Virus record (IMG/VR): IMGVR_UViG_3300023179_007765
Coordinates: 1 to 59,062 of that record
Source: a virus
Lineage: Duplodnaviria; Caudoviricetes
Direction: 5' to 3' (one strand)
Length of the DNA: 59,062 nucleotides
This document shows, piece after piece, positions 1 to 59,062 of the stretch. The notes under the pieces were generated by a model, which saw nothing but the letters and a program-made list of their open reading frames with translations, was not told the origin of the DNA and made no database searches. Every line of letters starts with the position of its first letter. Position 1 is the first letter of the stretch. A program made the position numbers and the translations under genes.

Positions 1-2419
1 TGCTGCGCCGACCTACTCGCTGAGCGCTAACAAGAGCGTCGCAACCGAAGGCACCTCGACCACCTTCACCGCCACTCGCACCGGCGACACCACCAGTGCC
101 GTCACGCTGGTCTACAACATCGTCGGCGACGACAACAGCGGCACCGTTACCAAGGCTACCCCGGGCACCGACACCGACGTCGCTTCGGGCACCGTGACCA
201 TCGCTGCTGGCGCCACCACCGGCACCTTCACCGTCTCGGCCACCTCGGACACCTCGGTCGAAGGCCTCGAAGGCGTCAAAGTCTCGCTGTTCGCCGACAC
301 CACCGTCGTCGCTACGCGCTCGCTGCTGCTCAATGACGACCCGACCGTGGTTCCGGCCCAGACTTTCACGCTCACTACGGGTGCGGACAATTTCACGGGC
401 ACTTCCGGCAACGACACGATCAACGCATTCATTGGTGCGGCCAACAGCACCCTGACTGGCGCCGACATTATTGACGGCGGTGCGGGCACCGACACTCTGA
501 ACCTGAATACCGATAACACCGGCACTCTGTCTGCAGCATCTATCACCAACGTTGAGATCTTCAAGATTCGTGACGTTGGCGCGGCTGCGACCTACAACTT
601 CGCAACTGTTTCCGGTGAGAACTCTGTCATCAACAACATCAGCACTTCTGCGGTGACTCTGAGCGCGATGGCTGCTGGTACGGCGCTGACCATTAAAGGT
701 GACGGTACGACGACCAACGGTGCAACCACCTTCACTATGGCTGCCGCGACCGACGCCGTCAATCTGACCATCGATGGTGGCGTGACCGCTGGTGCCATCA
801 CTCGCAACGCCACTGGCGCTGCGACGGTTACAGTGAACTCTACCGGCGCTGCCAACACCATCGGTGTTCTGGATCTGGATACTGCTACTGCGGTCAAGGG
901 TCTGACCATTAATGCAGCGACTAACCTGACCGGCAGCTTGGCGGCTGACTATGCTGCCAGCTCTTCCCTGACCGTGACTGGTGCGGCCACTAAGGTTGAC
1001 CTGAGTGGCGCAGCCCTGTCGGCCAACATCACCAAGGTTGATGCTTCTGGCATGACCGCTGGCGGCGTGCTGGTCGCAGTTGATCAGACCGACACCACGG
1101 TGGATACCCAGTTTATTGGTGGCGCTGGCAACGATACGCTGGATATCGGTAAGGTTGTTTACAACAGCACAACCCTGACTGCGGCCGGTGGCAATGGCAC
1201 TGACACCCTCAAGATGTCTGACCAGGCTGCCCTGACCTCGACCACTGCCAAGTACATCTCCGGCTTCGAAACCCTGAGCCTGTACGACGACAACGACGGT
1301 GCGCTGGATACCTTCGACGCATCTCTTCTGTCTGGCATTACCGGCGTGTCGCTGGCTGCTGACTCCGCTGGCGACGGCTATGCTGTGACCAACCTGTCGG
1401 CCGCCCAGGCTGCCAACATCACCATCACTGGCAGCAACAACAACGTCGGCCCGACCCTGACCATCAAGGACGCCACCACGGTGGGCAACCTCGACACCCT
1501 GAGCGTTGCGATCAACGACGGTGCTACTGCGGTCAGCACCCTGACCTTGGCCAACCTGACCTCGGCTGGCGCGGAAACCATCAACTTCGCGCTGACGGAC
1601 AACCTGACGCTGTCCTCTGCCACGGGTCTGACGGCTCTCACCAAGATTGGCGTGACCGGTGCCGGCGCACTGAACCTGACCACTGGTGCTCTGGCGCTGA
1701 ACGTGAACTCCACCATCGACGCTTCGGCCTCTACCGGTACCGTGACGATCGACGCATCTGCTGGCACCACCAACGGTCTGGCCATCAAGGGCTCGTCCAC
1801 CAAGGCCAACACCATCACCGGTACCAACCAGGATGACGTCATCACCGGCGGCACTGGCGTGGATACGGTGAAGAACCAGGCCAACGCCGCGACCGACAGC
1901 GACACTGTGGACTTCGTGTCTGACAGCGCAGCTGACATCTTCGAAGTCACCACCCTGACCGGCAAGACCACCATCACCAACTTCGACGTGGCCACCACGA
2001 CCACCACCGAAGACTTGGTGAACGTGTCGAATGACAGCGCTGACGGCGCTGAAACGCAGATCACCGCAGCCGCCGCTCAAGCTTTGATCGGTAGCGACAA
2101 GACCATCGTGATCGAGCAGACCGTCGGTGCTGCAGCGTCTCTGACGACCGGTGGTACTGCCACCCTGGCCGCAGCTGACTTCACTGCTGCGACGTTGACC
2201 AACGTGGCTGCGTTCCTGAGCGAGCGCTTCACGGGCGACAACGACACGTTGGCTGATGAGACTGCCGTGATCATCATGAACAACGGCACGAACAGCTACA
2301 TGTATGCCTATGCTGACTCGACGACCGCCAACACGACGATTGACGCTAGTGAACTGACCCTGATCGGTGTGTTCAACGGCGCCATCCTGAACGCTGGCGA
2401 CGTCTACCAGACGGTCTAA
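1..2419 (+). CDS. RsaA-like S-layer / RTX-type surface protein, 5' end outside the window; Calx-beta-like segment (1..~350) followed by a Thr/Ala/Gly-rich beta-helical region
   Basis: Frame open from position 2 (gct gcg ccg acc tac...) to TAA at 2417-2419; TLTTGADNFTG motif, GGxGxD Ca-binding nonapeptides (GGAGTDTL, GGAGNDTL, GGNGTDTL, GGTGVDTV), T/A/G/D-rich composition, type I secretion-like C-terminus. Confidence 0.85.
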   Translation, partial: AAPTYSLSANKSVATEGTSTTFTATRTGDTTSAVTLVYNIVGDDNSGTVTKATPGTDTDVASGTVTIAAGATTGTFTVSATSDTSVEGLEGVKVSLFADTTVVATRSLLLNDDPTVVPAQTFTLTTGADNFTGTSGNDTINAFIGAANSTLTGADIIDGGAGTDTLNLNTDNTGTLSAASITNVEIFKIRDVGAAATYNFATVSGENSVINNISTSAVTLSAMAAGTALTIKGDGTTTNGATTFTMAAATDAVNLTIDGGVTAGAITRNATGAATVTVNSTGAANTIGVLDLDTATAVKGLTINAATNLTGSLAADYAASSSLTVTGAATKVDLSGAALSANITKVDASGMTAGGVLVAVDQTDTTVDTQFIGGAGNDTLDIGKVVYNSTTLTAAGGNGTDTLKMSDQAALTSTTAKYISGFETLSLYDDNDGALDTFDASLLSGITGVSLAADSAGDGYAVTNLSAAQAANITITGSNNNVGPTLTIKDATTVGNLDTLSVAINDGATAVSTLTLANLTSAGAETINFALTDNLTLSSATGLTALTKIGVTGAGALNLTTGALALNVNSTIDASASTGTVTIDASAGTTNGLAIKGSSTKANTITGTNQDDVITGGTGVDTVKNQANAATDSDTVDFVSDSAADIFEVTTLTGKTTITNFDVATTTTTEDLVNVSNDSADGAETQITAAAAQALIGSDKTIVIEQTVGAAASLTTGGTATLAAADFTAATLTNVAAFLSERFTGDNDTLADETAVIIMNNGTNSYMYAYADSTTANTTIDASELTLIGVFNGAILNAGDVYQTV
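368..417 (+). repeat. Putative attL core inside the S-layer gene; direct repeat of 56173..56222
   Basis: acgctcactacGggtgcggacaaTttcacGggcaCTTcCggcaacgacac versus acgctcactacTggtgcggacaaCttcacCggcaGCAcAggcaacgacac: 43/50 identical, first 11 nt perfect, same reading frame. Confidence 0.7.
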
Positions 2420-2468
2420 GCGCTCTTCTTGGAGCTATCCTCCGGGCTTGGCCCGGGGGTGACCTTCG

Positions 2469-2502
2469 AAACCGCTCCCCTCAAAAGGAGCGGTTTTTTT
2501 TT
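2469..2502 (+). terminator. Rho-independent terminator after the S-layer gene
   Basis: aaaccgctcc-cctcaaaa-ggagcggttt stem followed by a T run. Confidence 0.85.
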
Positions 2503-3046
2503 GAAATTTTCCCGTTGAAACCGACATGACTACGCTGAAGTTCCAGAACCGCCTTGCCAAGTTGATGAAAGCAGGTGATGTGCAGACGGTGCATCACGAA
2601 CTGGCGCGGCTACCGCTGAAGGAGGCGCTGAACTTCAATCTGCTTCAGTCGTGGGTGGAAATTCTGTCGTGCACGGGTATGGCCTCCGTGCAGTCGGCAT
2701 TGCGAGGCGCACGCACGGGCCGGTTAAGCGTGGCTGAGCGCACGATCGTCAATTCGTTTTTGGCCGTGGAGCATTGGTTGCAGCAGGATTGGCAGCGCCT
2801 GGAGTCGCTTGTCGCCGCCTCGCTGGGGCAGGCCAAATACGAAGTTGGCGGCAAGGACGTGGTCAATGCGCAGAGTCATATGAAGCTGTGCGTACGCTTG
2901 TTTGCCTACCGCTTGCAGCATCCGGCCGACTATGGGCGCCATGCCGCCCATTCACTGATCGCGATCGGCGATTCGCATTGTCTGGTACCGGCGGGGCGTA
3001 CCATTCAGTGGGGTGGTCGCCAGGTCGGTGTGTCGACCTCCCCTGA

Positions 3047-3880
3047 TCAGGTCCACGCATAACTAGAGGTTTCTGGGTTGTGGAACTGGCGGTACTCGAC
3101 GGGTGTGAGCCCGTCGAGGGCGTTGTGAGGGATCTCCTCGTTGTAGTCATGCAGCCAGCGCTCGGTGTGTTCCCGGACCTCGGTCAGGTTGCGGAACACG
3201 TACATATCGAGCACGCCTTTGCGGTAGCTGCCGTTGAAACGTTCGATGAAGCCGTTCTGCATCGGTCGGCCGGGTTGGATGAACTCGAGTTGAACGCCTT
3301 TGGCTTCCGCCCACTCGGCCAGCGCAATGGCGACGAACTCGGGGCCGTTGTCCAGCCGCAGTCGCTCCGGATAGCCGCGCCAGGCAGCGATCCGATCCAG
3401 TGTGCGGATGACCCTGCCAGCGGGAAGGTTCAGGTCTACCTCGACCGCCAAGGCCTCGCGGTTGTAGTCATCGACGACATTGAAGGTGCGGAATCTGCGG
3501 CCATCCCACAGCGCATCTGACATGAAGTCGCCGGACCAGCACGCGTTGACTCGCTCGCCCACAGCCAGGGGTTGCGGGTGCCGCGAGGGAATCCGCTTCT
3601 TGCCGCGCCGGCGACGATTCAACCGCAGCTCGCAGTACACCCGATACACCCGCTTGTGATTCCAGTTGAGGCCGCGTCGCCGTATCAGCAGGAACAGCTT
3701 GTCGAAGCCACGCTCCGGAAACCGCTCCGCCAGCTCCAGCAACACCGCAATCACTTCATCGTCCCGGTCCGGCCGACGCTCATAGCGCGCCACCGACCGC
3801 GACAGACCCACCGCCTCACAGGCCCGGCGCTCGCTGAAACCATGCTGTTCTCGCAGCATCTGCACCAGCGGGCGCTTCAT
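3047..3880 (-). CDS. IS3 transposase OrfB (DDE/rve integrase core)
   Basis: WSGDF, DNGPEF, PMQNGFIERFNG motifs. Confidence 0.95.
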   Translation of the reverse strand: MKRPLVQMLREQHGFSERRACEAVGLSRSVARYERRPDRDDEVIAVLLELAERFPERGFDKLFLLIRRRGLNWNHKRVYRVYCELRLNRRRRGKKRIPSRHPQPLAVGERVNACWSGDFMSDALWDGRRFRTFNVVDDYNREALAVEVDLNLPAGRVIRTLDRIAAWRGYPERLRLDNGPEFVAIALAEWAEAKGVQLEFIQPGRPMQNGFIERFNGSYRKGVLDMYVFRNLTEVREHTERWLHDYNEEIPHNALDGLTPVEYRQFHNPETSSYAWT

Positions 3881-3888
3881 CGCCGGGC

Positions 3889-4155
3889 CTACAGCTTTTT
3901 TGCGATGACGTCCTTCAACGCCGTCACCTCCAAAGCCAGATCGGCATACATCCGCTTGAGCCGGCCGTTCTCCTCTTCCAACTCGCGCAGCCGCCGAACG
4001 TCCGAGGCCTCCATGCCCCCGTACTTCGACTTCCAGACGTAATACGTCGCGTCCGATATCCCCAACTCCCGACAGACATCCTTGACCTGCCGGCCACCTT
4101 CCACCTGCTTCAGGGTCTGGACAATCTGACTCTCACTGAACTTGCTCTTGCGCAT
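3889..4155 (-). CDS. IS3 transposase OrfA (HTH), with an A6G -1 frameshift site at its end
   Basis: MRKSKFSESQI...YYVWKSKYGGM...KKL; minus strand reads gcaaaaaagctgtag. Confidence 0.93.
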   Translation of the reverse strand: MRKSKFSESQIVQTLKQVEGGRQVKDVCRELGISDATYYVWKSKYGGMEASDVRRLRELEEENGRLKRMYADLALEVTALKDVIAKKL

Positions 4156-5491
4156 CGCGGGCCTCCCAGGGCGTAGTTTGCCCAGAAGACTCCAGCGATC
4201 CACGGACCTAATTTACGGGAGGTCGACAGGTGTGCAATCGATGCCGATCCGTGGCATCAAGATGTTTCATTTGGGTCTGGGAGTGCCGGCCAAGTACCGC
4301 GCATACTTTCGTGAGCGTCTCAGGCAACTGCCCGCTGACGCCGATGTGCTACTGTCGATCGGGGAGATCGACTGTCGCCCCAATGAGGGCATCTTTTACA
4401 CGGCGCACAAGGATGCTGGCCGTGACTTGAAGGCGTTGCTTGAAAAGACGGTCGCCGATTTCGTGACGTATGTTCACGACGAAATTCGTTTGAGCGGCGC
4501 GGCCTTGCGCAGCGTGACTCTCCAGGGCGTGCCCTGGCCGGCGTACGAGATTGCCAACCGTTTACCTGCAGGCACGGATGAGGCCACCTTCTTTGCCTTC
4601 ATCGACAAGGTCAACGAGGTGATGCAACGGGAGGCGCAACGGGCAGGCTGGCAGTTTCTGGACGTGAAGACGCCTACGGGGCAGAACGCCGGTGGGGGCG
4701 CGCCTGAATTGCGTCTTGACGATATCCATCTGTCACCCTGTTTCTATGATCAGGCCGATCAGTGGCGCAGGGATGTGAGTGGCCTAGGCCGCGATGATGT
4801 CAAGCTGGTATCGACCAGCAGTCATCCGTCACAGGCGGCCGAACAGAGCCCTACTTTTCTGCATGTCGATTGTGGTCAGACGCGAAAAGCCGGAACCACG
4901 CCAGAGTTCAGTCGACCCACATGGAAGGAGTTGCGCCAAGACAGCGATCCGGGAAACCAACCCGACATCATCGGCAGCGTGGTGGACATGAGCCGCGTGC
5001 CCCAGGGTTCTGTGAACGCCATATTTTCAAAGAATGACATAAACCGGCTGTACCCACAACAAGTGGAATCGGTATTACAGGAATTTTTGCGTGTGCTGAC
5101 GCCAGATGGCTATCTGGTGATCAGTTGCCCCGACCTCAAATCCATTTGCGCCTTGGTGGCGCAAGACCGCCTGACGGAACCGGTGGGGAGGGATGAGCAC
5201 GGGCCGTTGGCACCCCTGGACCTGATTTATGGAAACCGCGCAAAACTCAGCACGGGTGACCAGTCGGCGGCTTTCAAGTGCGGTTTTACAGCAAATGTGC
5301 TTGCTGGAACGCTCAATGCGGCGGGTTTTCAATCGATCGCCGGTAAGGTGAGAGATCGCGCGCCATTTTTTGATATCTGCCTCGTTGCTAGCAAGCAGGC
5401 GATGGAGGATTCCGAGATCAAGAAACTTGTGGGCTTGCACTTTCCCGACTGATAAAAATTAAAAACTCTTCCCCATCAGAGGCAATAACCA

Positions 5492-7027
5492 ATGACTGAC
5501 TGGACTGCTGGCTACGTGGCCGATATTGGCTATACCTTTGGCTATTACACCGAATTGAATCCCCAGCGAGTCAAACTCGCGTTTCTTAACCAGGGACTGG
5601 TATTCCCGGAAATGTGGACTGGCTGTGAACTCGGCTACGGTCAAGGGCTGTCTGCCAACTTTCACGCGGCGGCATCGGTTACCCAATGGCACGGCACGGA
5701 CTTCAATCCCAGCCAAGCGGGTTTCGCACAAGAATTGGCTGCCGCTTCTGGTGCCGGCGCCAAGCTCTACGACGAAGCCTTTGCCGACTTTGCCAACCGA
5801 GCCGATCTCCCCAACTTCGACTACATCGGCCTGCACGGCATCTGGAGCTGGATCTCTGACGAGAACCGCACCGTCATTGTCGACTTCATCCGCAAGAAAT
5901 TGAAGGTTGGCGGCGTGCTCTACATCAGCTACAACACCCTGCCGGGCTGGGCCAGTTTCGCCCCGATGCGCCACCTGATGACCGAACACGCCGAAGTGCT
6001 GGGTGCCGAGGGTAAGGGCATCGTCAGCCGCATCGACGGCGCCATCGACTTTGCCGAGAAACTGCTCGCTACCAACCCGACCTTCAGTCGTGCCAACCCG
6101 CTGGTGGGCGACCGGCTCAAGAAGATGAAAGAGCACAACCGCCACTACCTGGCGCACGAGTACTTCAACCGTGACTGGCACCCCATGCACTTCGCCACCA
6201 TGGCGGAGTGGCTGGAAGGCGCCAAGGTGCAATACGCCTGCTCTGCGCATTACCTCGATCACATCGAGGCCGTGAATCTCACCACCGAGCAGCAGGCCTT
6301 TCTCAAGGACATCCCGGACCCGATGTTCCGCGAGACCACCCGCGACTTCATGGTCAACCAGCAATTCCGTCGTGACTATTGGGTCAAGGGTGCCCGCAAA
6401 CTGAACGCACTCGAACAAGCTGAAGCCTTGCGGGCACAGCAGGTCATCCTCGTCGCCCATCGCCCGGATGTGTCGCTGAAAGTGACCGGGGCATTGGGTG
6501 AGGCCGACATGAGCGAGGCTGTCTACGCACCCATTCTCGATCTGCTTGCTGACCACAAGGCCAAGTCCCTCGGTCAGATCGAGCAAACGGTCAAGGACAA
6601 GGGTATCGCCTTCGCCCAGATCATTCAGGCGGCCATGGTGCTCACCGGAGCTGGGCATCTGGCCCTGGTGCAGGACGAGCAGGTGATCACCAAAGCCAAG
6701 AAGCAGACCGACAAGCTCAACGCCCACCTGTGCCAAAAGGCGCGGGGCAGTAATGACATCAGCTACCTATCCAGCCCGGTCACCGGCGGCGGCATTGCCG
6801 TCAACCGCTTCCAGCAGCTCTTCCTGATGAGCCTCGCGCAGGGCAGGAAGCAACCTGCGGAATGGGCGCAATACGCCTGGAGTGTGCTGTCCGTGCAGGG
6901 GCAGCGCCTGGTGAGGGAAGGGAAGACGCTGGACACTGCCGAGGACAATCTCGCAGAACTGGTAGCACAGGCGCAGACGTTCGCCGAGAAGCAGTTGCCG
7001 ATTCTGCGAGCCTTGCAGGTTACTTGA
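5492..7027 (+). CDS. Class I SAM-dependent methyltransferase with a methyltransferase regulatory domain
   Basis: ELGYGQG SAM motif, FDYIGLHGIWSW, YNTLPGW, YLAHEYFN, NQQFRRDYW. Confidence 0.88.
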   Translation: MTDWTAGYVADIGYTFGYYTELNPQRVKLAFLNQGLVFPEMWTGCELGYGQGLSANFHAAASVTQWHGTDFNPSQAGFAQELAAASGAGAKLYDEAFADFANRADLPNFDYIGLHGIWSWISDENRTVIVDFIRKKLKVGGVLYISYNTLPGWASFAPMRHLMTEHAEVLGAEGKGIVSRIDGAIDFAEKLLATNPTFSRANPLVGDRLKKMKEHNRHYLAHEYFNRDWHPMHFATMAEWLEGAKVQYACSAHYLDHIEAVNLTTEQQAFLKDIPDPMFRETTRDFMVNQQFRRDYWVKGARKLNALEQAEALRAQQVILVAHRPDVSLKVTGALGEADMSEAVYAPILDLLADHKAKSLGQIEQTVKDKGIAFAQIIQAAMVLTGAGHLALVQDEQVITKAKKQTDKLNAHLCQKARGSNDISYLSSPVTGGGIAVNRFQQLFLMSLAQGRKQPAEWAQYAWSVLSVQGQRLVREGKTLDTAEDNLAELVAQAQTFAEKQLPILRALQVT

Positions 7028-7037
7028 GCGAGAGTCG

Positions 7038-7235
7038 ATGAGCACTTTCTACCAGCGACACAATCAAGGTCTGATGGAAGTCATCACAGCCCTGCTGGGT
7101 GAGCCTGAGGAGGGTGAGCCTGTGGTCACTGCCGCCACGTTCTTCACCGTGAGGGAGGAGGGCGAGGAGGTGGTGGTGACGCTCACCGGCGTGCCCGAAC
7201 TGGTCGACCCGACATGGGGCGTGATCTTTGACTGA
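7038..7235 (+). CDS. Small acidic hypothetical protein
   Basis: 65-aa ORF closely following the methyltransferase, with a purine-rich RBS. Confidence 0.5.
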   Translation: MSTFYQRHNQGLMEVITALLGEPEEGEPVVTAATFFTVREEGEEVVVTLTGVPELVDPTWGVIFD

Positions 7236-7315
7236 AGCCACCTGCGGGTGGCTTTTTCAATGGCTAAAGACAAGATGGAAAAACGTTCAGGTATGGGCTA
7301 CTTGCGCGATACATA

Positions 7316-7364
7316 TTGACGACAGAACATTCGTTCTCATACAATCATTCAGAACAAATGTTCT
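7316..7364 (+). promoter_or_regulatory. Sigma70-like promoter with two AGAAC-N4-GTTCT operators
   Basis: TTGACG 7316-7321, TACAAT 7340-7345 (18-bp spacer); palindromes agaacattcgttct 7324-7337 and agaacaaatgttct 7351-7364. Confidence 0.8.
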
Positions 7365-7374
7365 TGAATATGAA

Positions 7375-7959
7375 ATGAACGAACGCGATCCTGATTACCT
7401 GGCTGCACTGCAGCGTTACTACGCCGACGAGCACGCTTTCCCGTCCTATGACAAGTTACTGCCTGTCCTGGGGGTGGCAGCACGCTCGGCGGTCAAGACC
7501 ATCCTCGAGCGCCTGGCCAAGCAGGGTTTTCTCGAAAAGAACGGCGATGGCGTCTGGATTCCGGCCAAGCGTTTCTTTGAGCGCCCCCTGGCGGAATGCG
7601 CCGTCCAGGCAGGCCTGCCGACCGAAGTGGCGGACGTGGCCACGCAGCCGTTTTTCCTCGACGAACACCTGATCGACTCGCCGGCGGATACGCTGCTGAT
7701 TCGGGTCAAGGGTGACTCGATGAAGGACGCCCACATCGATGACGGCGACCTGGCCGTTGTCGATACCGCCCGCAGTGCCTCGGTAGGGGATTTCGTGGTG
7801 GCCCGCGTCGACGGTCAGTTCACGCTCAAGGAGTTGGTGATCGAGAACGGCCGCAGGGCGCTGAAAGCCCACAACCCGGCCTATCCCTTGATCGTGCCCA
7901 AAGGCGAACTGGACATCGTGGGCGTGGTGATCGGCTTGACCCGAAAGATCGCGCGCTGA
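7375..7959 (+). CDS. LexA/UmuD-like self-cleaving repressor (N-terminal wHTH plus S24 peptidase)
   Basis: VQAG cleavage site, VKGDSM (catalytic Ser), FTLK (catalytic Lys), N-terminal FPSY...LERLAKQGFL helix-turn-helix. Confidence 0.9.
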   Translation: MNERDPDYLAALQRYYADEHAFPSYDKLLPVLGVAARSAVKTILERLAKQGFLEKNGDGVWIPAKRFFERPLAECAVQAGLPTEVADVATQPFFLDEHLIDSPADTLLIRVKGDSMKDAHIDDGDLAVVDTARSASVGDFVVARVDGQFTLKELVIENGRRALKAHNPAYPLIVPKGELDIVGVVIGLTRKIAR

Positions 7960-7998
7960 CGTTGGTTTCATCGCAAAACCAATAAAAAAAAAGGAGAC

Positions 7999-9255
7999 TT
8001 GATGAAGCTGACCTACGCCGATGTGCTCACCACGCTTCCGGTCGATGCCACGTTGCAGGATTACTTGAACCGCTGTACGTTGCCACTGCCGCCCACGCTG
8101 GACTGGACCGATGCTGTTGCTACCTCACGAGCCATCATCGCAGGCATTGAATCCTGCCCGGACACTGCGATCCGCGACAACGTGATTGCGGGGCTGCAGA
8201 CCGCCACGCAGCTGACCCATCCGCGTGCAAACGCTGCGATGTTCCAGGCGGTAATCAACGATGCTGCCGCCGTGTCTGGCTTGGCGACCTGCGCCAGCGA
8301 TCTGCACCGCGCCTTCTGGCTGATGGTTTACCACCCCAAGCTGTTCGAAACCGCCTGTGACGTGGACTACGTTGACAGCCGCGCAGGCCAGGCCCAGCAG
8401 ATCGATTTGGGGGTGCGCCTACCGGTCCGTCGCGACGCAGCGTCGATGGATGCGTTCTGTGCTGCCATCAAGGACTTCTACAAGAAGGAACTGCACTGCG
8501 GCGATGTGGTGATCGGCCAACTGATGGACCGTATCCACGGTACGCAACTGGTGACCATCCATGCCAAGGACCTGGCCACCACCAACCTTAAGTTCATCGG
8601 CAATGTCCTCTCGCGAGGTGTTGACCATCCGACCATTCACATGGCCCTGGAATACTCCTCACGCACCGGTGTGGCGCGCACGTTGATCAAGGGCGGCGAG
8701 AAATACAACCGGATGCTGGCCAACGCCTTCGCCGAGCATCTGCTGGGCGTGAAGGTCGACGCTCACCGATTGAAACCGCCGCCGCTGGATCTGTCCGGCT
8801 TGCGTGGTGGATTCCACGTGCAGCAAGCGCATCACGACGGCTTTGCGGTGCTGCAGCTCAAGTCCATCACGGTCGTGACACCCGATAAAAAGCTGCGCGG
8901 CGAATTCAATGCCACCGCTGCCAGTCAGCAGCAAAGTGTCGCTGAGTTGATGGCCGAAAACCTGCCCAACGACAACCCGCTGGCCCACCACTGGGAAGTG
9001 GCCGCAGCCACCATTAACCTGTACTACCCGCCCGCTAATGGCAAAAAAGCCCGGGTGGTGTCGGTCGAGGTTACCAGTCGGGGCCGACTCAATCTGCACA
9101 AGTTTGATGACAAGCTGCGCCAACAGCTAGAGGGTTATCTGGTTGAGGCCGGCATCCTGGGCCCCAATCAGACACTGACCATGAATGAGATCGATATCCG
9201 TGAGCGCCCAGACCTCGGCCCGCAGCACAGCGATCTGGCAGAGGTTGAAGAGTGA
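7999..9255 (+). CDS. Hypothetical protein (418 aa) in an operon with the LexA-like gene
   Basis: Long ORF with an aaggag RBS; no motif recognised. Confidence 0.7.
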   Translation: MMKLTYADVLTTLPVDATLQDYLNRCTLPLPPTLDWTDAVATSRAIIAGIESCPDTAIRDNVIAGLQTATQLTHPRANAAMFQAVINDAAAVSGLATCASDLHRAFWLMVYHPKLFETACDVDYVDSRAGQAQQIDLGVRLPVRRDAASMDAFCAAIKDFYKKELHCGDVVIGQLMDRIHGTQLVTIHAKDLATTNLKFIGNVLSRGVDHPTIHMALEYSSRTGVARTLIKGGEKYNRMLANAFAEHLLGVKVDAHRLKPPPLDLSGLRGGFHVQQAHHDGFAVLQLKSITVVTPDKKLRGEFNATAASQQQSVAELMAENLPNDNPLAHHWEVAAATINLYYPPANGKKARVVSVEVTSRGRLNLHKFDDKLRQQLEGYLVEAGILGPNQTLTMNEIDIRERPDLGPQHSDLAEVEE

Positions 9256-10238
9256 CGATGAGCCCGCGTGCGCTGGCCTGGCAGCTGGCGTGCAGGCTGT
9301 ATGCGGTTGGCTACCCTGTCAAGGAAGCCAGCCTCAGCGGCAATGAGCGCATCGGTCTGAAACGGCTGCAGCAGGACAAGGCGGTGGAATTGGCACCGGT
9401 GCGACTGGACTATGTGATGTGCCCCTATTGCCAGCAACTGGATGGCCCGGTGACACTGGAGGACGGCAAGATGGTCTGTCACTGCCCGGACTGTGGCCCG
9501 GTCGAATTGGACGACGAGGACAAACAGGCCTGGCAACTCAAGCCAGGTTGGCTCGCCCGCAAGATCCGCGCTGCGCTCAACCTCGATGGCAGCCAATACG
9601 CCGAGCTGGGCCAGGACATCGTGCGTCTGGGACTATTTGATCGGCACCCGGTCGTGATCGCGCCCAAGCTCATCACCCTGCAAACCTGTCCGGATCTCAT
9701 CGAGCGAACACGGGTGGGGCGCTGCGCCGAGCCCTGGTTCTTCACGCCTCGGCCGTTGAACAATGTCGACACCCAGGTGTTGGGCCGGTCGGCCTACTGG
9801 TGGTCGCTGGAAGAACGGTTCGTGCTCTTCGGCGGCAGCTTGAGCTTCATCCCGCCAGGTGCGGTGATTGACGAACTGGGTAGCGAACCATCGGGGCCGA
9901 CGCACGGGCCGTTCTCGGCGGATTTCCGCTGGGTGTTTCTGGACGATGTGCCAGACGATCCTGTGCTGCTGTCGGAGAAGCAGAGTGCGATATTCAAGGC
10001 CTTGTGGCATTTTCGGGGAGAGCCACAGTCCGGCGAAATCATCCTGCGCAAGGCCCACGCCGAAAGCGACCGACCGGGCGATCTGTTCAAGATCAAATCG
10101 CAGAACAAGGGCGATCCGCGCTACGAACGGCAGAAGCTGGCGTTCGACACGCTGGTGATGCGCAAGAAGGACCGCGAAAGCAGTTACTGGATGCCGTGCG
10201 CGGCACCACTAAAGGTCAGCACACCCAGCACGGCCTGA
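9252..10238 (+). CDS. Hypothetical protein with a Zn ribbon and a possible C-terminal winged HTH
   Basis: CPYC...CPDC; C-terminal LSEKQSAIFKALW...; start overlaps the previous stop. Confidence 0.7.
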   Translation: MTMSPRALAWQLACRLYAVGYPVKEASLSGNERIGLKRLQQDKAVELAPVRLDYVMCPYCQQLDGPVTLEDGKMVCHCPDCGPVELDDEDKQAWQLKPGWLARKIRAALNLDGSQYAELGQDIVRLGLFDRHPVVIAPKLITLQTCPDLIERTRVGRCAEPWFFTPRPLNNVDTQVLGRSAYWWSLEERFVLFGGSLSFIPPGAVIDELGSEPSGPTHGPFSADFRWVFLDDVPDDPVLLSEKQSAIFKALWHFRGEPQSGEIILRKAHAESDRPGDLFKIKSQNKGDPRYERQKLAFDTLVMRKKDRESSYWMPCAAPLKVSTPSTA

Positions 10239-10260
10239 CCTGACACCTCCACCGCCCTGA

Positions 10261-10300
10261 CGGCGAGCCACTCGGATTCCGGGGGCTCGCCGTTTTCTTT
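10261..10300 (+). terminator. Rho-independent terminator
   Basis: cggcgagcc...ggctcgccg followed by ttttcttt. Confidence 0.75.
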
Positions 10301-10355
10301 TGGGGCGTCTCGGTTGCGTGCTGTCTTCTGCCGCCATTTGCTGGGCTTTCGGTCC

Positions 10356-10410
10356 AACCAGGAACTGCGACTTTCCCGCCAGTTCCTGGTTCAGTTCCTT
10401 ATCAGTTCCT
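10356..10410. promoter_or_regulatory. Operator-like repeat cluster upstream of the early operon
   Basis: 12-bp perfect IR aaccaggaactg/cagttcctggtt; CAGTTCCT at 10380, 10392 and 10403. Confidence 0.65.
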
Positions 10411-10464
10411 CGTTGAATTTCAAAACTGCAGGCGTTGTTCAACCACCTGAAAAGGAAACACGCC

Positions 10465-11019
10465 ATGCAGCAAATCACTGCAATTTCAACGGCCAAATCG
10501 GCCACGGCTTCGGCCACCCATCAACCGACTGGCCCCGTTCTCGACATCGGCAGTCTCCCCCTCCAACTCGAAGACCTGACGCGCGAGCGCATCAAGGCGC
10601 TCCCCAAGCCGGCACTGCAGGAGCTTTCCGTCCTGCTCGCCGAAATGGACCGTGGCATCGGCCACGCCCGTGAGCAGCTGACCGCTGCACTCGATGACCT
10701 CTACGGCGACGCCGCCCGTGCGCAATTGCTCGATGCGGGCAAGGACACCGGCACCACACACCTGAGCGACGGCGAGTTGGCCGTCACCGTCGAGATCAAG
10801 AAGTCGGTCGCCTGGGATCAGGACGAACTGGCCGCCATCGCACAGCGCATCGCCAGCAATGGCGACGACCCCGCTGAATACATCGACGTGAAGTATTCGG
10901 TTTCTGAGCGCAAGTTCGCCGCCTGGCCGGAAACCCTGCGTCGTCCCTTCGAGGCGGCTCGCACTTTGAAGCCAGCCAAGCCGACCTTCCGTCTGGCACT
11001 CGTTTGGGAGGGCAAGTGA
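10465..11019 (+). CDS. Phage early hypothetical protein
   Basis: KKSVAWDQ...YSVSERKFAAW motif typical of phage recombination-module genes; RBS aagga. Confidence 0.7.
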   Translation: MQQITAISTAKSATASATHQPTGPVLDIGSLPLQLEDLTRERIKALPKPALQELSVLLAEMDRGIGHAREQLTAALDDLYGDAARAQLLDAGKDTGTTHLSDGELAVTVEIKKSVAWDQDELAAIAQRIASNGDDPAEYIDVKYSVSERKFAAWPETLRRPFEAARTLKPAKPTFRLALVWEGK

Positions 11020-11876
11020 TGGCACTCCCAATCATCAGCGCCGACCAGCGCCTCTCAGAAAAACGCTGCGCCAAGGTCGCCCTTGTCGGGATTCCAGGGG
11101 CTGGGAAGACCTCCCAGATCCGCACCCTGAATGCCGCCAGCACCTTGCTGGTGGACACCGAGGCGGGCGACCTGTCCATCCTCGACTGGGCCGGCGACAC
11201 CCTGCGCCCGCGTACTTGGCCGGAGTTCAAAGACCTGGTGGTGTTCCTCGCTGGGCCGAGCCCCAGCGCCAATCCGGACCAGGCCTTCTCGCAAGCCCAC
11301 TTTGATCACGTCTGCCAGAAGTACGGCGATCCGGCGCAGCTGGCCAAGTACGACACCTACTTCGTGGATTCGCTGACCGTGCTTTCGCGGATGTGCCTGG
11401 CCTGGTGCAAGACCCAGCCGGCGGCCTTCAGCGAAAAAACCGGCAAGCCCGACACCCGGGGCGCCTATGGCTTGCTCGGCACCGAAATGATCGGCGCGCT
11501 CACCCACCTCCAGCACGTGCGCGACAAGCACGTCATCTACGTCTGCATCCTGGAAGAGAAGCTCGACGACTTCAACCGCCGTGTCTACCAGCTGCAGCTC
11601 GAAGGTGCCAAGACCTCGGCCGAGCTGCCTGGCGTGCTCGATGAAGTCATCACGCTGGCCATCTTGAAGGCAGACGACGGAACCCCCTACCGCGCCTTCG
11701 TCACCGGTGCGGACAACACCTGGGGTTTCCCGAGCAAGGACCGCAGCGGCCGGCTTGCCCCCATCGAAGAACCCCACCTCGGAAAGCTCATCGCCAAGTG
11801 CCTCGGCCGCGATGCCGTTGCGGCGCAGGCCACCGCTTTCCCCCCGGTCACCTCATCCAACGAGTCTCAGGAGTAA
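11019..11876 (+). CDS. AAA_24 / Sak4-like phage ATPase
   Basis: Walker A GIPGAGKT, FVDSLT, KDRSG. Confidence 0.85.
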   Translation: MALPIISADQRLSEKRCAKVALVGIPGAGKTSQIRTLNAASTLLVDTEAGDLSILDWAGDTLRPRTWPEFKDLVVFLAGPSPSANPDQAFSQAHFDHVCQKYGDPAQLAKYDTYFVDSLTVLSRMCLAWCKTQPAAFSEKTGKPDTRGAYGLLGTEMIGALTHLQHVRDKHVIYVCILEEKLDDFNRRVYQLQLEGAKTSAELPGVLDEVITLAILKADDGTPYRAFVTGADNTWGFPSKDRSGRLAPIEEPHLGKLIAKCLGRDAVAAQATAFPPVTSSNESQE

Positions 11877-11882
11877 CCCGCC

Positions 11883-12530
11883 ATGTCCAACTGGAACGAT
11901 TTCAACGACGCTGAACAGCAGCCGTCCTTCGACCTCATCCCGCGCAACACGGCGGCCAAGCTGCGCCTGACCATCAAGCCCGGTGGTTTCGATGACCCGG
12001 CACAGGGCTGGACGGGTGGCTGGGCCACCCAGAGTTTCGACACCGGCGCGGTCTATCTCGCTTGCGAAGGCGTGGTGATGGAAGGCCCGTTCGCCAAACG
12101 CAAGATCTGGTGGAATGTCGGCCTGCACAGCGCCAAGGGACCGACCTGGGGGAACATGGGCCGGACCTTCATCCGCGCCGCGCTCAACTCCGCGCGCAAC
12201 GTCCACCCCGCCGACAACAGCCCCCAGGCCCAGGCCGCCCGTCGCATCAGCGGTTTCGGCGATCTGGATGGCCTTGAGTTCGCCGCACGCATCGACATCG
12301 AGAAGGATGGTCGCGGCGAGGACCGCAACACCGTCAAGGCGGCCATCGAGCCGGATCACCGCGACTACGCCCTGATCATGGGTGTTCTGCCAAAAACGGG
12401 GGCTGGCAATCCGGGTGGCAATTCCGGCGCACCGGCCGCCGTTGCAGCGCCGGGCTACACCCCGCCTGCTGCTGCCGCACGTCCTGCCCAATCCACCGTC
12501 CCCAGCGGCAAGCCCGCCTGGGCGCAGTGA
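11883..12530 (+). CDS. Phage ssDNA-binding protein-like
   Basis: FDLIP N-terminus, Pro/Ala-rich tail ending KPAWAQ, follows the Sak4-like gene. Confidence 0.7.
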   Translation: MSNWNDFNDAEQQPSFDLIPRNTAAKLRLTIKPGGFDDPAQGWTGGWATQSFDTGAVYLACEGVVMEGPFAKRKIWWNVGLHSAKGPTWGNMGRTFIRAALNSARNVHPADNSPQAQAARRISGFGDLDGLEFAARIDIEKDGRGEDRNTVKAAIEPDHRDYALIMGVLPKTGAGNPGGNSGAPAAVAAPGYTPPAAAARPAQSTVPSGKPAWAQ

Positions 12531-12544
12531 GGGAGGGCGTGACG

Positions 12545-13405
12545 ATGATGAGCACACCTATTCTCACGACCAGCCACTACGGCGTGGTGCGTTTCGGTGA
12601 CCTGGCGGTCGAAGCCGTGGTGCTGGAAGACGGCACCCGGGGTTATGTCCAGCGCCAGCTGGCCACCGCCATCGGGCTGCACGAATCGCGCCGGGGCAGC
12701 CAGCTCAAGACGCTGCTGTCGGATGTGGCCCCCGGTGCAGCGGAGGTCCTGCAGGAAAACGCCTGCAGCATCCGTCTGCCCTCCGGCCAGACCACGGCGT
12801 TCTTTCCGGCCGGGGTGATCAGCGAGGTCGCCTCCGGCGTGATCGACGCCGCGCTGGAAGGCCGGCTGCACCGCAAGCGCCAGCACCTGGTGCCCAACTG
12901 CCAGCGCATCCTCAAAGCTCTGGCCAAGACCGGCGAGGTCGCGCTGATCGATGAGGCCACCGGTTACCAGTACCACCGCGCACCCGATGCGCTGCAGGCC
13001 TTGATCTCGCGTCTGCTGCGCGAGCGGGTGGCCAGCTGGGAGCGGCGTTTCAGCCCCGACTACTACCGGGCGCTGTTTCGCCTGTTCGGCTGGCACTACC
13101 AGGGCCATCAGCAAAACCCGCCGGCGGTGATCGGCCAGATCACCCTGCGCTGGGTGTACGACGTGATCATGCCCCGCGAAATCATCGAGGAGATCCGCAA
13201 CCGCAAGCGCCTCTCCGACAAGGCGCACCAGTGGCTCAGCGAGGGCGGTCTCGCCCTCCTGGAAAAGCAGATCCACGCGGTGACCATGATCGCGCGTTCG
13301 TCGATGACGTATCGGGACTTTGACACCCGCTGCGCCACGGCGTTTGGCAGCCAGCCGCTGCAGATGACCCTCTTCATCGGTGCGCTGGAGGGGGGCAATG
13401 AATGA
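12545..13405 (+). CDS. P63C-domain protein (phage antirepressor-like)
   Basis: ALIDEATGYQ, WERRFSPDYYRALFRL, KAHQWL. Confidence 0.85.
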   Translation: MMSTPILTTSHYGVVRFGDLAVEAVVLEDGTRGYVQRQLATAIGLHESRRGSQLKTLLSDVAPGAAEVLQENACSIRLPSGQTTAFFPAGVISEVASGVIDAALEGRLHRKRQHLVPNCQRILKALAKTGEVALIDEATGYQYHRAPDALQALISRLLRERVASWERRFSPDYYRALFRLFGWHYQGHQQNPPAVIGQITLRWVYDVIMPREIIEEIRNRKRLSDKAHQWLSEGGLALLEKQIHAVTMIARSSMTYRDFDTRCATAFGSQPLQMTLFIGALEGGNE

Positions 13406-13965
13406 CCGGGCAATGCTGGGCTTGCCGCCGGCAGGCCCGTGGCTTCGGCCACAGCGACAACCGCTTCAAGGTGGGGGAGTCCCGCCGGTATCCGATGGAC
13501 TGGGTCTTCTGCAGCCGCCAATGCCAGGACGCGTTTCACGCGATCTACGGGCAGTGGCTGCGCACCGACCCTCGGCAGGAGGACGTGCTCATGGTGGATA
13601 AGACCGAATTCGAGCGCGCAGCGATGCGCCAGTGTCTGAAGTGGTTCGGCGAGGCGGCTGGTGAGATCGGCTTCGACAAACCGCTCGGACACTACAGCGA
13701 GGCTGAGGCCTTGCAGGTGATCGAGGCCATCGTCACCGGCTGGACGGAAGCCATGGCAGCTCATCACCAGCAGGCGAAGTACCCGCCGGTGCGGGGCATC
13801 GCGCCCTACGAGACGCAGGCACCGCAGCCTGTGGCCACGTTGGAATCGGCGTCGGCACCGGCCTTCGACCCCGCCAATCCCTTCGCGGATCTGGAGGATG
13901 ACCTGCCCTGGGAGACCGGGGAGCCGGTGGTGGCCAAGGGCACTCAGCGTGGGAGGGCGAAGTGA
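13402..13965 (+). CDS. Phage protein, DUF6511-like with an N-terminal Zn finger
   Basis: CWAC...FCSRQCQ; acidic PFADLEDDLPW tail. Confidence 0.65.
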   Translation: MTGQCWACRRQARGFGHSDNRFKVGESRRYPMDWVFCSRQCQDAFHAIYGQWLRTDPRQEDVLMVDKTEFERAAMRQCLKWFGEAAGEIGFDKPLGHYSEAEALQVIEAIVTGWTEAMAAHHQQAKYPPVRGIAPYETQAPQPVATLESASAPAFDPANPFADLEDDLPWETGEPVVAKGTQRGRAK

Positions 13966-14723
13966 TGCTGGACTTCAATCATCGCCCCGCCTTCCACGAG
14001 CGGGTGACCGGCTTCATCGATTCCGCCCTGGATGTCGAGCGCGCCGGGCAAACCCCGCGCGACTACCTCGGCGCCTCCCGGCTGGGCGTGGCCTGCGAAC
14101 GGGCGCTGCAGTACGAGTACGCCGGTGCGCCGGTCGATCCCGGCCGGGGTTTCTCCGGCCGCATCCTGCGGGTGTTCGAGGTCGGCCATGTGCTGGAGGA
14201 CCTGGCCGTGCGCTGGCTGCGCATGGCTGGCTTCGAGCTGCACAACCAGAAGGCAAACGGTGGCCAGTTCGGCTTCTCGGTGGCAGGTGGCCGGATCAAG
14301 GGCCACGTCGATGGGATCATCACGGCGGCACCACCAGAGCTGGGCCTGTCGCTCCCGATGCTCTTCGAGTGCAAGACCATGGCCGACAAGCACTGGAAAG
14401 CCTGTGCCAAGTCCGGGGTCGCGTTCACCAAACCGGTCTATGCCGCCCAGATGGCGACCTACCAGGCCTACATGGAAGGCGCGATCCCTGGCATCAGCCG
14501 TAACCCGGCGCTCTTCACCGCCATCAACAAGGACACCCAAGAGCTGTGGTTTGAGCTGGTGCCCTTTGATGCGGCGCTCGCCCAGAAGATGTCCGACCGC
14601 GCGGTACGAGTGATCCAGGCAACCGAAGCCGGCGAGCTCTTGCCCCGCGCCTTTGCCGAGGCCAGCCACTTCGAGTGCAAGTTCTGTAGCTACGCGCAGC
14701 GCTGCTGGGGAGGTGTGTCATGA
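13965..14723 (+). CDS. PD-(D/E)XK (Cas4/RecB-like) phage nuclease
   Basis: YLGASRLG.ACER, GHVDG, FECKT, QMATY, CKFCSY...C. Confidence 0.85.
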   Translation: MLDFNHRPAFHERVTGFIDSALDVERAGQTPRDYLGASRLGVACERALQYEYAGAPVDPGRGFSGRILRVFEVGHVLEDLAVRWLRMAGFELHNQKANGGQFGFSVAGGRIKGHVDGIITAAPPELGLSLPMLFECKTMADKHWKACAKSGVAFTKPVYAAQMATYQAYMEGAIPGISRNPALFTAINKDTQELWFELVPFDAALAQKMSDRAVRVIQATEAGELLPRAFAEASHFECKFCSYAQRCWGGVS

Positions 14724-15199
14724 GCACAGCCTTCAAGCAGCGCAAACCGGCCAAGGCCACCCAGACGGTGTGGGTCGAGCGCTGGACGCCGCCCAAACCC
14801 CTGGTCGGGCTGCAGGCCATCGAGAAGGTGTTGAACCGTCACACCTTCCTGGTGACCCCTGAATCTCGGCTGGTGGTGGCGGTGATCGCCCGCGCCATTC
14901 ACGACAGCTTGAGTCTCTCCAACCGCCGGATGCGGCGGGAGGCACGGCGCTTTCTGCTCGGGGATGACCTCACGCTCTGGTGCGACCTGGTTGGCCTGCA
15001 TCCGGACTTTGTGCGCTTCGTGGCCAGGAAGGCTGGCTACCTCGCCGATGAAAAGGCGCACTGGCAGAAGGTTCCGATCAAGGTGCCGGTGTCTTCGGTT
15101 CCACCCGAGCCGGTGGTCAGCGCCAGCAGCTCACCCGTGCATTCCATCACCTGCCAAGCCCACACCCACCAGCCACAGGGAGGACTGATCCATGCTTGA
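14720..15199 (+). CDS. Phage hypothetical protein
   Basis: Translationally coupled ORF within the operon. Confidence 0.6.
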   Translation: MSTAFKQRKPAKATQTVWVERWTPPKPLVGLQAIEKVLNRHTFLVTPESRLVVAVIARAIHDSLSLSNRRMRREARRFLLGDDLTLWCDLVGLHPDFVRFVARKAGYLADEKAHWQKVPIKVPVSSVPPEPVVSASSSPVHSITCQAHTHQPQGGLIHA

Positions 15200-17516
15200 T
15201 TTCAATTCGGTGCCGCCGGTGGCCAACCCCACGGGCGGTGATCTCAACCAACAGCGTGATGCCATCCGAGCTGATCTGCTCGCCCGGCTGGAGTCGGTGC
15301 TGATGACGCTGCTGCCCGCCGGCAAGAAGCGTGGCCAGAAATACCTGGTCGGTGATGTGCTGGGCAGCCCCGGCGACAGCCTGGAGGTGTCGCTCAAGGG
15401 TGAGACGGCTGGCCTGTGGCACGACCACGCCACCGGTGAAGGTGGCGACATCTTCGATCTGATCGCGGCCCACCACGGGCTCGACACCCAGGTGGACTTC
15501 GCCCGGGTGCTGGAGACTGCTGGCCAGTTGGTCGGACGGGCCACCAGCCATCCGCCAAAACGCAAGAAGCCCGAGGTCCCAGTCGACGAGCTGGGTCCGG
15601 CCACCGCCAAGTGGGACTACCTGGATGCCGCCGGCAATCTGATTGCCTGCGTCTACCGCTACGACCCGGCGCCGGGCCGGAAGGAGTTCCGCCCCTGGGA
15701 TGCCAAGCGGCGCAAGATGGCCCCGCCCGAGCCGCGCCCGCTCTACAACCAGCCAGGGATTGCCATCGCCGAGCAGGTGATCCTGGTCGAGGGCGAGAAG
15801 TGTGCGCAGGCCTTGATCGAGACCGATATCAGCGCGACCACTGCGATGCACGGCGCCAATGCGCCAGTCGACAAGACCGACTGGTCACCGCTGGCCGGCA
15901 AAGCTGTGCTCATCTGGCCGGATCGGGACAAGCCGGGCTTCGGCTATGCCGAGGCCGCTTCACAGGCTGTGCTCATGGCGGGCGCCACCGCCTGCGCCAT
16001 CCTGTTGCCACCCGATGCCAAACCCGAAGGCTGGGATGCAGCCGATGCCTTGGCCGAGGGGTTCGATGTGGCCGGGTTTATCGCCACCGGACCGCGCATC
16101 ACGGTGCAGCCCTTCGAGGATGAGCCAGCCCCCTCTGGTGATTTCGGGTCTGCCGAGCACGCCGATGCCCACGACAGCGATGCCACGGTGTGGGGCACCG
16201 AGGATGCCCTGGCAGTGAGCTTCACCCGGCGTTACCAGCGCGACTGGCGCTACATCGCGGCCTGGGGCAAGTGGCTGATGTGGGATGGGCAGCGCTGGCG
16301 GGCCGAGGAGACCCTGGCGGCCACGGATCTGATCCGACACGTTTGTCGCCACGCCGCGGTGCGTGCAGATAGCAGCAAGGTAGCGGCCAAGCTGGCGGCC
16401 AGCAGCACCGTGGGTGGGGTGGAACGTCTGGCGCGCTCCGACCGTCGGCACGCAGCGACCACCGATGAATGGGATGCCGACATCTGGCTGATCAACACCC
16501 CAGGTGGTGTGGTGGACCTGCGTACCGGGCGGATGCGACCGCACGACCGGATTGATCGGATGACCAAGATCGCTTCGGCCACTCTGGTGCCGGGCAGCAC
16601 TTGCCCGACCTGGATGCGGTTTCTGGATCAGGTCACGGGGGGCGATGTCGAGTTGCAGTCCTACCTGCAGCGGGTGTTTGGCTACTGCCTGACCGGTGCG
16701 ACCAGTGAGCACGCCTTGTTCTTCCTTTACGGCACCGGCGCCAACGGCAAGTCGGTGTTCGTGAACACGCTGTTCACCCTGCTCGGCGACTACGCTGCCA
16801 ACGCGCCCATGGACACCTTCATGGAAACGCGCGGTGACCGGCATCCAACCGATCTCGCGGGGCTGCGCGGCTCGCGCTTCGTCGGCGCCACCGAGACCGA
16901 GCAGGGGCGGCGCTGGAACGAGTCAAAGATTAAGGAGATCACCGGTGGCGACCGGGTGTCCGCGCGTTTCATGCGCCAGGACTTCTTCACCTATGTGCCC
17001 CAGTTCAAGTTGGTGATCGCCGGCAACCACAAGCCGGCCATCCGCAACATCGACGAGGCGATGCGCCGGCGTCTGCACCTGATCCCCTTCACGATCACTG
17101 TGCCCCCGGAAAAGCGCGACAAGCAGCTGCAGACCAAGTTGCTTGCGGAGGCCAACGGCATCTTCAGCTGGGGTGTCGAGGGCTGCCTGGCCTGGCAGCG
17201 GGAGGGGCTGCAACAGCCTCAATCTGTGCTGGACGCCACGGACGAGTATTTCGAGGACGAAGACGCCATCGGGCAGTGGATGGGTGAGCGCTGCTATGTG
17301 GAGCCTGCCGCCCGATCCCTCACAGCCGATCTCTTTGCCGACTGGCGCGAGTGGGCAGAAAAGCACGGCGAATTCGTGGGCTCGATCAAGCGTTTCTCCG
17401 AAACCTTGGTCTCCCGGCGCTTTGCTCGATGGCGCAATCCGAAGGGTGCCATGGGCTTTCAGGGCATCAGCCTGCAACCCAAGGAATACCCCGGATACGC
17501 CCGTTACCCCGACTGA
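15192..17516 (+). CDS. Primase-helicase (Toprim plus P4/D5-family SF3 helicase)
   Basis: LVEGEKCA, WPDRD Toprim motifs; GTGANGKS Walker A; IKEITGGD, GNHKP, AMRRRL. Confidence 0.92.
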   Translation: MLDFNSVPPVANPTGGDLNQQRDAIRADLLARLESVLMTLLPAGKKRGQKYLVGDVLGSPGDSLEVSLKGETAGLWHDHATGEGGDIFDLIAAHHGLDTQVDFARVLETAGQLVGRATSHPPKRKKPEVPVDELGPATAKWDYLDAAGNLIACVYRYDPAPGRKEFRPWDAKRRKMAPPEPRPLYNQPGIAIAEQVILVEGEKCAQALIETDISATTAMHGANAPVDKTDWSPLAGKAVLIWPDRDKPGFGYAEAASQAVLMAGATACAILLPPDAKPEGWDAADALAEGFDVAGFIATGPRITVQPFEDEPAPSGDFGSAEHADAHDSDATVWGTEDALAVSFTRRYQRDWRYIAAWGKWLMWDGQRWRAEETLAATDLIRHVCRHAAVRADSSKVAAKLAASSTVGGVERLARSDRRHAATTDEWDADIWLINTPGGVVDLRTGRMRPHDRIDRMTKIASATLVPGSTCPTWMRFLDQVTGGDVELQSYLQRVFGYCLTGATSEHALFFLYGTGANGKSVFVNTLFTLLGDYAANAPMDTFMETRGDRHPTDLAGLRGSRFVGATETEQGRRWNESKIKEITGGDRVSARFMRQDFFTYVPQFKLVIAGNHKPAIRNIDEAMRRRLHLIPFTITVPPEKRDKQLQTKLLAEANGIFSWGVEGCLAWQREGLQQPQSVLDATDEYFEDEDAIGQWMGERCYVEPAARSLTADLFADWREWAEKHGEFVGSIKRFSETLVSRRFARWRNPKGAMGFQGISLQPKEYPGYARYPD

Positions 17517-17539
17517 AAAACCGAGCTGGCCGGGGCGGC

Positions 17540-17632
17540 CTGAAGGATTTGAAGGGTTTACGGATTTACGCCCACACGCGTGCGCGTACACACGTATGAG
17601 AGAGTAACCCTCAGACCCTTCAAATCCTTCAG
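17540..17632. repeat. 18-bp inverted repeat, probable replication origin
   Basis: ctgaaggatttgaagggt (17540-17557) and acccttcaaatccttcag (17615-17632) directly after the primase gene. Confidence 0.65.
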
Positions 17633-17672
17633 CCCCGGTGTCAGCTCCCGAACGAATAAGGAACTGAACACC

Positions 17673-18140
17673 ATGACGACAACGATTCTGGCCCTCGACC
17701 TGGGCTCTCAACTTGGCTGGGCATTGTTTGGCCGCGACGCACTCATCAACGGCGGTAGCGAGAATTTCCGTCCGCAGCGTTTCGAAGGCGGCGGCTTTCG
17801 GTACCTGCGTTTCAAGCGCTGGCTCACCGAGATCAAGCAGTGCGCTGACGGCATTGATCTGGTGGTGTACGAGGAGGTCAGGAACCACAAAGGCGTGGAT
17901 GCTGCGCATATCTACGGCGGCTTCATGGCCCACCTGACCGCCTGGTGCGAACACCACCAGATTCCGTACCAGGGTGTGCCGGTGGGCACGATCAAGAAGC
18001 ACGCCACGGGCAAGGGCAATGCCGGCAAGGCCGAAATGATCGCGGCGGCCACGGCACGCGGCTTTGAACCGGTAGACGACAACCACGCCGATGCGCTGGC
18101 ACTGTTGGACTGGGCGATGGCCCAAGGAGGTGTGGCATGA
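17673..18140 (+). CDS. RuvC-like Holliday junction resolvase
   Basis: ILALDLG, VYEEV, IKKHATGKGNAGK, DNHADALA. Confidence 0.85.
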   Translation: MTTTILALDLGSQLGWALFGRDALINGGSENFRPQRFEGGGFRYLRFKRWLTEIKQCADGIDLVVYEEVRNHKGVDAAHIYGGFMAHLTAWCEHHQIPYQGVPVGTIKKHATGKGNAGKAEMIAAATARGFEPVDDNHADALALLDWAMAQGGVA

Positions 18141-18505
18141 GAGCCGAGACCGCTTCCATCCCCTGCGCCCTGGGCAGGGTGGCGCCGAAGTCGCCGGCGA
18201 GCACCGACGAACTGCGTGCGATGCGTGCGGCCGCCTGGCACAAGCAAGGCATCGTGGTCGTGCCGCTGGACGAGATCTTTGATGACTGGGATCGGGCGTT
18301 TTTGACCGGCATCGCCACCAAGCTCTACGGTGCGCGCACGGCAACGACGAAGCAGAGCCGCCCCTGGAGCGAGGGCGAGGTGATTGATCGGGGTGATGGC
18401 GAGATCTGGACGGTGGTGGCGACTACGGGCAAGTCCGTCACCGTACAGCGTGACCGCGACGGTGCACTGGCGACCCTCGGGCAACTTGGGGAGGGACGTC
18501 CATGA
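18137..18505 (+). CDS. Phage hypothetical protein
   Basis: Coupled ORF (ATGA overlap). Confidence 0.6.
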   Translation: MRAETASIPCALGRVAPKSPASTDELRAMRAAAWHKQGIVVVPLDEIFDDWDRAFLTGIATKLYGARTATTKQSRPWSEGEVIDRGDGEIWTVVATTGKSVTVQRDRDGALATLGQLGEGRP

Positions 18506-19089
18506 CCAAGAAGACGAAACGCGCCAAGGCGCGAGCCGAACGCAAACCACCCATCGGCCATGAGCTGATTCGCCCGGACGGCAGCGTGATCCGCTACGTG
18601 CGCGAGGAGGACGATGACCAGAAGCCCGTCGACCACTACCGCACGGTGGACACGCTGGCGCTGATGCTCCGAAACGGCAGCATCACTGGTGCCATGCACG
18701 ATGCAGGGCAGCAGTTTTCGCAGGACTTTGCCCGGGCGTTCGGCAGTGGTGTCGCAAGCCCCAAGCTCGATGGTCTGCCCGGTGGCACGGCGCCTGGGCA
18801 GATGATGGTCGAGAAGAACGCTGGCGCTGCCCGTGCGGTTCGGGATGCGCTGGAGGCGGTGGGCGGCAGTGGCAGTCCGGCGGGATCGGCGCTGTGGTAC
18901 GTGGCGGGGCTGAGCCAGTCGGTCCGGGAGTGGGCGCTGCGCCAGGGCTGGGCCGGCAAGGCGATCTCCCTGCACGAAGCCAAGGGCATCCTGATCGCTG
19001 GCCTGGGGGTGTTGGCTCGGTACTACGGGTACGACCGCAGCGGCAGTGGACGCAGTCGGCGTCCATCGCAGGCCGAAGCCGTTCCTTGA
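18502..19089 (+). CDS. Phage protein, DUF6456-like; possible late-gene regulator
   Basis: Last gene of the early operon; C-terminal HTH-like SVREWA...LGVLARYYG. Confidence 0.55.
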   Translation: MTKKTKRAKARAERKPPIGHELIRPDGSVIRYVREEDDDQKPVDHYRTVDTLALMLRNGSITGAMHDAGQQFSQDFARAFGSGVASPKLDGLPGGTAPGQMMVEKNAGAARAVRDALEAVGGSGSPAGSALWYVAGLSQSVREWALRQGWAGKAISLHEAKGILIAGLGVLARYYGYDRSGSGRSRRPSQAEAVP

Positions 19090-19126
19090 CAAGCAAAGCG
19101 GGGTTGGGTTTAATAACTGTTATTAA
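19086..19126 (+). promoter_or_regulatory. Promoter and operator of the toxin-antitoxin operon
   Basis: TTGACA 19086-19091, 17-bp spacer, TTTAAT 19109-19114, overlapped by the palindrome ttaataac-t-gttattaa (19110-19126). Confidence 0.75.
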
Positions 19127-19144
19127 CCAATAGGAGGAACAGCG

Positions 19145-19408
19145 ATGCCAACCAGTGTTGCTCTCAGCCCCCATTTTGAAACCTTCATCCGCCAGCAGGT
19201 GGATTCGGGTCGCTTCAACAACGTCAGCGAGGTGGTCCGTGCTGGACTACGTCTGCTCGAAGAGCGCGAAGCCGAACAGGCCACGAAGCTGCAAGCCTTG
19301 CGTGAGGCGATTGCGGTCGGCCTGGCCAGTGGCCCTGGGATTCCGGAAGAGGAGGTCTTTGATCGCCTGGAAGCGAAGTATCGCGCGATGGCTGAGAAAG
19401 CGGTCTGA
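19145..19408 (+). CDS. parD: ParD-family (RHH) antitoxin
   Basis: VDSGRFNNVSEVVRAGLRLLEE. Confidence 0.9.
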   Translation: MPTSVALSPHFETFIRQQVDSGRFNNVSEVVRAGLRLLEEREAEQATKLQALREAIAVGLASGPGIPEEEVFDRLEAKYRAMAEKAV

Positions 19409-19725
19409 TGCGGTTGGAGTTCCAGCCGCAGGCCGAACGCGATCTCGAAGGCATCGGTGACTACATCGCTCAGGACAACCCGCGCCGGGCCATCACTTTC
19501 CTGCAGGAACTTCGCGCGCAGTGCCGCAAAATCCTGGTGGCGCCCCAAGCCTACCGGCCCAGGCCGGAACTCGGCGAAGGCATCCGCTCCTGCGCTTACG
19601 GCAACTACGTGATCTTTTTCACGGAAGATGGTCGCTTGCTGCGGATCATCCGCGTACTGCACGGTGCCATGGACATCGAAGCGCAGTTCACCGAAAAAAA
19701 TTCTGTCCCCGGCGACAAAACCTAG
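19408..19725 (+). CDS. parE: ParE/RelE-family toxin
   Basis: AERDLEGIGDYIAQDNP...RPELGEGIRS...IIRVLHGAMD. Confidence 0.9.
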   Translation: MRLEFQPQAERDLEGIGDYIAQDNPRRAITFLQELRAQCRKILVAPQAYRPRPELGEGIRSCAYGNYVIFFTEDGRLLRIIRVLHGAMDIEAQFTEKNSVPGDKT

Positions 19726-19857
19726 TTGAATGTTTGAACACACAAGGTAGAGTATTCACGTACTGCTGATAACTGCGCCCACCGGGGAGACCTTGGTGGG
19801 CGTTGTCGTTTCTGGGCTGGGCGCTCGCCTGTCTGCCCAGCCTTGGAGAGTCCCCCC

Positions 19858-20061
19858 ATGAAACTTCTCATCACCCGCCCGGTGGTCATCACCGGCGCTG
19901 GCGGTGTGCGCTCGTTCGCCCCCGGCCTGACGGTCGAGGTCGATGCCGCCACCGCTGAACAGATCTTGGCTCAGCAAGCTGGCATTGCTGCCGAGCCGAC
20001 CACCAACGCCGACACCCCAACCACGCCGCGCCGCCGGAAATCCGCCGATGCTGAAACTTGA
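19858..20061 (+). CDS. Phage hypothetical protein
   Basis: Short ORF with an RBS at the start of the late region. Confidence 0.55.
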   Translation: MKLLITRPVVITGAGGVRSFAPGLTVEVDAATAEQILAQQAGIAAEPTTNADTPTTPRRRKSADAET

Positions 20062-20626
20062 TGTCACTGCCGATGTGACCAAGGCGACGGAGCATCTGTC
20101 GGACCTGGCCCGGCAGCACGTTCCGAACGCCACTGCCCGCGCCCTGACCCGCACGGCCTTCGATGCCCGCGATGCGGTTCGCGACGGTCTGCCTGAGCGC
20201 TTCAACCTGCGCCGACCGTGGATCAGCCGGGGCATCGGTGTGACGCCAGCCAAGCCGCGCACGCTGATGGCTGAGGTCTGGTCACGGGATCGCTTCATGG
20301 CGGCGCAGGAGACGGGCGGCAGCCATCCCGATGCGCGACCCATTCCGGCCGGGCGGTTGCGCGAGATGGCACAGACCCGCGTGATCCCCAAGAGCCAGTG
20401 GCTCGATCAGGTCAAGAACAAGCCCACCGTCTTCTACCGGGCGGGGATGCTGTTCGAGCGCCGTGACGAGCGACGCATCCTGGCGCTCTATCTGCTGCGG
20501 CCTAAGGCCCAGATCAAGGTTCAGCCGCGCTTGGGCATGGCCGAGACCATCAGGAGCGTGGCGCAGCGCGAGTACCAGCGGCAGATGGAACGGGCGCTGC
20601 GGGAAGAACTGGCGAAGGCTCAATGA
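20048..20626 (+). CDS. Phage protein (minor tail / gpZ-like)
   Basis: Basic protein, ATARALTRTAFDAR pattern. Confidence 0.5.
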   Translation: MLKLDVTADVTKATEHLSDLARQHVPNATARALTRTAFDARDAVRDGLPERFNLRRPWISRGIGVTPAKPRTLMAEVWSRDRFMAAQETGGSHPDARPIPAGRLREMAQTRVIPKSQWLDQVKNKPTVFYRAGMLFERRDERRILALYLLRPKAQIKVQPRLGMAETIRSVAQREYQRQMERALREELAKAQ

Positions 20627-20655
20627 TGGTGTCTGACGCATCTGACGCATCTGAC

Positions 20656-20760
20656 GGGTCCTCCCGGGCGATCTCAAAAGCGGGGGACGCGCCAACCGCT
20701 TGGCTTGCCTAGCGCCAGCGACAAAAAGAGGTTGCCAGTTGCCACCGAAGTTTCCACTCC
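20656..20760 (+). other. Lambda-like cos site (cosQ, cosN and cosB-like repeats)
   Basis: GGGTCCT (identical to lambda cosQ) at 20656-20662; AAGCGG-[GGGACGCGCCAA]-CCGCTT at 20678-20701; GTTGCCA/GTTTCCA repeats before the small terminase gene. Confidence 0.7.
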
Positions 20761-20813
20761 CAAGGTGATCCACCGCTGACGATTGATTGACCCGCCCGGC
20801 CCGGAGGAATGCG

Positions 20814-21347
20814 ATGGGACTGTCCATCCGGGCCTATGCCCAACACCGTGGCGTGAGCCACACCGCTGTGGCCAAGGCCATCAAGGCCGGGCGTATTCAG
20901 GTCGAGGCCGACGGCAAGATTGATCCGGCTAAGGCCGACGCTCAGTGGGCGCGCAACACGCTGCCGTCGCAGAACCTGAACACCGGCGCTGGCAACTCAC
21001 CAGCGAACGTGGCAACCCCAGCGGTTTCCACCCCGGTTTCCAACCGGGAGGTTTCCGCACCACTGGAAACCCGAGTCAATGCCCCCGATTACCAGACCAG
21101 CCGCGCCATCCGCGAAGCCTACGCCGCACGCCTGGCCAAGCTCGAGTACGAGGAGCGAACGGCCAAGCTGATCAGCAGCGATGAGGTGGAGATGCGCACC
21201 TTCAATCTGGCGCGCCGCCTGCGTGACCGGATGCAGACCTTGCCACGCCGACTCGCAGCCGCCTTGGCTGCCGAGCAAGACCCGCGCGTGATCGAACAAC
21301 GACTGGACGACGAAATCCGCCAGGCCCTCGAGGAGCTTTCTCGATAG
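20814..21347 (+). CDS. Terminase small subunit (Nu1-like)
   Basis: N-terminal HTH SIRAYAQHRGVSHTAVAKAIKAGRI, coiled coil, position after cos. Confidence 0.8.
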   Translation: MGLSIRAYAQHRGVSHTAVAKAIKAGRIQVEADGKIDPAKADAQWARNTLPSQNLNTGAGNSPANVATPAVSTPVSNREVSAPLETRVNAPDYQTSRAIREAYAARLAKLEYEERTAKLISSDEVEMRTFNLARRLRDRMQTLPRRLAAALAAEQDPRVIEQRLDDEIRQALEELSR

Positions 21348-21389
21348 GTCGTGTTGCGGATCGGATCAGCACACCTTTGAGAGACCCCT

Positions 21390-22664
21390 ATGCAAGACAT
21401 CGAACTGCACCACTGGCCGGTGGGAAAACTCATCCCTTACGGACGCAACCCGCGCAAGAACGACCACGTCATCGAACAGATGGCCGGAGCCATCCAGGAA
21501 TTTGGATTTCGCATCCCGATCATCGCCAAGAGCACCGGTGAGGTGGTTGACGGACATCTGAGGCTCAAAGCCGCGCTGCACCTCGGGTTGGAGATGGTGC
21601 CGGTGGTGTTGGCCGATGACCTGACGCCGATGCAGATCAAGGCGTTTCGCATCCTCGCCAACCGCTCGGCCACCTGGGCCGACTGGGATGAGGACCTGCT
21701 GCGTCTGGAGCTGGAAGAGTTGCAGCTCGATGACTTCGACCTGGCGCTCACCGGCTTTGATGACGACGAGATCGCTGAACTGCTGGCCGGCGAGGAAAGC
21801 ACCACCGAGGGCCATACCGACGAAGATGCCGCCCCTGAGGTTCCGGTCACGCCAGTGTCCAAGTCTGGTGACGTCTGGATCATGGGCAAGCACCGACTGC
21901 TGTGTGGCGACAGCACCGATGCCGCGAGCTTTGCCCTGCTGATGGCTGGCGAGAAGGCCACGATGGTTTTCACCGACCCACCCTACAACGTCGACTACGC
22001 CAACAGCGCGAAGGACAAGATGCGCGGCACCAACCGCCCGATCCTGAACGACAACCTCGGCGACGGTTTTCAGGACTTTTTGCTCAATGCTTTCAAGCCC
22101 ACCCTGGCGCATTGCTCGGGTGCCATCTACGTGGCGATGTCCTCCAGTGAACTCGACACCCTGCAAGCAGCCTTCCGTGCTGCGGGCGGCAAATGGTCGA
22201 CCTTCATCATCTGGGCCAAGAACACCTTCACGCTGGGGCGCTCCGACTACCAGCGCCAGTACGAGCCGATCCTCTATGGTTGGCCCGAGGGCGCTACCCG
22301 CCACTGGTGCGGCGACCGCGACCAGGGTGATGTGTGGAACTTTAACAAGCCGCGCGTCAACGATCTGCACCCGACGATGAAGCCAGTGGAGCTGGTCGAG
22401 CGGGCGATTCGCAACTCCAGCCGTCCAGGCGATGTGGTGCTCGATCCCTTCGGCGGCTCGGGCACAACGCTGATTGCGGCCGAGAAATCGGGTCGTCAGG
22501 CACGGCTCATCGAGCTCGATCCCAAGTACGTTGATGTGATTGTTCGCCGCTGGCAGGAATACGCTGGCACCCATGCGGTGCGGGAAGCGGATGGGGTGAA
22601 ATTCGATGACCTGGTCAGCACGGTGGATGCTTCCGATGAGGTTGATGCCGAGGAGGCGCTGTGA
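21390..22664 (+). CDS. ParB-domain plus N6-adenine/N4-cytosine DNA methyltransferase
   Basis: VVDGHLRL, FTDPPY, HPTMKP, VLDPFGGSGTT. Confidence 0.92.
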   Translation: MQDIELHHWPVGKLIPYGRNPRKNDHVIEQMAGAIQEFGFRIPIIAKSTGEVVDGHLRLKAALHLGLEMVPVVLADDLTPMQIKAFRILANRSATWADWDEDLLRLELEELQLDDFDLALTGFDDDEIAELLAGEESTTEGHTDEDAAPEVPVTPVSKSGDVWIMGKHRLLCGDSTDAASFALLMAGEKATMVFTDPPYNVDYANSAKDKMRGTNRPILNDNLGDGFQDFLLNAFKPTLAHCSGAIYVAMSSSELDTLQAAFRAAGGKWSTFIIWAKNTFTLGRSDYQRQYEPILYGWPEGATRHWCGDRDQGDVWNFNKPRVNDLHPTMKPVELVERAIRNSSRPGDVVLDPFGGSGTTLIAAEKSGRQARLIELDPKYVDVIVRRWQEYAGTHAVREADGVKFDDLVSTVDASDEVDAEEAL

Positions 22665-22897
22665 GGCAATCGCGCTGGATGTCGCTGCTGGAAGCTGTGA
22701 CCAATGTGCTGGTCGGGTATGGCGTGGCGGTGGCGACCCAGTGGGCGGTTTTTCCGCTGTTTGGTCTGCACGCCACGCTACAGGAGAACTTGCTGATCGG
22801 CCTGATTTTTACCGTCGTCTCTTTGATTCGAAGCTACCTGCTGCGCAGGGCGTTTGAGGGGCTGCGCTTGCGTCAGCTGTCCGGAAACTCCGGATAA
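22661..22897 (+). CDS. Small phage membrane protein
   Basis: QSRWMSLLEAVTNVLVGY..., two hydrophobic segments. Confidence 0.7.
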   Translation: MRQSRWMSLLEAVTNVLVGYGVAVATQWAVFPLFGLHATLQENLLIGLIFTVVSLIRSYLLRRAFEGLRLRQLSGNSG

Positions 22898-23079
22898 AGA
22901 TCGCCGCTGCTGATGTCGGCGATGTAGGTGACGTCGCGGAACTCTCCGGGCGCGTCGGCCAAGATCACGCCGCCAACTGACTGGATCGCCACCCCGTACA
23001 TGCGGGTGAGTGCCGTCAGTTCGGCGATGAACTGGTCGTAGTTGGCTTCGAGTTGTGGGGTGGTGGAGATGGTGGTCAC
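22873..23079 (-). CDS. Hypothetical protein
   Basis: 68-aa ORF with RBS gaggag in the leftward cassette. Confidence 0.6.
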   Translation of the reverse strand: MTTISTTPQLEANYDQFIAELTALTRMYGVAIQSVGGVILADAPGEFRDVTYIADISSGDLYPEFPDS

Positions 23080-23089
23080 GTTGTGCTCC

Positions 23090-23470
23090 TCACGCCGCCA
23101 GGGATTCTTCGACGCTCAGTTCCGTGATTTCGCAGTGGATCACGAAGCCCGTCAGGTAGGGCAGGCCCTTGGGGATGCCGTACTGCTTGCTGGTGCTGCG
23201 GCCAATGGTCCAGCCCATCCAACGCTGGGTGGCCTGCGCGATGGCGTCGGCGAGGGTGGCGCCGGCAAAGAGCCCGTTTTGTACATCATCGGCAAAGTGG
23301 CGACCGTGGCGGCTGTCGAGGAAGATGCGGACCGACTCCAGCGGCTGGCAGGTGGCGTCCGAGATGGCAGTCATGGCCAGCGGCCAGGCGGTTTCGGCCT
23401 GCTCGTTCATCGTGCCGTAAAAGCCCCAGGCGTCGTTCTGGGTGCCGGGGATCGGGGTGGTAGCGTTCAT
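23090..23470 (-). CDS. Phage hypothetical protein
   Basis: WGFYGTM...FLDSRHGRHFADDV; RBS aaggag. Confidence 0.7.
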   Translation of the reverse strand: MNATTPIPGTQNDAWGFYGTMNEQAETAWPLAMTAISDATCQPLESVRIFLDSRHGRHFADDVQNGLFAGATLADAIAQATQRWMGWTIGRSTSKQYGIPKGLPYLTGFVIHCEITELSVEESLAA

Positions 23471-23505
23471 TTTTGTCTCCTTGCGGGTGGTGTTTCGTTG
23501 GGTCT

Positions 23506-23536
23506 ATGAACGCTCTACCCGGATGGAATAGCAAGC
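23506..23536 (-). promoter_or_regulatory. 31-bp promoter-like motif, copy 1
   Basis: atgaacgctctacccggatggaatagcaagc on the + strand; related to copies at 24810 and 25229. Confidence 0.65.
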
Positions 23537-23586
23537 AGAAGATCGACTATTTTTGATCAAGTTGGGGGTGTACCACAGCGCCCGCC

Positions 23587-23946
23587 TCAGCCCAAGCGCG
23601 CCACGTAGCGAGCGTAATCGCTGCCCTCGGGATTGACGTAGAGATAGGGGCGACCGGGTGCCGTGACTTCCACGCACAGGTAGCCGCCGTCCATCCCCCC
23701 CCCTTTGCCGGCCAGCCAATCGCGCGAGGCCATCAAGCTGCGCGCAAAGGCATCGAACTCGGCCGGGGTCATCACTCGCGTCTCGGTCACAAAGACCTTG
23801 GTCTGGCCATGACCGCCGACCTCATCGAGATTGACCGGCTTGCGGGCAAAGGGCAGACGTACCCCCAACTCCTCCACGACCACTGGCTGGCCGTTGATCG
23901 TCAAGGTGCGAGGTGTGCGCTCGATGGTCAGGGTCATGGTGCTCAT
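23587..23946 (-). CDS. Hypothetical protein
   Basis: MSTMTLTIERTPR...YVNPEGSDYARYV; coupled to the DUF3489 gene. Confidence 0.65.
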   Translation of the reverse strand: MSTMTLTIERTPRTLTINGQPVVVEELGVRLPFARKPVNLDEVGGHGQTKVFVTETRVMTPAEFDAFARSLMASRDWLAGKGGGMDGGYLCVEVTAPGRPYLYVNPEGSDYARYVARLG

Positions 23947-24530
23947 GCGCTGACCTCCTCGGCGATGCGGTAGAGACGCTGCCCAGCGCCTGGGGTGCCG
24001 GCGGGGCCTTCGATTTTTTCGGAGACGATGGCGAGGCCCAGCTTTTTCTTGAGCGCGCCAGCAAAGGTGCCGCGCACGGTGTGGGCCTGCCAACCGGTGG
24101 CCTCACAGATCTGCGCGATGGTCACGCCCTCGGGGCGCTTCAACATTTCGATTACCAGCGCCTGCTTGCTGTGGCCGCGACCGGTTTGGGCAGGTTCACT
24201 GGCTGGTGTGGCCAAGGATGCTGTAGCCGTGGCGGCGGCGGTGGTGGTGGCGATTGCGTCCTCCTCGGTGGCGTTATTTGCTGCCACAGGGCTCGGCAAC
24301 ACCTCCTCAGGCTTGGCGTCGCCCTTGATGATCGCGATAGCGGTGCGCGTGATGCGCCACTGGCCATCAGCTTGTTCGATCAGGTGGCGGCTGGCGAGGC
24401 TGGCAATCATCTTCAGCTTGGCGCCACCCTTGAGCTCGAGCAGCGGCTCGATCAGGCCATTGGCATCGCAATGGGCGCGGGTGATCAAGTCAAGTTGGCG
24501 TTCTGTGATGGGTGCAATCTGGTTGCTCAT
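23943..24530 (-). CDS. DUF3489-domain (wHTH) protein
   Basis: SKQALVIEMLKRPEGVTIAQICEATGWQAHTVRG. Confidence 0.85.
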   Translation of the reverse strand: MSNQIAPITERQLDLITRAHCDANGLIEPLLELKGGAKLKMIASLASRHLIEQADGQWRITRTAIAIIKGDAKPEEVLPSPVAANNATEEDAIATTTAAATATASLATPASEPAQTGRGHSKQALVIEMLKRPEGVTIAQICEATGWQAHTVRGTFAGALKKKLGLAIVSEKIEGPAGTPGAGQRLYRIAEEVSA

Positions 24531-24559
24531 GGTGATTTCTCCTTCGGTGGTGGGTGGGC

Positions 24560-24775
24560 TCAGGCGGCTTTCTGGGCGGCAGCCAGGCCGGCTTGGTAGG
24601 CGGCGATCAGGGCCTCCTTGACGCCCCAGACGCTGACATCGTGGAAGTCCAGCGAGTCGCTCTTGCGGGTTTTCAGGGTGTCAATGAAGAGGTGTTCCTG
24701 GGCGATCCGGGTCAGCAGTGCATCCAGCGTCTGGGCAGTGTTGCGGCGGGTTTTGCGGGGCGTGGTCTTGGGCAT
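24560..24775 (-). CDS. DUF6900-like small protein
   Basis: IAQEHLFIDTLKTRKSDSLDFHDVSVW. Confidence 0.75.
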   Translation of the reverse strand: MPKTTPRKTRRNTAQTLDALLTRIAQEHLFIDTLKTRKSDSLDFHDVSVWGVKEALIAAYQAGLAAAQKAA

Positions 24776-24809
24776 TTCAATCTCCGTTTTGGTGTGTGGG
24801 CGTGTCTGT

Positions 24810-24840
24810 ATGAACGCTCTGTTCGGCGCAGAAGCCAAGC
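24810..24840 (-). promoter_or_regulatory. 31-bp promoter-like motif, copy 2
   Basis: atgaacgctctgttcggcgcagaagccaagc. Confidence 0.7.
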
Positions 24841-25191
24841 TCATTCCAGCGATTTCGCATCTATTTCTCCATCAACTTCTTCGCCGAGGCTTTCGGTGAG
24901 CGGGTCGGACGCGCAGTCGTCCTCGTCCTCTTCACCAAAGGCCTCGGCGATCTCCTGGATGGTGTCTTCCATGGTCACCATCGAGCCGCCCAGGTAGCCG
25001 TGATCGCGCGAGAGCGCGCAGACGATGTGCGGAATCCAGTAGGACTCGGCGCGCAGCCGGGCGCCGTCGAATCCGGACTGGCGCAGCAGGTACTCGGCGC
25101 GCTGCACGGCATCGAGCAATTCGCTCTGGATGTCGCGCAGTTCATCGATCAGCAGGTCGTGCTCGGGGCTGGTGGGATGGTGTTGGCTCAT
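24841..25191 (-). CDS. Acidic hypothetical protein
   Basis: RBS aaggag; very acidic C-terminus. Confidence 0.65.
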   Translation of the reverse strand: MSQHHPTSPEHDLLIDELRDIQSELLDAVQRAEYLLRQSGFDGARLRAESYWIPHIVCALSRDHGYLGGSMVTMEDTIQEIAEAFGEEDEDDCASDPLTESLGEEVDGEIDAKSLE

Positions 25192-25228
25192 GGCGGTGCT
25201 CCTTTCAAAAGCGTGTGTCGATGGGTTC

Positions 25229-25259
25229 ATTCACGCTCTGTTCGCCCCAGAAGCCAAGC
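25229..25259 (-). promoter_or_regulatory. 31-bp promoter-like motif, copy 3
   Basis: attcacgctctgttcgccccagaagccaagc. Confidence 0.7.
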
Positions 25260-25303
25260 GGGTTCTGCTTGTTTTATGAACAATTTTTCAGCGGGGGTGG
25301 CGT

Positions 25304-27166
25304 GTGTCGGACACAGTTGAATCCCTCGTTGACGCAGCCTGGAAACGGGGCCTTGCCCCCGACCCCATCCTCACTGTCGATGACTGGGCTAACCGCCACC
25401 GGATGCTCTCGTCGGTGGCCTCCGCCGAACCGGGGCGCTGGGCGACCAGCCGAACGCCGTACCTGAAAGCCGTGATGGAAACGCTGTCGGCGACCACGCG
25501 CGTGGAGCGCGTGGTGCTGATGGCCGGGGCGCAAATCGGCAAGACCGAAGCCGGATTGAACTGGCTGGGCTACGTCATCCACCACGCTCCCGGCCCGATG
25601 CTGCTGGTGCAACCCACGGTGGAAGGCGCCAAGCGCGTCTCCAAGCAGCGCGTCGATGCGCTGATCGAAGCCAGCCCCGAGCTGGCCAGCCGCGTCAAAG
25701 ACCCCCGCAGCCGCGATTCGGGCAACACTCAGCTGATGAAGGAATTCCCCGGTGGCGTGCTGATCATGACCGGCGCCAACAGTGCCGTGGGCCTGCGCTC
25801 GATGCCGGTGCGCTACCTGTTTCTCGATGAGGTGGATGGTTATCCGGGCGATGCCGATGGCGAAGGTGATCCGGTGGCGCTGGCCGTGCAACGGGCGGCG
25901 ACCTTCGTCAATCGCAAGGTCTATCTCTGCTCAACCCCGACCCTGAAAGGCTACTCGCGCATCGAGGCGGCCTACCTGGAGTCGGACCAGCGGGTGTTCG
26001 AGGTGCCCTGCGATCACTGCGGGGCGCACAACCAGATCCAGTGGCGGGACATCCGCTGGCCCAAAGACAAGATGGCGGGCGCCGCCTGGCACTGCCCGCA
26101 GTGCGACGGCATCCACTCCGAGTACCGCAAGCCGGCGCTGTTGGCCAGCGGTCGCTGGACGGCTAAGGCCGAGGGCGATGGCAAGACGGTGGGCTTCCAC
26201 CTCTCCAGCCTGTACAGCCCGTGGTTGACCTGGGGCGAGATCGCGCAGGAGCACCACGCCGCCAAGGACGATCCGGTGCGGCTCAAAGTCTGGGTGAACA
26301 CCAAGCTGGCCGAGACCTGGGAAGACCTGGAGGGAGAGACCTTGGATGCTGAAGGTCTGATGGAACGCCGCGAAGCCTACGGGCCGGCGATTCCTGCCGA
26401 GGTGGCACTGCTCACCTGCGGCATCGATGTGCAGGATGACCGCCTGGAGTTGGAGGTGGTCGGTTGGGGCCGGGACGAGGAGTCCTGGTCCATCGACTAC
26501 AAGGTGCTGTGGGGTGACCCGTCGGCACCGGACACCTGGTCTCAACTGGATGCCTATCTTGGCAACCGTTTCGAGCACGAGACTTTGGCCAACGGCCTGA
26601 CGATTGAAGCCGCGTGTCTCGACACCGGTGGCCACCACACCCTGGCGGCCTATGCCTTTTGCAAGGGCCGTGAGCGCAAACGCATCTGGGCGATCAAGGG
26701 GGGCTCGGGCAAACGCCCGATCTGGCCCAAGCGCCCGAGCAAGGCAAACAAGGGCAAGGTCAATCTGTTCACCGTCGGCGTGGATGCGGCCAAGGAGGCG
26801 ATCTATGCCCGCCTGAAGAAGTCCGAGGCTGGTGCTGGCGCGATGCATTTCCCGCTGGACCGGGATGCGCAGTATTTCGAGCAGCTGACCGCCGAGCGCA
26901 TTCGCACCCGCTATGTGAAGGGCTTCCCGCAGCGTTTCTGGTGGAAACCGGATGGTCGGCGCAACGAAGCGCTGGACTGCCGCGTGTACGCCTACGCCGC
27001 ATTGCACGGCCTGTTGTCGATGGGCCTGAATCTGAACAAACGGGTGGAGGCGCTGCCGCCGGTGCCCGTCAATCGCAAGGCTGCCAGCAACGCCACACCC
27101 GTGACTGTGCCCATGACCGTCAGCCCGCGTCGTCGGCGCATGGCGATTTCTTCCAACTACCTCTGA
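25304..27166 (+). CDS. Terminase large subunit (lambda GpA family)
   Basis: AQIGKTE, LFLDEVDGY, CSTPT, GIDVQDDR, RNEALDC. Confidence 0.95.
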   Translation: MSDTVESLVDAAWKRGLAPDPILTVDDWANRHRMLSSVASAEPGRWATSRTPYLKAVMETLSATTRVERVVLMAGAQIGKTEAGLNWLGYVIHHAPGPMLLVQPTVEGAKRVSKQRVDALIEASPELASRVKDPRSRDSGNTQLMKEFPGGVLIMTGANSAVGLRSMPVRYLFLDEVDGYPGDADGEGDPVALAVQRAATFVNRKVYLCSTPTLKGYSRIEAAYLESDQRVFEVPCDHCGAHNQIQWRDIRWPKDKMAGAAWHCPQCDGIHSEYRKPALLASGRWTAKAEGDGKTVGFHLSSLYSPWLTWGEIAQEHHAAKDDPVRLKVWVNTKLAETWEDLEGETLDAEGLMERREAYGPAIPAEVALLTCGIDVQDDRLELEVVGWGRDEESWSIDYKVLWGDPSAPDTWSQLDAYLGNRFEHETLANGLTIEAACLDTGGHHTLAAYAFCKGRERKRIWAIKGGSGKRPIWPKRPSKANKGKVNLFTVGVDAAKEAIYARLKKSEAGAGAMHFPLDRDAQYFEQLTAERIRTRYVKGFPQRFWWKPDGRRNEALDCRVYAYAALHGLLSMGLNLNKRVEALPPVPVNRKAASNATPVTVPMTVSPRRRRMAISSNYL

Positions 27167-27201
27167 TACCGCCAGCCTCCCGCTGGCCGGGAGTGCTGTC
27201 C

Positions 27202-27414
27202 ATGACCCTCGAACAACTCAAGGCCCAGCGCGAAGCCCTGCAGGCCGCCCGCTTCAATGGTGTGCTCACCGTGAAGGCCGGCGACAAGTGGGTCACCTAC
27301 AAGTCCGATGCTGAACTGCAGTCGGCACAGGGAGATCTGGATCGCGAGATCGCCAAGGTAGAAGGTCGACCGCGTGCCCGGCGCATCCGCACTTACGCCG
27401 GGAAGGGGTTGTGA
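27202..27414 (+). CDS. Head-tail joining protein (gpW-like)
   Basis: Small ORF between terminase and portal; VTYKSDAEL. Confidence 0.75.
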   Translation: MTLEQLKAQREALQAARFNGVLTVKAGDKWVTYKSDAELQSAQGDLDREIAKVEGRPRARRIRTYAGKGL

Positions 27415-28832
27415 TGGGGATGCTCAAGAACCTGCGCCGCAAGGTGGGTGCCATGGTGGGGGGCTTCGAGGGCGGACTGTCCGCCCGCCGCCTCAAGACT
27501 TTTCAAGCCAGCCGTGCCCACGTCAACACGCTGATCCAGGCAGCCGGTGCCGACATGACCGCCCGTGCCCGGTATCTCATCCGCAACAACGGCTATGCCG
27601 CTAATGCGGTCGAGTCCTGGGCCGGCAATGCCGTGGGCACCGGCATCAAACCCTCGTCGGGCATTGCCGATGCAGTGCTCAAGGATCGGGTGCAACGGCT
27701 GTGGCTGCGCTGGACCGACGAGTCCGATGCCGAGGGGCTGACGGATTTCTACGGCCAGCAGCGCCGGGCTGCGCGCGAACTGTTCATCGCGGGCGAGGTG
27801 TTTTTTCGGATTCGGCCGCGTAGGCCCGAGGATGGCCTGAGCGTGCCGTTGCAGTTGCAGATGCTGCCGGCCGAGATGCTGCCCCTGAATCACAACCAAC
27901 TACTGGAGAGCGGGCATCGCATCCGCCAGGGGATCGAGTTCGACCGCATCGGTCGCCGGGTCGCCTACCACTTCCTGCGCCGTCACCCGGGCGACATCAC
28001 CGATCCGGGCCTGACCGGGGAGACGGTACGGGTACCCGCCGAGTCGGTGCTGCACATCGTCGATCCGGTGGATGCCGGGCAACTCCGAGGCGTTTCGCGC
28101 TTCTCGCCGGCGCTGGTGAAGCTCTTTCTGCTCGACCAGTACGACGACGCCGAGCTCGACCGCAAGAAGGTCGCTGCGATGTTCGTCGGCTTCGTGCGCC
28201 GGCCCGAGCGTGACTTCGACAACAGCAACGAGACCGATGACCGGGGCGAGCCGCTGCTGCCACTCGAACCCGGGCAACTCCAGATCCTGGACGACGGCGA
28301 GGACATCACCTTCTCGACACCCGCCGATGTCGGCGGCAACTACGAGAGCTTCCAGTACCGCACCTTGCTGCAGGTGGCCGCTGCCTTGGGACTGCCCTAC
28401 GCGAACCTGTCGGCCGATATGTTGAAGGCCAACTACTCGAACACCCGAGCGGCGCTCTTGGAGTTTCGCCGCCGCATCGAAGCCTTCCAGCACTCGGTGC
28501 TGGTGTTTCAGTTGTGCCGGGCAGTGTGGGCGCGCTGGATGGACACGGCGGTGCTCTCGGGGCGACTGGACCTGCCGGACTACGAGCAACGCCGCGCCGA
28601 CTATCTGGACTGCAGCTGGCTGCCGCCACGCTGGGACTGGGTCGATCCCTTGAAAGACATCCGCGCCGAGATCAACGCCATCGAGGCCGGGCTCAAGTCC
28701 CGCACCCAGGCCATTGCCGAGCGGGGCTTTGACGCCGCCATGGTCGATGCCGAGATCGCCGGGGACCACCGGCGTGAGGAAAGCCTGGGGCTCTCCTTTG
28801 GGCGTGAGCCTGTGCCTCCGCCCTCGAACTGA
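27414..28832 (+). CDS. Portal protein, lambda family
   Basis: RARYLIRNNGYA, GQLRGVS, NYSNTRAALLEF, WVDPLKD. Confidence 0.95.
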   Translation: MGMLKNLRRKVGAMVGGFEGGLSARRLKTFQASRAHVNTLIQAAGADMTARARYLIRNNGYAANAVESWAGNAVGTGIKPSSGIADAVLKDRVQRLWLRWTDESDAEGLTDFYGQQRRAARELFIAGEVFFRIRPRRPEDGLSVPLQLQMLPAEMLPLNHNQLLESGHRIRQGIEFDRIGRRVAYHFLRRHPGDITDPGLTGETVRVPAESVLHIVDPVDAGQLRGVSRFSPALVKLFLLDQYDDAELDRKKVAAMFVGFVRRPERDFDNSNETDDRGEPLLPLEPGQLQILDDGEDITFSTPADVGGNYESFQYRTLLQVAAALGLPYANLSADMLKANYSNTRAALLEFRRRIEAFQHSVLVFQLCRAVWARWMDTAVLSGRLDLPDYEQRRADYLDCSWLPPRWDWVDPLKDIRAEINAIEAGLKSRTQAIAERGFDAAMVDAEIAGDHRREESLGLSFGREPVPPPSN

Positions 28833-28841
28833 GGAATTCCC

Positions 28842-30197
28842 ATGACCGATTTGCCTTACCTGGCGTCCCGCCTGTACGGGACGCCACTCCTCATTGCGCG
28901 CCCCAAACTTGAAGTGATCCTCGGGGTGGTGGCCCGGAAGCTCGCGGGTGACACCCTGGCCACGCCACCGCCGGCCATTGCCGATACCGGTAGGACCGGT
29001 GGCCTCCAAGTTCAAGAGGGCATCGCCATACTCCCGGTTCTCGGCACCTTGGTGCGACGCGCTTCGTATATCGGCGCCGCCAGTGGCCTCACCAGCTACC
29101 ACGACATCGAGGCCATGGCCGAAGCGGCCTTTGCCGACCCAGAGGTGCGCGCTGTGCTGCTGGAGATTGATTCCAGTGGTGGCGAAGCCGGTGGCGTGTT
29201 CGACCTGGCGCAGCGTCTGCGTGCCTTGTCCCAGACCTCGGGCAAGCCGCTCTGGGCCATCGCTGATGAAGCCGCGCTCTCAGCCGCCTACGCCATTGCC
29301 TGTGCCGCCGACCGCCTCTGGCTCACCCGCACCGCCGAGGTGGGCTCGATTGGTGTGGTGGCGGTGCACGTCGACGAGTCGGTGGCCGATGCGAAGGCGG
29401 GGCTCAATTACACCTTCCTGCACGCCGGCGCCCACAAGGTCGATGGCCATCCGCACGCACCGCTGCCGGCACCGGTCGCCGCCGACATCCAGGCCGACAT
29501 CGAGCAGTTGCACACGCAGTTCATCAGCTTGGTTGCCGGATTCCGCCGCCTCACACCCGAGGCGATTCGTGACACCGAGGCCCGCGTCTATCGCGGTGAG
29601 GCAGCCCTCCAGGCAGGGCTGGCCGATCAGATTGGCACCCGCGCTGAGGCGATCACGGCCCTGCAACGCCAACTGGCGATCACGGCCCTGCAACGCCAAC
29701 TGGCGACCACGGCTGGACGCAGTCTGCGTAACCAGGCTGCCGCGCTGTCGGCCTCCCACACCACATCCCGATCCCAACCATCCCAGAAGGAGATCTCCAT
29801 GAATGATCACAACCCCGCTACGCCGGTGGACGATGCCCTGGAAGGTTCGACCCCGAACTCAACCCAGACCCCGGCGCAGTCACCGCAAACCCCGCCGCCG
29901 CTCGATGAAGCCGCCATCACGGCGCAAGTTGAGCAACGACTGCGCCGCCAGCTCGCTGAGCTGACCGAGATCGCCGCCCAAGCCAAACGCCTCGGGGTCA
30001 CCGTCGATCCGGCGCAGGCCTTGGCCCGTGGTGTCACTCCGGATGCACTGCGTCAGTCGGTGCTGAAGCAGGCCGCTGAGCGCGATGTGGCGCAAGACAT
30101 CGTCGCCGAGGCCCCACAGCAACCCCAAACCAAACCCCAATCCGTCGCTGACAGCCCCTTGGTCAAAGCGGCCCAAGCCTATGGAGCACGCAAATGA
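28842..30197 (+). CDS. S49 prohead protease with a C-terminal scaffold region
   Basis: IDSSGGE, SAAYAIA, VGSIGV. Confidence 0.9.
   Translation: MTDLPYLASRLYGTPLLIARPKLEVILGVVARKLAGDTLATPPPAIADTGRTGGLQVQEGIAILPVLGTLVRRASYIGAASGLTSYHDIEAMAEAAFADPEVRAVLLEIDSSGGEAGGVFDLAQRLRALSQTSGKPLWAIADEAALSAAYAIACAADRLWLTRTAEVGSIGVVAVHVDESVADAKAGLNYTFLHAGAHKVDGHPHAPLPAPVAADIQADIEQLHTQFISLVAGFRRLTPEAIRDTEARVYRGEAALQAGLADQIGTRAEAITALQRQLAITALQRQLATTAGRSLRNQAAALSASHTTSRSQPSQKEISMNDHNPATPVDDALEGSTPNSTQTPAQSPQTPPPLDEAAITAQVEQRLRRQLAELTEIAAQAKRLGVTVDPAQALARGVTPDALRQSVLKQAAERDVAQDIVAEAPQQPQTKPQSVADSPLVKAAQAYGARK
29648..29701 (+). repeat. Perfect 27-bp in-frame tandem duplication (AITALQRQL x2)
   Basis: ggcgatcacggccctgcaacgccaact occurs twice in tandem. 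Confidence 0.9.
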
Positions 30198-30586
30198 GCA
30201 CACCTTTGATTTCGCCTACGACCCTCGGTGATCTGATCAAGCGCGAGTCCGACCCGGACTACACCCGTGAGACCGTGACCCTGAAGGCCGGCACCGCCTA
30301 CCCCTTGGGTGCGGTGCTCGGTCGCATCACGGCGGATGGCAAATACACCTTCTCGCCAGTGGCATCGACCACGGGCACCGAGGGGGCCGAGATTGCCTGC
30401 GCCGTGCTGTTGCACCCGGTGGCTGCCAGCGCAACTGACACCCAGGCGGTGGTGCTCGCGCGCGGCCAGGTGATCGTCGCCGACCGTGCGCTGGCTTTCG
30501 ATGCCTCGATCACGGATGCCGCTGCCCAATCCCTCAAACACCAGCAACTGGCTGCCCACGGCATCGTCGTGCGCGCCGCTGCCTGA
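30194..30586 (+). CDS. Head decoration protein (gpD-like)
   Basis: GAVLGRITADGKY; position before the major capsid gene. Confidence 0.85.
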   Translation: MSTPLISPTTLGDLIKRESDPDYTRETVTLKAGTAYPLGAVLGRITADGKYTFSPVASTTGTEGAEIACAVLLHPVAASATDTQAVVLARGQVIVADRALAFDASITDAAAQSLKHQQLAAHGIVVRAAA

Positions 30587-30600
30587 ACAGGAGTTTCCTC

Positions 30601-31629
30601 ATGACCGTGATCGTCAATCCTTTCGACGCCGGTGGCTTCACGCTGGCCGAGATGTCGGCTGCCATCCAGATGCTGCCCAACCCCTATGGCCGGGTCGGTC
30701 AGCTGGGGCTGTTTGCACCCGAGCCGATTTCCCAGCGCAATGTCACCATCGAGTCCATCGAAGGCGAACTGCGCTTGCTGCCGGCCGTCGCCCCAGGTGC
30801 ACCTGCGACGGTGGGCAGCACCGACAAACGCTCGGTGCGCTCGTTTGCCGTTCCCCACATCCCGCACAACGATGTGGTGCTGCCCGAGGAAATCCAGGGG
30901 ATTCGGGGCTTGGGCCTGGCCGCTAGTGAAGACCCGCTGGTCACCGTGATGACCCGCAAACTTGCCCGGATGCGTGCGAAACACGCCCAGACGCTGGAGT
31001 ACATGCGCGTCAATGCACTCTTGGGAATCACCAAGGATGGTGCTGGCAACACCCTCTACGACTGGCACGACGAGTTCGGCATCCAGAAGCCCGAGGTGGA
31101 TTTCGTGTTCGGTGGCACCGAGGACATGGTCATCCACTGCACCCAGGTGGCCCGCCACATCGAGGAGAACCTCAAAGGCGAGATGATGACCACCATCCAC
31201 GCCCTGGTCAGCCCCGAGTTCTTCGATGCACTGGTCAAGCACAAGACCGTCAAGGAGGCCTATACCTTCTACCAAGGCACGGCCGGTACCAATCCGTTGC
31301 GCGACGATGTGCGCCGGGGCTTTCGTTTTGGCTCCATCCTGTTCGAGGAGTATTTCGGTACGGTGACGCTGGCCAACGGTACATCCGTGCGCCTGATTCC
31401 GCCGCGCGAAGGTGTGGCGTTCCCGCTGGGCACGCTGGATACCTTCCGCACCTACTTCGCCCCGGCGAACCTGATGGAAGCCGTCGGCACCTATGGCCAG
31501 GAGCTCTACGCCCATCAGTTGGCTCGTCCGAATGGCACCGGCGTCGACATCTACACCCAGTCCAACCCGCTGCCGATTGTGAAACGCCCGGCGCTGACCG
31601 TGCGGCTCTTCTCGAGCAATGGCTGGTGA
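30601..31629 (+). CDS. Major capsid protein (lambda gpE family)
   Basis: 342 aa, QSNPLP near the C-terminus, gene order. Confidence 0.9.
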   Translation: MTVIVNPFDAGGFTLAEMSAAIQMLPNPYGRVGQLGLFAPEPISQRNVTIESIEGELRLLPAVAPGAPATVGSTDKRSVRSFAVPHIPHNDVVLPEEIQGIRGLGLAASEDPLVTVMTRKLARMRAKHAQTLEYMRVNALLGITKDGAGNTLYDWHDEFGIQKPEVDFVFGGTEDMVIHCTQVARHIEENLKGEMMTTIHALVSPEFFDALVKHKTVKEAYTFYQGTAGTNPLRDDVRRGFRFGSILFEEYFGTVTLANGTSVRLIPPREGVAFPLGTLDTFRTYFAPANLMEAVGTYGQELYAHQLARPNGTGVDIYTQSNPLPIVKRPALTVRLFSSNGW

Positions 31630-31647
31630 TCGTGATGGGAGGTGACC

Positions 31648-31977
31648 ATGACGGTCTTCGGTGATTTGACACGGGCCATGTCATCCATCGTGCTCACCAC
31701 CTTCGGTGAGCCGGTGGTGTTTCACCTCGAAGGGCAGGCCGAGGCGCTGCCGGGCCGGGGCGTGTTCTCGGCGGCGCACCAGGAGGTGGATGCCAGCACG
31801 GGTGTGCCGGTGTCCACGGTCCAGTCGGTGCTGGAGGTGCGGCTGGCGGATCTGCCGACCACCCCGACCGAGGGCGATGCCGTGACGGTGCAAGGTGTGC
31901 TCTACCTGATCGTCGAGGTGCGACCCGATGGGCACGGCTTTCTGAAACTGATGCTACACAAAGGGGGGGGGCCATGA
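31648..31977 (+). CDS. Head-tail joining protein (gpFII-like)
   Basis: EVRPDGHG motif and position. Confidence 0.7.
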   Translation: MTVFGDLTRAMSSIVLTTFGEPVVFHLEGQAEALPGRGVFSAAHQEVDASTGVPVSTVQSVLEVRLADLPTTPTEGDAVTVQGVLYLIVEVRPDGHGFLKLMLHKGGGP

Positions 31978-32528
31978 AGCATCCACGCACCCTGATCCGT
32001 GAGGTGGTCGCCGCGCGACTCATTGAGTCTTTGCCCAAGGTGGATACACGCATCACGCCGGCACGCATCAGCATCCACCGCAGCACCCCGCTGTTTGCCG
32101 GCAAGTTGCCGGCCATCCTGATCTACACGCGCGATGAGCGCATCGAGGATCAGCCCAACGCCGATCCGGGACTGCGCTATCGGAAGCTCGAACTGTCGGT
32201 GGAAATCATCGCCAGTGGTGACGCCGCTGCCGAAGAGGCCGATGTGCTGGCCCAGGCGGTGGAAGCCATCCTCGATGCCGATGAGACTTTGGGACTGCTG
32301 GTCGAAGGCACGCGCCTGACCCGCACCGAGGTGGATCAAGGCGGTGAGGGTGATACGCCGGTGCTGGCCGCTCGCCTGTCGTTCGAAGTCAGCTACTGGA
32401 CCAAGCCTGTGATCGATGACGGGGTGTTGCCGCTGCAGGTGCTGGTCAGCTGGGTGCCGGAGATTGGCACTGGCCATGAGCACAGCTATCAGCCGGTTGG
32501 CACGCACTACCGGGAGCCGAGTTCATGA
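31974..32528 (+). CDS. Tail terminator/completion protein
   Basis: HPRTLIRE...LPAILIYT; position. Confidence 0.6.
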   Translation: MKHPRTLIREVVAARLIESLPKVDTRITPARISIHRSTPLFAGKLPAILIYTRDERIEDQPNADPGLRYRKLELSVEIIASGDAAAEEADVLAQAVEAILDADETLGLLVEGTRLTRTEVDQGGEGDTPVLAARLSFEVSYWTKPVIDDGVLPLQVLVSWVPEIGTGHEHSYQPVGTHYREPSS

Positions 32529-33001
32529 GCGAGCGCAACCTGCATCAGGACATGACCGAGGCCGAGCGGCGCATCAGCAATGTGGCACTCATGGGCCAGA
32601 TAGTGGCGCTCGATACAACTCGTGCCCGTGTGCGGGTGCAGGCCGGTCCCATCACCACGGGTTGGCTGCCCTTTGCGACGGTGCGTGCTGGTCAGGATCG
32701 GACCTGGCATCCGCCGGAGCCAGGGGAGCAGGTGCTGCTCGTTGCTCCTGGTGGCGATCTCAACCAAGCGGTGGTGGTCGGCTCGATCTACCGGGCAGAC
32801 CATCCTGCTCCGGCCGATTCGGCAGACGTCTCGCGCACGCGGTTCTTGGACGGGGCGGTGATGGAGTACGACCGGGCGCAGCACCACTGGCGCTTGGCCG
32901 TGCCAGCGGGCGGCAGGATCGTGCTGGAGATTGGCCCGACGCGATTGGAGCTCAGCGATCAGGGTGCCCGGCTGACTGCACCCCGGATTGATCTGAACTG
33001 A
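32525..33001 (+). CDS. Baseplate spike gpV
   Basis: TGWLPF...PEPGEQV...DGAVMEYD. Confidence 0.9.
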   Translation: MSERNLHQDMTEAERRISNVALMGQIVALDTTRARVRVQAGPITTGWLPFATVRAGQDRTWHPPEPGEQVLLVAPGGDLNQAVVVGSIYRADHPAPADSADVSRTRFLDGAVMEYDRAQHHWRLAVPAGGRIVLEIGPTRLELSDQGARLTAPRIDLN

Positions 33002-33012
33002 AGGAGGTCGCC

Positions 33013-33297
33013 ATGCCCGCCGTCACTCGTCTCGGTGATCAATGCACCGGCCACGGCTGTTTCCCGGCACGCCCGAGTACCTCCGCTGCCGCCTCGGTGT
33101 TCATCAATGGCATCGCGGTGCATCGGGTGGGGGATGCCTGGGCCACGCACTGCTGTGGTCCCGCCTGTCACGCCAGCGTGCTGGCGGAGGGCAGTTCCAG
33201 TGTGTTTGCCGAAGGTCATGCCGTCGGGCGCATCGGCGATCCGGTGGCCTGTGGTTCGAGCGTGGCCGAAGGGTCACCCAATGTCTATGCAGGGTAA
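33013..33297 (+). CDS. PAAR spike-tip protein
   Basis: MPAVTRLGD...HRVGD...GRIGD repeats with Cys/His ligands. Confidence 0.9.
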   Translation: MPAVTRLGDQCTGHGCFPARPSTSAAASVFINGIAVHRVGDAWATHCCGPACHASVLAEGSSSVFAEGHAVGRIGDPVACGSSVAEGSPNVYAG

Positions 33298-33303
33298 TCA
33301 GCG

Positions 33304-33639
33304 ATGCTCGGACTCAACGCCCAAACCGGCCAGCCCCTGGCTGGCATCGACCACCTGCGCCAGAGCATCCGCGACATCCTGACCACCCGCATCGGTACCC
33401 GCGTGATGCGACGTGACTATGGCTCGCGCCTGCCCACGCTGGTCGACAACCCCATGACCCCGAGGCTTGCCATGGATCTGTACTCGGCCACCGCCGAGGC
33501 CCTGGCGCGCTGGGAGCCGCGTTTCAAGCTCACCCGCGTTCGCATCGCCAGGGCAGAAGTCGGGCAAGTCGTGCTCGATCTGGAAGGTATCTACCTGCCT
33601 GATGGCCAGGCCACGGTGCTCACCGCAGTGGAGGTGTGA
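33304..33639 (+). CDS. Baseplate gpW/gp25 family protein
   Basis: HLRQSIRDILTT.IGTRVMRRDYGS...WEPR. Confidence 0.92.
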   Translation: MLGLNAQTGQPLAGIDHLRQSIRDILTTRIGTRVMRRDYGSRLPTLVDNPMTPRLAMDLYSATAEALARWEPRFKLTRVRIARAEVGQVVLDLEGIYLPDGQATVLTAVEV

Positions 33640-34482
33640 ATGACGACGCTCAGCGATTTGGCGAGTCTGCCGACCCCGGCGGTGATCGAAACCCTGTCCT
33701 TCGAGACGATCTTCACGGAACTGCAGACCGAGTTTCAATCTCGCTACCCGGACTACTCGGCCCTCTTGGCCTCGGACCCGGCCGTCAAGCTCCTGGAGGT
33801 CGCGGCTTACCGGGAGGTCCTGCTCAGAAACCGCGTCAACGCAGCGGCCAAAGCTTCCCTCCTGGCCTTTGCCACCGGCAGCGATCTCGACCACCTGGCT
33901 GCTTTCTACGGCGTGACGCGCTTGATGGATGAGACCGATGAGGCGCTGCGCTTGCGCACCCGCCAACGCATCATCGGCTTTGCCAATGCGGGCGGTGCAG
34001 CGCACTACCGCTACTGGGCGCTCTCGGCATCCCCTGAGGTGGCCGATGTCGAGGTCGACAGCCCGGAACCCGGGCGTGTGCGCATCAGCGTGCTCGCCAA
34101 GGGTGAAGCAGATACCGTCCCGGATGCGGTGCTCGATGCCGTGCGCGCCGTGGTGTTGCGCGACGACATCCGGGTGCTGACCGACACCGTCGAGGTGGTG
34201 CCGGCCGAACTCATTCCCGTCACGGTGACCGCCCGGATCTGGCTCTATCCCGACACACCGATGGCCGCCTTCGACGCCATCGGGGCACGTTTCAAGGAAG
34301 CATTGGCTGCGCAGTCGGGCCTGGGCTGGGATCTGACGCCCTCCTGGGTGATTGGCGAGCTGCAGCGTCCCGGCGTGCAAAAGGTCGAGTTGCTCGCGCC
34401 GACGACCGACATTCGCGCCAACGCCAACCAGGCGGTGCGCCTGATCCATCTGAATCTGGAATTTTCGGGGCGGGATCGATAG
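33640..34482 (+). CDS. Baseplate J protein
   Basis: KLLEVAAYRE...ATGSDLDHL. Confidence 0.92.
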   Translation: MTTLSDLASLPTPAVIETLSFETIFTELQTEFQSRYPDYSALLASDPAVKLLEVAAYREVLLRNRVNAAAKASLLAFATGSDLDHLAAFYGVTRLMDETDEALRLRTRQRIIGFANAGGAAHYRYWALSASPEVADVEVDSPEPGRVRISVLAKGEADTVPDAVLDAVRAVVLRDDIRVLTDTVEVVPAELIPVTVTARIWLYPDTPMAAFDAIGARFKEALAAQSGLGWDLTPSWVIGELQRPGVQKVELLAPTTDIRANANQAVRLIHLNLEFSGRDR

Positions 34483-34524
34483 CGCTTCGCGCCTTCCCTT
34501 TTCTCCCCCTGCGCTGGAGGGCAC

Positions 34525-36099
34525 ATGACTTCTGAACATATGCTGCCCGCCAATGCCACACCGCTGGAGCAGGCGCTCTCGCTGGCGACCGACCCGCTGG
34601 CCCGGCTGGCACTGCCGGCAGATGCCATCCGCCAGTTCAAGACCGATCCGTCTGAGCCGCTGCTGCCCTGGCTGATCTGGGAATTCGGCCTGGGTGAATT
34701 GTTGCCCTATTTGCCGGAGCCGCGCCGCGCCATCGCCGAGGGCATCCTCTGGCAGCGGCTGCGTGGTACACCGGCCGCACTGGCGACCGCCTTGTCCTGG
34801 ATCGGGATGCGCGCCACGGTCGAGCAGGAACCGCCTGGTGTTCACTTTGCCGAGTTTCAACTCGATCCGGGACAAGTGCTCGACAGCGACACAGAGATTG
34901 CCAACCTGATCGCCATCGCCCGCCTGTCGGCACCGGCCCGCAGTCGGCTCTCACGCATCTATCACGGCCATGACCTGCGTCGCGTCGTGCTCGATGAGAG
35001 TCGGCTGGGCGATGCGTTGCTGTCCGATCACAGCGGCGTTTTCTGGCGAGACGGGCGCACCAAGTTATCGTTTGGGCGAGGCTTCGCGCAGCACGCGCTG
35101 GCATCCGGACAACAGATCGCGCCGAACCGTGAGGCCGTGCGCTTTGCCGTGGCACGCTTGATCGACCGGTATTTGCTCGACTTCTCGGCCCTGGGCGATC
35201 CTGGTCACACGCCCAACGAGGAGATCCTGCACTCGCATCTGTTCACGCTGGCCAATGCGCTGGGCGTGCCAGATGCGACCACCTTGCTGCCCGAACGCCG
35301 ATTTGCACGGGCGATGGTGGTGCTGTCTGACAGCACGCCCTTGGGCGATCTCAATGCCAACCTGCCGCGCTTTACCTGGCAAGAGGTGGGGCAGGCGATC
35401 ACCCTGGGGGGCAGTGACAAGCTGTCCGCGACGCCGCACCGGCTGATTCGTGTCGAAGTCCTGGAGCGATTTGCTCGGGGCCATCCGGGCGACCTGGTCG
35501 TGCCAACCTTGAGTCTGCTGGCCCACCGCGACCATCTCGCTGTTCACCGTGTCCAGGCCCGCGCCGATCAGTCGCTGGGGATGTGGGCCTTGGGCGAGTC
35601 CGTACCCAGCCTCGACCGGGGCTTTGTGCAGCGTGATCACACCCGAGGCAACTTGGGCCTGCCCGATGCCGCTGGCTGGCGGCCACGCCTGTACCAGAGG
35701 GCGCAGGTGGTGCTCAGTGAAGTCATTTTGGGCGAGGTCAATACCCGCACGCCCCGGCGAGCACTGTTGCGCACCCGGCCGCTGCCCACCCTGGGCGATC
35801 TCACCTTGGGTGATGTGGCCGAGGTCGAGTGGCGAACGCTGACCGAGATGCACATCGTCGTCTCCGGCTTCACCGATGTGACGCCTTACGGGTTTGAGGA
35901 AACACCCTCCAACCTGCAGCGCCTGCTCACCCGCACCACCGAGCGCAACACCGGAGCACTCGTCGCGCCATCGCGTGTTGCCGTGGCCAGTCACCAAGCC
36001 GGCTGGCAGGGCCAGACCTGGACCGGTGTGCGCTGGCCATCTTCAACCTGGACCGACACCCGCGAGCTGATCGGCGCGACCCATCAGACGCTGAACTGA
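34525..36099 (+). CDS. Tail protein I (P2 gpI-like N-terminus) with a long extension
   Basis: LPANATPLEQAL...LLPWL...RGTPAAL. Confidence 0.75.
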   Translation: MTSEHMLPANATPLEQALSLATDPLARLALPADAIRQFKTDPSEPLLPWLIWEFGLGELLPYLPEPRRAIAEGILWQRLRGTPAALATALSWIGMRATVEQEPPGVHFAEFQLDPGQVLDSDTEIANLIAIARLSAPARSRLSRIYHGHDLRRVVLDESRLGDALLSDHSGVFWRDGRTKLSFGRGFAQHALASGQQIAPNREAVRFAVARLIDRYLLDFSALGDPGHTPNEEILHSHLFTLANALGVPDATTLLPERRFARAMVVLSDSTPLGDLNANLPRFTWQEVGQAITLGGSDKLSATPHRLIRVEVLERFARGHPGDLVVPTLSLLAHRDHLAVHRVQARADQSLGMWALGESVPSLDRGFVQRDHTRGNLGLPDAAGWRPRLYQRAQVVLSEVILGEVNTRTPRRALLRTRPLPTLGDLTLGDVAEVEWRTLTEMHIVVSGFTDVTPYGFEETPSNLQRLLTRTTERNTGALVAPSRVAVASHQAGWQGQTWTGVRWPSSTWTDTRELIGATHQTLN

Positions 36100-36161
36100 T
36101 TCGGCGGCGCACCGAGCGCTGCTGCTTTGCATTTCTCCCTCATTCAATTTTGGAGCACCCG

Positions 36162-36854
36162 ATGGCCATCCTGACTGCCAGCGGTCGCGCTGCGCTTGCC
36201 GCCGCGATCAAAGAACAAACCCTGCACCTCGCCCTGGGCGAGGGCGATCCGCTGTGGGACACCACCAAGGCGATCAGCACACCTTTTGATGAAACCGGGG
36301 TGATCGAGCTGGGCTTTACGCACCTGGCCGACATCCGTGTCACCTCGCTGGATGACCAGACCGAGTACGCGCTCGACATCGACTACAGCGCCAATGCCCG
36401 CGAGGGCGTGATCCGCCGTCTGCCGGCCAGCAATATCCCGGAAGGTGGTGACGTCACGGTCCACTTCAAGGTTTCGCACCCGCCCGAGTCCATCGGCCAG
36501 ACGGCGCTGCTGCGCGAAGTCGGCCGCCGGGTGGTGGACGAGGTGCATTTCGTTGCTGCCGACCCTGAGGGCGAGATCGTGGTGCCGACCGGACGCTACC
36601 GGCTGGTCACCGACCCCACAAACCACCTGTTTATCCGCGTGCGCTTCGACTTCGAGGATGCCGCCACCAGCGTGGTGCGCGAGCAAGGCCTCTTCGTTGG
36701 CACCCAGACCGATCCTCAATTGCCCGATGGGCAGAAATTCTTCGTGCCGAGCCAAGTCGTTGAGCCCGGCATCCTCCTCGTGCTGCAGAACTCGGTGCCC
36801 ATCGTGCGCCAACCCTCGACGCGCGAGACCTTCGAATTCGTTGTCACTTTCTAA
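36162..36854 (+). CDS. Baseplate / tail-fibre proximal protein
   Basis: ILTASGRAALA...VREQGLF. Confidence 0.65.
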   Translation: MAILTASGRAALAAAIKEQTLHLALGEGDPLWDTTKAISTPFDETGVIELGFTHLADIRVTSLDDQTEYALDIDYSANAREGVIRRLPASNIPEGGDVTVHFKVSHPPESIGQTALLREVGRRVVDEVHFVAADPEGEIVVPTGRYRLVTDPTNHLFIRVRFDFEDAATSVVREQGLFVGTQTDPQLPDGQKFFVPSQVVEPGILLVLQNSVPIVRQPSTRETFEFVVTF

Positions 36855-36869
36855 TCCGCGAGGCCACCC

Positions 36870-39800
36870 ATGATCGAGCGTTACTACAACCTGTTTGACC
36901 CGGCCAAGCACTACACCCAGCTCTTGTTCCGTGCCGGCGATGGCCTGCAGTCCCGAGAGCTCAACGAGATCCAGACGACCCTGATCCACCGCCTGCAGGG
37001 TGTGGCCGATGCCTTGCTCAAGGACGGCGACATCGTCAGCGGCGCCAATCTGCAGATCGATGCCGAGACCGGTTTGGTCACACTTGAGGCCGGTCGCGTC
37101 TATCTGCGTGGCGCGGTGCGCGAAGTGCCGGCGGCTACCTTCACCGTACCGGTCGATGGCCGCGTGGCCGTGGGTGTGCGCTTCACCACCCGCACTGTCA
37201 CCGAACTCGAAGATCCCAACCTGCGCGAACCCGCCGTCGGCGTGCGCAACTACCAGGAGCCGGGTGCCGGGCGTCTGCAAGAGACCCTCGCTTGGGGCTG
37301 GGAAGGTGCGGGCACCAGTGACGGTCAGCCCGGAGATTTCCACGCCGTCTACGCGCTGGACAACGGCATCCTCGAGAACCGCCGCCAGCCGCCCGTGCTC
37401 GATGGCGTGATTGCCAGCTTGGCGCGCTACGACTATGACGCCAACGGCCACTACGTGACCGAAGGGCTGGGGGTGCGTTTCCTCTCCCAGGATAGCGACA
37501 GCCAGGAGCACCTCTTTTCGGTGGCGGAGGGCCGCGCCAACATCGATGGTTTCAAGGTCGAGCGCAGCCAGTCGCAACGGTTGCGTCTGCCCATCGATCC
37601 CGATCTGCAGCGCGTGTCGTCGGAACCGCAGGTGTTCAACGATTCGGGCAATGGCTCGATGGTCGTCACGATCAACCGCCCGCCGCTCGCGCAGGTGCTC
37701 GACATCAAGGTCACGCAGCAGAAGACCGAGACGGTGGTCCATGGCGCCTTCACTGGCAGCCGCGATGTCTTGACCGAACCGACAGTGGTGGCCGTGCTCA
37801 CTATCCAGCAAGGTGCCACCACCTACTCCCAAGGCACCGACTACAAGGTCGTCGGGGATGAGATCGACTGGTCACCCGGTGGCGCGGAACCTGCCCCGGG
37901 ATCGAGCTACCTGGTCACCTATCAGTACATCGCCAGCATCACGCCGACCGATTTGACCGACAGCGGCTTCAAGGTGAGCGGGGTGGTGCAGGGCTCCACG
38001 ATGTACATCGACTACCAGTGGAAGCTGCCGCGCGTCGATGTGCTGGCACTCACCGCTGATGGCCAGGTCGAGCGCATCAAGGGCATCAGCCAGGTACGCA
38101 ATCCCGTCGCCCCCACGGTACCGGCCTCGCGTCTGGCGCTGGCCGAGATTGCCTACGACTGGCGCAGCGGTTCGGAACCCGCTGTGCGCAATGTGGCGAT
38201 CCGCACCATCAAGGTCTCGGAACTCACCGCGATGCAGCGCCAGATCGCCGACCTCTACGACCTGATGGCCTTGGAGCGCCTGCGCGTGGATGCCAACATC
38301 CGCGAGCCGGCCGCCAAGAAGGGCCTCTTCGTCGACAACTTTCTGGATGACGACCTGCGCGATCAGGGTGCAGCGCAGACCGGCGCCATTGTGGCCGGGG
38401 TGCTGACGCTGCCAATCACGGCATCTGCCCAGCACGCCAAGGACAACGGCAATGCACTGCTGACCCTGGACTACACCCTGACCCCGGTGATCGAGCAACT
38501 GTCCCGCACCGGATCGATGAAGATCAATCCGTATCAGGCCTTCGAGCCGGTACCGGCCCGGGTCACGCTCAATCCCGCTGTGGACCAGTTCACGGTGACC
38601 AACACCACCTGGGCGTCGGATGTCACTGAGCGTCTGATCACCGGCAGCGGTGTGCTCGAACAGGTGGTCGAGACCCGACGCTCGGAGCAGGTGCTGGCAT
38701 CTTCTTCGGAGGAGGCCCAGTTCTTGCGCAGCCTCAACGTCGCCTATCGGGTGGAGGGGTTTGGCCCGAGTGAAGCGTTGGCCTCTTTGCGTTTCGACGG
38801 CATCGGGATCAGCCAGCCAGCCGGCACAGCAGCCAATGCCTCGGGCCTGCTCACAGGCAGCTTCCAGATCCCGCAGGCCATCCCCGCTGGTGCCAAGCTG
38901 GTGGAATTCCTGGGTGCCGGCGGCAGCTACGGCTCGGCGACTTATGTCGGGCGAGGCCAGATCGTTACCGAAACGCGCCGACGCATTCTGACCACGGTGG
39001 TGCGCCGTTGGGACCCGCTGGCGCAGACCTTCACGCTGCCCGAGCGCCGCATCATCGGTGGCTTGGAGTTGTGGTTCACCACCAAGGGTGGCTCTGCTCC
39101 AGTGATCGTGCAGATCCGTGAAACGCAGGTCGGCATCCCGACCACCACGGTGCTGACGGAAGGTCGCCTGGCGGCTGCGGACATCAAGACCGATGGCAAC
39201 CCGACCCGGATCACGCTCGACCCGGTGGCACTCGAGGCCAACCGCGAGTACGCCATCGTGGTGCTCACCGACGATGCGAACCACGCCGTGTCGGTCGCGG
39301 AACTCGGCAAGTACGATCCGCGCACCGGTTGGGTGACGGCTCAGCCTTACCAGATCGGGGTGCTGCTCTCGTCCTCCAACGGCATCACTTGGACGCCGCA
39401 CCAGACGCAGGACCTGACGTTTCGGCTGCTGGGCTGCCGGTTTTCGCAGACGAGCAAGACGGTCTCGCTGGGCCAGTACACCGTGACCAACCTGTCGGAC
39501 GTGATGGCACTTGCGGGTGTCGAGCGCCCGGCCGCCGGCACCGATGTCCAGTTTCTGGCGACCGACGCCCAGGGGCGGATCTACACCTTGTCGGAAGACC
39601 AGGGGTTGGCCTTGGGCGAGAAGCTCTCGGGCAACCTGGCCGTTTCGGCCAAGCTCACGGGAACGGAAGCGGCCAGTCCGATCCTCTACCCGGGCACGCA
39701 GCTGGTGTTCGGCACGCTGGAGGCCGCTGGCGACTACCTGTCGCGTGCGATTCCGGCCGCCGCCACCTTCAACGTGGCAGTGACCTTCGATGCCCTGACA

Positions 39801-40031
39801 CCAGGGACCTCGAGTGTCTCGGTGCAGGCGGAGTCCGGCACGTCGGGCAGTTTCCAGGCGCTGTCCTTGTCTTCAGGCGTGGAGGTCGGCAACGGCTGGG
39901 TGGAGCGTACCTACAAGGCCACGAGCCTCGTCGGCGTCGGTGCCGACCGCACCACGCGCGTGAAGCTGGCGTTGTCCGGCTCACCGCAGCACCGGCCCTT
40001 CGTGCGCAACCTGCGCGTCATCGTCACCTGA
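36870..40031 (+). CDS. Large virion structural protein (DUF4815-like)
   Basis: LQSRELNEIQ, KKGLFVDNF, WDPLAQTF. Confidence 0.8.
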   Translation: MIERYYNLFDPAKHYTQLLFRAGDGLQSRELNEIQTTLIHRLQGVADALLKDGDIVSGANLQIDAETGLVTLEAGRVYLRGAVREVPAATFTVPVDGRVAVGVRFTTRTVTELEDPNLREPAVGVRNYQEPGAGRLQETLAWGWEGAGTSDGQPGDFHAVYALDNGILENRRQPPVLDGVIASLARYDYDANGHYVTEGLGVRFLSQDSDSQEHLFSVAEGRANIDGFKVERSQSQRLRLPIDPDLQRVSSEPQVFNDSGNGSMVVTINRPPLAQVLDIKVTQQKTETVVHGAFTGSRDVLTEPTVVAVLTIQQGATTYSQGTDYKVVGDEIDWSPGGAEPAPGSSYLVTYQYIASITPTDLTDSGFKVSGVVQGSTMYIDYQWKLPRVDVLALTADGQVERIKGISQVRNPVAPTVPASRLALAEIAYDWRSGSEPAVRNVAIRTIKVSELTAMQRQIADLYDLMALERLRVDANIREPAAKKGLFVDNFLDDDLRDQGAAQTGAIVAGVLTLPITASAQHAKDNGNALLTLDYTLTPVIEQLSRTGSMKINPYQAFEPVPARVTLNPAVDQFTVTNTTWASDVTERLITGSGVLEQVVETRRSEQVLASSSEEAQFLRSLNVAYRVEGFGPSEALASLRFDGIGISQPAGTAANASGLLTGSFQIPQAIPAGAKLVEFLGAGGSYGSATYVGRGQIVTETRRRILTTVVRRWDPLAQTFTLPERRIIGGLELWFTTKGGSAPVIVQIRETQVGIPTTTVLTEGRLAAADIKTDGNPTRITLDPVALEANREYAIVVLTDDANHAVSVAELGKYDPRTGWVTAQPYQIGVLLSSSNGITWTPHQTQDLTFRLLGCRFSQTSKTVSLGQYTVTNLSDVMALAGVERPAAGTDVQFLATDAQGRIYTLSEDQGLALGEKLSGNLAVSAKLTGTEAASPILYPGTQLVFGTLEAAGDYLSRAIPAAATFNVAVTFDALTPGTSSVSVQAESGTSGSFQALSLSSGVEVGNGWVERTYKATSLVGVGADRTTRVKLALSGSPQHRPFVRNLRVIVT

Positions 40032-40043
40032 TGGGAGTGAGCG

Positions 40044-40250
40044 ATGACCCAGGAGCGCACGCCGCGCGGCTATCCGCTGCCGCATCCCGAGCACCTGCTG
40101 TCTGAAGACGTTCTGAACCTGCGTGAGGCCCTCACCCGCATCGATGCGGATGTGGCCGTGCAGGAGGCGTCCACCCAGCAGGGGCAAGACCAACTCACCG
40201 AACGGCTGCACCGCCAGCACCTGCGGGTGTTTCACCAGTTCGGCTTTTAA
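40044..40250 (+). CDS. Small tail-fibre-associated protein
   Basis: TPRGYPLP...LREALTRID. Confidence 0.6.
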   Translation: MTQERTPRGYPLPHPEHLLSEDVLNLREALTRIDADVAVQEASTQQGQDQLTERLHRQHLRVFHQFGF

Positions 40251-40262
40251 GGAGTACACCCC

Positions 40263-40823
40263 ATGGCCAAAGACCCCTTGCTGCGCGATGCGGTGCGCGC
40301 GATCAAAGCCAAGATCGAAACCGCTGCCGAGATCGCCACACCCGAAGAACTCGCGTACCTCGGCACTGCCATTGACCGCATTGGTGGTCGAGCCACCGTC
40401 CTCGAGGTCGAGGAGATGGGCGACATCAAGATGGCGGAGATGTCGGCGCACGCCAACGAAGTGGAGACAGCGACGCTCGACACCATTGCCACGGCCGCTG
40501 ACGTGGCCATTGCCAACGTCACGGCGACCAAGACAGCGGCCGAGACCGCGATCACCGCCACCAAGACGGCAGCGGAATCCTCGGTCACCCAGACCAAGAA
40601 CGCGGCCTTGGCCGTGATGGCACAGACCGAGACCAGCACGGTGGCGACCGTCAATGCAGCCGCCCAGACCGCCATCCAGCAAGCCGCCAGTAGCCGCGAC
40701 CAGGCAATTGCCGCGACCCAAGCTGCTACCGATGCGGCCGTGGCCACGGCGCAAGCCGCCGCCAACAGCGTCACTCAGCAACTGGTGCTGGGGCGCAAGA
40801 CCTTCTTCCTTGCCCAACTCTAA
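40263..40823 (+). CDS. Ala/Thr-rich coiled-coil fibre shaft protein
   Basis: 11-residue periodic TATKTAAE repeats. Confidence 0.65.
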   Translation: MAKDPLLRDAVRAIKAKIETAAEIATPEELAYLGTAIDRIGGRATVLEVEEMGDIKMAEMSAHANEVETATLDTIATAADVAIANVTATKTAAETAITATKTAAESSVTQTKNAALAVMAQTETSTVATVNAAAQTAIQQAASSRDQAIAATQAATDAAVATAQAAANSVTQQLVLGRKTFFLAQL

Positions 40824-40835
40824 GGAGCCCCCTCG

Positions 40836-41147
40836 ATGTCCATTCTGGGAACGGCGCTGCCAGCCGCCAATACGCTGGCGACCCTTTACGAAGTACCGAC
40901 CGGCCGTCGCGCGGTGGTCAATGTCGCTGCCTGCAACAAAGGCACGGCGGCGGCCAAGGTGCGCGTGGCGCTCACCGCATCGGCCACGCCGGCCGAGAGC
41001 GAATTCATCGAATTTGATGTGAGCCTGGCGGCGACCGAGGTGCTGGAGCGAACAGCGCTCTCGTTGGCTGCGGGGCAGAAGATCGTGGTGCAGGCCAGCG
41101 CCGCCACGGTCAGCTTCAACGCCTGGGGCATCGAGGAGGTGGCGTAA
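40836..41147 (+). CDS. Tail-fibre-associated protein
   Basis: TLYEVPTG...SFNAWGIE beta-rich small protein. Confidence 0.6.
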   Translation: MSILGTALPAANTLATLYEVPTGRRAVVNVAACNKGTAAAKVRVALTASATPAESEFIEFDVSLAATEVLERTALSLAAGQKIVVQASAATVSFNAWGIEEVA

Positions 41148-42493
41148 TGGGACGATTTTTGCGCACCCTGCCGGTCGAGACTACGCCGGCCTATGAGAAA
41201 CAGCCCCTGCCGCTGGTGGGGGTGTTCTCCTCGTACAACAACAGCCCGGATTGCAGCATCTACGACTCGGATTTCAATCTGGTCAGTCGGGCCAACCAGA
41301 CCAATGCCGGCAATGCCTGGGCGACCTCGGGCGAGATCTGGTCGGACTACACCGGCTGGAACTACACCAACGGCCAGGTCAGCTCGAGTTCGGCAGGTAC
41401 CTATTGGATCAAGGCCACGCCCTGCTACTCGGTCGATGGGCACCAGCTGCTGCGCCTGTCCGCCAATGGCGGCATGGCGATGCGCCAGCCCGATCAGATG
41501 GGCAGCTTCATGGCCAATTTCGGCGTGGTCGTGGGGCCTGAAGGCTACCGTCAGTCGATGTCGTTGTGGTTCTCCGGCACCACCTTGCGCCAGTACACGC
41601 GCGGTGGCTTTGCCCAGCTGGATCAACTCACCACCGGCCTGGCAACCGCCTCGGCCGCCACCTGGGCTGGGGCCAATACCAATATGCGCAGCGCTGTCGG
41701 CTACCACTGGGTCGCCGGCCTCTTGGTGTTGATCGAGGCGCGTGACGCCAGCTGCAACTACCGCGCCCATATCTGGAAGCACCCAACGGCCAAGCTCTCG
41801 GGCAAGCCTGGGGAACTGGATCGCTTCATTCTGGAAGCCAAGGCCGGCAGCAACGGTGCGAGCTATCAATATGTGGATTTCAGCTGGAACGCCAACGGCT
41901 CGACCAGCTACACCGAGAGCCAGTACCGGATGCGGGTGATTCCGACCAAGAGCGGCAAGATCGCCCTGGTGCGTTTTGTGCCGAGCAACTGCTCGCACAT
42001 GGCCGTGCTTACTCCGGGTGCTGGCAACACCGGCACGCTGGACACCAACTTCACGACGGTGTCTTGCACCACGTCCTACGGTATCGAGCAGGGCAGCTAC
42101 TACGGGATGCGTCACCAGATCACCTGGGACAACCAGTGGGTGGCGGCGTTCGCGCCCTATTACTACTACGGCTCAGGCATCTCGGGGCACGTGGTCAACA
42201 CCGATGACCCCACGCGCTACTACCGGCTGTCCTACAGCAGCTCCAGTTGTGGTGTGTCGATCCTCCCGATCCGGGCGAGCGCCTTTGCCTATTCCTTTCA
42301 CGAGAACAACGCCGACTCAAGCCAGGGCTTGAACGTCGGCTTGATGGATTTTGCAGGGGTGGGATTCCAGACCACGGGGGTGCTGGCCAACGGTGGCGCA
42401 GTCAGTTTGTCGACCAGCCGCTACTGGATCGATACCGGCTACACCAGCACCAATTACCCCTGCCTGATGCCCGTTGAGAACTGGAAGATCTAA
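41147..42493 (+). CDS. Putative receptor-binding / fibre tip protein
   Basis: Aromatic, Ser/Gly/Asn-rich beta protein at the end of the fibre module. Confidence 0.6.
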   Translation: MGRFLRTLPVETTPAYEKQPLPLVGVFSSYNNSPDCSIYDSDFNLVSRANQTNAGNAWATSGEIWSDYTGWNYTNGQVSSSSAGTYWIKATPCYSVDGHQLLRLSANGGMAMRQPDQMGSFMANFGVVVGPEGYRQSMSLWFSGTTLRQYTRGGFAQLDQLTTGLATASAATWAGANTNMRSAVGYHWVAGLLVLIEARDASCNYRAHIWKHPTAKLSGKPGELDRFILEAKAGSNGASYQYVDFSWNANGSTSYTESQYRMRVIPTKSGKIALVRFVPSNCSHMAVLTPGAGNTGTLDTNFTTVSCTTSYGIEQGSYYGMRHQITWDNQWVAAFAPYYYYGSGISGHVVNTDDPTRYYRLSYSSSSCGVSILPIRASAFAYSFHENNADSSQGLNVGLMDFAGVGFQTTGVLANGGAVSLSTSRYWIDTGYTSTNYPCLMPVENWKI

Positions 42494-42504
42494 AGGAGAC
42501 CGCG

Positions 42505-42957
42505 ATGCCCAAGCTCTACATTGCATTTCATGACAACGGGGTGGTGCGCGATATCGCCACCGAGGCGCTGGAGGGCTATTTACCCGCACCCAGCAAAGCC
42601 ACTTCGACACAGGCCCTGCGCTATGCCCTGCAGGACGGCAAGGCGGTTGATCGCTTCCCCGGCAAAACCGATGAGGAGGTGTTGGCCCTCATCGCTTCGG
42701 AACAAGCAGCCCAGGTCGTGGCTGCTCCATCCCAGAAGGTCATCACCAAACTGGCCTTCATGAATCGCTTCACCATGGAGGAGTTGGCCGCGATCTATAC
42801 CGCTGCCAAGACCGAGGTCATGGTCGAGGTGTTTCTCGACAAGTTGAAGATCGCTGAAGAGGTGAATCTGGCCGATGCCCAGACCATCGGTGGCCTGCAG
42901 GCGCTCGCCGCCAGCGGCCTCTTGACCGAGGCTCGGGTGCAGGAGGTGCTGCAGTGA
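42505..42957 (+). CDS. Tail fibre assembly-like protein
   Basis: ITKLAFMNRFTMEE...GLLTEARVQEVL. Confidence 0.6.
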   Translation: MPKLYIAFHDNGVVRDIATEALEGYLPAPSKATSTQALRYALQDGKAVDRFPGKTDEEVLALIASEQAAQVVAAPSQKVITKLAFMNRFTMEELAAIYTAAKTEVMVEVFLDKLKIAEEVNLADAQTIGGLQALAASGLLTEARVQEVLQ

Positions 42958-43274
42958 TGGCCGCAATCCAATATCGCCTGTCGATGCTCGGGCTGTGGGG
43001 GCTGTGCCAGATCGCGGCGGTGATCGCGTCGCTCTGGATGCTGGCCGCTGCCCTGACCGGCAGTCGCCGCGCCTGGACCCTGGCGGTGGCTCACGACCAG
43101 TTGGCCAATGCCGCTTTCGGCGGGCACGAGGACGAGACGCTCAGTTCCCGCGCCGGCAAGGCCGCGCGTGACGGCAAGCGCTGGGCCTGCGTGCTGTGTC
43201 GGCTGCTGGATCAGCTCGATCCGAACCACTGCGAGAAGGCCATCGAACCCGATGAGGGCAAGCCCATCGCTTGA
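42957..43274 (+). CDS. Phage hypothetical membrane protein
   Basis: DQLANAAFGGHEDETLSSRA...LCRLLD.LDPNHC. Confidence 0.7.
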   Translation: MAAIQYRLSMLGLWGLCQIAAVIASLWMLAAALTGSRRAWTLAVAHDQLANAAFGGHEDETLSSRAGKAARDGKRWACVLCRLLDQLDPNHCEKAIEPDEGKPIA

Positions 43275-43311
43275 GCCTGCTGCACTGCAACTACCCATTC
43301 CCCCGATTTAT

Positions 43312-43334
43312 TCCGCCAATTGGCGGATTTTTTG
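43312..43334 (+). terminator. Palindromic hairpin plus T tract before the sheath gene
   Basis: tccgccaattggcgga followed by ttttttg. Confidence 0.5.
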
Positions 43335-43350
43335 TTTCTGGAGCCCACCA

Positions 43351-44541
43351 ATGGCAGATCACTTTCTTCACGGGGTCGAGGTCGTTGAAATCGACAACGG
43401 CCCGCGTCCCATTCGTACCGTCCGATCCTCCGTGATCGGGCTTGTCGGCACCGCACCGGATGCCGATGAGCACAGCTTTCCCTTGAACACCCCGGTGCTG
43501 ATTGCCGGCTCTCGCCTGGAGGCGGCCAAGCTGGGTAGCGCCGGCACCTTGCCCATGGCCATCGATGGCATCTTCGATCAGGCAGGGGCGCTGGTGGTCG
43601 TGATCCGGGTGGCCGAAGGGGCGACGGATACCGAAACCCAGACCAACGTTCTCGGCGGTGTCGATGCGGACGGCCAGTACCTCGGCCTGCAGGCGCTCTT
43701 GGCTGCCCAGTCGGTGGCCAAAGTCACGCCACGCATCCTGATTGCCCCAGGCTTTACCCATCAGCGCCCTACAGATCCTGATGACGAGACCCGCCAGCTG
43801 GCGAACCCGGTGGTGGCGGAACTCCTGGGCATTGCCGAGCGCCTGCGTGCGGTGATCATCGCCGACGGCCCCAACACCACGGACGCCGCCGCCATCGACT
43901 ACCGCGAGGACTGGGGCAGCCCCCGCATCTACGTGGTCGATCCGCACGTCAAGGTGATGAAGAACGGGGCCGTGGTGACCGAACCTGTTTCAGCACGTGT
44001 CGCCGGCCTGATCGCCAAGATCGACAACGACCGGGGTTTCTGGTGGAGCCCGTCGAACAACGTTATCAACGGCATCGTCGGCAGCCACCGGCCGGTGGAT
44101 TTTGCGCTGGGTGATCCGAATGCCCGGGCCAACCTGCTCAACGAGAACGAGGTGGCCACCATCATCCAGGAGGATGGCTACCGCCTGTGGGGCAACCGCA
44201 CCTGTTCCTCGGACCCCAAGTGGGCTTTCCTGAGTGTCCGGCGCACCGCCGACATGATCAACGAGTCGCTGTTGCGCGCCCACCTCTGGGCCGTGGATCG
44301 CAACATCACCAAGACCTATGTCGAGGAAGTCACCGAAGGGGTCAATGCCTATCTGCGCCAGTTGAAGGCACAAGGCGCGATCCTCGGTGGCAAGTGCTGG
44401 GCCGACCCGGATCTGAACTCGCCTCAGTCGATTCAGGACGGGAAGATTTACTTCAACTTCGACTTCACCCCGCCGTATCCGGCTGAGCACATCATCTTCT
44501 GCTCGCATTTGGTCGATGACTATCTGGAGGAGATTCTGTAA
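43351..44541 (+). CDS. Tail sheath protein (P2 FI family)
   Basis: FLHGVEVVE, GFWWSPSN, RLWGNRT. Confidence 0.95.
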   Translation: MADHFLHGVEVVEIDNGPRPIRTVRSSVIGLVGTAPDADEHSFPLNTPVLIAGSRLEAAKLGSAGTLPMAIDGIFDQAGALVVVIRVAEGATDTETQTNVLGGVDADGQYLGLQALLAAQSVAKVTPRILIAPGFTHQRPTDPDDETRQLANPVVAELLGIAERLRAVIIADGPNTTDAAAIDYREDWGSPRIYVVDPHVKVMKNGAVVTEPVSARVAGLIAKIDNDRGFWWSPSNNVINGIVGSHRPVDFALGDPNARANLLNENEVATIIQEDGYRLWGNRTCSSDPKWAFLSVRRTADMINESLLRAHLWAVDRNITKTYVEEVTEGVNAYLRQLKAQGAILGGKCWADPDLNSPQSIQDGKIYFNFDFTPPYPAEHIIFCSHLVDDYLEEIL

Positions 44542-45053
44542 TGGCCATCGAACTGCCGCGTGTTCTGAAAAACATGAACCTCTTCGTCGACGGCCGGGGC
44601 TACGCCGGGCGTATCGACGAGATTCAACTCCCGAAACTCACCTTGAAGACCGAGGAGCACCGCGCCGGCGGCATGGACCTGCCGGTCGAGATCGATCTCG
44701 GTATGGAAAAGCTCGAAGCCGAGCTCACTATTGCCGACCACGACCCGGAGGTCTTCAAACTCTTTGGCCTGCTGGATAACGCCGCGACGCAAATCACCAT
44801 CCGGGGCGCCATCCAGGCGCAGGGCTCGGAAGCGAAGCCCGTCATCGTCAATCTGCGCGGCGGCTGGAAAGAGCTCGACGCCGGCACCTGGAAGCCGGGC
44901 GATAAAAGCACCCTCAAGGTCTCGGTGGCGGCCAGCTACTACAAGCTGACCATCGATGACGAAGAGTTGATCGAGATCGATGCCATCAACCTGGTCCGAA
45001 AGGTCGGCGGTACCGATCAGATGGAAGGCATTCGTGCCGCGATTGGCCTGTGA
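44541..45053 (+). CDS. Major tail tube protein (P2 FII family)
   Basis: LPRVLKNMNLFVDG...LPKLT...RAGGMD. Confidence 0.95.
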   Translation: MAIELPRVLKNMNLFVDGRGYAGRIDEIQLPKLTLKTEEHRAGGMDLPVEIDLGMEKLEAELTIADHDPEVFKLFGLLDNAATQITIRGAIQAQGSEAKPVIVNLRGGWKELDAGTWKPGDKSTLKVSVAASYYKLTIDDEELIEIDAINLVRKVGGTDQMEGIRAAIGL

Positions 45054-45080
45054 TGAATGAGAGCGATAAGGAGCACACCT

Positions 45081-45329
45081 ATGAGCACGGCTGAACGCAT
45101 CAAACTCAACTTTCCCATCGAGCACGACGGCGTCCCCATTGCCGATATTGCCCTGCGCCGTCCCACGGTGGGCGACCACCTGGCCGCGCAGAAGTCGGCC
45201 GGGACGGACGCCGAGCGCGAGATCCGCCTGATCGCCAACCTGGCTGAACTGCCACCCGCCGCGATCCATCAGCTCGATATGAAGGACTACGCCCAACTGC
45301 AGAAGGTGCTGGGCGGTTTTTTGCAGTGA
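45081..45329 (+). CDS. Tail assembly chaperone (gpE-like)
   Basis: LRRPTVGD...LDMKDY; ends GGFLQ over a T6G site. Confidence 0.85.
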   Translation: MSTAERIKLNFPIEHDGVPIADIALRRPTVGDHLAAQKSAGTDAEREIRLIANLAELPPAAIHQLDMKDYAQLQKVLGGFLQ

Positions 45330-45472
45330 ATCCGGGTGAGCTTTCCGCCCTCGTGGTGGAGCTCGCCCTCTACACCCATTGGCCTCGATCCGAGTTGCTT
45401 GCCCTGGAGGTGAGTGAGTTGGTCGAGGCCTTGTCATTGGCGCGGCGGCTGTCTGCAACGCCATCTTCCTGA
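45317..45472 (+). CDS. -1 frameshift extension of the tail chaperone (gpE'-like), absent from the ORF track
   Basis: TTTTTTG at 45317-45323; the -1 frame reads AVNPGELSALVVELALYTHWPRSELLALEVSEL...PSS* to TGA at 45470-45472. Confidence 0.8.
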   Translation, partial: FFAVNPGELSALVVELALYTHWPRSELLALEVSELVEALSLARRLSATPSS

Positions 45473-45481
45473 GGTTTCCCC

Positions 45482-48364
45482 ATGGCCACAGCGCATCCCG
45501 TTCAGATCAGCATCGGTGCCACGCTGGCGGCCTCGCTCGGCTCGGCCGTGCGTGGTGCCCAGGCGCAGTTGAACCAGCTGGGCTCCACGATGGCCGAACT
45601 TGGCAACAAGCAGTCCGGCATCAAGCAGCTGGAGACCCTGCGCGCCCAGGCCAAGGATGCGGCACTGGCCATGCGCGCGGCGCAGCAGAAGGTCTCCGGG
45701 CTGGAAGCGAACATCGCCGGCCAGGATGGTGGTGCCACGGCCAAGCAGGCCCGCGAACTCGAACGCGCCCGTGCGGCGGCGACGCGTGCGGAGGACGCCT
45801 ACCGTCGCCAGCGCTCGGCCGTCGATGAACTGAGCACCTCTTTGCAGCGTATGGGCGTGAACACCCGGGCGATGGGTGCGGAGTCCGCACGTCTCGGCAG
45901 TCAGCTCGAAACCCTGCGCTTCCGTACCGAAGCCTTGACCCGTGCGCAACAGGCACAGGCACGCAATCTGGAGAACCGCAGCGCCTACCGCGCCCAGATG
46001 ATGGATGCGGTGGCCCTGGGGGGCGCGCTTTATGGCCTGGTGCAACCGGCTGTCCAGTTCGAGTCGGTGATGGCCGACGTCAAGAAGGTGGTGAACTTCG
46101 ACACGCCTGATCAATTCGGGCAGATGTCCAAAGATGTGCTCTTGATGTCGACCCGCATCCCGATGGCCGCTGACGGTATCGGCGCCATTGTCGCGGCGGC
46201 CGGTCAGGCCGGTATTGCCCGCGAGGAGTTGCTGCGCTTTGCCGAGGACGCCGCCAAGATGGGCGTAGCCTTTGACCTGTCGGGCCAGCAGGCCGGTGCC
46301 GCCATGACGGGCCTACGCTCGATCTTCGGCCTCACCCAGGACGAGGTGGTGAAGCTCGGCGACGCCATCAATCACCTGTCCAACAACATGGACGCCAAGG
46401 CATCCGATCTTTTGAACATCGCCAATCGGGCCGGTTCGACCGCCAAACTCTTCGGCCTGTCCGGCGCACAGTTGAATGCTTTGGGCGCGACCTTTCTGGC
46501 GCTCAAGACGCCGCCCGAGGTCGCCGCCACCGGCATCAATGCACTGCTGATGAAGTTGGCCACCGCCGACAAGCAGAACGAGAAGTTCCAGCAGGGGCTG
46601 CAGGACATCGGGCTGTCTGCTGAGGTCATGAAGAAGATGATCCAGCGTGACGCCCAAGGCGCCCTGACCACCTTTCTGCGCCAGGTGAAGAACGCGCCCG
46701 ATCTGATGGGCACCCTGTCGGACCTCTTCGGCATGGAGTACGCCGACGACATCGCCAAGCTGGTGGGGTCGATGGACACCTACGAGAAGGCGGTGGGCCT
46801 GGTGGCCGATCAGACCGCCTATGCGGGTTCGATGCAGAAGGAGTACGAAGCGCGCTCGGCCACCACGGCCAACAATCTGCAGCTCCTCAAAAACCAGATG
46901 AGCCGGCTGGGCATCACGGTGGGCAATGCGCTGCTGCCGGCCTTGAACAACTTGGTGGGCGCGCTGATGGGTCCCATCGACAGCCTGGCCAATCTCGCCG
47001 AACGGTTTCCTGTCGTTACGCAAGTTGTGGTGGGCACCGTTGGTGCCGTGCTGGGCCTGAAGGTGGCCACCATCGCACTGGGCTATGCCTGGACCTTCGT
47101 GAAGGGGCCGATCCTCGGTGCCCAGGTGGCATTTCAGTCAGCCCGGGCAGGTCTGGCGCTACTGCAAGTGCAGGCGGCGGCCACTGGAACCAGTGCCAGC
47201 ATTCTGTCGCTGGCCTGGAGTCGTATTCAGACGGGTGCGCTCGGGTTACTCGCTCCGATCAAGTCAGCAGCACTGGCCTTCTGGTCGATGCTGCCGGCGA
47301 TTGGCGCGACGACGGCCGCGTTGCTCGCCAACCCGATCACCTGGATCGTGGCGGGCATCGGTGCCGCTGTCGCTGGCCTGGCGCTGGTGATCCGCAAATA
47401 TTGGGACCCCATCGCGGCCTACGTCGGTAGCGTGTTCGAGGGCATCCGGTCGGCGCTGCAGCCAGCGATCAGCAGTCTGACCACAGCACTGGCACCGCTG
47501 GCGCCGATTGGAAATCTCATCGCCAACGTCTTCGGCTTCATCGCCGATGGCGTGAGCCGGGTGGTCGGCTGGATTGGGCGGCTGCTCGCGCCGGTGACGC
47601 TTTCCACGGAGGAGTTCAACAGTCTGTCCGCATCCGGCCAATCCCTCGGGGCGGTGATCGGTGGTGTGTTGAGCACAGCTTTTACTGTGCTGACCCTACC
47701 GATCCGGGCCGTGAGCACGCTGGTGGGGTGGGTGATCAACGGCTTTACGGCCCTGGTGTCCTTCTCACCCCTGGCCCAGATCAGCGCCGCTTGGCAGCCA
47801 GTGGCGGATTTCATGACCGGTCTCTGGTCGGGTATCACTACCACCGTTGGTCAAGCCATCGACTGGATAGCCAACAAGATCGGCTGGGCGATCAACGCTG
47901 GCAAGCAGGTCGGCGACTGGTTCGGTTCGCTCTTCGGCAGCGAGAAGCAGGCTGTGCCGACATCCACGGCACCAACATTCTCGCGTCCAGCGGCTATGGG
48001 TGGCACTGCCGCGCTGGCTGCGCCGCGTCCAGCTGTCGGTACCGCGCCGGTTGGCATCACGCCGATGTCAGCGGGCAGTCCGGCAGTAGCAAACACCCGG
48101 CCGATGGCAATGCCTGCTCAACCGCTGGCTGCGCGCGGCAACACCAGTGTGTCGCTGTCGGCCCCGATCACGGTCAACGCCCCGCCTGGGATGGATGCGC
48201 GCGAGATCGCCGCACTCATCGAATCGCGCTTGCGCGCCTTGATGCGCGAGACCACCCGCAGTCCGGCGGCAGCGATGTACGACTGTTTCCTTCCACTTTC
48301 TTTCATTGTCGAGGTGTGCCATGGCCGAACGGGTGATGTTGGGCCTGGGCGAGTTTCGTTTTGA
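45482..48364 (+). CDS. Tail tape measure protein (TP901 family)
   Basis: FESVMADVKKVV, AAAGQAGI, LLANPI; Ala-rich helical protein. Confidence 0.93.
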   Translation: MATAHPVQISIGATLAASLGSAVRGAQAQLNQLGSTMAELGNKQSGIKQLETLRAQAKDAALAMRAAQQKVSGLEANIAGQDGGATAKQARELERARAAATRAEDAYRRQRSAVDELSTSLQRMGVNTRAMGAESARLGSQLETLRFRTEALTRAQQAQARNLENRSAYRAQMMDAVALGGALYGLVQPAVQFESVMADVKKVVNFDTPDQFGQMSKDVLLMSTRIPMAADGIGAIVAAAGQAGIAREELLRFAEDAAKMGVAFDLSGQQAGAAMTGLRSIFGLTQDEVVKLGDAINHLSNNMDAKASDLLNIANRAGSTAKLFGLSGAQLNALGATFLALKTPPEVAATGINALLMKLATADKQNEKFQQGLQDIGLSAEVMKKMIQRDAQGALTTFLRQVKNAPDLMGTLSDLFGMEYADDIAKLVGSMDTYEKAVGLVADQTAYAGSMQKEYEARSATTANNLQLLKNQMSRLGITVGNALLPALNNLVGALMGPIDSLANLAERFPVVTQVVVGTVGAVLGLKVATIALGYAWTFVKGPILGAQVAFQSARAGLALLQVQAAATGTSASILSLAWSRIQTGALGLLAPIKSAALAFWSMLPAIGATTAALLANPITWIVAGIGAAVAGLALVIRKYWDPIAAYVGSVFEGIRSALQPAISSLTTALAPLAPIGNLIANVFGFIADGVSRVVGWIGRLLAPVTLSTEEFNSLSASGQSLGAVIGGVLSTAFTVLTLPIRAVSTLVGWVINGFTALVSFSPLAQISAAWQPVADFMTGLWSGITTTVGQAIDWIANKIGWAINAGKQVGDWFGSLFGSEKQAVPTSTAPTFSRPAAMGGTAALAAPRPAVGTAPVGITPMSAGSPAVANTRPMAMPAQPLAARGNTSVSLSAPITVNAPPGMDAREIAALIESRLRALMRETTRSPAAAMYDCFLPLSFIVEVCHGRTGDVGPGRVSF

Positions 48365-48719
48365 AATCGCCACGCTCGCTTACCAAAAATTCTCACTCAA
48401 CCAGTCCTGGCGCTGGCAAGAGCAGGCGCGCATCAACCGCGATCCGGCCCTGCAGTTTTTCGGACGCAACGTTGGTGAGATCGAACTCGACGGCGTGATT
48501 TACCCGAGCTTCAAAGGCGGCCTCGCCCAGGTCGAGGCGATGCGTGCGCTGGCTGATGCCGGCAAGCCGCTGCAACTGGTCGACGGCCTGGGTCGCATCT
48601 GGGGGGGCTGGGTGATCACGGAGATCGGGGACACCCGCACGGTGTTCGCCAACGATGGCCAGCCCAGGAAGCTGGAGTTCCGCATCAAGCTCAAGGCCTA
48701 CGGGGAGGATCAGCCATGA
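48321..48719 (+). CDS. Tail protein gpU
   Basis: MLGLGEFRF...PALQF...GRIWG.WVI. Confidence 0.88.
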   Translation: MAERVMLGLGEFRFEIATLAYQKFSLNQSWRWQEQARINRDPALQFFGRNVGEIELDGVIYPSFKGGLAQVEAMRALADAGKPLQLVDGLGRIWGGWVITEIGDTRTVFANDGQPRKLEFRIKLKAYGEDQP

Positions 48720-48934
48720 GCCGCCCCCTCTTCAAGCGCGTGATCACCCGGGATGGGGATGTCCTCGATGACCTCATCTGGCAGCACTATGGACGCAGCA
48801 ATGTGCTGGCCGCTGTGCTCGAGGCCAATCCCGCTCTGGCGCGGTTGCCCCCGGTCCTTAGCGCTGGCCTGGTGATCGAGCTGCCTGAGTTGCCGCTGCC
48901 GGCAGAAGCGCCGGTGATCCGGCTGTGGTCATGA
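48716..48934 (+). CDS. Tail protein X
   Basis: GDVLDDLIWQHYG...VLEANP...IRLWS. Confidence 0.9.
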   Translation: MSRPLFKRVITRDGDVLDDLIWQHYGRSNVLAAVLEANPALARLPPVLSAGLVIELPELPLPAEAPVIRLWS

Positions 48935-48944
48935 GGGGGCATCG

Positions 48945-50018
48945 ATGCAACCGATCTTCCGTCTCTACGCCGACAGCGAAGAGATCACCGCTGCCATCCG
49001 AGACCGGCTGATCGAGCTGGTGGTCACCGACGAAGCAGGCATCCAGTCCGATGAGTTGAAACTGACCCTCGATGATCGCCGCCGTGAGGATGGCGCGATT
49101 GCCGAGCTGCCGCGCATCGGCACGGTGCTGACCGTGTCGCTGGGCTACGCCGAAACCCGGCTGGTATCGATGGGACGCTTCATTGTCGATGAGGTCGAGA
49201 TGCGCTCGCCACCGGCCACGCTGACGGTCTCGGCCAAGGCCGCCGATATGGTCGGGCCGTTTCGCAGCCCCAAGACCCGCTCCTGGGATACGACCACACT
49301 GGGCCAGCTGGTCGAGGCCATCGCTGCCGAGCATCGGTACGAGGCCAAGATCGATGCCGAACTCGGCGCCATTGCCATCCCAAATCTGGATCAGACCGAG
49401 GAGTCGGACATGGCGCTGCTCACCAGGCTGGCCGCCAAGCACGATGCCGTGGCCAAGCCCGTGGCCGGGTTCCTGGTGCTGGCCAAGCAGGGGGCGATCA
49501 AGACCATCACCGGCCAAGTGATGCCGACGATCTCTCTCAATGCCGGTGATTTGGCCGAATGGCGCTACCGACACTCGGCGCGCAAACCCGGCGGCAGTGG
49601 TTCGACCAGCGAGGGTGATACGCAAAAACCACCGACGACAGCGACCGGTGGCACACGCGCCTACTGGTGGGACTTCGAGAAGGGGGAACGTCGGGAAGTG
49701 ACCACTGGCCAGCCGCCGTTCGAGGAGATCCGCTACGTCCACGCTACAGAAGCCGAGGCCAAAGCCGCCGCAGCCACCCGCAAGAACACTGGCGAACGGG
49801 GACAAGGTGAACTCTCGTTCAGCCTACCGGGTGATCCAAGGCTCGCCGCCGAAGGCCGGCTGTCGATTTCCCTGCGCCCGGGCATCCCCACCGACTGGCG
49901 CATCAAGCGGGTCGAACACCGACTTGGCGCCCAGGGCTACACGACGCAGGTCGAGTGCGAGCGCTTCACGGCCTCACTGGCCCCAGTGACCGATGCCACC
50001 ACTGAATCCAACAGATAA
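48945..50018 (+). CDS. Late control / baseplate hub gpD
   Basis: TDEAGIQSDEL, KTRSW, DQTEESDMALLTRLA. Confidence 0.9.
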   Translation: MQPIFRLYADSEEITAAIRDRLIELVVTDEAGIQSDELKLTLDDRRREDGAIAELPRIGTVLTVSLGYAETRLVSMGRFIVDEVEMRSPPATLTVSAKAADMVGPFRSPKTRSWDTTTLGQLVEAIAAEHRYEAKIDAELGAIAIPNLDQTEESDMALLTRLAAKHDAVAKPVAGFLVLAKQGAIKTITGQVMPTISLNAGDLAEWRYRHSARKPGGSGSTSEGDTQKPPTTATGGTRAYWWDFEKGERREVTTGQPPFEEIRYVHATEAEAKAAAATRKNTGERGQGELSFSLPGDPRLAAEGRLSISLRPGIPTDWRIKRVEHRLGAQGYTTQVECERFTASLAPVTDATTESNR

Positions 50019-50031
50019 GGAGACAAGCACA

Positions 50032-50364
50032 GTGACCCCTGACAAAGATCCTTCGACCTACGGCCTGATCACCTACCTGTGGGTGACCGGGCTGGCCGCC
50101 TGGGGTGGCCTGGTCAATTTCTACCGTAAGGTGAAGTCCGGCGAGACCCGAGCTTTCAACGTGGTGGAACTGATCGGCGAGATTGCCACCTCGGCGTTTG
50201 CCGGCCTCATCACCTTCTGGCTGTGCGAGGCCGCACAGTTCAACCCGCTGGTCACTGCCGCCCTGGTCGGCATCTCCGGCCACATGGGCAGCCAGGCCAT
50301 CTATCAACTGGAGCGCTGGGCACAAAAGCGCCTGGGCACACCCGCAGAAAGGGAGCGGCCATGA
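50032..50364 (+). CDS. Holin (LydA-like)
   Basis: PDKDP..., three hydrophobic segments, GISGHMG. Confidence 0.8.
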   Translation: MTPDKDPSTYGLITYLWVTGLAAWGGLVNFYRKVKSGETRAFNVVELIGEIATSAFAGLITFWLCEAAQFNPLVTAALVGISGHMGSQAIYQLERWAQKRLGTPAERERP

Positions 50365-50879
50365 ACGCCATCGATACGATCCTCGACGACATCATGCGCC
50401 GGGAAGGCGGCTACGTGAATCACCCCGCCGACCGGGGTGGGCCAACGAACTTCGGCATCACCGCGCAGACGCTGGGTAGCTGGCGCAAGCTGGGTCGTCC
50501 GGCCACGGCCGCAGAGGTGCAAGCACTGACTGAAACCGAGGCCCGCGCCATCTACCGTCAGCAGTACATCACCGATCCCGGCTTTGAAGTCATCACCCAT
50601 CCGGCACTGCTGCATCTGCTGGTGGACGCCGGCGTGCATTCCGGGGCGAAGCGGGCGGCGCAATGGCTGCAGGCAGCGCTCGGCGTTGCTGCCGATGGCG
50701 TGATCGGTCCCAAGACTCGCGCAGCACTGGCGGCCACCGACCAAGGTGTGCTCTATGGCAAGGTGCTGGGACAGCGCCTGCGCCATCTCGGACGCCTGAT
50801 CACCAACGACCCCAAGCAGTCAGCGTTCGCCGCTGGCTGGATGAACCGGATGGCCGAATTCGTGGAGGGCACGGTATGA
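50361..50879 (+). CDS. Endolysin, glycoside hydrolase family 108
   Basis: EGGYVNHPADRGGPTNFGIT, DGVIGPKT, GWMNR. Confidence 0.92.
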   Translation: MNAIDTILDDIMRREGGYVNHPADRGGPTNFGITAQTLGSWRKLGRPATAAEVQALTETEARAIYRQQYITDPGFEVITHPALLHLLVDAGVHSGAKRAAQWLQAALGVAADGVIGPKTRAALAATDQGVLYGKVLGQRLRHLGRLITNDPKQSAFAAGWMNRMAEFVEGTV

Positions 50880-51304
50880 CTCCGCTACTCACCACTTTGG
50901 CGCCTGGCTTGCTGGAAGCGGGAAGCCGCCTGATCGACCGCCTGGTGCCGGACCCCGCCGAGCGGGAGAAAGCCAAGCTCGCGTTACTGCAGGCGGAAGG
51001 GCAACTGGCGCTGCAGGAGATGCAGACGAGTCTCTCCGCGATCCTGGCTGAAGCCAACTCAGCCGACCCTTGGACCAGCCGGGCGCGGCCGACCTTCCTG
51101 TACGTCATCTACGGCGTGATCCTGCTGTGTGTGATGGGCGCCATCATCGGCATCTGGTGGCCGACGCACGTCTTCCAGGCTGCGGAGAACCTCAACAAGC
51201 TGCTGGGTGCGGTGCCCGAGAGCCTGTGGTGGCTCTTCGGTGCTGGCTACCTCGGCTACACCGGGGCGCGCAGCTTTGACAAGTGGCGTGGGCCAGTGCG
51301 CTGA
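50876..51304 (+). CDS. 3TM-type holin family protein
   Basis: LIDRLVPDP...WTSRARP...GYLGYTGARSFDK. Confidence 0.8.
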   Translation: MTPLLTTLAPGLLEAGSRLIDRLVPDPAEREKAKLALLQAEGQLALQEMQTSLSAILAEANSADPWTSRARPTFLYVIYGVILLCVMGAIIGIWWPTHVFQAAENLNKLLGAVPESLWWLFGAGYLGYTGARSFDKWRGPVR

Positions 51305-51338
51305 CCGGTGCTGCCGCGCACGACAACCTCAAAAGACG

Positions 51339-51387
51339 ATCCCCCGATCTCACTGCCTTCACCGGTGGTGGGGTCGGGGGATTTTTG
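51339..51387 (+). terminator. Terminator after the lysis cassette
   Basis: atcccccgatctcac...gtggggtcgggggat followed by tttt. Confidence 0.7.
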
Positions 51388-51525
51388 CGTTTGTGGTGTC
51401 CGAGACTTCGTAGCGTTGAACGGTTCTCATTGAATTCGTGTCAACCATAGTGTAAACTGACAACCCCTGTGACAACCAGGGCGACAGCTTTCTAGGCAAC
51501 CAACCAAAGGAGAAAACGCGTGAAA

Positions 51526-52314
51526 ATGACCAAAGCGCCTGTTTATTACGCACTGGCTCAAGCGCAGTTTAATCCTGTGGCTGCCATGGCAAAGTACGTC
51601 GACGAGATTCAAGACATCCTGCGCCGGGAGGGGTATACCCTTTTTGAGCCGCAAGAAATCACGCAACTGCAGTTCGTGGGGGCTGCTGGACAAGCGCCGG
51701 CTAATCCCGAGCTAATGAAAGTTACCAATTGGCTGATTTCAAAGGCTGATCGGACTGCTGGCTTTATTTTGGGCTCATCCTCTCTGGCCTACCACACAAC
51801 TCATTATGAAACTCGGAACGAGTTCTTGCCGGAGTTGGTGCAGGGATTGCAAGCTGTTCACAAGGTGGTTTTTCTAGATCACATTGCTCGACTGGGTTTG
51901 CGTTATCTCGATGCGGTGATTCCCGGCGAAGACGAGCAGGTTTCGCAGTATTTGGCTGATGGTTTGCAGGGCGTGACATTCGGCGCAAAGCAGCGTTACG
52001 CGATGAGCGAGTCTGTTTTTGAGACAGAAACAGGGCCACTGGTGAAATCAGGGACTTTGGTTGCGCGCGTTTATCGTGCGACATCTCCTCTTGGTTATCC
52101 GCCCGATCTGATTCCTCACGGGCTTCAGCCAATGCCTCGCTTCCAGAGGAGCGACACGATCTCCCACGCTGTGATTGATACCGATCACTATGTTGAAGGC
52201 AGAATGCCTATTGATTTTGAGCAGATCAAGGCACAGTTGGCGTCGCTGCACACGGGGATCAAGCAATCTTTCGAGGCAACTATTACGTCTTACGCTGCAG
52301 AAGTCTGGCGCTGA
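51526..52314 (+). CDS. TIGR04255-like protein
   Basis: KAPVYYALAQAQF, RLGLRYLD, VIDTDHY. Confidence 0.7.
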   Translation: MTKAPVYYALAQAQFNPVAAMAKYVDEIQDILRREGYTLFEPQEITQLQFVGAAGQAPANPELMKVTNWLISKADRTAGFILGSSSLAYHTTHYETRNEFLPELVQGLQAVHKVVFLDHIARLGLRYLDAVIPGEDEQVSQYLADGLQGVTFGAKQRYAMSESVFETETGPLVKSGTLVARVYRATSPLGYPPDLIPHGLQPMPRFQRSDTISHAVIDTDHYVEGRMPIDFEQIKAQLASLHTGIKQSFEATITSYAAEVWR

Positions 52315-52331
52315 TTAGAGGAGGGTTGGAT

Positions 52332-52955
52332 ATGTATGCAAACCACACTGTGGGTATAAATCCACGACTGCCATTGCGCAGCGTTGCACAGACCGCTTTT
52401 GTTGTGATGCTTGTAGGAACTGGCAGTGTTTATGCAATGGATCGCTTGGACACGTGGCGACCGCACCTTCAACACCGAGTTCCGTTTATTCCGGAAGCAG
52501 GTGTTCAGAGTAATGGTTCTGAACGGATTGATGTTCGTACTCCGCTTGAGCATCTTGAAAATATCCGCACGGTATTGAACCCTGCTGTTTCAGACTTGGC
52601 ATCCGTATTTGATGTTTCACGACAGGCTATTTACAAGTGGTTATCGAACGACTCGAAGCCAGAGGCTGAAAAGTCAGCTCGTGTGCAGGCGCTCAGTCAG
52701 ATCGCAGATGCTTTCAAAGAAGCCGGCGTAGCACGTGCTGGCAGCCTTCTCAAAATGAAGACCTTTGGTGACCGGTCTCTCATGGACATCGTAAGGGCCG
52801 GAGATGATTGGCATGAGGCCGTGGATGCCCTGATTGCCGAATCGCGTGCGATGGAGCGTGCCTATGAGCGGTCTGGACTGGCCAAATCCAAGGCAAAGCC
52901 AACTTCAGATTGGCAGACCTCTCAGTCAATTCCCGCGTCGCGCGAAGATGTGTAA
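52332..52955 (+). CDS. HTH-containing protein (Xre/antitoxin-like)
   Basis: SDLASVFDVSRQAIYKW helix-turn-helix. Confidence 0.65.
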   Translation: MYANHTVGINPRLPLRSVAQTAFVVMLVGTGSVYAMDRLDTWRPHLQHRVPFIPEAGVQSNGSERIDVRTPLEHLENIRTVLNPAVSDLASVFDVSRQAIYKWLSNDSKPEAEKSARVQALSQIADAFKEAGVARAGSLLKMKTFGDRSLMDIVRAGDDWHEAVDALIAESRAMERAYERSGLAKSKAKPTSDWQTSQSIPASREDV

Positions 52956-52964
52956 GGGAGAACT

Positions 52965-53816
52965 ATGCTCGGACGTGACACGCCTTGGAGGCAGGGCAGC
53001 GTAATTGCCCAGGCGGACGCCATCGCGGCCGGCTTATTCGATGAGACTTCCTCGAGCCTCAAACGGGCTCTTGTCATTACGCACGACTGTGATCTGACGA
53101 ATGACAGAGAGCTCGAAGTCGAGGTTATGGTCGGAAATGTGGTCGACAAGCTGAACAAACAGTTCGCTCGTGCCCGTAATGTTCGGCGCCTCCACTTGGC
53201 ATTCGATACGCCGTCTGGCAACCAGCAGTTTATTGACCTGCAGATAACCGCCAAGCAATCCATCTCCAAATCTCTGATCGCCGGCTCCAAGCCAGACGGT
53301 GGCTGGGTCCTGTCGGACGAGGAGAAACGATCCCTCAAGCAGTGGCTGGCAGCACGCTATGGTCGCCCAGCTTTTCCGAACGCGTTTGAGACGCATCTTC
53401 GCAAAAATGTCAGCAAGAAAGAGACGGTAGAGGATCGACTCGGGAAGGTCCTTGAAAAAGTGAGCGCCCATTTGGTCGGGGTGTTTTTTGACTTGGGTGA
53501 AAACCGCGCTGCCGAGCTCACGGATGGATCGCCTTACGACCTGAGGATTACTGTTGTCTATGACGCGAGTGAAGGTGGACAGCCTGCGAGGCTGGCTGCT
53601 GAAGAGGTGGTCTCTGAGATTCGGGATATTTTCCAATCGGCTTATGGTCCTCCAGAGGCAGCAACTGAGATCGCGCTGGAATCTTGCGAAGCAGTTGCAG
53701 ACCTTCGCTTCCCACTATCGGATCTGCGCAAAGTGGATCAATGGCGTGCCGAATACATCAGCCTGCGCCAGGACCCTCCAGAGTCGTTCCTGGCTGTTGG
53801 AGAGCTGCCAGCGTAA
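52965..53816 (+). CDS. Hypothetical protein (WRQG...VITHDCDL family; possible toxin or nuclease)
   Basis: 283-aa ORF with RBS; WRQGS, ITHDCDL, WLAARYGRPAFP. Confidence 0.65.
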   Translation: MLGRDTPWRQGSVIAQADAIAAGLFDETSSSLKRALVITHDCDLTNDRELEVEVMVGNVVDKLNKQFARARNVRRLHLAFDTPSGNQQFIDLQITAKQSISKSLIAGSKPDGGWVLSDEEKRSLKQWLAARYGRPAFPNAFETHLRKNVSKKETVEDRLGKVLEKVSAHLVGVFFDLGENRAAELTDGSPYDLRITVVYDASEGGQPARLAAEEVVSEIRDIFQSAYGPPEAATEIALESCEAVADLRFPLSDLRKVDQWRAEYISLRQDPPESFLAVGELPA

Positions 53817-54316
53817 TGGCATCAGGGGTAACTGAAGTTCTGGGCATCACCTGCGCGGGGCACTTTTGGCAAGAAGTGGTGCTTCCGAACGCGGTGCATT
53901 ACCGCCAGCATCCTACGGCCAGGGAGGCGTTCAACTTGGCTGCGTCGTTATGGCACTTGATCGACTGGGTCTTCGAGGACCCGCGTCTGAACTCGCAGCA
54001 CCAAGAAAAGAAAGCTCTACAGACCAACCTCCGACAGCAGTGCCCGGCACTGGGTGTGATGCACGACATCACCACGCTGTACAAGCACGCTCGAATGACC
54101 AGGCCGCAAGGGAATGTGATGGCTACGGATGTGGAGATGCTGGGGGCAACGTTCTACTTCGGTCCAGGTGGTCCTGTTTCCGAACATCCAGGTGAGTACG
54201 TCGTGACCTTGGAGGGAGGGGAGCAGCGCCCATTGAACGAATTGTTCGATGAGGCGCTGAAATTTTGGGACGGCTACTTCCGCGCTGATGCGGCGGGTCA
54301 GCAGGTCACGCTATAG
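53816..54316 (+). CDS. Hypothetical protein, HEPN-like helical family
   Basis: ATG overlaps the previous TAA; AFNLAASLWHLIDW...HDITTLYKH. Confidence 0.55.
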   Translation: MASGVTEVLGITCAGHFWQEVVLPNAVHYRQHPTAREAFNLAASLWHLIDWVFEDPRLNSQHQEKKALQTNLRQQCPALGVMHDITTLYKHARMTRPQGNVMATDVEMLGATFYFGPGGPVSEHPGEYVVTLEGGEQRPLNELFDEALKFWDGYFRADAAGQQVTL

Positions 54317-55517
54317 CCGCCACCTGAGGTGTGCCAGTGTTGGCTGCGACTGGCCGCCGCCCCACGACATTCCCCACCACATTGACCGCCTCCAGCATCG
54401 CCTGCGGCGACAGGTGCGCGTAGCGCATCGTCACCTTCGGATCGTGATGACCCAGGAGCTTTTGCACCTCGTACAGCGACCGCCCAGCGTTGACCAGGAA
54501 ACTGGCGTAGCTGTGGCGCAGGTCGTGCAGCCGCACTTCCTCCAGCCCGACTTTCTTGCGGATCGAGTCCCAGGCGTAGAAGATCGACACCGGAGGCTTC
54601 TTGGTCTTGGGGTTAAAGAACACCCAAGGGATGTCGTCCTGCCGGGGCAGCGACAGCAGCAACTCAATGGCCGCATCCGAGAGCGGGATGTGGCGCGGCT
54701 TCTTCGACTTCGACCGTGCCGCCGGCACCGTCAGCATCCGGCGATTGAAATCGATCTCGTCCCACCGGGCATCCAGGATCTCCCGCTTGCGGGCACCGGT
54801 GTAGAGCAGCAGCCGGATCACCTGGCCCACCTGCACATTGCGGTTGGTGTCGAGTTCATCAAACAGCCGCTGCACCTCGTCGGTCGTCAGGTAACGCTCC
54901 CGGGCGCCGTGGTCCTCAAAAGGCTCTACCCCATCGCAGGGGTTGCTTTTGGGCGGCAGGATGTCCCAGCGGATCGCGCAGTTGTAGATGAACTTCATCA
55001 GCACGATCATCCGGTTGCAGGTCCCGGCCGCGTAGCCCTTCTCGAACACCGCGTGGTGGAAGGCCACCACATCGGAGCGGGTGATGCGGTTCATCCGAAA
55101 CTCGGCAAACACCGGCAGGAGGTGGTTGCGCAGCATCGTCTCGTCTGTCTCCCAGCTGCGCTTGCGGGTCTTGGCGTAGGGCAGATAGCGCTCGGCCACG
55201 AAATCCCCGAAGGTCGGTACATCCTTGAAGCGATGACTCTCCACCTTGGGGTCGCCACCCTCGGTGACCATCTGCTTCATCTTGTGCGCTTTGGCCCGGG
55301 CGTCCGACACCGAAATCTCGTCAGAGCGGCCAATCCGATTCAGCCGCACCTTGCCGGCGGCGTCGCGGTAGCGGAAGTAAAAGGTGGCGCCGCCGCTGGC
55401 CCGATGCTCCAGCAGGAAGCCCTTGATCTCCGTATCGAAGTAACTCACGGCCCCGGAGGCAGGCTCGCGACCTGGCAATGTGGCCAGGAATTCGGTCGTC
55501 AACGCTTGTGCTGGCAT
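54306..55517 (-). CDS. int: Tyrosine integrase with an N-terminal arm-binding domain
   Basis: YFDTEIKGF arm-binding domain; TGARKREI (R), KSK (K), HDLRH (HxxR), LGH, RYAH (Y). Confidence 0.95.
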   Translation of the reverse strand: MPAQALTTEFLATLPGREPASGAVSYFDTEIKGFLLEHRASGGATFYFRYRDAAGKVRLNRIGRSDEISVSDARAKAHKMKQMVTEGGDPKVESHRFKDVPTFGDFVAERYLPYAKTRKRSWETDETMLRNHLLPVFAEFRMNRITRSDVVAFHHAVFEKGYAAGTCNRMIVLMKFIYNCAIRWDILPPKSNPCDGVEPFEDHGARERYLTTDEVQRLFDELDTNRNVQVGQVIRLLLYTGARKREILDARWDEIDFNRRMLTVPAARSKSKKPRHIPLSDAAIELLLSLPRQDDIPWVFFNPKTKKPPVSIFYAWDSIRKKVGLEEVRLHDLRHSYASFLVNAGRSLYEVQKLLGHHDPKVTMRYAHLSPQAMLEAVNVVGNVVGRRPVAANTGTPQVAAIA

Positions 55518-55627
55518 CGTCGTGCTCCTCTATCTATTGAGGGTCATGCTACGATACAATGCGCCGGAAAGGACATAAAAAGCGTCTAATAGACCGGAAT
55601 ATTTACCTACCCAAAAAGGAGTCGACC

Positions 55628-55879
55628 ATGATCGACGGAAGACAGATCCGCGCCGCACGCGCGATGCTGGGCTGGAGCCGGGACGACCTGCTCAAGGCCT
55701 CGGGCATCTCGATGTCAGCGCTGCTGCGCATGGAAGGGGCACTGGCCGACAGCCGGGGCTCCACACTCAACAAGGTGGCCAAGGCCCTGACCCTGGCCGG
55801 CATCGAATTCGTCACTCGGGATGACGGGGCGATTGGCGTGATCCTCAAGGCACAAAATCCGCCCGATGCGCCACAATGA
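55628..55879 (+). CDS. XRE-family HTH regulator, divergent from the integrase
   Basis: QIRAARAMLGWSRDDL...GIEF. Confidence 0.88.
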   Translation: MIDGRQIRAARAMLGWSRDDLLKASGISMSALLRMEGALADSRGSTLNKVAKALTLAGIEFVTRDDGAIGVILKAQNPPDAPQ

Positions 55880-55908
55880 GCACAGCATCCCGAGCACCCC
55901 AAAAGGCA

Positions 55909-55945
55909 CAAAGGCCACCTGATGAGACACATTGGGTGGCCTTTG
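55909..55945 (+). terminator. Hairpin after the HTH gene
   Basis: caaaggccacc...ggtggcctttg 11-bp stem. Confidence 0.6.
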
Positions 55946-55963
55946 CACTAGATGGCTTCGGTT

Positions 55964-56140
55964 GGTAGGTAGTTTGTACGTCTGATTGGCTGCAAATTGC
56001 GTCTATATAGATAGGTGACACGGCTAAGTCTTTGAAAAGACAAAGGAAATATCCGATCAGAATGAAAATATGCCTTTTGCGGTAGGAAAGTGGTAGGAAG
56101 TGGGCGCTTCGAGGGCTTCAAAACGCGCGTAAGTCTTTGA
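55964..56140. promoter_or_regulatory. Putative attP-derived arm: integrase arm-type and IHF-like sites
   Basis: GGTAGG at 55964, 56081 and 56092 (GGTAGGAA tandem with 11-bp period); TAAGTCTTTGA at 56025 and 56130, resembling the IHF consensus YAANNNNTTGATW. Confidence 0.6.
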
Positions 56141-56163
56141 CTTATAAAGGGATTGCGGAGTAG

Positions 56164-58719
56164 CTGGCTATTACGCTCACTACTGGTGCGGACAACTTCA
56201 CCGGCAGCACAGGCAACGACACCTTTTTCGCCTCTTTGGTGTTTGCTGCTGATGAAACAGTTACAACAGCTTCACAGTTGTCAGTCGCTGATATTTTGGC
56301 CGGCGGAGCAGGTACTGACACACTCAACATCGTAATTTCTGGCTTACAAGATGCCGCCGTTACTGTTCCTGTGGCTTCTACTTCAGCTATGGAGACAATT
56401 AACATCCGCAACACTGTCGCTCAGGAAGCAACCTATGCTGCTACGAACGGCTTAACAACTGCTGCCTCAGATCGTTCTACTGGTGCGGTAGTTTTTTCTG
56501 GTCTTGCAGCTGGCGCAGTCGGCAGCGTCATCGGTGATGGTGTTGTTACAAACGGCGCATCAACCTTTGGATACGCTGCTACTGTTACATCCGGTACGGT
56601 TAATTTCTCAGGTGGAACCTTAGGAACACCTGTCGTTACTACTTCAGGAACACTCCTCGCTACCCAAACCGTTAACTCAACTGGAGCTGCAAACGTAACC
56701 GGCGCAATGACACTGGGTGCAGCTGTTACAACTTTGAACGTCAATGCTACAACAGCCTTGACAACAGGTGCTGTGACCAACACAGGCGGTGCAGCTTTGA
56801 CCAGAATCAACGTTACTGGTTCGGGCGCAGTTAGCTTGTCTGCTACCCCATTGGAAGCAACTGTTACAACCATTGATGCATCAGCTGCTACTGGTGCTTT
56901 GACTGTTGCATTGGGTTCTGCTGTTACACAAACAGTTACTGGCGGTACAGGTAACGACGTGATCACAACTGGTGCTGTTCTGACAACTGGTTCAGTTAAC
57001 GCTGGTGCAGGCACCGACGTTCTGGACGTCGGTACTAACGTTGCACACGTCAATACTTCAACCTTGGCTGCAAAGTACACAAACTTTGAAACAGTACGTA
57101 TTGGTGCGGCTGCTTTGGATATGTCCTTGATTGGCGGTATCAATGCAGTTCAATTGACAGGCGCTGCAACATTGACCAACATGACAGCTACCCAAGCTGC
57201 TGCAGTTACAGCTCGTGCAAACATTGGTAACGCAAGTCTGGCATTGGCAACTGCAACTGGCACATCGGACGTCTTGACCATTACAAACGGTTTGGGAACT
57301 ACGACGGCAGCTGCCACCACAATCGGCACACTGGTTGCTACAGGTTTTGAAACAATTAACCTCGCAGCAAACCCTGGCCCAACAGCCACATCAGGTGCAA
57401 ACCGTACTACAACGGTTACAGCGATCACTGATACATCATTGACCGCTGTCAATTTGACTGGTACTGCATTCACTTTTGGTGATATCGCTTCTACAAAGGC
57501 AGTTGCTTGGAATGCTTCAGCATTGACAGGTAACGGTGCTTCTACTCCAGTCGGTTTGACCTTGACCACAACTGGTGCAGCATTCGCCGGCTCTACTGTT
57601 ACTGGTTCCGCTCTGCGCGATTCGGTGATCATGGACTCTTCGACAGGTGTTACCTTTAACTTGGGTGCAGGCAACGACATCTTCTCGACAACATCAACAC
57701 TGCTGTTGCCATCAGGTGCTGCTACCGATAACACCATCAATGCTGGTGAAGGTGCTACTGACCGATTGGTGTTCACAGGTGCAGCAACTCTGACAGACAC
57801 ATCCTTCATCAAAACTTCCGGTTTCGAAGCTTTGGAGCTGGCAGGTGCTGGTGTTGCTAACAGTGTGACTGGTTTGGCCGCTGGTTTCTTGACAGGTTTC
57901 GCAGGTGGCGTAACTGTTACTGATACTGCTGCACAGACAGGTGCAAATGCATACACTTGGTCTTCTGGTTTGTATGCACAGCCAGTGACATTGACTCATG
58001 AGACTACATATGCCGGTACAGCTGCTGCTGGTAACCAAACCATTACAACTGGCGCAGGTAACGATACGATTACTGTGATTGCTTCGTCATGGGTTGGTGT
58101 TGCTGCTGGTACAGGCGCTACGATTGCAGTCAGTACTGGTGCAGGTAACGATACGATTACTGTTACTACTGGAACGCAGCTTGCACAAACTACAACTGCT
58201 CCTGTTGTGATTACGGGCGGTTTGGGTGCTGATACGATCACATCGTCGGGCGTCAACATCACAACTGGTGCTGGCGTACTGACAACAACATATGTGATTG
58301 CTGCTGGTGACTCTACGACAACTGCTTACGACTCAATCACTGGTTTTGACCTTGGAACTGCCGCACTTTTGCCTTCAACTCTGGACTTGGTAGGTACTGG
58401 TGCTGTTACCACTTATGCAGCAACTGCACCAACTGGCTACACAGCAGCTCAATTGACAGTTGCAGTTACTGCAACTTCTGGTTTGGTAGTTTTTGCGGGT
58501 ACAAGCGCCTCTGCATTGACTTTGGCAGAAAAAATTGCAGCAGTTCAATCAGTTGTTACAACCAACACCACTGACTTGGCAGTATTCACTCATGGTGCAA
58601 ACTCCTATGTGTTCCAAAACAACACAGCTGGAGACATCGTAGTTGAATTGGTTGGTGTTGCCGCAACAAACATCATTGTTGCCAACGCTAACGTTGCAGG
58701 TAGTGTCTTGGTGCTCTGA
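56164..58719 (+). pseudogene. 5'-truncated, start-less 3' half of a second RsaA-like S-layer gene (848 sense codons from the repeat)
   Basis: In-frame TAG at 56161-56163, then LAI-TLTTGADNFTGSTGNDTF... open to TGA at 58717-58719; GGxGxD repeats; no convincing RBS/ATG; codons strongly A/T-ending. Confidence 0.85.
56173..56222 (+). repeat. Putative attR core; direct repeat of 368..417
   Basis: 43/50 identity; lies at the boundary between the phage right arm and the start-less S-layer half gene. Confidence 0.72.
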
Positions 58720-58777
58720 TATCAACAAACCAAATACCCTCTTAAAAGGGTGATTCGTTAAGGTTCAAAACCACCAC

Positions 58778-58810
58778 AACCCCATCCCTCACAAGGGGGT
58801 GGGGTTTCTT
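58778..58810 (+). terminator. Rho-independent terminator after the second S-layer half
   Basis: aaccccatccc...gggggtggggtt followed by tctt. Confidence 0.75.
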
Positions 58811-58832
58811 CATTAATAAAAGGATTACTTAA

Positions 58833-58940
58833 ATGACCACTATCAATATTAACAACGTCGACTACGATACCGACAAACTCTCTGACGAAGCCAGGGCCCA
58901 GTTGGTCAGCCTTCAGTTCTGCGACCAAGAACTTCGGTAA
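58833..58940 (+). pseudogene. DUF6447-like small protein truncated by an IS insertion
   Basis: MTTININNVDYDTDKLSDEARAQLVSLQFCDQELR*; the stop lies within the apparent IS end. Confidence 0.65.
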
Positions 58941-59062
58941 TCCCCCCAAGGAGTCGAGGGGCTGGGAGGTAGAATTTTCTCGTAACGGAGGAGGTTCTAC
59001 ATGCGCAGGTCGAGGTTTACGGACAGCCAGATCATGGCGGTGCTCAAGCGTGCTGAGGTGGG
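58936..59062 (+). mobile_element. Left end of a second IS3-family element (runs off the window)
   Basis: ggtaatcccccc end; RBS ggagg; OrfA from ATG 59001, MRRSRFTDSQIMAVLKRAEV. Confidence 0.8.

Follow-up and report, generated by a model that had tools for sequence, protein, structure and literature searches.

Can a temperate phage exchange the outer half of a bacterial surface-layer (S-layer) gene by integrating into it? We asked this question for a DNA stretch of 59,062 nucleotides from lake water (IMG/VR record IMGVR_UViG_3300023179_007765), hereafter called the window, in which a prophage appeared to be flanked by two different S-layer 3' halves. An earlier note had proposed that the phage integrates inside the gene at a short in-frame repeat and delivers a different 3' half.

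To examine whether the repeat is real, we compared the two flanks directly. Positions 368-417 and 56173-56222 share 43 of 50 nt, whereas the neighbouring 50-nt blocks share only 6-18 of 50 in ungapped comparison, and the pair heads the list of direct-repeat families in the window (55 nt, 84%). The 9-mer ACGCTCACT (codons T-L-T) occurs exactly twice, at 368 and 56173. One-mismatch copies (18) are at the chance level, with 20 matches in all against 15.3 ± 3.5 expected. Among 40 distinct cassette starts in the loci retrieved for comparison, mean pairwise identity is 26.6 of 50, and about 1% of pairs reach 43 of 50. The likeness is therefore above what the protein motif alone usually gives, but it is not unique, as other cassettes match the left copy at 41-42 of 50. 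The repeats are 55,805 bp apart, both junctions are in frame, and a complete tailed prophage lies between them. The features of the locus are as follows.

2-367 (+), 5' part of the resident S-layer gene, cut by the contig end, Calx-beta-like (122 aa), GC 0.66, in an open frame continuous with 368-2419.
368-376 (+), attL core ACGCTCACT; the minimal shared core is GCTCACT (370-376).
368-2419 (+), element-borne S-layer 3' half (683 aa, RTX repeats, Pfam HemolysinCabind), fused in frame to the resident 5' part.
2468-2497 (+), terminator-like hairpin after the left half (11-pair stem plus T run).
2526-7027 (+), cargo block with orf2526, an IS3-type transposase remnant (3047-3880, minus strand), orf4142 (weak GDSL and methyltransferase matches) and a methyltransferase (5492-7027) with a regulatory domain.
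7316-7959 (+), repressor module with the promoter TTGACG-18-TACAAT (7316-7345) and a CI-like S24 peptidase gene (probable start 7375).
10683-49964 (+), phage replication, packaging, head and tail modules (PHROGs: primase, DNA methylase/ParB, large terminase, portal, protease, major head protein, tail proteins, tape measure).
50663-51304 (+), holin with three transmembrane segments (Pfam GTA_holin_3TM, E 3.5e-23).
54306-55517 (-), tyrosine integrase with an arm-binding N-domain (Pfam Phage_integrase, Arm-DNA-bind_3 and SAM-like domains; motifs TGARK, HDLRH, LGH and RYAH present), starting 656 bp from the right repeat.
55628-55879 (+), small HTH (XRE-type) regulator (Pfam HTH_31/HTH_3), 72-100% conserved next to the integrase in relatives.
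55950-56172 (+), integrase-side att arm, AT-rich (GC 0.44), with the repeated motifs TGGTAGG(A/T)AGT (55963, 56091) and TAAGTCTTTGA (56025, 56130).
56173-56181 (+), attR core ACGCTCACT.
56173-58719 (+), displaced, start-less S-layer 3' half (848 aa), GC 0.49.
58778-58806 (+), terminator-like hairpin after the right half (12-pair stem).
58936-59062 (+), start of a repeated, higher-GC insertion, probably an IS, which cuts the small gene beginning at 58833 and ends the contig (GC 0.58 against 0.44 just before; contig depth jumps and many loose ends appear at 58935/58936).

The designation of both halves as S-layer parts is an inference. It rests on the RTX repeats, on a hit of the right half to the RsaA lattice domain (5N97, E 1.8e-7), and on homologues named "S-layer protein" or DUF4214 by their sources. 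The two halves are 40% identical over their first ~346 aa and unalignable beyond that. The left gene is an ORF (2-2419) that is open at its 5' end. In the right gene, a TAG at 56161 is the fourth codon upstream of the motif, no ATG, GTG or TTG precedes 56236, and no sigma-70-like site was found in 55400-59062, against 2.7 expected. Judged from the sequence alone, there is thus no sign that the right ORF is expressed independently.

To test whether integrases of this type are consistently associated with split S-layer genes, we examined 24 loci with integrases at least 79% identical. Of these, 16 reach a core, and 15 of the 16 run in frame into a start-less S-layer-like ORF, with 13 distinct cassettes ranging from 29 aa (cut by a contig end) to 1382 aa. 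One locus (L022) shows a non-S-layer sequence after the core. A stop codon within 5 codons upstream is present in 14 of the 16. The arm is nearly invariant in 9 aligned relatives, and similarity stops at GCTCACT. Three further integrase lineages (42-56% identical) likewise run into start-less S-layer halves, so that four lineages use the same site. No arm-type motifs lie on the cassette side of the core.

We next searched for the two halves in other contexts. The right half occurs as an intact gene behind a DUF4214-like N-part in three loci (L086-L088), with 92% nt identity and with homology that starts exactly at 56173 and runs to 58935. These genes resemble natural attB sites. All 11 other loci with N-parts of 155 aa or more have no integrase homologue in the locus, whereas the 3 start-less ones (L089, L105, L111) each have one 0.6-3.5 kb upstream. 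The left half is identical in 683/683 aa to residues 181-863 of P0001, a protein with an unrelated N-part, and identity begins at QTF|TLT. Relatives of the left half with 84% and 74% identity (P0002, P0005) occur as arm-adjacent start-less cassettes. No close relative of the left half was found in IMG/VR, and there is thus no direct sighting of arm, core and left half as a free-phage attP. The 5' part is 84-87% identical to the N-parts of the full-length proteins P0097, P0118 and P0121, whose C-parts differ from one another. P0097 and P0118 are identical for 232 aa and unrelated from 5 residues before the joint.

These data also bear on the possibility that the true attL lies further left, off the contig, and that 1-2419 is one longer element-borne cassette in which the motif at 368 is only an internal domain joint. 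Cassettes that begin at a core with a Calx-beta-like domain do exist (L027 and L058, 1382 aa, aligning to window residues 4-205), and the 5' part is high-GC like the phage, not like the right flank. However, identity to P0001 begins only at QTF|TLT, the closest relatives of the 5' part are N-parts of full-length genes that start with Met and switch partner at this same joint, and positions 17-25 match the core at only 5 of 9 positions. We consider this reading unlikely.

The earlier note had named a left end near 7000-7300 as an observation that would contradict its model. In that case the left gene would be an intact native gene, the host would keep start-less spare cassettes downstream, and the phage, carrying no S-layer DNA, would merely have landed in front of one of them. 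In line with this view, a near-core ACGCTCACC at 7179 is in frame (T-L-T) in the small ORF 7038-7235, the cargo genes 4142-7027 are host-type neighbours of S-layer genes, and homology among four relatives starts at 7316. However, one-mismatch cores are at chance frequency, and relatives share no homology around 7179, although their integrase-side arm is 80-95% conserved. Position 7316 is simply the -35 box of the repressor promoter. On the + strand, GCTCACT occurs left of the phage genes only at 370. In two related contigs, G004 (L065, 10.5 kb) and G006 (L058, 10.1 kb), the only core is at the cassette start, while the relatives L057, L059 and L061 have none upstream of the repressor. In L057, not even a relaxed core is present in the 3.3 kb between the methyltransferase end and the repressor. 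As P0001 moreover shows that 368 is a real recombination joint, a left end next to the repressor appears improbable.

G004 repeats the whole architecture on one contig. Behind its left half come an AbiH defence gene and an M78-peptidase-like gene (weak match, under the Pfam cut-off), not host genes. Distant homologues stay similar about 100 aa past the core in G004, and this contig therefore gives no independent breakpoint. Tandem arrays (G006, G007, G008) have units bounded by cores. Homologues of the methyltransferase 5492-7027 directly follow intact S-layer genes in three genome loci (L001, L002, L005), and this conserved host pair fits capture from an attR flank.

To look for recombination products, we inspected Logan contigs of four runs. 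No attP or attB junction of this lysogen was seen, although contigs cannot show rare forms, and its competence for excision is therefore unproven. The attR junction is bridged by independently built contigs in 4 of 4 runs, one of which may be the source, whereas the attL junction of the window rests on this one assembly. An assembly chimera, in which two S-layer alleles were joined at the shared motif, is nevertheless very unlikely. S-layer alleles share up to ~23 nt here, which is far shorter than usual assembly k-mers, and G004 shows the same layout independently.

We also considered that the architecture is real but a fossil or a passenger, i.e., that the S-layer half is hitch-hiking DNA from an aberrant excision with no selected role, or that the prophage can no longer excise. 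Cassette exchange would then be driven mainly by ordinary homologous recombination at the conserved joint, and modular S-layer evolution by homologous recombination is documented (10.1101/2025.04.02.646754). The lack of observed excision products, the IS remnants in the cargo and at the right flank, and a truncated tandem copy in the contig G009 are compatible with this view. On the other hand, all 3 contigs that show the left end carry a full-length, uninterrupted cassette, each a different one, four integrase lineages keep the same target, and the phage and integrase genes look intact. Identity outside the core is only 9-23 nt, which is short for RecA-type exchange. We regard this alternative as unlikely.

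The base composition calls for one correction of the earlier note, which had inferred that excision would reverse the change. GC and GC3 are 0.66/0.85 for the 5' part, 0.60/0.73 for the left half and 0.49/0.36 for the right half. The right half is probably not the ancestral partner of this 5' part, and the history is more complex than one integration. The notion that excision restores the original gene is therefore too simple.

The comparative data otherwise support the model of the note, and we consider the following explanation likely. A 55.8-kb AcaML1-like temperate tailed phage is integrated by its tyrosine integrase inside an RsaA-like, RTX-type S-layer gene. The crossover core of about 7-9 bp (GCTCACT within ACGCTCACT) lies at the joint between the N-terminal part of the protein (anchor, or Calx-beta in this host) and the large C-terminal, lattice-type part. 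In the circular form of the phage, the order would be integrase, HTH gene, arm, core, start-less S-layer 3' half, methyltransferase-type cargo and repressor, and a stop codon in the arm keeps the cassette silent. Integration fuses the cassette in frame to the resident promoter and 5' part and leaves the resident 3' half start-less and promoter-less behind the arm. Presumably, Int-mediated excision would rejoin the 5' part to the right half, and the cassette plus downstream methyltransferase genes were first picked up from the attR flank of a former host by imprecise excision, as in specialised transduction.

The closest isolated phage is Acidithiobacillus phage AcaML1 (JX507079.1). Its large terminase is 94.5% aa identical, its replication and structural genes are collinear over window 10683-49964, and its genome of 59.4 kb is close in size to the 55.8-kb circle. 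AcaML1 is, however, annotated with other recombinase genes, restriction and IS cargo, and no S-layer piece. We found no description of the present arrangement in our literature searches, although related principles appear to be established. Phage 21 and e14 in the E. coli icd gene, and phages in tRNA genes, likewise seem to carry a replacement for the displaced 3' end, but there a short, near-identical copy would preserve the product, whereas here a 683-aa half, at most 40% identical to the displaced 848-aa half, changes it. SXT/R391, with a P4-type tyrosine integrase that targets prfC, probably supplies a new 5' end and promoter for a housekeeping gene, whereas here a silent 3' half is switched on by the resident promoter of a surface-array gene. 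In cassette switching of surface proteins, such as Campylobacter fetus sap, Lactobacillus acidophilus slpA/slpB and Mycoplasma pulmonis vsa, a constant 5' part with promoter appears to be combined with exchangeable start-less 3' cassettes, in vsa by a tyrosine recombinase at a short in-frame site. Those appear to be chromosomal inversions among resident cassettes, whereas here each cassette travels with a phage or island, switching is by integration or excision, and arrays arise by stacking elements. Serotype-converting phages, such as those of Shigella and Salmonella, appear to carry O-antigen modification genes next to int-att, and lysogeny probably changes the cell surface, often the receptor of the phage itself. 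Those phages seem to add modifying enzymes, whereas here the structural surface protein itself is re-spliced by the integration event, with methyltransferase-type genes riding along and, in the relative G006, a glycosyltransferase.

We infer that the fusion protein is made and exported and changes the exposed lattice. Export by the resident machinery is not assured, however, as the C-terminal ends of the two halves, where type I secretion signals would be expected, are unrelated. Becoming a lysogen would probably re-dress the cell surface, which may benefit the lysogen or the phage, for example, by blocking adsorption of phages that use the old lattice.

To define the element that lies between the two S-layer gene halves, we annotated the 59,062-bp record, which is the only contig of its assembly and offers no wider host context. 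Positions 10683-49964 are collinear with phage AcaML1 (JX507079.1; 59.4 kb) of the extreme acidophile Acidithiobacillus caldus. The large terminases of the two phages are 94.5% identical at the amino acid level, and the collinear modules share 66-84% nt identity, while the integration and cargo modules are entirely different. PHROGs and Pfam profiles identified a primase, a DNA methylase/ParB, the large terminase, portal, protease, major head protein, tail proteins, tape measure and holin. The prophage itself is not in doubt. The features needed for the following analyses are:

2-2419, ORF open at its 5' end, carrying the left core at 368 and 683 aa from there to the stop
3047-3880, minus strand, IS3-type transposase remnant
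5492-7027, methyltransferase gene
7316-7345, promoter of the repressor gene
from about 7375, CI-type S24 repressor gene
10683-49964, region collinear with AcaML1
54306-55517, minus strand, tyrosine integrase with an arm-binding domain
55628-55879, small HTH gene
55963-56140, region holding the two repeat families of the integrase-side arm
56173, right core, opening a start-less frame of 848 aa
58936-59062, start of a repeated insertion of higher GC

The integrase matched the Pfam profiles Phage_integrase (6.9e-30), Arm-DNA-bind_3 (4.1e-12) and SAM-like (3.4e-6). The motifs TGARK (240), HDLRH (331), LGH (355) and RYAH (365) are present and probably represent the conserved R / H-x-x-R / H / Y active-site pattern of this P4/SXT-type family. 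The block between the holin and the integrase (51000-54300) has a lower GC content (0.52-0.56) and contains ORFs without Pfam matches, and it is probably further accessory cargo. At the other end, the repressor promoter is flanked within 7316-7372 by two near-palindromes, AGAACATTCGTTCT and AGAACAAATGTTCT, both of which are invariant or nearly so in five related phages and are likely operators.

The sequence ACGCTCACT occurs exactly twice, at 368 and 56173, and both copies are read T-L-T in frame. The 50 nt starting at each copy agree at 43 positions, whereas the neighbouring blocks are at chance level. The right frame has TAG as the fourth codon upstream of the core and no start codon before 56236. 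No promoter-like site was found in 55400-59062, and both halves end with terminator-like hairpins. The halves are homologous but far apart, with 40% identity over ~346 aa and nothing alignable beyond. Both carry RTX repeats (HemolysinCabind). The right half matches Caulobacter RsaA in the structures 5N97 (lattice domain, E 1.8e-7) and 6P5T (E about 2e-7). In contrast, P0001, an 863-aa database protein that contains the left half, gave no PDB hit at E <= 1, so the left half is linked to RsaA only through its 40% identity to the right half. NCBIfam profiles gave nothing useful for the S-layer halves or the cargo, and no transporter genes were found among the 20 window ORFs scanned with Pfam.

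To examine whether position 56173 marks a phage end, we compared the integrase locus with related loci in IMG/VR. Of the 46 loci found, we analyzed the 24 with at least 79% integrase identity (L007-L030), leaving out 22 that are short integrase fragments or 25-29% relatives. Sixteen of the 24 reach a core, and the other 8 are too short or rearranged. In all 16, the ~290-bp arm between the HTH gene and the core is conserved, and similarity stops at GCTCACT. In 15 of the 16, the sequence runs on in frame into an S-layer-like ORF, giving 13 distinct cassettes that range from 29 aa, cut by a contig end, to 1382 aa. In 14 of the 16, a stop lies within 5 codons upstream of the core. In the exception, L022, unrelated, non-S-layer sequence follows the core, but only 131 nt remain, and it could be either an ancestral attP or another target. 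In L023, L026, L027 and the attL of contig G004, the first core codon is ATG instead of ACG, and a displaced cassette could then in principle be translated from the core itself (M-L-T...). The arm holds two repeat families that are found nowhere else near the ends and are candidate arm-type integrase sites, while no arm-type motifs lie on the cassette side of the core. We conclude that 56173 is a phage end.

We next asked whether the right half is a displaced gene end. A metagenome scan revealed relatives with 92% nt identity as intact genes in loci L086-L088. There, a DUF4214-like N-part ending in ...GQTF is joined to TLTT..., and homology to the window begins at 56173 and runs to 58935. From 56 loci found in two searches, we chose 13 with long flanks. 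Eleven of these have N-parts of 155-553 aa before the joint and no integrase homologue in the locus. The other two, L105 and L111, are start-less and have an integrase 0.6-3.5 kb upstream. A further locus, L089, carries the same cassette family as the right half (96% aa), and it is start-less there too, behind a third integrase lineage (42% identical) and a different arm. On the right flank, a small gene at 58833 (MTTININNVDYD...), which also follows other S-layer cassettes, is cut at 58936 by the repeated insertion. The insertion opens with an ORF at 59001, contig depth jumps 4-80 fold here, and the record ends in it.

Several lines of evidence indicate that 368 is a recombination joint and that the left half is borne by the element. 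P0001 is identical to the left half at 683 of 683 residues, whereas its first 180 aa (DUF4214, which is also on record for many homologues) are unrelated to window 1-367, and identity starts at QTF|TLT. Relatives of the left half with 84% and 74% identity (proteins P0002 and P0005) begin with the arm-encoded peptide ...GEYRAI|TLT and are therefore displaced cassettes in other lysogens. The 5' part of the window is 84-87% identical to the N-parts of the full-length S-layer-type proteins P0097 and P0118. These two proteins are identical to each other for residues 1-232 and unrelated afterwards, with the switch 5 residues before the T-L-T joint, which is natural evidence that the joint is a recombination hot spot in the host lineage. 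No close relative of the left half was found in IMG/VR, so there was no sighting of an attP form.

An alternative left end close to the repressor was also considered. The small ORF 7038-7235 contains an in-frame near-core (ACGCTCACC, T-L-T) at 7179, and a one-mismatch copy of an arm motif lies at 7044 on the minus strand. However, on the + strand GCTCACT occurs only at 370, 37796, 44723 and 56175, leaving no other usable core to the left of the phage genes. In G004 (L065) and contig G006 (L058), the only core in 10 kb is at the cassette start, and the related loci L057, L059 and L061 have none upstream of the repressor. Homology among relatives on the left starts at the -35 box of the repressor promoter, not at an att site. 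We therefore rejected this alternative and judged both motifs to be chance occurrences, although they could be relics of an older att region.

The full layout is repeated on one contig in G004 (55.3 kb), which comprises a Met-start N-part, a QTF|MLT joint, a 700-aa half, an AbiH gene, an M78-peptidase-like gene (weak match, under the Pfam cut-off), the phage, integrase, arm, core and a second half. The AbiH abortive-infection gene (L065 3941-4945; Pfam E 5e-66) lies between the element-borne S-layer half and the phage early genes and is a defence moron beside the att site. A search with the left protein of G004 gave only a partial 97% hit (P0148, which starts at residue 263) and N-part relatives whose similarity runs ~100 aa past the core, which provides no replicate of the P0001 breakpoint. 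In G002, the cassette is followed by a 654-aa minus-strand ORF of unclear kind, which does not distinguish attP from attR. G006, G007 and G008 are stacks in which every unit runs core, cassette, cargo, integrase, arm, core. In G007 (5169-8361) and G008 (36858-40050), a 10-14 kb island with a second integrase lineage sits immediately behind the phage's displaced cassette and carries a conserved set of small genes and variable cargo of unknown function. G009 (L077, 27-10693) holds two copies of the integrase (96-97% aa) that lie 8.3 kb apart. The cassette behind the second copy is followed directly by a tape-measure gene truncated to residues 522-960, and this arrangement looks like a decayed tandem prophage. 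Altogether, four integrase lineages, 42-56% identical to one another, sit at such joints.

To trace the origin of the cargo, we inspected the neighbourhood of intact S-layer genes. In three genome loci (L001, L002 and L005), named in their record titles as MAGs of Polaromonas, Methyloversatilis and Rhodoferax, an intact S-layer gene is directly followed by a homologue (67-77% aa) of the methyltransferase at 5492-7027. The same gene follows the displaced cassette in G001. In the window, this pair lies between the left core and the repressor, which is what imprecise excision taking the attR flank would produce. Thus, the cargo fits a capture of the specialised-transduction type, although the capture event itself is inferred. 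Within 2526-5452, the IS3-type remnant (rve domains) appears to split one gene into orf2526, which ends with a GDSH-type motif, and orf4142, which has weak GDSL-lipase and methyltransferase matches.

The base composition does not fit a simple history. GC and GC3 are 0.66/0.85 for the 5' part, 0.60/0.73 for the left half and 0.49/0.36 for the right half, and the GC content of the phage is 0.635. The intact relatives of the right half lie on contigs of about 0.48 GC. The right half was therefore probably imported earlier, and excision would give a chimera rather than an ancestral gene. Logan contigs of four sequencing runs (X1, X4, X6 and X8), compared with 54000-59062, bridge attR but show no attB or attP form. 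As contigs drop rare forms, this says nothing about excision. One 20-letter loose end at 56171 in X1 matches neither the 5' part nor L086. The two halves have unrelated C-termini, so export of the fusion is an assumption. We are fairly confident in the structural model, even though it, like the S-layer assignment itself, rests on sequence comparison, without read support for the left junction, whereas its functional consequences remain proposals.

Individual parts of this arrangement have apparent precedents. Integration within a gene with an element-borne gene end seems to occur at icd and prfC, but in gene-end-restoring integration of the icd or tRNA type the element's copy probably restores an equivalent product. 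Here, the two halves differ in sequence, in length (683 versus 848 aa) and at their C-termini. Surface conversion by cargo next to att is likewise probably not new. Cassette variation of surface proteins of the sap and vsa type presumably exchanges resident cassettes without a mobile element, whereas every start-less cassette examined here is preceded by an integrase plus arm (the 15 loci, L089, L105, L111 and G006-G008). Modular S-layer evolution by recombination has been reported (10.1101/2025.04.02.646754) without mention of integrases or prophages. In full-text searches, which did not cover subscription-only literature or supplementary files, we found no phage or integrase that splits and re-completes an S-layer gene. 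What appears new is the combination, that is, a phage or island whose integration re-splices an S-layer gene with a different lattice half that is silent until integrated.

A broader reading is possible, but we offer it only tentatively. Temperate phages and small integrative islands of freshwater proteobacteria, with at least four integrase lineages involved, may form a horizontally mobile S-layer exchange system. Each element would carry a silent lattice-domain cassette, often with matching methyl- or glycosyltransferases, that is expressed only when integration splices it onto the resident, presumably anchoring part. Stacking of elements would build arrays of displaced cassettes, excision or further integration would switch the exposed lattice reversibly, and cassettes would move between hosts of very different GC content (0.49 versus 0.66).

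S-layers are the outermost coat and a frequent phage receptor, and their extreme diversity is usually put down to divergence and homologous recombination. If our reading is right, a virus re-tailors the coat protein itself by the act of integrating, and no extra enzyme or regulator is needed, because the cassette stays silent until it is spliced behind the resident promoter and presumed anchor. This would be a new route of lysogenic conversion and, possibly, of superinfection exclusion, a mechanism that spreads lattice types between genera, and a natural example of in-frame domain swapping by a site-specific recombinase at a 7-9 bp site.

Follow-up and report, generated by a model that had tools for sequence, protein, structure and literature searches.

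A 55.8-kb tailed prophage has cut an S-layer gene in two at its integrase core, CTCACTAC, which specifies Leu-Thr-Thr within TLTTGxD, the conserved linker that connects the protein's anchor part to its lattice part. The phage's own 3′ half is joined to the host 5′ part, and the old half is stranded behind attR, promoterless and anchorless. Sequence comparisons support the view that this displaced half is foreign to its own 5′ part, both by composition and phylogenetically, and place it in a pool of exchangeable modules moving between freshwater bacteria whose G+C contents differ widely. On balance, we favor a history in which a former, foreign S-layer module arrived through an earlier event at the same linker and was then displaced by the prophage; the earlier delivery in this window is the part of this history that we infer. 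The relevant features of the window (the whole stretch of viral DNA analyzed, 59,062 nucleotides) are the following.

2–367, plus strand: 5′ (anchor-side) part of the S-layer gene, an open frame from base 2 on the host side of attL that runs off the contig start
368–378, plus strand: attL core, ACG followed by CTCACTAC (Thr-Leu-Thr-Thr codons), an identity block shared with 56173–56183
368–2419, plus strand: phage-borne replacement 3′ half, fused in frame to the 5′ part, with RTX repeats and GC3 of 0.73
5492–7027, plus strand: accessory methyltransferase that comes with the phage-borne half (Pfam PF10119 and a methyltransferase domain)
54306–55517, minus strand: P4-type tyrosine integrase of the prophage (Pfam Phage_integrase, Arm-DNA-bind_3 and SAM-like domain)
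55559–55879, plus strand: gene for a small HTH protein between the integrase and attR (weak Pfam HTH_31/HTH_3 matches below cut-off)
56173–56183, plus strand: attR core, ACG followed by CTCACTAC; homology to related prophages stops at 56181–56226 and homology to related cassettes begins at 56173
56164–58719, plus strand: displaced 3′ half of the S-layer gene, putatively silent, 851 codons and a stop, with RTX repeats
58778–58806, plus strand: terminator-like hairpin 3′ of the displaced half, a 12-pair stem followed by a T-rich tail
58833–58935, plus strand: start (35 codons) of a conserved ORF of 71 codons, found behind S-layer genes and cassettes and here interrupted by an insertion sequence (IS); 80% identity over 35 residues to L011:12660-12875
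58936–59062, plus strand: end of a multi-copy IS within which the contig terminates; homology to L010 and L011 ends at 58935

The insertion has the hallmarks of integration of the e14/icd type: the integrase gene lies beside the attachment site, the core is present at both ends, and the element supplies an in-frame replacement 3′ end, the fused frame being open over positions 2–2419. The cores at 368–378 and 56173–56183 are direct repeats. Across hosts of 45–65% G+C, CTCACTAC is exact in 16 of the 19 junctions compared. Conservation around the linker extends over about 50 bases. Related prophages, with integrases 79–99% identical to the one in the window, adjoin seven other cassettes with GC3 (the fraction of G/C-ending codons) of 0.40–0.69. 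The displaced half had no match at E 1e-5 in the cultured-phage collection, where matches to the integrase were at most 31% identical, and a peptide-pattern scan of the viral contig collection detected no relative of this half.

The window is a metagenome contig, and the core region is common to many organisms in the same lakes, a setting in which a high-G+C prophage could be misjoined through the common core to a low-G+C cassette of another organism. Such a chimera was rejected as very improbable: the junction at 56173 is bridged identically, without any difference, by contigs of two DNA runs from other studies (X3, 55784–56350; X6, 55893–56226), the depth is comparable on both sides (5.7 vs. 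7.4 in X3, 6.7 vs. 4–10 in X6), and the same layout is found in isolate genomes.

The displaced half is predicted to be the C-terminal, RsaA-like RTX module of the S-layer gene, that is, the lattice-forming, calcium-binding, secreted part. Scores for the RTX repeat PF00353 exceed the cut-off of 23 both in the displaced half (29.9 bits) and in the fused gene (34 bits), and a full-length relative (P0003), 96% identical to the displaced half, matches four RsaA or S-layer chains over residues 357–664 with weak but specific E values of 1e-6 to 2e-6. On a Sphingomonadaceae chromosome, the sizes of the ORFs beside the intact gene are consistent with type I secretion components.

The sequence-only reading of this DNA had noted that the displaced half uses mostly A/T-ending codons and the 5′ part mostly C/G-ending ones, and that the displaced half retains an unbroken frame of about 2.5 kb; both observations hold. 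GC3 is 0.85 in the 5′ part (104 of the 122 codons in 2–367), 0.73 in the phage-borne half (500 of 683 codons, 368–2416) and 0.36 in the displaced half (306 of 851 codons, 56164–58716), with p = 1e-25 (Fisher test) for the 5′ part against the displaced half; the G+C content of the host is estimated from 366 bases and the prophage only. In the 5′ part, Thr is encoded by ACC 25 times, by ACT twice and never by ACA, and all 10 Gly codons are GGC, whereas the displaced half uses ACA 71, ACT 66 and ACC 28 times for Thr, GCT 69 and GCA 61 times for Ala, and GGT 67 times for Gly. Along the displaced half, GC3 remains within 0.25–0.44 in each of 16 sliding 100-codon windows, and the half as a whole has a lower value than any of the 35 prophage ORFs measured (median 0.79, range 0.47–0.87). 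The reading frame opens at 56164, immediately after a TAG (56161–56163), and runs uninterrupted through 851 codons until its stop codon (58717–58719).

Part of the GC3 deficit may be a family property because intact relatives often have low values too: GC3 of the S-layer gene is lower than that of the neighboring genes in four of the five intact genome loci (L001, L002, L004 and L005, not L003), and many intact relatives are low in both parts (for instance, 0.41/0.32 in L012 and 0.37/0.36 in L014). The half could, then, be native, its A/T-ending codons reflecting codon choice in a highly expressed S-layer gene or in a repetitive domain rich in Thr, Ala and Gly. We consider this improbable, given that it is already contradicted by the gene's own 5′ part, with its high GC3 and almost exclusive use of ACC and GGC. 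Furthermore, the phage-borne half has the same amino-acid make-up at GC3 0.73, the halves displaced by the same phage family span GC3 values from 0.36 to 0.73, and the 92% identical copy of the displaced half on other anchors is found in contigs of about 50% G+C.

These copies, which come from lake metagenomes, connect the displaced half to anchors other than its own. The DNA of four loci (L008–L011) is 92% identical to the window from exactly 56173 to 58935, and that of L012 is 83% identical; the 5′ part (2–367) had no blastn match among 57 related loci. Three full-length proteins, P0003, P0004 and P0005, are 96, 94 and 89% identical to the displaced half and carry three different DUF4214 N-terminal parts. 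The 92% identical copies on unrelated DUF4214 anchors, together with the GC3 contrast, bear out the earlier suggestion that the displaced half is itself foreign. In the 1,653 pairwise comparisons of 58 full-length homologues, the C half is shared (≥80%) but not the N part (<40%) in 3 pairs, the N part is shared (≥80%) but not the C half (<55%) in 11 pairs, and both are shared in only 3. The displaced half is not decayed, as indicated by the Ka/Ks of 0.098 and the absence of any gap over 848 codons in the comparison with L010. By comparison, the phage-borne half is only 31–40% identical to other cassettes.

The surroundings of the module are also shared. The gene 3′ of the module in L008–L010 is the gene found inside the L011 island (99.6% identical at the nucleotide level for L010); an island in L008–L010 has this module type at its head, whereas in L011, the same module (99.5% at the nucleotide level) is displaced behind another integrase, with an HTH gene at the position equivalent to 55559–55879. 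The methyltransferase at 5492–7027 is 67–77% identical to the gene directly 3′ of S-layer genes or cassettes in nine loci (L001, L002, L005, L011, L021, L027, L038, L041 and L054), and the small ORF downstream of the displaced half, which has a weak DUF6447 match below the cut-off, is 54–98% identical across loci. This ORF also follows S-layer genes that adjoin no element and, therefore, does not mark an element.

The final 343 bases of the range 56164–59062 do not code for the S-layer gene and contain the hairpin, the start of the small ORF and the IS end, the contig running into the IS 216 bases past the stop codon of the displaced half. The IS end shows loose ends at 58936 and a contig depth of 27 vs. 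7.4 in run X3, and a reading frame from 59001 resembles what we take to be the start of an IS3-family OrfA. Identity of this terminal IS with the IS at 3047–3880 was rejected, the last 132 bases matching only themselves. No Rfam match was found in 55800–59062 at E up to 1, and no sigma-70-like site was detected in 55850–59062, compared with a mean of 3.0 in shuffled sequences. In the metatranscriptome runs X7 and X10, there are cassette-like contigs, and in one of them an anchor end that uses A/T-ending codons is attached at 56176; as DNA may be present in an RNA library and most of these contigs are 1–10% divergent from the window, they prove neither expression nor silence.

Because the contig ends in the IS, the window shows neither a remnant of an integrase nor another core or cassette downstream of the half. 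With no remnant of an element visible in the 343 bases 3′ of the displaced half, the foreign half might have been installed by homologous recombination without any earlier element, in the manner of “replacement” flexible genomic islands, with crossovers in the linker and in the downstream genes. The roughly 50 conserved bases at the linker and the conservation of the small ORF and the methyltransferase downstream would provide for this, and the accessible text of PMC4033161 describes how S-layer and O-chain clusters are exchanged by recombination and cites the exchange of whole S-layer cassettes of Clostridioides difficile by homologous recombination (Dingle et al. 2013). Nevertheless, the homology to related copies begins exactly at the integrase core, the upstream homology would be limited to about 50 bases because the anchors 5′ of the linker are unrelated, the same module type heads an island in L008–L010, and a dozen or more elements with integrases use the site. 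We regard recombination of this kind as a serious but less likely alternative, and delivery by an earlier event at the linker as the favored reading.

The repeated use of the linker by mobile elements, each bringing a 3′ half and accessory genes, had been anticipated from the window and is seen in these dozen or more elements. Polynucleobacter sp. 31A-FELB contains four tandem integrase-cassette units, with integrases 42–86% identical and cassettes mutually unrelated, in an array that has no fused head on its contig, and the complete chromosome of a member of the Sphingomonadaceae has two integrase-cassette units arranged tail to tail with the intact gene. As they stand, these two arrays are a poor fit to simple serial integration. 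Among the metagenome loci, in which integrase homologues adjoin truncated cassettes, there are stacks of three cassettes (L027) and two cassettes (L011). The related loci also include two with two integrases each (L131 and L167) and four complete units consisting of a fused head, island, integrase and displaced half (L134, L144, L147 and L150). In 12 of the 59 junction rows (10 without L034, which duplicates L027), the frame opens no more than 19 codons before the motif. Few cassettes were recovered when five genomes were searched with the profile of alignment A3, and contigs were therefore scanned directly; genome contigs searched with the fused protein P0001 yielded only one weak locus. A truncated cassette lies within 3 kb of 20 of the 48 integrase copies in genomes; 26 of the 48 lack one by profile, among which two proved to be misses and one a short remnant. 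Separately, one relative has inverted cores. Thus, the serial stacking of cassettes proposed in the sequence-only reading is found in relatives, up to four deep, but the likeness to an integron or shufflon that it drew does not hold, given the P4-type integrase and the direct repeats.

Under the favored reading, the displaced half would owe its presence in the host to a previous event at this linker, with a phage or an island of about 10 kb that has an integrase of the same family and a module beside the attachment site as the likeliest vehicle. The core would be regenerated at each integration, so that repeated events would stack old modules. Only the module fused to the anchor would be expressed, and excision of the prophage would bring back the old gene.

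More tentatively, the S-layer linker could be a common landing pad at which phages and islands swap the lattice module and archive silent ones, with modules being recaptured and traveling across genera. In such a scheme, elements might re-acquire archived modules by recombination at the conserved small downstream ORF (L010, compared with L011, resembles a capture of this kind), modules would move between genera of 45 to 65% G+C, and inverted cores may permit switching by inversion in some genomes. The swapped lattice module would presumably be a phage receptor or shield. As far as the accessible text describes it, Psh of Pseudomonas putida is a type I-secreted RTX-DUF4214 protein that binds the LPS O-antigen and shields the cell from many phages (bioRxiv 10.64898/2026.09.02.748959); phages would thus have a reason to exchange such a coat. 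The domain order of Psh is the opposite, with RTX N-terminal and DUF4214 C-terminal, and that text describes no mobile elements. The openly accessible literature that was searched yielded no report of S-layer gene halves being exchanged by integrases.

The arrays in relatives most resemble tandem accretion of islands at one attachment site, here located inside a protein-coding gene. Prophage e14 and phage 21 integrate in the icd gene of E. coli and supply an alternative 3′ end, so that the gene stays whole. As in the present case, a tyrosine integrase core lies in a coding gene and the original 3′ end is left as a fragment; at icd, however, a few dozen codons are replaced and the protein is nearly the same, whereas here, 680–850 codons encode a different module (31–40% identity), accessory genes come along, and displaced pieces pile up. 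Tandem accretion at one attachment site is exemplified by the “additive” flexible islands, by Dehalococcoides islands at ssrA and by phage-ICE tandems, in the accessible parts of the respective reports (PMC4033161, PMC3146451 and PMC13651849). There, too, the core is regenerated, later elements enter at the same place, and each unit has its own integrase, but the known targets are tRNA, tmRNA or similar genes with unchanged function. Here, the target is a domain linker and, therefore, each event alters the expressed surface protein and archives the previous one.

Integrons share with the present locus an array of promoterless units, a tyrosine recombinase, a single site, and expression of the unit nearest to the fixed 5′ part. 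Unlike integron cassettes, however, the units here are gene halves with whole islands or phages, each with its own integrase, and there is no IntI-type integrase and no attC site (the only repeat considered being the core). An integron was rejected on the scores of the integrase, 60 bits on TIGR02249 (cut-off 265) and 29.8 bits on NF011946 (cut-off 435), and on its Arm-DNA-bind_3 domain, which is P4-type; a shufflon or invertible cassette was rejected on the direct orientation of the cores and on scores of 16–22 bits with invertase models, against cut-offs of about 220. At the sap locus of Campylobacter fetus, the S-layer varies through complete homologues and DNA inversion within one genome. 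Both C. fetus and C. difficile resemble the present system in having several S-layer units per lineage of which one is expressed, conserved and variable parts, and exchange between strains, but neither is known to use a phage or island integrase to bring in the new module.

S-layers are the outermost coat of the cell and a main contact point for phages and grazers. If the exposed module is routinely replaced by phages and islands and the old ones are kept, lysogeny would switch the surface identity of the cell in one step, and excision would reverse the switch. Distant freshwater genera would have coat modules in common. The integrase target lies within a domain linker whose DNA sequence is conserved among hosts ranging from 45 to 65% G+C. 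The isolates Polynucleobacter sp. 31A-FELB and Oxalobacteraceae bacterium OM1 make the idea testable at the bench. If it holds, the arrays of silent modules would be a record of past infections and a phage-built, integron-like reservoir of coat variants.

The window, a 59,062-base metagenome contig catalogued as a virus record, has the arrangement left by an element that entered an S-layer gene at a core: the element's own 3' half (368-2419, the phage-borne half) is fused to the host 5' part (2-367), and the host's former 3' half (56164-58719, the displaced half) is left behind attR. The features are as follows.

Features of the window
2-2419: Thr/Ala/Gly-rich RTX protein frame, open and already running at the contig start
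about 7 kb to 51 kb: complete tailed prophage (primase, terminase large subunit, portal, head protease, major head protein, tail protein, tape measure)
54306-55517, minus strand: P4-type tyrosine integrase (Phage_integrase, Arm-DNA-bind_3)
after the integrase gene at 54306-55517: small HTH gene
56164-58719: second RTX frame, the displaced half, 851 codons, beginning right after a TAG
58778-58806: terminator-like hairpin, after the stop of the displaced half
58833-58935: conserved small ORF, 35 codons, cut off by an insertion sequence
from 58936: multi-copy insertion sequence, inside which the contig ends

The two RTX frames have the peptide TLTTGADNFTG in common, and the block of identity between them starts with ACG CTCACTAC, at 368-378 and 56173-56183; left of this block, they show no similarity. 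The junction at 56173 is real: contigs of two DNA runs from other studies span it with zero differences and at a comparable depth to its left and right. An IS3-type transposase gene with rve domains (3047-3880, minus strand), which differs from the insertion sequence at the contig end, lies between the phage-borne half and its methyltransferases (region 2526-4203) and is preceded by an ORF without a family match (2526-3062). Just before the integrase, a prophage patch at 51000-54000 has a low G+C of 0.52-0.56, with GC3 (the fraction of codons ending in G or C) of 0.47-0.60 in the ORFs at 51520-53816, and could be cargo of separate origin.

The sequence-only reading had contrasted A/T-ending codons in the displaced half with C/G-ending codons in the 5' part, and the counts agree: GC3 is 0.85 in the 5' part (104 of 122 codons), 0.73 in the phage-borne half and 0.36 in the displaced half (306 of 851 codons; Fisher p = 1e-25 for the 5' part versus the displaced half). 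The 5' part uses ACC for 25 of 29 Thr and GGC for 10 of 10 Gly, and the displaced half abounds in ACA (71), ACT (66), GCT (69), GCA (61) and GGT (67); the long unbroken frame noticed there indeed stays open from 56164 to 58719. Its GC3 is uniformly low (0.25-0.44 in 16 of 16 sliding windows), and each of the 35 prophage ORFs for which it was determined has a higher value (median 0.79, minimum 0.47). The host side and the prophage have a G+C of ~60-66%, and contigs with close copies of the displaced half ~50%, with GC3 of 0.5-0.6 in adjoining genes. Since the S-layer genes of relatives have a lower GC3 than adjoining genes in 4 of 5 intact genome loci, the family itself may account for some of the deficit; a family-wide tendency cannot explain a gap of 0.49 within one gene. 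In a contig of the metatranscriptome run X7, the module from 56176 on (3 differences in 263 bases) is joined to an anchor end, ...SGASGQTFT, with A/T-ending codons; therefore, a gene version with low GC3 in both parts exists in the lakes.

It is very probable that the displaced half is foreign to the gene in which it was found. Four lake-metagenome loci (L008-L011) match the window with 92% DNA identity exactly from 56173 to 58935, L012 is 83% identical, and the 5' part has no match in any of the 57 related loci compared. Full-length relatives of the displaced half comprise 1,024-1,035 residues, with an N-terminal DUF4214 domain (PF13946) ahead of the linker. Proteins 96, 94 and 89% identical to the displaced half bear three unrelated N-terminal parts (9-37% pairwise identity, scaled by coverage), and together with the 5' part of the window, whose visible 122 residues show no DUF4214 match, this brings the anchors of one module to four. 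Among the 1,653 pairs formed by the homologues divisible at the linker (58 of 120 listed), the C half is shared without the N part in 3, the N part without the C half in 11, and both in only 3. Compared with the intact copy in L010, the displaced half shows a Ka/Ks of 0.098 (Ka 0.024, Ks 0.244) and zero gaps in 848 codons; hence, it is not decayed, and purifying selection acted while the two copies diverged.

The linker core is a recurrent target. Across the loci and the window, 12 of the 59 tabulated junction-proximal matches open at most 19 codons ahead of the linker motif, without an anchor (the window half, L036, L033, L026, L006 and L058, and two each in L011, L027 and its duplicate L034); intact genes have 145-280 codons upstream of the motif. 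Truncated halves of this kind have, 0.2-1.9 kb upstream and in the opposite orientation, homologues of the integrase (36-61% identical). About 30 loci in viral contigs have an integrase that shares 79-99% identity with that of the window; their homology to the window ends at 56181-56226, followed by seven different halves that start with LAITLT or a close variant and range in GC3 from 0.40 to 0.69. One complete provirus record has both ends, a fused gene from its Met and a displaced half with GC3 of 0.73, and L036 has the same phage end as the window (94% nucleotide identity) joined to yet another half. Species-representative genomes contain 78 loci with integrase relatives; a truncated half was detected by the profile test within 3 kb for 20 of the 48 integrase copies that have 3 kb or more of sequence past their 5' end, a lower bound, as the profile misses halves starting at the core in Allochromatium and Thauera, and a third locus holds a short remnant. 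The whole unit, namely fused head, island of ~8-10 kb, integrase and displaced half, is present in four loci (L134, L144, L147, L150). In 16 of 19 junctions, intact genes included, from hosts of ~45 to 65% G+C, CTCACTAC occurs with all eight bases unchanged, and its synonymous positions are fixed, as would be expected of a recombination core.

The integrase recurs (window region 54306-56172; loci L107-L127) at 93-98% identity in genomes that bear the labels of very distant genera (Allochromatium, Thioalkalicoccus, Stutzerimonas, Extensimonas with two copies, Tepidimonas, Thauera, Yanghanlia, Gallionellaceae), and most related viral contigs match the window only in the integrase-to-attR module (from ~54349); thus, this module seems to move between different phages. 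In three loci (L040, L179, L183), a family integrase immediately precedes an S-layer gene that looks intact and the product of which starts with MAIS or MAIT, and a different target position or anchor type may be involved.

Stacks of alternative 3' cassettes, which the sequence-only reading had proposed, do exist in relatives. On one contig of the isolate Polynucleobacter sp. 31A-FELB, there are four units, each with an integrase on the minus strand and, after it, a truncated half on the plus strand. Identity among the four integrases, all with Phage_integrase and Arm-DNA-bind_3 domains, is 42-86%, and the halves show no BLAST similarity among themselves at E 1e-5. One half scores above the RTX cut-off, two match the cassette profile with RTX matches only below the cut-off, and the fourth was identified from position and motif only; two units contain primase-helicase genes. 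L027 has three truncated halves and an integrase interrupted by a stop, L011 has two halves, L131 and L167 have two integrase copies each (one split in L167), and the genome of Oxalobacteraceae bacterium OM1 contains a complete unit and, on a different contig, a further integrase with a truncated half. Two arrays depart from simple serial integration: the Polynucleobacter contig lacks a fused head ahead of its first unit and ends 177 bases past the last half, and a complete Sphingomonadaceae chromosome (G014 2,250,001-2,330,000; L194-L197) carries two integrase-cassette units tail to tail with an intact S-layer gene. In the latter, switching by inversion is conceivable, given the inverted cores and the near-identity of the three copies over the first 90 bases past the core. 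The G014 units adjoin ORFs of sizes fitting putative type I secretion components.

The module type of the window is also carried by an element. In L011, this module (99.5% identical to that of L010) is displaced behind an integrase, and the island ahead of it comprises another truncated half, a methyltransferase, the small ORF, an uncharacterized gene and a toxin-antitoxin pair. L008-L010 have the same module fused to an anchor and followed by the small ORF and the uncharacterized island gene of L011 (99.6% nucleotide identity in L010); thus, it stands at the head of an island. The arrangements in L010 and L011 (4338-5472 and 10004-12976) differ by a crossover inside the 317-base small-ORF repeat, which would make a displaced module island-borne, and these two arrangements suggest how an island could depart together with a module that it had displaced earlier. 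In ~25 loci, S-layer genes, cassettes or their methyltransferases are followed by a 71-codon ORF that weakly matches DUF6447 (L011:12660-12875; 35 codons of it at 58833-58935 in the window) and by a second small ORF; DNA identity between otherwise different contexts reaches 99%, and this ORF may provide downstream homology for module capture. Two toxin-antitoxin-like pairs (Gp49/HTH; MqsA-like HTH with BrnA) follow the displaced module at L011:13144-14548.

In the window, only the hairpin, the 35 codons of the small ORF and the insertion sequence follow the stop of the displaced half, up to the contig end, and this short visible stretch contains no integrase remnant, second core or further half. 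The frame has neither an anchor nor a start near the core, no sigma-70-like site was found in 55850-59062 versus 3.0 expected, and the displaced half is likely silent. Because the contig ends in the insertion sequence so soon, we infer the origin of the displaced half from composition, the breakpoint at the core and the relatives, which somewhat favour an earlier element as its vehicle, again with entry at this core. Exchange by homologous recombination, documented for S-layer and O-chain clusters in PMC4033161, is distinctly less probable, with a minor share of the weight. Serial replacement by elements is supported as to the foreign half, the reused core and the stacks in relatives; the likeness to an integron or, in the window, to a shufflon is not, the integrase being of the P4 type with Arm-DNA-bind_3 and the two cores of the window being direct repeats.

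The mechanism joins two known kinds of event, integration into a coding gene with replacement of the 3' end and tandem accretion of islands at one site. The elements e14 and phage 21 in icd reportedly replace the 3' end of a coding gene. Repeated entry at a single site is described for islands in PMC4033161 and reportedly in PMC3146451 and PMC13651849. Unlike in these cases, the S-layer target is a domain linker, a whole functional module is exchanged along with accessory genes, and alternative coats are archived as displaced pieces. One full-length relative of the displaced half matches the solved Caulobacter S-layer protein RsaA (E 1e-6, ~300 residues). In RsaA structures, the N-terminal part binds the LPS O-antigen and the C-terminal part builds the lattice; on that reading, the exchanged half would be the exposed module for lattice formation and secretion, whereas the anchor would be the 5' part that is kept. 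A Pseudomonas putida RTX-DUF4214 protein, exported by type I secretion, binds O-antigen and shields cells from many phages, according to a 2026 preprint (bioRxiv 10.64898/2026.09.02.748959), which makes a selective reason for phages to alter the S-layer coat plausible. In the literature searched (full text, outside subscription journals and supplementary files), we found no description of integrase-driven exchange of S-layer halves. This variant of site-specific integration, at an S-layer linker, is of clear interest for phage-host and S-layer biology.
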